24,199 nt of DNA from an uncultured virus (IMG/VR IMGVR_UViG_3300031565_013700) (lineage: Duplodnaviria > Heunggongvirae > Uroviricota > Caudoviricetes). The stretch lies in IMG/VR virus record IMGVR_UViG_3300031565_013700; one strand, given 5' to 3'. Positions within the stretch are counted from its first letter, which is position 1, and each line of letters starts with the position of its first letter. A program made the position numbers and the translations under genes. The notes under the pieces are model-generated. The model saw only the letters and a program-made list of their open reading frames with translations, had not been told where the DNA came from and searched no databases. Shown here piece by piece: positions 1 to 24,199 of the stretch.

Positions 1-956
1 ACGTCGTTGCTTATGGATCTTCCACCATCAAATATAGGAAAAGATTGCCAAATGGTAATTGGACTGATGATGTTGATCTAATAACAGGCCTTACCCAAAC
101 ATTAATGACACCAACTATCTCAGCAGGAATAAACGGAGAGCTTGTGATATTTTATTATGAAGGAAATGAGGTAAGTTACATTCGGTACACTCCCGATAAC
201 GGATGGTCTGAGCCAGATAGCAGAGAACTACCTTATGATGTTTATAGAAATAATCTCCAGGCACCATTATCATTCAATGGAAAAATCATGGTATATGCTG
301 AGGTAGAAGATAACGCGCCGTATTCAGGCACAATATATGCACTATCTTTGAGGACATATAATCCATTAGAATTAAAAGCAGAATTCGTAGTACGGTATGG
401 TTTCGAGAATCTTAAAGCCGAGTTCGTGGTGAGGTATGGCAAAGCGGATTTATTTGCAGATTTCAGGGTGCCATTCAGGTCTGAAAAGGATCTCTACGCC
501 CGATTCAAAGTCGAACCACATAAAAACCTGAAAGCAGTATTCACATTGAGGCAGCTGACGGCTGATCTGAAAGCGGAATTCGTGGTGGGTGACTTGGTAG
601 ATATTTACACAATCTCGTCTGAAGTAACCTATTATAACCCGACCGTTTGGACGGCAGTAACAGGGATGCCCTTAACCATACCAAATGTCAAAATAGGGGA
701 TAAAATTGTGGTTATCTATGATGGGCAATATTCTACCCTTTACGCTTACCTTAGATTAACTGCAGGAGGCACCCAGCTTGGACCATATTATGCAAAAGCG
801 GGATTGTCTTATGGGGAATATCTAGTGAGCCTTACCAGATCGTATGTCGCAATAGCCAATGGTAATCTCATAATCCAGCCAGAATGGTATAATGGATCTG
901 CTAATCAAACCCAGCATTATAAGAGCAACATGGTCATCATGCATTTCCGTGCCTAA
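1..956 (+). CDS. Fibre/receptor-binding-like virion protein, 5'-truncated; propeller-like segment, 6 LKAEFVVR-type repeats, C-terminal beta-sandwich
   Basis: The frame is open from position 3 (VVAYGSSTIKYRKRLPNG...), so the TTG at 45 is probably not the start. Repeats lie at about 367-595. The C-terminal domain (WTAVTGMPLTI...SNMVIMHFRA) resembles phage fibre tip domains. Confidence 0.6.
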   Translation, partial: VVAYGSSTIKYRKRLPNGNWTDDVDLITGLTQTLMTPTISAGINGELVIFYYEGNEVSYIRYTPDNGWSEPDSRELPYDVYRNNLQAPLSFNGKIMVYAEVEDNAPYSGTIYALSLRTYNPLELKAEFVVRYGFENLKAEFVVRYGKADLFADFRVPFRSEKDLYARFKVEPHKNLKAVFTLRQLTADLKAEFVVGDLVDIYTISSEVTYYNPTVWTAVTGMPLTIPNVKIGDKIVVIYDGQYSTLYAYLRLTAGGTQLGPYYAKAGLSYGEYLVSLTRSYVAIANGNLIIQPEWYNGSANQTQHYKSNMVIMHFRA

Positions 957-3667
957 CGTAACCAGTTTCTTCCTCTTTTAACTGGCTCCTCTATTGTGAA
1001 TGTTTTGATGTCGAGCATGTCAGGGCGTATATAGAATTCGGCGCCGAGATTGAGAGAGGCATTAAACTGATTCACGAAGAATTCAGCCTCAAGGTCTTTG
1101 ACTAGCGTCGCTTGACTGACTTTAAATACGGATCTGAGATCCAAAACAGAACTGTGTCGGACCTTGAATTTGCAGTAGATCCGCCTACGGATGAACTGGC
1201 TATGACGGATAACAAAGATTACCCTCAGTTCTTTTGAAGTTGTTTGCCTGATGATTGATTCGGCCGCCAGATCCAAACTTGCAGAATGTCTTATAATGAC
1301 CTCGGCGGGTAGCTCTAGGTTCTCTTGCCTAAGGCGGAAAACGGCCTTGAGATCGAGGCTACCGGAAGAGTAAACACTGAAAACGGCCTTGAGATCACGC
1401 CAGTGGATAACAATGAGTTCGGCCGGAATATCCTTTGAGGCCGAATGCCGAATTACCACGAAGGCCTCGAGATCCTTGCTGGTCGAATGTCTTATGATAG
1501 CTTCAACTAATAAATCTCGGCTGTCTTGGCCAACATGGAAAGTGGCGGAGAGATCATTGATAGCCGAATGCCTTACCTTGAATTCGGCCTTGAGATCACG
1601 CCAGTGGGTAACAATAAATTTGGCGAAAAGGTTGGTATCCCCGCCTACTGTACCGGGAAGAGTGCGATAGGCAAAACCTATTTTTTTATCGGCCGCTCCC
1701 TGATCTCCGGTATAATAAGAAATCACGAGCGTTTTGTTGACATCGCTTATTATGAAACCATTAGGAATGGTGTTGTTTCCTTCCCAGCCCTCTGTCGCTC
1801 TATATGCTGGTTGTGCAGGTCTTTGGATCCAGGCATTAGCAACATGAAAATCTTGTTCTCGGACATATGCTTCATAAGCTCGGCTAGATACATCACCGTT
1901 ATAGAGCCATTCATAAAGCAAGTAATAGATGACTTCGACCCCTTCAATTCTCTTGATCAAACTGGGGTTGGCACAGAAAGTATCAGCTCCATAAGTATTG
2001 CTGAATGCCTGACCCGTATCCACCCAACCGGTAAGAGGAAGTGCCTGAGTAGTTTTTGCGGTACCAATGGCAACCATATTGCGCTGTTTATTCGCTTCGT
2101 AGGCAGCATACCAGTCTCCATTAGAAGCCTTGAGGATTCTAAAATCTTCGAGGCCGTTACTATTAGGAGCCCAGGCGGGAATGAAAGCAGCAATGATTCC
2201 ATATTTTGTCCATGAGGTTAGGTTGTTGCTTCTCGAGACACCTATTTTGTTCTGATTGCCTGCGATATCTGCTCCAACATAGAATATCCAGAAGTCATGT
2301 GTGGAGGATGGCTGATCATGCATATAGAGGAAATCTGCGACGGCTATCTGGTAATCCCAGGCCCCGGCTCCTCCGGAGGGCACTATTTCGTCGTATCCGG
2401 AATCAACCCAGTTCAGGAGATTATAGGAGTAACAGATCCCTATCCCTTTTTGTGGGGAGGCACTGGGGGTATTGTAGACCGCCCAATATTTTCCATCGTG
2501 CTTCACCGGAAGACTTGTCTCAGGATCTCGAAGGACGCAGAAGTTATCCGGGGTAGTTGAGGACCAGCTGTAGTCTCCTGAATCCCAGACGGGATTAGAT
2601 TTCTTCGTCCACGTAGCCCAGCGGTTCACGGGTTCGACGCGGAATTTAGCGAATCTGGTCGATGAGGTGCTATGCCTTACGATAAATTTTGATGGGAGAT
2701 TGGAGACACCGTAGCGGATGGTGAAGGTGCTGATCAGATCTTTGGTTGCGGTGTGCCTCACGATAAATTCTGCTGGAATATTATATGTCGCAGATTGCCG
2801 GATGGTTGTTTTGCATGGGATTTCCTTCGTGGCAGTACGTCTTACAATGAATTCTGCTTCGAGATCTCCTATCCCCTGTTTTAAGACGAATTTGGCATGG
2901 AGATCCACGGAACCTGATTTGCGGACTATGAATTTGGCATCAAGGTCGGCGGTTCCCGTGGGGGCTATGAAGGCTTCAGCTTTAAGATCCTGCGATCCGG
3001 CCTTCCTGACTACAAATTTGGCTTTCAGGTTCTGAGGCGTGCCGTCTTCTATTAGTGAATCTTTAAGGTTCTCGAGGTATCCGCTGATTGTAACAGAGTT
3101 CGCCAAGTTTATTGATTGGGCGATCATCATGTACTGGAGATTCCAGTTACCGTGCAGGACGAGTCCTTTACCTCCGGCGCCGTAATCGGGTTCTGGGATT
3201 GAGAATGCTGGATCTGTGTAGACATAAAGCATCCAGCTGGTGCCTGATTTGACGATCTTGCAGTAATAGGTGGTGCCGACGTTGAGGAGATTATTGCCTA
3301 GACTGACAGCATATCCGGTCGTGTTGTATGTTTCCCAGGGGATCAGGGAATAGGTCGTGGTGGAGTTGGCGCTCCTGAGTATCAGTCCGAAGCTCTCATA
3401 ACCGCCTGCGTTAACATCAGTGTAATCATCAAGATGCTCTGAGACGAAGATGACTCCTTCGCGTATGGTCTGGGATGCGCTTTGGATTGCAGTTATCCTG
3501 AGAGTGAAATATCGGATGAAGTTCTGGAGGGTCCCGGCCTTATTCTTATAGATATAGGTGTTCGTATCTGTTCTATTGAGATTAGTCCAAGTGACCCTGG
3601 AAGCTGTCTTAGATATTCGGCCGCTGGCATCGCTTTCAGTCCAGGTTGTGAAGTTATCTTGAACCAA
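953..3667 (-). CDS. 904-aa fibre/spike-like protein: lectin-like N-terminal domain, 10 repeats, five-bladed beta-propeller (GH43/GH32/GH130-like), 15 repeats
   Basis: TTG start preceded by GAGG. Propeller blade motifs WTKKSNPV, DGKYWAVYN, GIGICYSYNLLNW, FWIFYVG, KIGVSRSNNLTSWTKYG, LEDFRI. Repeat blocks at about 2631-3034 and 1023-1636. Confidence 0.7.
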   Translation of the reverse strand: MVQDNFTTWTESDASGRISKTASRVTWTNLNRTDTNTYIYKNKAGTLQNFIRYFTLRITAIQSASQTIREGVIFVSEHLDDYTDVNAGGYESFGLILRSANSTTTYSLIPWETYNTTGYAVSLGNNLLNVGTTYYCKIVKSGTSWMLYVYTDPAFSIPEPDYGAGGKGLVLHGNWNLQYMMIAQSINLANSVTISGYLENLKDSLIEDGTPQNLKAKFVVRKAGSQDLKAEAFIAPTGTADLDAKFIVRKSGSVDLHAKFVLKQGIGDLEAEFIVRRTATKEIPCKTTIRQSATYNIPAEFIVRHTATKDLISTFTIRYGVSNLPSKFIVRHSTSSTRFAKFRVEPVNRWATWTKKSNPVWDSGDYSWSSTTPDNFCVLRDPETSLPVKHDGKYWAVYNTPSASPQKGIGICYSYNLLNWVDSGYDEIVPSGGAGAWDYQIAVADFLYMHDQPSSTHDFWIFYVGADIAGNQNKIGVSRSNNLTSWTKYGIIAAFIPAWAPNSNGLEDFRILKASNGDWYAAYEANKQRNMVAIGTAKTTQALPLTGWVDTGQAFSNTYGADTFCANPSLIKRIEGVEVIYYLLYEWLYNGDVSSRAYEAYVREQDFHVANAWIQRPAQPAYRATEGWEGNNTIPNGFIISDVNKTLVISYYTGDQGAADKKIGFAYRTLPGTVGGDTNLFAKFIVTHWRDLKAEFKVRHSAINDLSATFHVGQDSRDLLVEAIIRHSTSKDLEAFVVIRHSASKDIPAELIVIHWRDLKAVFSVYSSGSLDLKAVFRLRQENLELPAEVIIRHSASLDLAAESIIRQTTSKELRVIFVIRHSQFIRRRIYCKFKVRHSSVLDLRSVFKVSQATLVKDLEAEFFVNQFNASLNLGAEFYIRPDMLDIKTFTIEEPVKRGRNWLR
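1023..1636 (-). repeat. About 15 tandem 12-16-aa coding repeats (consensus near S-x-x-D-L-x-A-x-F-x-V/I-R-H)
   Basis: Examples: WRDLKAEFKVRH, STSKDLEAFVVIRH, SASLDLAAESIIRQ. The DNA cggccttgagatcacgccagtgg is identical at 1384-1406 and 1585-1607. Confidence 0.9.
2631..3034 (-). repeat. 10 tandem 13-14-aa coding repeats of the same family
   Basis: QNLKAKFVVRK, TGTADLDAKFIVRK, GIGDLEAEFIVRR, SATYNIPAEFIVRH, GVSNLPSKFIVRH and others. Confidence 0.9.
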
Positions 3668-3751
3668 TGTATGCCTCTAGTTATTGTTGGGCTGAGGATT
3701 AATAATTGTTTTATATTAAGAAACTATTTTCGCCTTGTTGAAAATATCGCA

Positions 3752-3925
3752 TTATTTTGCTTTTCTAATGCGGAAGGAAATTTGTTGTTTTTTGATCCCG
3801 CTTTCTGAAGGTTTTGTCTCCTGCAGGGATGGGCCCCGCCCCGAGATTCCGAATGTCTCGATTACCAAGCGATCTCCACGAATAATAAATTCTGCAAACA
3901 GTTCTTGGTTTCCTGCGTTGGCCAT
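3752..3925 (-). CDS. 57-aa small protein with one copy of the repeat motif (not in the ORF track)
   Basis: Translated by hand: MANAGNQELFAEFIIRGDRLVIETFGISGRGPSLQETKPSESGIKKQQISFRIRKAK*. TTTTAAA at 3957-3951 lies about 25 nt upstream of the ATG. ELFAEFIIRGDRLVIETFGI parallels NLGAEFYIRPDMLDIKTFTI at the end of the 904-aa protein. Confidence 0.7.
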   Translation of the reverse strand: MANAGNQELFAEFIIRGDRLVIETFGISGRGPSLQETKPSESGIKKQQISFRIRKAK

Positions 3926-3950
3926 AAATATTGACTTGTGTTCCCTAAGA

Positions 3951-3997
3951 TTTAAAATGGTTAGGATATAAGAAACAGTTTCTGGAATAAATTTAAA
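3951..3997. promoter_or_regulatory. Divergent archaeal TATA promoters with a central palindrome
   Basis: TTTAAA at 3992-3997 (+) is 26 nt before ATG 4024 with a purine-rich BRE-like stretch upstream. TTTTAAA at 3957-3951 (-) is 25 nt before ATG 3925. The palindrome AGAAAC-A-GTTTCT at 3971-3983 lies between them. Confidence 0.6.
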
Positions 3998-4023
3998 CGG
4001 GCAAAAGTATCAATTCTATCGTT

Positions 4024-4647
4024 ATGCCCGCTAATTGGTTAATTCACATGAAGGATGGGGTAACGCTCACGGATGCAGATTGTTTCCCCCATGAAGTTGA
4101 AGTCATGAAACAACGCGGATATTTACCTGATGATATAACAAGCGTTGAAAGAATCATCCATGGTAAGCATCTCACTATAAAGAAATCGCCGTTTATCGAC
4201 ACCTTCTTCGTGGCCACCGAGGAGGGGATTGACATGAAGATGGTCCCTGGCGCAAAAATGCCTCCCGTCGTGACAAAACGGATGCTCGGCTGTTATGTGA
4301 AGGACACCGATCCGCCGCTGCAGACTCGCCTGATAATGGATCCCAGGACCTATGATACCAAGTTGAAGTTCATCCGGGTGACGAAGAAGACTCTCAGAGG
4401 GATCAATGCCAAGCCCACAATTCCTCTCAAGAGAGGCGAGCTGGAGGTTGAATTTACCCGTGAAATGATCGAAAATAATTATTCGATTATTCAGACCACT
4501 GATGTCGACAAATGCTTCACTTCACCCAATGGCCTATCCTGTTTTCTGAAGAAGCCCGCAATCAAGGTTGAGCTAGTTATATACAGTCAAAATGTTCTGC
4601 TGGGTTTCATGCAGAAGGGACATGCACTTAAGATCGAGCTACCTTAA
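4024..4647 (+). CDS. Hypothetical protein, 207 aa
   Basis: Clean ORF with a well-spaced TATA box. No family recognised. Confidence 0.75.
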   Translation: MPANWLIHMKDGVTLTDADCFPHEVEVMKQRGYLPDDITSVERIIHGKHLTIKKSPFIDTFFVATEEGIDMKMVPGAKMPPVVTKRMLGCYVKDTDPPLQTRLIMDPRTYDTKLKFIRVTKKTLRGINAKPTIPLKRGELEVEFTREMIENNYSIIQTTDVDKCFTSPNGLSCFLKKPAIKVELVIYSQNVLLGFMQKGHALKIELP

Positions 4648-4777
4648 AAAAAGCCCCCGCCTGACCGGTCCTCTTGCCCCAAATGGGGCCTCTGGCCTTA
4701 CACGCAGGGGAGGAGTTTTATCGGTGTAGCTGTGCGGCCGTGCGCCACTCTACGAGATGGTCTGGTCCCCGACTACC
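4646..4777 (-). terminator. GC-rich structured region between convergent genes, ending in T7 on the minus strand
   Basis: Hairpin GCCCC-AAAT-GGGGC at 4676-4689; TCCTC/GAGGA at 4669-4673/4710-4714; GTAG/CTAC at 4726-4729/4750-4753; A7 at 4646-4652. Confidence 0.45.
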
Positions 4778-5164
4778 TTACCCAGTGTACTGGTACCTGT
4801 GGTGCAGGAGGAAGGCGACCCTACCAGCTGTCGTAGCTCCAGCAGGGACGGATACCAAAGTCTTGATGACCGTGGACCCGCCAGCGGCGTATGTGCTGCC
4901 GACATACGCCTCATTTCCACCAACCGACTCGATCATCGTGTCCTCGCTGACCGTGGACACCCTGACCCAGCTCTCCTTCCTGGCCTCACTAGCGTTTGTG
5001 GATTCCTTGAAGCTGATGCTCATGTTTATGGCATTAGCCCAGCTTGTGCTGTTTCCAGCCTGATAGATGCTAAATCTTTGCCAAGCAGAAGAGCCACCTA
5101 CGTCAATCGTGCCGTAGTTGATGGAGCCAATGCTGAAGCTAACTTCAGGCGCTGACTTCGCCAA
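4778..5164 (-). CDS. About 128-aa beta-rich (Ig/pilin-like) putative structural protein
   Basis: Likely start is TTG at 5164 after GGGAG. The track's extension to 5245 runs through AT-rich intergenic DNA. The protein is S/T/G/A-rich and all-beta-like, ending VSVPAGATTAGRVAFLLHHRYQYTG. Confidence 0.65.
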   Translation of the reverse strand: MAKSAPEVSFSIGSINYGTIDVGGSSAWQRFSIYQAGNSTSWANAINMSISFKESTNASEARKESWVRVSTVSEDTMIESVGGNEAYVGSTYAAGGSTVIKTLVSVPAGATTAGRVAFLLHHRYQYTG

Positions 5165-5179
5165 TGTGTTTCTCCCTAG

Positions 5180-5206
5180 ATGAGAATAACTCTCATGTAA
5201 TAAAAA
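5180..5206 (-). promoter_or_regulatory. TATA-like element followed by an inverted repeat (possible operator)
   Basis: TTTTTTATTA on the minus strand near 5198-5207, then ATGAGA-ATAAC-TCTCAT at 5180-5196 just before the RBS. Confidence 0.35.
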
Positions 5207-5231
5207 ACTCTTATTATAGAAACTGTTTTTT

Positions 5232-6380
5232 TTATTGCTCTGCAACGACTTTCCTGAGGATGTCTACCACCTGTTTCGCCTCATCATTGACGTTGAAGTA
5301 TTTCTCCGCGATCTTGCGGCACTGGAGGGCCACGTCCTCACGGTTGTTTGCGACTTCTTCCCACACTTCCATGATCTTATCTGCCAAGCTCTCGATGCTG
5401 AAAGCCTCGGCATAACGATAAGCATGGGAGTCTCCATGCGGGTCGGAGTTCCAAGTTATTACAGGGCAGCCGCACGCCGTGGCCTCCTGCATTGAACGGG
5501 AGAGATCGCCATAGATGGCTGAGCCGAAGTACACATCCCCTCGGCTGTAATAGTGTTCTGGATAGTCCACGATGCCTCTAATCCCATGTTTTCCCATGAA
5601 GGCATCGAAGTTAGCCCGTTTCATGAGCTCCTGCCAGAAGGGTTGCTTTATGTTGCATCCCCAGACATTGAGTTTGATGCCCTTGTTTTCCTCGTAGATT
5701 TCATTGAGTGCATAGAATAGATAGAATGGATGCTTGATATTCCTCCATATCTCGCCATAGAGGACGCTAGGCGATCCCTCGAGGTCCTGCTTCATGGAGG
5801 ACCTCACCCACCAGGAGAGGTCGATGCCTTTACTAATCCGGTGGATTTTTTCCCCGGTGGGATCAAAAACTTTCCAGATTTCCTCAGCTCTCTTGCTTGT
5901 AACAAAAGAAGCCTCGAAGCGGTTCATCCAATCGGCTGATGATGAAAAGCTCTTTCTCTTGTCATCTGGCATGAGCTCATTTTCTAGGCAGGCCTCTGGA
6001 GTGCCGTGGGCGAAAAAGGCTTTGGGTTTCAGCTCAGCCACGTTGTTCGACATTGTAGAGTGTATTACATGGATGTCCGCCCATTTCATGGCCCAGCCCC
6101 AATCTTGGGTTCTCATCTCGGGATGGAATGCGTCGACGGCGCCGCCTTCCGCTGCTTTCTTAACTACAGCTTTTGGCGCGGTGGGCGGGGGCGTCTCGCA
6201 TAATCCGGCGAGGACACCTTCTATCTGATTCTCTGCGGCGATGAGTTCCCGGGTAGTCTCATACATACCGCTTAGCTTGGGTCCGAATAGACACCAATGG
6301 GCGATCTTCAGATTAATTTTCTCGCCTTCTTTCCAGGGTGGAATGCCACCCTTTGGACCGTCAGAGAATTTCTGGGACAT
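5232..6380 (-). CDS. GT-B fold glycosyltransferase (GT4-like), about 382 aa
   Basis: LKIAHW...SGMYETTREL, ADIHVIHS, AHGTPE, ISKGIDL, YSRGDVYF...MQEATACGCPVITWN and the C-terminal AEKYFNV helix. Start reassigned to ATG 6380, with TTTTTATT about 23 nt upstream. The 6572 start would overlap the upstream gene by 158 nt. Confidence 0.85.
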   Translation of the reverse strand: MSQKFSDGPKGGIPPWKEGEKINLKIAHWCLFGPKLSGMYETTRELIAAENQIEGVLAGLCETPPPTAPKAVVKKAAEGGAVDAFHPEMRTQDWGWAMKWADIHVIHSTMSNNVAELKPKAFFAHGTPEACLENELMPDDKRKSFSSSADWMNRFEASFVTSKRAEEIWKVFDPTGEKIHRISKGIDLSWWVRSSMKQDLEGSPSVLYGEIWRNIKHPFYLFYALNEIYEENKGIKLNVWGCNIKQPFWQELMKRANFDAFMGKHGIRGIVDYPEHYYSRGDVYFGSAIYGDLSRSMQEATACGCPVITWNSDPHGDSHAYRYAEAFSIESLADKIMEVWEEVANNREDVALQCRKIAEKYFNVNDEAKQVVDILRKVVAEQ

Positions 6381-6434
6381 GACAGTGTATAATTGCGTAT
6401 GGAATAAAAAAGGCTTAGGAGAGAATTTCTGGGA
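6363..6434. repeat. 15-bp perfect direct repeat AGAGAATTTCTGGGA
   Basis: Copies at 6363-6377 and 6420-6434, bracketing the intergenic spacer. Confidence 0.85.
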
Positions 6435-7119
6435 AAAGTCGTTGTCGTAGCTTCCTGAAGAACAGGAGGCCATTCCAGCCGAAAGCGTGTTTGAGGCTTC
6501 TGCTGATGGGGCATTGTGGTTCAGGTGGTTCAGGACCCCCTTCATAGTAGACGTGCAGAATGTCCATGTCATTTACCAGGGCTGCTGCGCCAATGTAGTC
6601 TCCTTCCGTCCTGAGCTGATCCGCCAGTCGATAACCGTTTTGGCGCATCTCTTCAACTACATCCTTCAGCTCCAGGTTCTGTCGCATGGCCACGATAAGT
6701 CCATAATTGAAAGCTTCTTTGAAAATCTGCTCTTTGTCTGTGGTGAAGGATACGACGTCATTATATCCGAGATACTCCTTGATGCCCTGCTCAACTGCAT
6801 GAGCGCCAAGGCCCTTTCCGCTGGAACAGTTCATGCAATAGACGTGCATTCCTTTCAGCTTGTTGAGATTGGATAGATCGATGATGGGTTGCTCGTCGTC
6901 GCCCCACATGACGTAGTCGCTTCCGTGATCGTAATGCACGAACCAACTGGGGGTATTTTTCTCGAGAGCGTCAAGTACCTGAGACTGTATCGCTTGATCA
7001 TCGAGCAATGTTTGAATTTGGGCTGCTGTGCCGATCTGGGTTACGGCATCGATTAACCAGGCGTGGCTGTATATGGTGACGGAATCGAACAGGGGCGCGG
7101 CTGCTGTTACTGTCTCCAT
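6415..7119 (-). CDS. Putative clan CD (caspase/gingipain C25/CHAT-like) cysteine peptidase
   Basis: WFVHYDHGS (His-Gly) and HVYCMNCSSG (Cys), each after a hydrophobic strand, then LG...GIKEYLGY. A Pro-rich linker precedes a basic amphipathic C-terminal tail. Confidence 0.65.
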   Translation of the reverse strand: METVTAAAPLFDSVTIYSHAWLIDAVTQIGTAAQIQTLLDDQAIQSQVLDALEKNTPSWFVHYDHGSDYVMWGDDEQPIIDLSNLNKLKGMHVYCMNCSSGKGLGAHAVEQGIKEYLGYNDVVSFTTDKEQIFKEAFNYGLIVAMRQNLELKDVVEEMRQNGYRLADQLRTEGDYIGAAALVNDMDILHVYYEGGPEPPEPQCPISRSLKHAFGWNGLLFFRKLRQRLFPEILS

Positions 7120-7124
7120 GGATC

Positions 7125-7316
7125 CTAACCTCGACTGAGGGTGTGAAGCTTCAAGCCCAGAATCATCTTGCGGAGAGTCTTTCTTAGGTCAGGATCATGG
7201 TTGAAGTCCCGGATGATCTCTTCTCTAGTGTAGGTCCTCGAACCGATGATGAGTTTCCAGTCTCCTGGCTTGGTTTTGACTACTTCCAGAATTTCTTTAT
7301 CGAATTCATCCGACAT
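7125..7316 (-). CDS. 63-aa hypothetical protein, probable partner of the peptidase
   Basis: Tightly packed (3-nt and 5-nt gaps) between the methyltransferase and the peptidase. Confidence 0.7.
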   Translation of the reverse strand: MSDEFDKEILEVVKTKPGDWKLIIGSRTYTREEIIRDFNHDPDLRKTLRKMILGLKLHTLSRG

Positions 7317-7319
7317 GGA

Positions 7320-8012
7320 TTATATTTCCTTCTCTATAATGAAAAGGGTTGTTCTCGTAAAAAGACCTGGGGGTTCCATGCGAAGTGGTTCGGCCTCGAG
7401 GGGAAAGATCGAGTGGAACTGTTGGTAAGTCACCTTCTGGTGGGTATGGCGAATTGCTTCGCTGGGGATCCCAAGTTCTTTGAGGAGAACTTGAATATTT
7501 TCGATGGAAATATTTCTGAGAGTTAACTTGTCCTCTCTAACTACTTTCTTGTTGTTCGCAGTTTCGACCCCAAAAATCATGACCTTTTCCGAGAGTTCCC
7601 ACATGTTCTGCAGCAGATTCTTGATCATCACCATCGTTGGAATGTGTATTATGAGGCTAGTTGAGATGGTGGTGTCATATCGGGGTGGAAGATGCTGGGA
7701 TTCCAGGGTCTTGACTAGGTTTATGACGGGCTGCGTGGCATCTGCCTGTATGGTTCGTATTTCCGGGAAATAGTTTTCCAGATAGGTGAGCATTTCTTTG
7801 CTGTAATCCAAGCCCACATATCTTTCAGGTTCTTTGATGAATGGCACGATGTGGCCCATGCCACAACCAAAATCAAGTACGGAACTGCCTTTAATGAAGA
7901 GAGCGGCATGTCTGCAGAGTAGCGATTGGCTGCCCTGGGTTAATCGGGGATCTTTATAAAGCCGTAAATACCGTTCGGTTCTTTCCTGGTTCCACAAAGA
8001 TTCGTCTGGCAT
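7320..8012 (-). CDS. Class I SAM-dependent methyltransferase
   Basis: Motif I SVLDFGCGMG, YVGLDYSKEML, IQADAT, YDTTISTSLIIHIP. No DPPY/NPPY or PC motif of DNA methylases. Confidence 0.9.
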   Translation of the reverse strand: MPDESLWNQERTERYLRLYKDPRLTQGSQSLLCRHAALFIKGSSVLDFGCGMGHIVPFIKEPERYVGLDYSKEMLTYLENYFPEIRTIQADATQPVINLVKTLESQHLPPRYDTTISTSLIIHIPTMVMIKNLLQNMWELSEKVMIFGVETANNKKVVREDKLTLRNISIENIQVLLKELGIPSEAIRHTHQKVTYQQFHSIFPLEAEPLRMEPPGLFTRTTLFIIEKEI

Positions 8013-8018
8013 GGTTAT

Positions 8019-8075
8019 GAAAATATAGACTGTAATATAAAATATGGATTATATTGTAAAATATGGATTGTATTA
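8019..8075. repeat. Three tandem imperfect 19-bp repeats over the methyltransferase promoter
   Basis: gaaaatatagactgtaata (8019-8037), taaaatatggattatattg (8038-8056), taaaatatggattgtatta (8057-8075). Confidence 0.8.
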
Positions 8076-8088
8076 TAAAAAAGGGAAT

Positions 8089-8499
8089 TTAAGATATGAC
8101 GCCTAGGGCTTCGTAGACCCCAGCCGATAAACCCTGCATCTCCCAGCCTTCGACAGTGACTCTGAACTCGGCACGGAGGGATAACGAGACTGCCGTATGC
8201 CTCACCACGAGGATTGCCTTCAAGATGGTGCTTGTGCTGTGTCTTATGATGGTTATTCCCTTAAACTCAGTGGAACTAGCGTGTCTAACGACAAGTTCTG
8301 CTGGAAGAGATTTTGTAACCGAGTGCCGTATTATTGCCAATGCCTTTAGATTCGCCGAATTTTGACCAACATGGAAGACGGCTTTAAGTGCGGCAGAACC
8401 GTATGCCATCCTCACGAAGAAGGTACTTTTTAGACTGGCAGAAGCACTGTGACGGACTGTGAAGATTACCTTGGGACCGTCGATCCAGGCAGTTACCAT
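8089..8499 (-). CDS. 136-aa protein made almost entirely of about 8 copies of the repeat motif
   Basis: SASASLKSTFFVRM, NSANLKALAIIRH, SVTKSLPAELVVRH, STSTILKAILVVRH. The start overlaps the upstream stop (TAATG). Confidence 0.8.
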   Translation of the reverse strand: MVTAWIDGPKVIFTVRHSASASLKSTFFVRMAYGSAALKAVFHVGQNSANLKALAIIRHSVTKSLPAELVVRHASSTEFKGITIIRHSTSTILKAILVVRHTAVSLSLRAEFRVTVEGWEMQGLSAGVYEALGVIS

Positions 8500-9128
8500 T
8501 AGACCGCCTCCGAAATATCGGCTAATTTGACCACGATCCCGAAGTCCGAGATCGTGCCACCCGCCTCATTTTGGAGTCGGCAATGGAGGGCGTAGGATCT
8601 TTCCTCCCCGGGAGTATCTCTGTCCTTGTAGGGTATGACTGGCTCGACTGCCTCTCCATATTGTCCACCACCGCCAGCCGCAATGTCGATGTTGCGCCTA
8701 TAGATGCTGTAGATTAAGTTGTGCCTGACGCTTTCGTCCACGCCAGATCTTTCGGCTATGTCGAAGCTGATATCCATTGCACCGGACTGATACTGAACTA
8801 TCTTCACGTAAGCAACCTTACAATATCGGCTTGGGATGGGGATGGAGAATTCCACTATGTTACCGAGCGGAATTCCAGCGGTGTTTGTGATTACCGCGTC
8901 GGCAGTTATTGCATATGCTCCGACTGTCCCTGGAGCTGCAATGGTGAGAGTAATCCCTACGATGGCGGTTATATTGACTGTTTCGCCCACGGGATTGTTC
9001 TTGTCCCAGAGATAGGCATTTCCAGCTACCAAATTTCCGATAGCTCGAACAGGAATGGATGTGGCTCCGGCTGCAATGTTAGCACTGAGGTATGCCCCGT
9101 TTATCGCCAGATTCTCCACGATGAACAT
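8499..9128 (-). CDS. Putative virion structural protein, 209 aa
   Basis: N-terminal LSANIAAGATSIPV...GETVNITAIVGITLTI resembles a small beta domain common in phage structural proteins. AGGAGG RBS. Located downstream of the capsid gene. Confidence 0.6.
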   Translation of the reverse strand: MFIVENLAINGAYLSANIAAGATSIPVRAIGNLVAGNAYLWDKNNPVGETVNITAIVGITLTIAAPGTVGAYAITADAVITNTAGIPLGNIVEFSIPIPSRYCKVAYVKIVQYQSGAMDISFDIAERSGVDESVRHNLIYSIYRRNIDIAAGGGGQYGEAVEPVIPYKDRDTPGEERSYALHCRLQNEAGGTISDFGIVVKLADISEAV

Positions 9129-9154
9129 CTAATCCCTCCTAAACGGGGAGATTA

Positions 9155-9679
9155 TTAGCTCACCAAGAAGGTGGCTTTCAGGTCCTTTGAGGGCAGTGTG
9201 ACAGGAGTGTTGAGTTCTCCGCCTATGATCCACCCAATCAGCTTTATCGTGTAGTCGAAGACTGCTCCGCTTGCCACGATCATGTAAGCGAACTTGCCAT
9301 CACCTGTGATCTCGACGATGACAATTCGTGAGTTGACACGATCATTGACATTCCCACAGTAAATGTACTGGGTCTTCCCAGCTAGGATGATGCCCGGTGT
9401 GGCGACGGCCATGTATTGGGCAGCAGCAGCTGAAGCGGCATCGTTTACCGCGATGTCCAAGATGGCGGCGATGGCGTTCACTGGCCTCGTCACCCCAGAG
9501 GGCAATAGATCATCGATATCGAGTGTCCTCCAGGAGAGGTCATCAGTGCTTGTCACTGTCTTGATGGCGGCCGTCTGGAAGTTGAGGTGTACAATCTGCC
9601 CAGGTAGATACTCTGAGCCAAGCGAAAGTCCTTTGACTATCCGCACTGCATGGTGGTCGTATTCGGTTTCCTTAACCAT
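9155..9679 (-). CDS. Putative virion structural protein, 174 aa, with one repeat motif at its C-terminus
   Basis: Jelly-roll-like pattern (WRTLDIDDLLPSG...AIAAILDIAVND...YTIKLIGW), ending SKDLKATFLVS. Confidence 0.6.
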   Translation of the reverse strand: MVKETEYDHHAVRIVKGLSLGSEYLPGQIVHLNFQTAAIKTVTSTDDLSWRTLDIDDLLPSGVTRPVNAIAAILDIAVNDAASAAAAQYMAVATPGIILAGKTQYIYCGNVNDRVNSRIVIVEITGDGKFAYMIVASGAVFDYTIKLIGWIIGGELNTPVTLPSKDLKATFLVS

Positions 9680-9797
9680 TGTTTTTCCTTTCTCCTAACC
9701 TTTCTTTTCCCCCACATTTTTCCTCTCCGCGGGGGCGTCCAGAGAGATCCATACCGCCTTTGAGGCGCGGTTCAGGCCATTTCCTCCGACTCGGTTC

Positions 9798-9824
9798 AAA
9801 AATGGGTAGGTCGGCTACCCGTTT
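9798..9824 (-). terminator. Hairpin plus T-run just after the capsid stop codon
   Basis: Minus strand GGGTAG-CCGAC-CTACCC-ATTTTT (stem 9804-9809/9815-9820). Confidence 0.55.
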
Positions 9825-9830
9825 AGGATT

Positions 9831-10850
9831 TTAGAACGTCCAGGTTGGGGTCGACCATGAAGCTGCGAGATAACGGGCTGCACCGGCTCCTCTATGGACC
9901 ACTGCCATGTCGAACCTGTGCGAATAGTACGCCTCTTGTAGCGGGTAAGCAGAATAGGGGCCCTCCCACAACTTCAGACCGCGACCACGGGGGCTCAACG
10001 GCTCTCTCATCGACATAGGTTTGACCCTACCTTCGATGGCGAGCAGATACCCCGGTGGACACCAGTCATCCTGTATGAGAGTGAGGCCCTGGAATTGCTT
10101 TATTACCTCGAACCCACTTGTGGCCACTTTCTCGATGATGCTATTAGTCGACATCGCCGACGTCCAGCCAGCTAGATTCTCGCATAGCTCGACTTGCTCC
10201 AGATTCATGAAGAGGAACAGAGGGCCACCGTAGCCATGCTCCCTGATCTCCCTCTTGATATCTGAGAAGACGCTCAATACGATGTCTGCGCTGCCAGTCG
10301 CATCGTAGTGATTGTGGCCCGTGGTGAACGTGTTACCCTTCCATGCCGGAGGAGCGCGTATGCTCGCTGCCGCCATGTTGGCGTCCCAGAAGCCTTTGGA
10401 GGTTGCGCCGCTGCCAGGTGTCAGGCTTGCATAGAAGAATCTCTTGGCTAAGAGCCTCTGATCAGCTCTCAAAGCCTCGGATTGGGTTTCCCTTAACTCG
10501 TTGGCGGTTGCATCTTGGATAGCTTTCTTGGTGAAAGCGTAACCAAGCTCAAACTCCCTCAGAGGTACGGGGATCTCCATGGCGCGAAGCTTCTGCCAAT
10601 CTTCCATGTAGCCTTCTGCAGCAGCTACAAACTCCATGTTTCTCTGCCAGACTCGGACCGACTCCTTTGCGGTTGTCCTGACGAACTGACTCATGAGCCC
10701 CCATTCAACTTCGTTGTAGATCTGGACACCTTCCTGGAACTCCTTATAGAGCATCCTGGTGTCGATATCATCGAAGGTGAAGAGGCCATTGGTTGGGTCA
10801 GGAAGACCGGGCGTGTTGGTAAGATCGCTGTTCTCTGAATCGTTTGGCAT
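9831..10850 (-). CDS. Major capsid protein (HK97 fold)
   Basis: 339 aa, directly after scaffold and decoration genes, GGTGA RBS. FELGYAFTKKAIQD followed by a long helix; GLTLIQDDWCPPGYLLAI. Confidence 0.8.
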   Translation of the reverse strand: MPNDSENSDLTNTPGLPDPTNGLFTFDDIDTRMLYKEFQEGVQIYNEVEWGLMSQFVRTTAKESVRVWQRNMEFVAAAEGYMEDWQKLRAMEIPVPLREFELGYAFTKKAIQDATANELRETQSEALRADQRLLAKRFFYASLTPGSGATSKGFWDANMAAASIRAPPAWKGNTFTTGHNHYDATGSADIVLSVFSDIKREIREHGYGGPLFLFMNLEQVELCENLAGWTSAMSTNSIIEKVATSGFEVIKQFQGLTLIQDDWCPPGYLLAIEGRVKPMSMREPLSPRGRGLKLWEGPYSAYPLQEAYYSHRFDMAVVHRGAGAARYLAASWSTPTWTF

Positions 10851-10858
10851 TATATCAC

Positions 10859-11242
10859 CTAACCATCCGCTGCGGGTGGGTTGGGCGCGGTTACAATCAC
10901 TTCGTCAGCTGCTACAGCCCATCCGACTACGAGGCCGGTGGCTGAGAGCGTTGTCGAAGGTGCAGAACCCCCGGCGACTGCCCCGGTGTAGACCCGGGCG
11001 CCGATGGTCTGAGTGGTGTCCACCTTCATGCGACAATACTTGACGATGGTGATTGGGGCTCCGCTGGCTACGCCGTCTGCCAGGGCCCAGCCGTGGCAGA
11101 CGTCGCTTTTGCCATTGTCAACAGCATAGATCAAACCGTCAGTGTGGATGTAGACGCTCTCCCCCTGCGTGATAGTCTCAGCGGGTACCGCTTTGAAACT
11201 GTGCCGGGGGTCAAACATTACAATTGAACCAATTACAGGCAT
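10859..11242 (-). CDS. Capsid decoration/cement protein
   Basis: 127 aa, small-residue-rich. AETITQGESVY...HGWALADGVASGAPITI...GARVY...VVGWAV is the beta-tulip decoration pattern, in the usual position before the capsid gene. Confidence 0.7.
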   Translation of the reverse strand: MPVIGSIVMFDPRHSFKAVPAETITQGESVYIHTDGLIYAVDNGKSDVCHGWALADGVASGAPITIVKYCRMKVDTTQTIGARVYTGAVAGGSAPSTTLSATGLVVGWAVAADEVIVTAPNPPAADG

Positions 11243-11253
11243 TTTTTATTCAC

Positions 11254-12033
11254 CTAGCTAAGCCTCTTCACAGCTTTATCCTGAATCAAGTCGTCTAAGC
11301 CATGCAGTTTGATGATCTCAGCTCTCCTCTCGGGTGTCATTTTGCCAGATTCTCCGGGGCGGGTTTGGGTGGCCTTGCCAACATCCTCTCCTACCTTGAA
11401 TTTCTGGGTCTTGAATACTTCAAGGAAAGCACTGCGATCCTCGCTGCTTAGCCTAGCTGAAAGCTTGATCACGGCATCTTTCTGTATCGGTGCAAGGTGT
11501 TTGGCGCTGACGAGCTGGGAAACCTCATTGGAGACCTGCTCCATATGAAGTTGCTCCTCGAGCTGAGCGATCCTGCTTTCCAGGGCCGTCATCTTCTCAT
11601 CTGGTTTCTTGTCCGTTTCGTCTGGTTTCTTGGCACCTTCCTTAGGTTCAGGATACTTCTTCTTCCACTCATCGGCGCATTCTGCCATGGTCTTGCCCTT
11701 GCCCATGCAGTCTTTGACGAACGCCTTATAGTCGGCCATTTCCACAGGTGGTTCTTTCTTCTTCTCATCGGGTGCCGGATACTCATCTTCGCCTGGTTTC
11801 TTCTCTTTCCCTGCGAGTAGCTTAGTTAGCTGCTCTAGAAGTTGGGCGTTTGTGAGTTCCCCTGTATTAACACCTAGGATTTTGGCGACTTCTGTGAAAT
11901 CCTGATCAGACAACTTGTCTTTAAGGAAGGTAGCGCATTGTTCCTCTTTGGTAGGTTTCTTGTTTTTTTCGTCTTCCAAGTCTAGCTCCTCGAATGTGAC
12001 TACTTCAGTGTCACCCTGTCCATTTTCGGCCAA
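11254..12033 (-). CDS. Capsid scaffolding protein
   Basis: Highly charged and helical, with a coiled coil (KMTALESRIAQLEEQL) then VSQLVSAKHLAPIQKD, like the scaffold half of Mu gpI. Preferred start is TTG 12033 after GGTGGAG; the track gives 12051. Confidence 0.75.
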   Translation of the reverse strand: MAENGQGDTEVVTFEELDLEDEKNKKPTKEEQCATFLKDKLSDQDFTEVAKILGVNTGELTNAQLLEQLTKLLAGKEKKPGEDEYPAPDEKKKEPPVEMADYKAFVKDCMGKGKTMAECADEWKKKYPEPKEGAKKPDETDKKPDEKMTALESRIAQLEEQLHMEQVSNEVSQLVSAKHLAPIQKDAVIKLSARLSSEDRSAFLEVFKTQKFKVGEDVGKATQTRPGESGKMTPERRAEIIKLHGLDDLIQDKAVKRLS

Positions 12034-12109
12034 GGTTGTTTCTCCACCCAATTAAATAGTTCTTAAATATAAAACAGATACCGACAGGACTACTGACAAA
12101 GAAGCGGAA

Positions 12110-12751
12110 TTAAGTGTTGTTTTCCACAACTATCCGCGCTTTTTTCCCGTGGCTCCTTTTAATGTGCGCAATAATACTTCTTTCGCCGATTCGACGCCCA
12201 CATTCGGGGCATTTAGCCCATCCTTCCATAATATCGTCCACTATAACATATTCTACCTCCACTTCTTTGCGTCCATCTTTGATTGGTTGAAGCAGTGGTT
12301 TTCGTTCCGGTATGGGTGTTTGAAGTATATCTTCGAGCCGAGGAATTTCGAGCCAAGGCACATCTTTCTTTCCCAGGGCCTCGAAGAAACGCTCCATCCC
12401 ATCCTGGCCAAAATTGTAGGCTCTGAAGAAGGTCCTAAGCAGAGGCAGAGGCAAGCTTATTTCAGGCGATTTGCCTTCCATGAATAAATATAATGCGTCT
12501 AGGAACTTCAGTAATAGTAGTCCTTTCCTAGTGATGGCGTATAATGCGTTTGTGCGTCCATCTTTATCGTCCTTCAGTTTCTCCAAGAAGCCCCGATCTG
12601 TCAATTCCGGTATTTCTCTGATAAGCACTTTCCAACTTATGTTTGACCCATACATAATCTTGGTTGGTTTCTCGCATTGATTAGCCGCGGAGTATACCAC
12701 CAATAAGATGTCTCTCCATATTTCCGCTCTTCCGCGTTTATCGTAAGGCAT
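12110..12751 (-). CDS. Winged-HTH transcription regulator (archaeal type) with C-terminal C2H2 zinc finger
   Basis: KRGRAEIWRDIL...PTKIMYGSNISW...LTDRGFLE...YAITRKG; CPECGRRIGERSIIAHIKRSH. Confidence 0.85.
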   Translation of the reverse strand: MPYDKRGRAEIWRDILLVVYSAANQCEKPTKIMYGSNISWKVLIREIPELTDRGFLEKLKDDKDGRTNALYAITRKGLLLLKFLDALYLFMEGKSPEISLPLPLLRTFFRAYNFGQDGMERFFEALGKKDVPWLEIPRLEDILQTPIPERKPLLQPIKDGRKEVEVEYVIVDDIMEGWAKCPECGRRIGERSIIAHIKRSHGKKARIVVENNT

Positions 12752-12817
12752 TGAATTACTAAAGTCAACCGAAATATTATAGATTTGAGGACGGAATTAT
12801 AACAGGGAAGATCGATC

Positions 12818-13420
12818 TTGCTATTAGTTCAATGGTTGCGTTTTCTCAGTATTGTGCTGGGAGTTATTGTCTTTGGATTGGGGATGTTTCTGATCTGGAT
12901 CCAAAAGACGAAAAACCTCACGTTTGGCCCCAACTCGTGGGATTGGGGGCAAATAATTTTCCTGATATTGGCCTTCGGAGCGGTGGGTGTGCCCTTGGCA
13001 ATGTACGACTCTGTGGTTTTTGATTGGGGTCAACATTCAATTTTGGTTCCATCCTCAGGGGTTACTTTAAGCGGAGATTCAGTTTCCTTCGGTGTTTATT
13101 GGGATGTGACGGCTACCCAGCGCGTTACTGAGATCAAGTGGGGCGAAATTGAGGCAGGAGATAAGGCCAATGTTGAGGTCTGGATAAAAAATGAGGGCTT
13201 GGTTAATCTTTACTGTCAGGCCAGTTGGCTTGAGAACTCCTGGGATCCTCCTGGAGCTTTTGCCTATTTCACCATGATCTGGCACTTTGGAGACGCGCCC
13301 ATTCAACCAGGGAGAACTAGGAAAATATTGGTGGAGCTGTTAGTTGACGTGGATATTGTAGACGTGAATAATTTTTTCTTCATAATAAACATCAATGGTG
13401 ATGATGCCCCACCTCTATAA
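12818..13420 (+). CDS. Membrane-anchored protein: two TM helices plus an Ig-like domain
   Basis: Two hydrophobic N-terminal segments, then GVYWD...IKWGEIEAG...VWIKNEG...WDP...W...IQPG...LLV...NFFFIINI. I recall this pattern from Bathyarchaeia hypothetical surface proteins (unverified). Confidence 0.75.
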   Translation: MLLVQWLRFLSIVLGVIVFGLGMFLIWIQKTKNLTFGPNSWDWGQIIFLILAFGAVGVPLAMYDSVVFDWGQHSILVPSSGVTLSGDSVSFGVYWDVTATQRVTEIKWGEIEAGDKANVEVWIKNEGLVNLYCQASWLENSWDPPGAFAYFTMIWHFGDAPIQPGRTRKILVELLVDVDIVDVNNFFFIININGDDAPPL

Positions 13421-13442
13421 ATATCTGAAGAGCCAAAATTAA

Positions 13443-13856
13443 GTGACTATGATTCCATGGTTAATGTTGTTAGCCATCGCTCTAGTCATCTTAATCTACT
13501 TGCTCTGGAAGATAGTCCAGGTCCCTAGCCTTGGGGTGTCCACCGATAAGTCTCTCTACGACAGAACCGAAACGCTCCAGATCACCGGCCAGCTGATAGA
13601 CCAAAATAGTGCGCCGATGATCGGGAAGCCGATTTCGATAGCCATTGAGCCTCCGGCGGGAGATGCTTATAACCTCCCCATAGTGACAACGGACAGCAAT
13701 GGCAACTTCAGCGCCAGCTGGGACATCCCAGATGATGCTGCTGGTGGCACCTACACAGTCTATGCGGCGTCTCTTGGAGCTTCGGGCTCAAAGACCTTCA
13801 CACAGAGCAAGCGGGTAGTAGAGAGACTAGACGTGCAGAGTGCCATTCCCAACTAA
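13443..13856 (+). CDS. Membrane-anchored Ig-like (macroglobulin MG2-like) protein
   Basis: N-terminal TM helix; VSTDKSLY...ITGQLID...TTDSNGNFSASWDIPDDAAGGTYTVYA. The start could be ATG 13449. Confidence 0.75.
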   Translation: MTMIPWLMLLAIALVILIYLLWKIVQVPSLGVSTDKSLYDRTETLQITGQLIDQNSAPMIGKPISIAIEPPAGDAYNLPIVTTDSNGNFSASWDIPDDAAGGTYTVYAASLGASGSKTFTQSKRVVERLDVQSAIPN

Positions 13857-13981
13857 TGGTAATTCTATTATTTTCATTAGATAAGAGAAACCATATAGTA
13901 CGCCATACAACCGTTTTGGGTTGTTGCTCTATAATGATAATATTAACTTAACTCGATTATTATATTTATTCCGAGTTATCC

Positions 13982-14500
13982 TCAAAACATGCTTTTAATT
14001 AAGAGTGATTCTTTCGATGGAATATCATCTATGCTGAATATCGGTTCTTCATTTTCGGTGTCAATCCAGATCATTTTCTGCCCAGCCGTCACACGGTATA
14101 GCTCCAGCATCTTAGACATTCTCAATTCCCAATACTCCATGGCCCGATCCAGATTCTTTGAATCCACAACAGTTACCCGTCTCGGGCCAATGCTCAGTTG
14201 AACCCGATCATAGATTGAGAAATATCCTCTGGCAAAGAGACTGGCCACCGCCCCGTAAGTAACCGCCCGTTTTATCAACGTCGGGACTTCTAGAATATTT
14301 TTCCACTCATAATTAAGGGCCTCCCGGACCAGGAATCCTCTAACGTCAACCATCACGCCTTCAATCACATAATCTAAAATGGAGTCAGAGATCGAATTTT
14401 CGGTGAGGTCCATCACACCATTAAGATATCTTCGAGAAGTCCAGAGCCAGCTTGGCTGCCTTACCCAAAAGACAGCCTTCAGCTGCTGCCAGTCAGACAG
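13982..14500 (-). CDS. Putative head-tail connector/adaptor-like protein, probably starting at CTG 14500
   Basis: Helical pattern ISDSILDYVIEGVMVDVRGFL...VPTLIKRAVTYGAVASLF resembles gp6/gp15/Mu gp36-type adaptors. The frame is open upstream of 14416 up to the TAG at 14504, GAGGGA precedes CTG 14500, and the extension encodes QQLKAVFWVRQ. Confidence 0.55.
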   Translation of the reverse strand: MSDWQQLKAVFWVRQPSWLWTSRRYLNGVMDLTENSISDSILDYVIEGVMVDVRGFLVREALNYEWKNILEVPTLIKRAVTYGAVASLFARGYFSIYDRVQLSIGPRRVTVVDSKNLDRAMEYWELRMSKMLELYRVTAGQKMIWIDTENEEPIFSIDDIPSKESLLIKSMF

Positions 14501-14503
14501 AAA

Positions 14504-17500
14504 CTATCCCTCATTAACCTTCACATTCGGGATATAGGGGCCAATGAAATAATCTGGCTTCCTATATTCTTTAGGTGCGTCAAGTTTTTTGAGGACCCTG
14601 GGGTGGTAGACCCATACTTCTTTGGCATCGCCGAATTGCCGTTTCCACTCCTCGTCGTTGAGCCCATGTTCTTGTCTCATTTCAGTTCTGACTTTTTCAG
14701 CTGACAATGGCCCTTCTGGGAAACCCTCAACATAGAACCCAAACACCATATCGCCTCCGAGGAGGTAAATCGCTTGTTTGGCGTATTCCTGGTATGGCTT
14801 ATTTCGAACTATTATTTTGCTCTCCCCCGAGGCGATCCTGGCCGCCGTCTCGGGTGCAAACCGGGCCCCCGGGTTTCCTGGGTTTAACTGGAGCTCGGCG
14901 CCATCGTGTAGAGCTTGGATATTCGGCGCGATTTCCTTCAAGGTGTTATTCAGTTCTTCATGGGTTTTTCCTATGTGGCCTATCTGGGTAAAGAAAATCT
15001 GTGGGATATCCGCTTCTTTTGCCCATTCTATCTGCTTCTCCATGGAGATGTGCTGATCCCCAATGTTTCGATTGAGCTGGGCGCCATCACCGATATAGAC
15101 GTCGACGCCCTTCAGATTCTTTTCTCGGTGGGGTATATTGAAGACATCGCTTACATGAAAAACAGTGGTGCCACTAACATTTATTTTGAAAGCTAAGGCA
15201 GAGGGTTGTCCTTCACTTGTATGGGCTACCATGGTGGGTTCGACAGTAAAACCACCGAGTTTCACGGTTTTATCTATTGGAAGCACGCGCCTCTCGAAAT
15301 CGTAGAGTTTATCGAAGTCCTCTTTTTGGCCACTTAAAGCCCTGTAGTGTCTACGGAAATAATCCCAGATCGGTTTTGATGTCAAGACTATGGGCTTGAT
15401 GCCTCTGAGTTCATGCAAGCCTCCGATGGCATCTTCGTGAACATGATCTATCAGAACGTATCGTGGTTTCAGTTTTTTTTGCCCGAGCATTGTGGCGATT
15501 CCCTTGGGTGCATTTACCAGGAGATGTTCGTTGCCTACAGTGAACATGGTCGACGTATAATTGCGCCTGCTTTCCCCACCTCGTCTCCATTCCTCGCATT
15601 GTCGACAGCCATCACGAGGCATCCCAGCAAAAGCACCAGTCCCTAGGGCGGTTACGAAGGCTCGGCCACCATATTTATGGGTCGTGCTTTCTCTGAATTG
15701 CCTTAGGTGACGGGCATCCTTTAAATCTCGACGCGGGATTCCAGCAGTTGTCATCCAACTCTCTATGGTACTTCTAGGCTTACCCACGAGATCGGCAATT
15801 TCTTGCGTGCTTTTTCCCATGCCCCAGTATTGATGACCAATGTATTCCTCGGCGGTCATGCCATATTTATGAATCCGCCCCTTCTTGATATCGAGTTTTC
15901 CGAAAGTCACTTCTGTCGGAATGCAGGTGACACAGGCGCCTTTAGGCACGACAGCCAAGCCAACGCATTCGCCTCCCAATACATGCTCATGTTTGTGTTC
16001 TGGATCCCATACAGTTTCGGGGATGACTTCTATGCTGAAGGCAGGCAGTTTCTTCTCGAGGATGAGCTTGATGCCCTGAGGATGCCATATTACGCCCTCA
16101 ACCCAACCCCAGCCTGTCTTCTGGTCGACCCAGACTTTGTTGACGAAACCAATGACATCACCTTTGAGATCTCCATGGAGAACGACGATCGGCTGCCGGT
16201 ACATAGAAGGCCAGAATTTCGCTATACCTTCACGGGTGAAATAACTTGGTCTGCCATCCATTGGCAATACTTCGCCGGGTTTGATAGCCGGCCCTTTTAG
16301 GAATAGCAGTTCTCCAACCTGGTTGATTTCCATATCCGTGGCTTCTAGGTGCAGAACACCCGTGCGCTCACACATGGTTGAGCAGCTGGCTGATTGGAGA
16401 AGCATGGCCTTCTTTTCTTCTGAGATGGAGGTAGGGCTGAAAGTCCACATGTCGCTGCTTTCTTTGATGAAGACAAAGGTCCCGTTAAGTTTCCTTCCGT
16501 TCAATTTGAGATGCAGTTGGCTTTCGCTGTCTTTTGTTATCTGAGCAGAACCGGAGTCACTCGTATCGAAATTATTCTTCAGCTTCTGGGTTTGACTTGC
16601 TGGGTGTGTGGAAGGAAGTTCTCCGGTTTCTTTGAGTAGCTGATCCATTTCCTTGGATTCGCGTCGACGGGCCAATATGGCACCACCTTCCAATGGATCA
16701 TTATCTTGTCCGAAGTCCCAGGCGTCGAGGACCTTGTTTCCGCTGTATAGCAGCAGCCAGTATCTTGTCACAGGCAGGCCGCGCTGAACTTCCGGCCCTT
16801 TGTGCCAGACTCTCTTAACTGCGAACTGGAGGCCTGGAGAAAGTTTCAGTGAAGTCCTTCTCTTGCCAATGTCATCCACCAATTGATCCCGCACTGCCTT
16901 CGCGTTTTTGGCACGCCAATATTGTCGATCCTTGGGAATCTGTACTTTTACATTCTGAGGCAGAGCCGAGATTCCTGAAGGCGGCATCCAGCTCTGATTA
17001 AGCGCTCTTCTACTGATGGTGTATGGGGTTTCTCCCGATTTTGAGAAGAAGGTTAACCAGGCGAAACTCTCCTTGGTTCTCCACTCGGGACGTGTGGCAA
17101 GTTTTCGGACGATCATTCGGCGGTTCTTTATTCTCTCTCCGTCAAGCCAGTATTCGTGGAAATAGGATTTCTGGGCTCCGAATTGGCAGCGGCCTTTATC
17201 CATGATGACCATGATGCCACCCAATTCACTGGTAGCTCCCACGGCGCCGGCGGGGATATTTCTCTCATAGTCCAGCCAGGCGACGCTCATCGGATGCTTG
17301 ATCTGCGTTAGGATCTTTTTGTTGGGGTCCTCGAGGATGGTTTCCGCTTCCTCTTTCCACAGTTCGTCAAGCATCTGGTGTATGGTTTTTGCATCCAGGG
17401 CCTCGATTTTTTTGCTGAAGGCTTCTCTTAGCTGTCTTCCTTCTGAGCTGCTGTTCAGTTTGGCTGAGATTTCTTTTATCGGTTTTTGCAGGTCCTCGGC

Positions 17501-20500
17501 CGTTATTCCGGCTTTTTCGCGTAGACTTGGAGATGTTCTCTTAAGCATAGGTTTTATGAGGCTCTTCCCCAGATCCCAGGTCCAGCCCACTAACTGGCTT
17601 TTGCTTATCTGGCATCTGAAATCTCCATGGACACTTAATCCCCGTATGTGAAACTGGATCACGTACTTCCATTCCTGTCCCTCGTCGGGGTATGTCAGGT
17701 ATAGGTTCTCTGCAGGCGCTAATCGCTTAAGTGGCACTATGCCGCCGCAAGACAGAGTCATGCATTCGTGTGGCATGTCCTTTATGGACTCGTAGAAGGC
17801 GGCGAACTCTGCAGGTCGTATCTCGGCTTTGGTTTCAGGGTTCTCTGAGTATAGAGTAACTTCGCCCACGGCGAAATCTCTGATAGTTGGGAAGTGAGTT
17901 AACTGAAGATATATGCCGTTTTCAGCGGCTTCCTCGTAAATTTCTCGCTCAGTCTCTGATAAAACTAGGCGCTCCACTCCAAGTTCCTTTAATTGAGACC
18001 ATATGTTTTCGTTATTCTGCAGATAGACGAACCCCAGGCTTTCCATGTCTGGAACAGCGATCCATGGCGAACGGCAGCAGGTTATCGGCGACTCCATGTC
18101 CATCCTAGCCGACACCAGGTAAGCTTCTTTTCTCACCCCACCTTCAATCTTGATCTGCCCATTTACGACATCCCAGGATACGGCCTGAGTTTTCTGCTGC
18201 TGCTGACTTGTCTTGTAAATGGTTTCCGCCGTTTCGAGAGGATCTGGGCTAGTTTTATCCTCACGCTTCTCGAGGACCTGGGGGTGGAACCAGTGGAATA
18301 CCTGGTCACTGATTTTCCCGACGTTTTTCATGGTGACCCGGATTATATCCCCAATATCCGCGACAATCTTAGTGTTGAAGGTCTTTCCAACAATTGTGTA
18401 AACCTTCCCCTTATGTTTGACGAAAGCACCATAATTCTTGATGTCCACGGGAACTGTTTCTAGTTTCGCTTCCTTGGGTGGCGTCACCGGTCCGATTGCC
18501 CCCAGATAGGTGTGTGTTCCACCCTCTTTCCTCACACCAACTACGAGGGCATCTATCTCGAAGCTGGTTTTCATCTTGCTCCATAAAGGCGTGCTTCCGG
18601 TGAGTCTGTATTTTGAATCCGCTTCCTTGAACATGGCCCCCTCGCTACCAGAGACCTTGCTAACTTCCTCTGCGAATTTAATCATCTGCTCTGCGGAGGT
18701 GGCCCAGTTAACGTTGTTCTCCCATAGTTTTGTGCGGAAGCTGTCCATGCTCTTTGGGACGTCCCGGATTGGTAGCTCCAGACCCCGGAGCCGTTTTCGA
18801 CGATCCTCGTATGATAAATTATGGATGTCCTCACCATCGATGTAGAGTATGTCGAAGACGTGGAGGGCCCAGCGGCTATCATCCACAGCTTTCGTTGCTC
18901 CCACAGCAAAAGCCGGGACTGCACCTTGCCGGCCTAGATTAGTTAGATCTTCGCCGTATGGTGTAGCCTCAGTATCTAAGACGAAGCTCTTGGCTGGAAT
19001 CGTTTTGACGCTCTCTGCTACACTAGGAATATTTTCTGTTATCTCATGACCAGACTCTGTGAAGAGCCTTACTTGGTCTCCGTTTCTGTGCGCTTGGACC
19101 CTGAAGCCATCGATCTTGACTTCAGTGGATTGCTTCGAGGGCACAGTGAACAGGTCCTTAGCGAGATCCCCGACTGATTTGATGCCGAATACTTCCTTTT
19201 GGCTGTAGCCTTTTTTGGTGGTCTTCAGCTGGGCATACGGATACCCCGGTTCGATTCTCTGACGCTTGGTCATCAAATTGAACCGGGCGGCCGCCGCCTT
19301 TGACTCCCATTTACCGCTGTCGACCAGCTCTTTAATCTGCGCGTCGGCACCTTCAGCTAACTTATAGGTTTCCTCCGGATCGTAGAGAAGCCATTGTGCT
19401 TTGCCATCATTCGGGTATGGCGCCAGTCCAGGAATCAGCAGATAGGGTCCGTTTTCTCCCTCGAGAAAGTCTATGGCATCCTTTCTATTAGAAAAATATT
19501 TGGACTTACTACGCTTGACATGTTCACTTTCAGGTAATTTGTAGAGGAAATGTTTCCTTATTTCCGCCGGCTGCCTGATGTGCTGCGATTCTCTCCACCA
19601 AGGCATGTCAATAGCTCGGAATACCGGAGCCCCGTCTTCTCGGACGATGAAACCATCCAAGATAAAGGTGGTTGGATCCTCGATTTTTGATAATTCCGTG
19701 GAGATCGGTTCAGGTAAATCCACTTCCTCGAGGTCCTTGTCGAATCCCATAATCACACCTTCTTTTCGATGGATTGTGACACGCATGCCCTCACAGGGTT
19801 CAACATAGTAGCTGTCCTCAAACAATTCCCGAGGATCGCTGAGTCGTTGATTTGGCGTCGCGGGCAATATTGGACTAAGGGGCGAGATCTCAAACTTGGG
19901 TTCCTTCAAATTCAAGGCTTTCGTGGGAATAGCCCATAGTTCATAGGCCGGCACATAGGGGCCACCAGGTCCACTGCTTTCCCATACTAGATCAAGTTTT
20001 TCTCTAAGCCCAGAATCCAAGGTCTCCAGAAGCATCTTTTTATAATGTTCGTTTGGAGGGCATTTCAGCATGAGATCTATGTCAGCAGGATCTTCTTTCA
20101 GCACTGCACTGCCCACAAAACTGATGAATTCGGGATCCAATAGCACAGGTCTTCGAGCAAAGGTAGGCGCTGATAATTCTAGAACGGAGGCCTCTATCGG
20201 AGTTTTGTGTTCTTTACCTGTATCAAAAGCCCGTTTTGCCATCTCTTCTACGATGAGATTATGAAGTTTTCTAAGTTCCTGTTTTGTGAGGAAGAGGTTC
20301 TTTTTATCCTTTAGAGCTTTCTCCCATAAATGACACCATCTATGATCATCTATAAGTTGAGCTCTATCCCAATCACCAAGACGGGAAGGGTTTTCTAAGA
20401 TCTCTTTGGCATCCTCTTTTGTGAGCAGTTTCTTGACGACCAGTTTCTTTTCTGCATCCTCCATCGGATTATTCCAAACCCACTCACTGTACAGCTCAAT

Positions 20501-20668
20501 TGTTTCGTCTAACCTCCCCGCTGCAAGCAACTCCATGATGTGACTGTCACCGCCCTCGATTTTGCGCCGTATCCAAGCACAGTAAGCTGCGGGATCTGAG
20601 GGGGGATTCTTTCTATGGCTCACCACTCGGATGCAATGGTCAAAATTCTTGAAAGGTCCGAAGGGCAT
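14504..20668 (-). CDS. 2054-aa multidomain protein: prohead protease fused to ATP-dependent DNA ligase, LigD-type phosphoesterase, nucleotidyltransferase, MBL hydrolase and others
   Basis: NTase FVGSAV...DID (about 19920-20150). Ligase EVKIDGFR, VLDTE, VFDIL, EGAMFK, WSKMK plus OB fold (about 18240-19260). Phosphoesterase YVIQFHIRGLSVHGDFR (about 17045-17670). Protease PIVVLH...IGFV...AFSIE...GLAVVPKGAC (about 15920-16310). HTH (about 15720-15850). MBL ALGTG...HVHED (about 14890-15660). The start overlaps the portal stop (TAATG). Confidence 0.85.
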   Translation of the reverse strand: MPFGPFKNFDHCIRVVSHRKNPPSDPAAYCAWIRRKIEGGDSHIMELLAAGRLDETIELYSEWVWNNPMEDAEKKLVVKKLLTKEDAKEILENPSRLGDWDRAQLIDDHRWCHLWEKALKDKKNLFLTKQELRKLHNLIVEEMAKRAFDTGKEHKTPIEASVLELSAPTFARRPVLLDPEFISFVGSAVLKEDPADIDLMLKCPPNEHYKKMLLETLDSGLREKLDLVWESSGPGGPYVPAYELWAIPTKALNLKEPKFEISPLSPILPATPNQRLSDPRELFEDSYYVEPCEGMRVTIHRKEGVIMGFDKDLEEVDLPEPISTELSKIEDPTTFILDGFIVREDGAPVFRAIDMPWWRESQHIRQPAEIRKHFLYKLPESEHVKRSKSKYFSNRKDAIDFLEGENGPYLLIPGLAPYPNDGKAQWLLYDPEETYKLAEGADAQIKELVDSGKWESKAAAARFNLMTKRQRIEPGYPYAQLKTTKKGYSQKEVFGIKSVGDLAKDLFTVPSKQSTEVKIDGFRVQAHRNGDQVRLFTESGHEITENIPSVAESVKTIPAKSFVLDTEATPYGEDLTNLGRQGAVPAFAVGATKAVDDSRWALHVFDILYIDGEDIHNLSYEDRRKRLRGLELPIRDVPKSMDSFRTKLWENNVNWATSAEQMIKFAEEVSKVSGSEGAMFKEADSKYRLTGSTPLWSKMKTSFEIDALVVGVRKEGGTHTYLGAIGPVTPPKEAKLETVPVDIKNYGAFVKHKGKVYTIVGKTFNTKIVADIGDIIRVTMKNVGKISDQVFHWFHPQVLEKREDKTSPDPLETAETIYKTSQQQQKTQAVSWDVVNGQIKIEGGVRKEAYLVSARMDMESPITCCRSPWIAVPDMESLGFVYLQNNENIWSQLKELGVERLVLSETEREIYEEAAENGIYLQLTHFPTIRDFAVGEVTLYSENPETKAEIRPAEFAAFYESIKDMPHECMTLSCGGIVPLKRLAPAENLYLTYPDEGQEWKYVIQFHIRGLSVHGDFRCQISKSQLVGWTWDLGKSLIKPMLKRTSPSLREKAGITAEDLQKPIKEISAKLNSSSEGRQLREAFSKKIEALDAKTIHQMLDELWKEEAETILEDPNKKILTQIKHPMSVAWLDYERNIPAGAVGATSELGGIMVIMDKGRCQFGAQKSYFHEYWLDGERIKNRRMIVRKLATRPEWRTKESFAWLTFFSKSGETPYTISRRALNQSWMPPSGISALPQNVKVQIPKDRQYWRAKNAKAVRDQLVDDIGKRRTSLKLSPGLQFAVKRVWHKGPEVQRGLPVTRYWLLLYSGNKVLDAWDFGQDNDPLEGGAILARRRESKEMDQLLKETGELPSTHPASQTQKLKNNFDTSDSGSAQITKDSESQLHLKLNGRKLNGTFVFIKESSDMWTFSPTSISEEKKAMLLQSASCSTMCERTGVLHLEATDMEINQVGELLFLKGPAIKPGEVLPMDGRPSYFTREGIAKFWPSMYRQPIVVLHGDLKGDVIGFVNKVWVDQKTGWGWVEGVIWHPQGIKLILEKKLPAFSIEVIPETVWDPEHKHEHVLGGECVGLAVVPKGACVTCIPTEVTFGKLDIKKGRIHKYGMTAEEYIGHQYWGMGKSTQEIADLVGKPRSTIESWMTTAGIPRRDLKDARHLRQFRESTTHKYGGRAFVTALGTGAFAGMPRDGCRQCEEWRRGGESRRNYTSTMFTVGNEHLLVNAPKGIATMLGQKKLKPRYVLIDHVHEDAIGGLHELRGIKPIVLTSKPIWDYFRRHYRALSGQKEDFDKLYDFERRVLPIDKTVKLGGFTVEPTMVAHTSEGQPSALAFKINVSGTTVFHVSDVFNIPHREKNLKGVDVYIGDGAQLNRNIGDQHISMEKQIEWAKEADIPQIFFTQIGHIGKTHEELNNTLKEIAPNIQALHDGAELQLNPGNPGARFAPETAARIASGESKIIVRNKPYQEYAKQAIYLLGGDMVFGFYVEGFPEGPLSAEKVRTEMRQEHGLNDEEWKRQFGDAKEVWVYHPRVLKKLDAPKEYRKPDYFIGPYIPNVKVNEG

Positions 20669-22179
20669 TATTCACCCTCCTCCTCTTCTTCATCTTCATC
20701 ATCATCTAATGCCCCGCTTTTTCCCTGCTTCATGAGCCAATACTGTTCCTCGATCAGGGAATCCAATCTATCTGCTTCCTCGTTCTGATTTGGCTTTTTG
20801 TTGTTGGGGAGTTCTGGAATGCCGGGGATTCTCTGAAGAGGTTTCCGATATTCGGGGAAACCCAACTCATCCCGGACCCAGGGCTCATCCTTATCGACCA
20901 CTTTGCGATCTATTGCGTCATAGATGGACTGTCGAATCTGTTGCTGATCAAGAGTTGTAAGTGGTGCGAACTCGAGGCGCGGATATTCGTCAACTGGCCA
21001 GTTAAGATCCACGATCATCCTCAGCAGATCATTGATGACATCCATGAGCTCCATTCGGAAATCCTCAAAACGCATGAAGATTATATCGAGGGGAACCTTT
21101 GGACCGTAGGTGCCGCCACCACCCTCAAACAGCCTTTGCCCAATGAGCATACGCCTTAGTATCATCTCATCATGATATCGGATGTATTGATCAAAGGGCA
21201 TTTCTTTTCTCTTTGATTCAAGAACCTCAATTTTGGTCGGATCCTTGTCATCGCGTTTGACTATGACTGCCTGGCTGCGTGCGTAGAGGTGCTCAATGGC
21301 TTCACCTATCTTTGCCATATCCTGGACATTTTGTGCTGTACCGAGTAGGATAGGCGAACCAAATCGTTCGTAGGCGATGTTTGCGAATTTGAGCATGGTG
21401 TCTTTGATGTACCAGTTCTTGTAGCATCCCTTTAGGAGTGCATTACCATACCAGTTACCGTGGCGTTTTTCGTGGCTCCAGATTAGACATCTTTCAAGCG
21501 GTAGGTCAATACCTCCTGTTCCCAAGGTATCGTAATATCGCACTGGTTGATCTGTGAGATAGCCATATTGCTGAATCTTTAGTAAGTTTCCATACGCATC
21601 ACTGAAAAATCGTATTCTTTCAGGATCAAAGGTTTTCAAACCATTAACATGGCGTGGCAGCCACCAACCATTATACTCATCGAAGACAACTTCTGTGACA
21701 GAAGAGCCAAAGATAATAGCCTTCATCATTTCCTTCATGGCTTCTCTGAATGAAGGGTACCGTAAGTTACGAAGGGATTTAGTTAAATAATCGACTAATT
21801 TCTCATCTTTATGACGGATTCTCCAGGGCTTCATGAGGACGCCCATCTGGATGAGATCAAATCCAGCTATCACTTGGGCATCATAATCAGACATTTTCTT
21901 GTATTCGTCGTAGCCTATTGTATCGGGGTTATAATCACCTGAAGCAAGATTCAGCCAGCGATCCCGATATTGGCCGACATCTTCATTTAGAAGCTGCCGG
22001 TTCTGAGCCTCAACTCTTTGCAGCCTTAAAGTAAGTTCGGCATTAACATTTTGAGCAGTGCTGAACATCTGGTCTTCCAGGGTCTGGAGTTCTTGGATGT
22101 AATTGGGGAAAAACCATCTTGCTAGACGGCTTTCCTGTAATTTTTTACTTGGTTTGCTAAAATTTTCTACTTCTCCCAT
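20668..22179 (-). CDS. Portal protein (Mu gp29/DUF935-like)
   Basis: AIIFGSSVTEVV, GNWYGNALLKGCYKNWYIK...YERFGSP, YPRLEF, WVRDELGFP; directly after the terminase. Preferred start is ATG 22179 after GGGAG; the track gives TTG 22212. Confidence 0.9.
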   Translation of the reverse strand: MGEVENFSKPSKKLQESRLARWFFPNYIQELQTLEDQMFSTAQNVNAELTLRLQRVEAQNRQLLNEDVGQYRDRWLNLASGDYNPDTIGYDEYKKMSDYDAQVIAGFDLIQMGVLMKPWRIRHKDEKLVDYLTKSLRNLRYPSFREAMKEMMKAIIFGSSVTEVVFDEYNGWWLPRHVNGLKTFDPERIRFFSDAYGNLLKIQQYGYLTDQPVRYYDTLGTGGIDLPLERCLIWSHEKRHGNWYGNALLKGCYKNWYIKDTMLKFANIAYERFGSPILLGTAQNVQDMAKIGEAIEHLYARSQAVIVKRDDKDPTKIEVLESKRKEMPFDQYIRYHDEMILRRMLIGQRLFEGGGGTYGPKVPLDIIFMRFEDFRMELMDVINDLLRMIVDLNWPVDEYPRLEFAPLTTLDQQQIRQSIYDAIDRKVVDKDEPWVRDELGFPEYRKPLQRIPGIPELPNNKKPNQNEEADRLDSLIEEQYWLMKQGKSGALDDDEDEEEEEGE

Positions 22180-23738
22180 GGCTCCCGCCTCAACAATTCG
22201 TTGTCTTTCCAATTTTCAGGCAACCAGCTTTTCTCCCCGGATCTAAATGTCTCCCAGTCATTGGCCACGCTTTTCACTTCTTTTACTTCAGGTTGATTTG
22301 GCATTTCCCGCGAAGGATCATAATATCGAGGATCCCAACCCGATAGCAAACAGAGGAAGGAGTCAACACAGTGGTCATTATCTTTCACTGGTTTTCCGTC
22401 ACTGCCTCGTTTGTATTTCAATAGCTGAGTTTTAAGTAAATCAAATTCGGGAATATCTGGAATAACGATATACCGTTTCTGCAGCCAGAAATATACAAGG
22501 CCGATCATCCATTCCTTTCCATCAGATAGATGCCCAAAAACACGTTTCGTGACTTTTAATCCGCGGTCCTCGAGTTCTCTATTCTGGAAAGCACCGGCAG
22601 AATCGCAGAGCCATTCAAAAATACTGTATTCCAATGTATCCTTTTCGGCGATGTTGGCCCAATCCCTAGCACTTGTCCCATGATCGACGTGCATGTGCAT
22701 GACCGTGATCTTGTGATTGAGTCCACGATAGCCTTCCAGGAGAACCGTGTCGTGATCAAAGCCCCAGTCAATTCCACCCTTGGCCTGACCTTGGAATTCT
22801 AATTTTTTTGGGTTATAGGGTGTCTCATCGAGCAGATACCCTGGGTTCTTCGGGTCAGGAACAACAAAGGCTTCTCTTATGAAAGTTGAGGGGAAGACCC
22901 GCCCCGCACGTTTCGGCAACTGTCCCCGATATTGAGTCCGATACATCTCATCATCCAGGAAGAACTTCGCCACTTCAGAATCGCTGATGTTGAGCTTTCG
23001 TTGGAGGAAGGGACAATCAGTATCCTCCCAAGTGAACTTTCTCCATCCCTGTATATACAACGTCTGACCTGGTTCAGCAGCTTCCAATATATCGAGAAAG
23101 GCATCCGTGTTTTCCTTTCCCGGCGTCGCGGTGGAAAGCAGGAACCGCATTGGTCTATCACTTCCGCGAATCATGGGCCAGGCTTGTTGGACGATGTTCT
23201 GAGGGATTAAGACAAACTCATCGTTGACCAACCCATCAGCGGTAGGTGCATTAACCTGTTTTTCGCTTGCAGCCGAGTATCGGATCCATCCACCCTTCTT
23301 ATAGACAATCCTACTTTTGCTTGGTTCTGTTCTCAGGAATTGGGCGAAGAACTCACGCACACTGCGGCTCTCCTCACCCCCGGGCCATAGGATGGTTTTA
23401 CAGTAATCGTAAAGCCATTCCGCCTGATCTTTTCCACCTGAAACGATGAAGAATCTGTAGGTCTGATCTTTAAGGGTCAACCAGACAACAATTATGGCAA
23501 CACAGATTGTTTTACCGCCCTTCCTCGGCGCCCTGATAACAAAGTACCGCACACCATCCATTACAGCCTGGAATAAGGCGAGCTGTTGTGGAGCGGCCTG
23601 CTCTAAATCAAAAATCCTTTTGGGGACATAGTGCTCAATAAAGTAGAAGATATCCCTCATTGCACGTTGCCACATGTCCTCGGTGCCTTTCTTTTGGGCA
23701 TAGTTGAGAACATCTAATTGCGACGCCAAGTCATTCAA
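22167..23738 (-). CDS. terL: Terminase large subunit
   Basis: Walker A APRKGGKT, Walker B LVNDEF, coupling motif LSTAT, RNase H-like nuclease GGIDWGFDHD and DNDHCVDS. Confidence 0.93.
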   Translation of the reverse strand: MNDLASQLDVLNYAQKKGTEDMWQRAMRDIFYFIEHYVPKRIFDLEQAAPQQLALFQAVMDGVRYFVIRAPRKGGKTICVAIIVVWLTLKDQTYRFFIVSGGKDQAEWLYDYCKTILWPGGEESRSVREFFAQFLRTEPSKSRIVYKKGGWIRYSAASEKQVNAPTADGLVNDEFVLIPQNIVQQAWPMIRGSDRPMRFLLSTATPGKENTDAFLDILEAAEPGQTLYIQGWRKFTWEDTDCPFLQRKLNISDSEVAKFFLDDEMYRTQYRGQLPKRAGRVFPSTFIREAFVVPDPKNPGYLLDETPYNPKKLEFQGQAKGGIDWGFDHDTVLLEGYRGLNHKITVMHMHVDHGTSARDWANIAEKDTLEYSIFEWLCDSAGAFQNRELEDRGLKVTKRVFGHLSDGKEWMIGLVYFWLQKRYIVIPDIPEFDLLKTQLLKYKRGSDGKPVKDNDHCVDSFLCLLSGWDPRYYDPSREMPNQPEVKEVKSVANDWETFRSGEKSWLPENWKDNELLRREPWEK

Positions 23739-23791
23739 AGGATTATTAACGCTGTTGTATAAAAAAGAGTTTAGGATTCAGATACCGTTTT

Positions 23792-24106
23792 TTAGAGTTC
23801 CAAAGAAGTAGGAGGCTCCATTAACTTAATCAGAGTGTCACAGATTTGCTTCAGAACCTTATCTATGTTGAGTGCATCAATGAATTTGGCTAGATCCTCG
23901 ATCGTTTTGGGTTGGACCCCCGCCTCACGAGCTTGGAGATCCATTCCAAGCAGCATCTCCTGATAAAACTTTACGAAGGCAGTTTGTTCAGCGGTACTCA
24001 AATAATTTACCAGAATCAGGTACATCTCGGTTAACAGACTGGCCCGCGATGCCTCTCTTAAATGCTGTAGAGAAGCTCCAATTCCAGCTATATGTTCAGG
24101 TCTCAT
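23792..24106 (-). CDS. Hypothetical helical protein, 104 aa
   Basis: GAGG RBS. It sits in the usual small-terminase position, but no motif supports that call. Confidence 0.6.
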   Translation of the reverse strand: MRPEHIAGIGASLQHLREASRASLLTEMYLILVNYLSTAEQTAFVKFYQEMLLGMDLQAREAGVQPKTIEDLAKFIDALNIDKVLKQICDTLIKLMEPPTSLEL

Positions 24107-24199
24107 GGTTTTTCCTCTCTATTACAGGGCATATTAGCTTCGATGAGCTCACAGACTCCGCCTACGCCCCGGGATAAGTGGTAAATAGTAAGTTGCTTA

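Follow-up and report, generated by a model that had tools for sequence, protein, structure and literature searches.

A short, predicted beta-strand repeat occurs in arrays and as single copies in structural-module proteins of an uncultured virus with an HK97-type capsid protein

Viral fibres with shafts of repetitive beta structure are well known. In the triple beta-spiral shafts of the adenovirus fibre and reovirus sigma1, pseudo-repeats of ~15 residues with alternating hydrophobic residues, each with two short strands and a turn marked by a conserved Gly or Pro, build an intertwined homotrimer, which forms a thin shaft between the virion anchor and a globular jelly-roll knob. In phage T4 a tip protein caps the blunt end of the spike helix by strand pairing, and beta-solenoid amyloids, which have one strand per half-coil, grow by strand addition at their uncapped ends. 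PMC4576200 and PMC12407873 describe the T4 gp5 spike as a triple-stranded beta-helix with a tip protein; spike and tip are fused in P2 and separate in T4, according to PMC12407873. PMC7565637 names triple beta-spiral shafts as a comparison and presents the 'beta-bracelet' fibre of Orsay virus delta, composed of 5-residue strands and 3-residue loops with a phi-x-phi-x-phi pattern. In branched tailspike complexes, with CBA120 TSP4-N as an example, several receptor-binding proteins of one virus attach via short conserved docking modules (PMC8825819).

Here we analysed a stretch of 24,199 nucleotides from an uncultured virus of the Caudoviricetes (IMG/VR IMGVR_UViG_3300031565_013700), in the following called the window. 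A repeat unit of 13-14 amino acids, x-D-L-K-A-E-F-V-V-R-H-S-x-S, occurs in 6, 24 and 7-8 copies in three proteins, and three further copies stand alone, one in a 57-aa ORF, one closing a 174-aa protein at its C-terminus and one directly upstream of a 144-aa ORF. The repeat-protein genes belong to the head and structural module and have the following features:

3..956, + strand: 317-aa protein, 5' end off the window, six units (nt 366-596)
953..3667, - strand: 904-aa fibre-like protein, 24 units in two array blocks
about 2669-3034, - strand: array block 1 of the 904-aa protein, 10 units
about 1019-1636, - strand: array block 2 of the 904-aa protein, 14 units
3752..3925, - strand: 57-aa ORF directly upstream of the 904-aa gene, one unit (nt 3872-3907, residues 7-18)
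8089..8499, - strand: 136-aa 'minimal' repeat protein, N-terminus MVTAWIDGPK, 8 units (nt about 8149-8481)
8499..9128, - strand: 209-aa protein, always between the 174-aa and 136-class genes, tblastn matches in 37 loci
9155..9679, - strand: 174-aa protein with conserved N-terminal peptide, jelly-roll core (residues 28-152) and free C-terminal tail
9158-9187, - strand: terminal repeat-like strand KDLKATFLVS at the end of the 174-aa protein tail
9831..10850, - strand: HK97-type major capsid protein (phrog_3990, E 2.5e-35)
13982..14500, - strand: 144-aa domain protein with junction strand (14453-14488), conserved linker PSWLWTSRRYLNGV (about 14417-14452), followed by the domain

For the definition of the repeat a position matrix was built from 38 array units and applied to 30,206 twelve-residue segments of the six-frame translation of the window. 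At least 14 bits were reached by 39 segments: six in 3..956 (+), 24 in 953..3667 (-), seven in 8089..8499 (-), where the eighth copy was weak (9.4 bits), and two singles, namely QELFAEFIIRGD in the 57-aa ORF (3872-3907, - strand, 20.0 bits) and QQLKAVFWVRQP beside the 144-aa ORF (14453-14488, - strand, 14.3 bits). The next-ranking segment anywhere in the six frames scored 8.8 bits. Array scores are circular, as the array units seeded the matrix; the single copies are outside the seed set. The terminal KDLKATFLVS of 9155..9679, scored on an identical copy of the virus (locus L001), gave 18.5 bits over 10 positions. The strict regular expression of the preliminary description had nine matches in six frames, all within the repeat-bearing ORFs. 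The chance control comprised 200 sequences obtained by dinucleotide shuffling of the window; 19 of these contained a segment of at least 14 bits (0.10 per window), with a top score of 18.3 bits; the copy in the 57-aa ORF is above all of them. By its score alone the 14.3-bit copy could be a chance occurrence, yet it is kept in 16 of 16 members of the 144-aa family. Between repeat copies, DNA identity averages 16.3 of 36 bases (~45%) with a maximum of 27 of 36, which shows conservation at the protein level and led to the rejection of a DNA-level repeat as explanation. The repeat is genuine and under selection as protein sequence. The preliminary description had reported 6, about 25 and about 8 array copies and one copy each in the 57-aa ORF and at the C-terminus of 9155..9679, which our scan reproduces closely. 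It had not recognised the repeat as a named family, and no match was found in Pfam, the functionally named PHROG families or PDB sequences; no described fibre family matches the repeat, and the terminal copies are kept in homologues.

The three array proteins differ in architecture. In the 317-aa protein, for which no Pfam or PHROG family was found, the units are flanked by N-terminal and C-terminal non-repeat domains. The 904-aa protein consists of an N-terminal domain, block 1, a central non-repeat domain, block 2 and a C-terminal end of 21 aa. Its residues 219-359 match positions 819-958 of the 4401-position profile phrog_11333, which has no annotated function (E 6.9e-7). The N-terminal domain is also present in other repeat proteins of relatives; no fusion of it with the 144-aa domain was seen in the related-locus DNA examined. 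The 136-aa protein ends in the conserved tail EGWEMQGLSAGVYEALGVIS (nt about 8092-8160), and across its family the arrays comprise 5-10 units, with one Gly of the tail invariant. The AF2 monomer model of this protein is all-beta (pLDDT 57, pTM 0.46) and, at low confidence, has one strand per unit, in line with the beta-strand motif of the preliminary description. The top VIA rows for this weak model were 8enq_A (Z 9.3, rmsd 8.6), 9h78_B (Z 7.2, rmsd 3.2) and 7usl_C (Z 7.1).

Like the adenovirus and reovirus shafts, the arrays are short tandem repeats with alternating hydrophobic residues. Unlike the triple beta-spiral, the unit has 13-14 residues and consists of a single long strand plus an R-H/Q-S turn; the 38 seed units contain no conserved Gly or Pro. 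Due to unit length, the missing G/P and the single strand per unit, the last as seen in a low-confidence AF2 model, the repeat was not assigned to the triple beta-spirals. Further differences are the N-terminal position of the lectin-like domains, the C-terminal position of the conserved end modules and the lack of a sequence match to any PDB chain. The closest likeness of the weak 136-aa model is to the beta-solenoids of functional amyloids (curli CsgA, FapC), which have two sheets, and to RTX beta-rolls, a mere hint (pLDDT 57; rmsd 8.6 for 8enq_A); unlike CsgA and RTX, the protein has neither a Q/N ladder nor the Ca-binding GGxGxD motif, and it belongs to a virus structural module. With Orsay delta (PMC7565637) the proposed fibres would share that a novel short beta repeat forms most of the fibre and is interrupted by globular domains; the delta fibre differs in its period of 8 residues, its pentameric state and its origin from a eukaryotic RNA virus, and the repeat sequences are unrelated.

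A phmmer search with the 136-aa protein against 1.84 billion representatives yielded 121 proteins at E<=1e-3, of which 50 also passed E<=1e-10; the majority are 400-3500 aa long with several matched stretches each. Overall, the repeat is found mainly in long proteins that bear lectin-like domains. In 30 of these matches Pfam identified DUF2341 (six proteins), Laminin_G_3 (two), DUF4082 (one) and TIG (one), and nothing in 18. Family alignments searched against Pfam and PHROGs gave nothing informative, and the PDB sequence profile search with the 136-aa family nothing better than E 0.7. No relatives were obtained from IMG/VR with the 136-aa protein or with the capsid protein, and the 136-aa protein had no match in GenBank phages. 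To these phages the capsid protein showed only about 25% identity (to actinophages) and the terminase one weak record. The tRNA scan found none, and the genome-contig search returned a single contig of 2.4 kb in a bacterial MAG, which is uninformative on the host. A full-text literature search found no description of the repeat or the virus clade, although papers beyond those searched may describe the clade.

With the capsid protein as anchor, 80 related loci were found, of which 21 kb each were covered. Immediately after the capsid gene every relative has the genes of the 174-aa, 209-aa and 136-class proteins, and wherever a locus extends far enough they stand in this order. The 209-aa protein has no Pfam or PHROG family. 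The 144-aa domain is encoded within the head module, with the portal/terminase genes on one side and the scaffold and capsid genes on the other. As noted in the preliminary description, no tail tube, sheath or tape-measure gene was found in the window by Pfam/PHROG; within 10 kb downstream of the capsid gene of four relatives they were likewise not detected.

The 174-aa protein has 24 distinct homologues of 166-186 aa, and in all 23 complete ones the strand, followed by 0-4 residues, forms the C-terminal end. P163 and L167 are invariant in the tail, which stops exactly where the turn of an array unit would start (V-S/N-H/Q, then stop). In the AF2 model (pLDDT 77.7) the core of residues 28-152 is confident, while the tail (55-60) is extended and not packed on its own domain in the monomer. 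The best structural match of the core is a trimeric fibre-tip domain, 8ok3_A (VIA Z 9.3, rmsd 3.3, 113 of 121 residues), the following rows being near Z 7 and the lower ones including 1yq8, 1wck and 5hba; Foldseek gave E 5e-4 for the Bdellovibrio fibre domain. Confident core and structural matches bear out the jelly roll proposed in the preliminary description, and the predicted core can be placed among the TNF/C1q-like jelly-roll fibre knobs by fold resemblance only. It resembles the C-terminal domain of the Bdellovibrio Bd2133 fibre (PDB 8ok3/8ond), at 12-15% identity and thus as a likeness of fold only. The Bd2133 domain ends a long fibre, whereas the 174-aa protein is separate and has free N- and C-terminal tails. 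The 174-aa domain as the C-terminal end of a long shaft on the same chain was rejected on account of the 166-186 aa in all 24 homologues; no protein of more than 306 aa with the domain was found, which is weak evidence. The ESM Atlas contained only unnamed viral clusters for this protein. In L014 a larger protein without the terminal strand takes the 174-aa position.

The copy next to the 144-aa ORF, QLKAVFWVRQ, had been described at the N-terminus of a connector-like protein. The copy exists, but it lies outside the conventional 144-aa ORF, in the stretch that separates the first ATG/GTG/TTG of this ORF from the TAG stop of a 2054-aa ORF, and in frame with both. Between TAG 14504-14506 and position 14416 there is no ATG, GTG or TTG, so the junction strand of the window may not be translated here. 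The gene probably starts upstream of the listed GTG (14416), possibly at CTG 14498-14500. In the window and in L057, a Shine-Dalgarno-like GAGGGA or GGAGA is followed by the stop of the upstream gene and then by TTY-CTG; in L006 and L002 the starts in front of the strand are ATG and TTG.

The domain constitutes the C-terminus of a 372-1179-aa frame in 11 of the 16 distinct family members. In these fused forms the array continues directly into '...VRHPxWLWTxRRYLNGV', with the strand as last array unit, and the proposal of an independent tag fails for the 144-aa copy on this covalent fusion. Array and domain are separate in 5 of 16 members, the window included, and short forms in four further lineages (L002, L006, L057 and L018) retain the canonical strand and linker. 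Within strand and linker L7, R14, P16, W20 and G28 are invariant. Over the 25 junction codons the window differs from L003 by six synonymous and five non-synonymous changes and from the likewise short L002 by eight and seven, respectively. In L003, whose capsid protein is 94% identical, some 2 kb of fibre gene occupy the place of the window's junction, from which a recent loss in the window can be deduced. The 144-aa gene of the window is an N-terminally truncated form that has kept one unit and the conserved linker, and the same stub arrangement is found in the distant L057 (40% identity in the 144-aa protein). In the divergent L014 the domain occurs without the strand. The term 'connector-like' has a lead in the language-model neighbours (Phage_Mu_Gp36 in 11 of 30, DUF6712 in seven, Phage_connect_1 in one), but no Pfam, named PHROG or hhalign similarity accompanies it: the 16 members had no Pfam match at E<=1 (PF05135, PF07030), no named PHROG was found for the family, and hhalign gave probabilities of 0.4% for Mu gp36 and 0.05% for gp35, a weak test with a single sequence as each target. 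The PDB sequence profile search returned nothing better than E 0.7. The single copy per genome expected of a head-tail connector was not seen: two proteins of L009 end in the domain, one of them a second fibre among distal fibre genes, and none was found upstream of the capsid gene in 12 loci with at least 5 kb there.

The relation of array and 144-aa domain parallels the fused and split spikes of P2 and T4 (PMC12407873). Like T4 gp5, the arrays are proposed to form a repetitive beta rod with a hydrophobic interior and a separate or fused protein on its blunt end. Unlike for gp5, neither sequence nor fold evidence points to a triple beta-helix here, and the end modules (jelly roll and ~140-aa domain) are unrelated to PAAR-like tips.

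On these grounds we regard it as fairly probable that the repeat is the shaft unit of fibres and that the single copies are junction strands between a shaft and an end domain. Each unit would comprise a single amphipathic beta strand, with L, A, F and V facing the same side, and an R-H/Q-S-x-S turn, and the arrays would form rod-like shafts of fibre or adhesin proteins in a virus clade with HK97-type capsid protein and Mu-like portal; domain content and gene position suggest the role as fibre. Serving as spacers whose length varies freely, from 1 to about 50 units, the arrays may link interchangeable end modules, with lectin-like domains as putative N-terminal or internal modules and the 20-residue tail (W-x-x-Q-G...V-Y-x-x-L-x-V-I-S) or the 144-aa domain as putative C-terminal ones. 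Such shafts would project receptor-binding domains from the particle. A junction strand would be the array unit next to an end domain, retained together with that domain, and the 144-aa copy as last array unit in 11 of 16 relatives makes this the best reading of the single copies. The terminal strand may serve the closure of its own oligomer or a seam with the shaft. A purely in-cis seam does not fit well with short forms that keep the strand with nothing attached, nor with a 174-aa protein never found fused to an array. The 57-aa ORF, without homologues beyond the motif except in the identical L001, is either an orphan gene or the remnant of a fibre-gene 5' end; with junction strands as the preferred reading, it would be the leftover of a fibre-gene start.

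Less likely, though a serious candidate, is a trans-docking tag, by which putative terminal strands continue the array of another protein across a non-covalent joint, so that the 174-aa jelly roll and the 144-aa domain, as separately encoded end modules, attach to a shaft, for example the 136-aa or the 904-aa protein, and the fused long forms of relatives are a 'Rosetta stone' of the interaction. The fused and separate 144-aa forms, the strand and linker kept by the four short lineages and the extended 174-aa tail with its end at the turn position are consistent with this, as are the lack of a recognisable anchor domain in the 904-aa protein (Pfam, PHROG) and the 136-class proteins, which open with a strand in their first 5-10 residues and whose gene is always the second after the 174-aa gene. 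Against it, the 174-aa tails do not match the arrays of their own genome significantly better than others (own mean -3.80, cross mean -5.22, permutation P = 0.087; 15 of 19 loci, the near-duplicates L005, L023, L025 and L026 being dropped), and the tail is still canonical in L047 and L041, the array sequences of which have drifted (AEVYGHAEIKN, AELLGRFEAQ). The missing fusion of 174-aa domain and array also speaks against docking, weakly, and gene neighbourhood alone is weak evidence of binding. The modules of CBA120 TSP4-N differ from the putative docking strands in being folded N-terminal domains (PMC8825819), whereas single repeat strands would dock here. We consider it improbable that the window's single copies are inert relics, i.e., an untranslated deletion scar, with 144-aa translation from GTG 14416 or ATG 14413, and a dead fragment of a fibre-gene start in the 57-aa ORF. 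The missing start codon, the 2 kb of fibre gene in L003 and the solitary 57-aa ORF would agree with relics; the stub in the distant L057, the Shine-Dalgarno-like sequence with stop and TTY-CTG in both viruses, the ATG and TTG starts of L006 and L002 and the synonymous changes that accompany conserved residues argue against them, and the tail kept in 23 of 23 174-aa homologues would be left unexplained. That the repeat proteins are non-virion cargo, such as secreted or cell-surface adhesins or host-modifying proteins, appears very improbable: DUF2341, LamG and TIG are common in cellular surface proteins too, and methyltransferase and glycosyltransferase genes lie among the repeat-protein genes, but the invariable position of three genes directly after the capsid gene, the 144-aa domain gene inside the head module and the fibre tip as best structural match of the 174-aa core all point to the virion.

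New in this work are the conservation of the terminal strand of the 174-aa protein and the identification of the 144-aa copy as last unit of a fused array. The repeat family (~121 clusters) and two end modules, left blank by current annotation pipelines, are newly defined. What is unusual is that one unit builds arrays of any length and also stands, strictly conserved, as a one-unit stub on two proteins without arrays, and that closely related viruses offer a natural series of fused and split forms. These features provide a concrete and cheap test of the non-covalent joining of fibre modules by strand continuation, in viruses which are uncultivated and have no recognisable tail genes near the head module. 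Putative cassette fibres, whose separately encoded modules snap together by continuing one beta shaft across proteins, are at present a rather doubtful interpretation. If it were true, the fused and split array and 144-aa forms of close relatives would be snapshots of the system, and fusion, fission and changes of array length would re-wire which binding domain is combined with which attachment site. Joining by strand continuation would then explain the rapid swapping of receptor-binding domains.

The preliminary description had claimed that one short beta-strand motif recurs across different ORFs of the window. This was confirmed with a position matrix established from 38 array units, with which 30,206 six-frame windows were scored at a cut-off of 14 bits. 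A total of 39 windows reached at least 14 bits, compared with 8.8 bits for the top unrelated window of the six-frame translation. Six of them lie in the 317-aa protein, as claimed, 24 in the 904-aa protein (claimed: about 25) and seven in the 136-aa protein, which contains a further weak eighth unit (claimed: about eight). The remaining two are single copies outside the seed set, QELFAEFIIRGD in the 57-aa ORF (20.0 bits) and QQLKAVFWVRQP beside the 144-aa ORF (14.3 bits). For KDLKATFLVS, the C-terminus of the 174-aa protein, the score was 18.5 bits over ten positions. DNA identity among the motif copies averages only 45%, which therefore indicates selection on the peptide. Within 200 dinucleotide shuffles a window of at least 14 bits occurred in 19, with a maximum of 18.3 bits; the copy of the 57-aa ORF is thus beyond chance, whereas the 14.3-bit copy lies within the shuffle range and by itself is not.

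No named family could be assigned to the repeat, nor had the preliminary description recognised one: Pfam gave no match in any of the six motif ORFs, PHROGs matched the motif proteins only with an unannotated 4401-position profile (904-aa protein), no PDB chain matched the repeat profile, and neither GenBank phage records nor IMG/VR contigs matched the 136-aa protein. Among 1.84 billion representative proteins the latter had 121 matches at E<=1e-3, the majority of which are 400-3500 aa long with several matched stretches each; they include a set of 105-175-aa proteins with the C-terminal tail of the 136-aa protein. Pfam analysis of 30 of the 121 yielded DUF2341 (six), Laminin_G_3 (two), DUF4082 (one), TIG repeats (one) and nothing for 18. 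Full-text literature searches yielded no description of the repeat or of the virus clade; another novel fibre repeat is described in PMC7565637.

The gene content of the window, which belongs to a virus-like contig, is as follows.

Genes of the window
22167-23738, minus strand: large terminase (Terminase_6N, E 1.3e-5)
20668-22212, minus strand: Mu-like portal (PF06074, E 2.5e-45)
14504-20668, minus strand: 2054-aa ORF with matches to ATP-dependent DNA ligase (E 2e-23), beta-lactamase fold (E 1e-12) and HNH endonuclease
After the 2054-aa ORF, minus strand: 144-aa ORF (13982-14416, or up to 14500 with strand and linker) and winged-helix protein
Minus strand: scaffold- or protease-like protein and decoration-like protein
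9831-10850, minus strand: HK97-type capsid protein (phrog_3990, E 2.5e-35)
After the capsid protein, minus strand: 174-aa (9155-9679), 209-aa (8499-9128) and 136-aa (8089-8499) proteins
Between the 136-aa protein and the 57-aa ORF, minus strand: methyltransferase and glycosyltransferase
End of the minus-strand list: 57-aa ORF (3752-3925) and 904-aa protein (953-3667)
3-956, plus strand: 317-aa protein, converging on the minus-strand genes

In agreement with the earlier statement, Pfam and PHROGs revealed no family of tail tube, sheath or tape-measure proteins in the window. The 2054-aa ORF, which also has a weak LigD-type phosphoesterase match, is inserted between portal and head genes, and its conservation extends to 29 related loci. 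The winged-helix protein belongs to HTH_45 (E 8e-13), a mostly archaeal family. One capsid homologue is labelled as coming from a Thermoplasmata MAG; another was found in a bacterial MAG, on a contig of 2.4 kb.

Alignment of the capsid homologues led to 80 metagenome loci (L numbers), each including flanks of up to 10 kb. Their capsid proteins share between 54% and 100% identity with that of the window, the upper value being L001, which is the same virus. At the shuffle rate, chance alone would give about 2.6 matches of at least 14 bits over the 637 kb of these loci, in line with the handful of scattered 13-14-bit singles found. The homologue of the winged-helix/zinc-ribbon protein in L009 (8065-8790) carries an 18.3-bit copy, EDLKATFFIGES, directly before its CPECG zinc ribbon; since about 0.13 such matches are expected by chance in the loci, it is attributed either to chance or to a scar left by recombination. 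As in the window (5232-8012, minus strand), the stretch from the 136-class gene to the large fibre genes encodes a methyltransferase and one to several glycosyltransferases in all four relatives examined (e.g. L004:12408-14295; L062:13785-16606; L041:13481-20678, the last also with a sulfatase, a radical SAM enzyme and an epimerase), a hint that glycans of the virion or of the host are modified. In the window the 446-aa glycosyltransferase ORF (5232-6572) overlaps a 234-aa ORF (6415-7119) by 158 bases (6415-6572, minus strand), and its start is probably at a later codon than listed.

The single copy at the C-terminus of the 174-aa protein proved to be conserved. Among 24 distinct homologues (30-100% identity) all 23 complete ones end in P-S/Y-x-D/E/S-L-x-A/C/G-x-F-x-V plus 0-4 residues, the 24th being cut inside the strand by the contig end, and the chain ends at the position that the H/Q turn occupies in an array (...FVVNQ, ...FHVSH). 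With the window-derived matrix 15 of the 23 tails reach at least 13 bits; the other eight retain the pattern as judged by eye. AF2 (21 sequences) folds residues 28-152 confidently into a beta sandwich, with both tails at low confidence (the last two blocks have pLDDT 60 and 55). By fold the core is most like the tip domain at the C-terminus of the Bdellovibrio Bd2133 fibre (Z 9.3, rmsd 3.3, 113 aligned), whereas generic viral jelly rolls score about two Z units lower; Foldseek gave this fibre domain at E 5e-4. Two tandem paralogues in L007 (2315-3352) each possess a terminal strand of their own (EDLKATFVVNQ, EDLYCKFVVDQ). The small mid-strand residue, for which the consensus has Ala, is replaced by Cys in many 174-aa tails (DLTCKF, DLYCKF, ELLCKF, DLHCQF) and in two array units of the 904-aa protein (residues 281 and 828); the restriction of this position to A/G/C/S suggests tight packing or a disulfide. 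The N-terminal peptide MVKETxYDHHPVRIxKGL (MVK..t.f.hHPV; window 9596-9679, minus strand) is common to unrelated 416-460-aa proteins at the same post-capsid position in other lineages (L036:12419-13798; L033:2453-3802; L014:11171-12418) and may be a common virion-attachment peptide. These larger proteins carry three terminal units in L036 and L033 and none in L014.

The gene order 174-aa, 209-aa, 136-class is kept in every locus reaching far enough. Proteins of the 136-class have their first unit within 5-10 residues of the start, comprise one to more than 10 units and end in W-x-x-Q-G-(L/V/I)-x-x-x-V-Y-x-x-L-x-V-I-S, roughly 20 residues with an invariant Gly. This tail (window 8092-8160, minus strand), which also ends several large to very large repeat proteins (L042:12851-13930; L037:6787-8931), may act as a foldon-like cap or attachment peptide. 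The AF2 monomer of the 136-aa protein is all-beta apart from a short helix at its end, each unit contributing one strand, and hints at a two-sheet solenoid at a pLDDT of only 57. In the 57-aa ORF the unit occupies residues 7-18, a placement that resembles the N-termini of 136-class proteins; beyond it no relative was found except in the identical L001, and the ORF is regarded as an orphan or remnant.

The copy beside the 144-aa ORF, formerly seen as an independent tag, turned out to correspond to the last unit of an array that is fused to the domain in most relatives. In the window it occupies the gap between the TAG that closes the 2054-aa ORF and the first ATG/GTG/TTG of the 144-aa ORF, in frame with both. 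In 11 of 16 distinct family members (L003, L009, L004, L037, L041, L036, L046, L047, L042, L035 and L030, four of them cut by the contig end) a frame of 372-1179 aa has the 144-aa domain at its C-terminus and is composed of non-repeat N-terminal domains, 5-14 or more units, the last unit, a conserved linker and the domain. The junction reads ...EDLKAVIEVAHWVRLPAYFWVRHPSWLWTSRRYLNGVVNLTEN in L003, the relative with 94% capsid identity, and QQLKAVFWVRQPSWLWTSRRYLNGVMDLTEN in the window, from which by this comparison the remainder of the fibre gene has been lost. Short forms with a single unit are present in the other five (window, L002, L006, L057, L018). The unit is preceded by AGGAGG and ATG in L006 and by TTG in L002; at 14417-14506 (minus strand) of the window GAGGGA, the TAG and TTT-CTG precede strand and linker without ATG/GTG/TTG, and the distant L057 has the same layout (GGAGA, TGA, TTC-CTG). 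This common arrangement of Shine-Dalgarno-like element, upstream stop and TTY-CTG suggests a CTG start, or else termination-reinitiation. Strand and linker contain five invariant residues in the family alignment, and the 25 junction codons of the window show six synonymous and five non-synonymous changes versus L003, and eight and seven versus the short-form L002.

The family HMM finds the domain in 19 loci, including a divergent 130-aa version without the strand in L014. Its proposed connector-like nature is hinted at by language-model neighbours (Mu gp36, DUF6712 and gp6-type connector clusters), but Pfam, PHROGs, PDB sequences and hhalign against Mu gp36 and gp35 (as single sequences) show nothing, and a second, 607-aa fibre of L009 also ends in a domain of this family; two copies in one genome are at odds with a classical adaptor.

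Judged from the reading frames, the seam between array and 144-aa domain is covalent in most relatives. It is possible that the stubs additionally mediate putative joints in trans, for which the existence of both fused and split forms, the canonical stubs retained in short forms, the unit-bearing N-termini of 136-class proteins, the strict synteny and the predicted unpacked state of the 174-aa tail would speak. Against such joints, or neutral to them, 174-aa tails gave no significant match to the arrays of their own genomes (P = 0.087), and a search for longer proteins with the 174-aa domain found no fused form. Moreover, stubs remain canonical even where arrays have drifted, pointing to a conserved partner that is not the arrays in general. 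Overall the observations are consistent with a modular fibre system: arrays of the unit would form shafts of variable length, end modules would be swappable at the shaft ends, and the single copies would be placed exactly at the seams between module and shaft.
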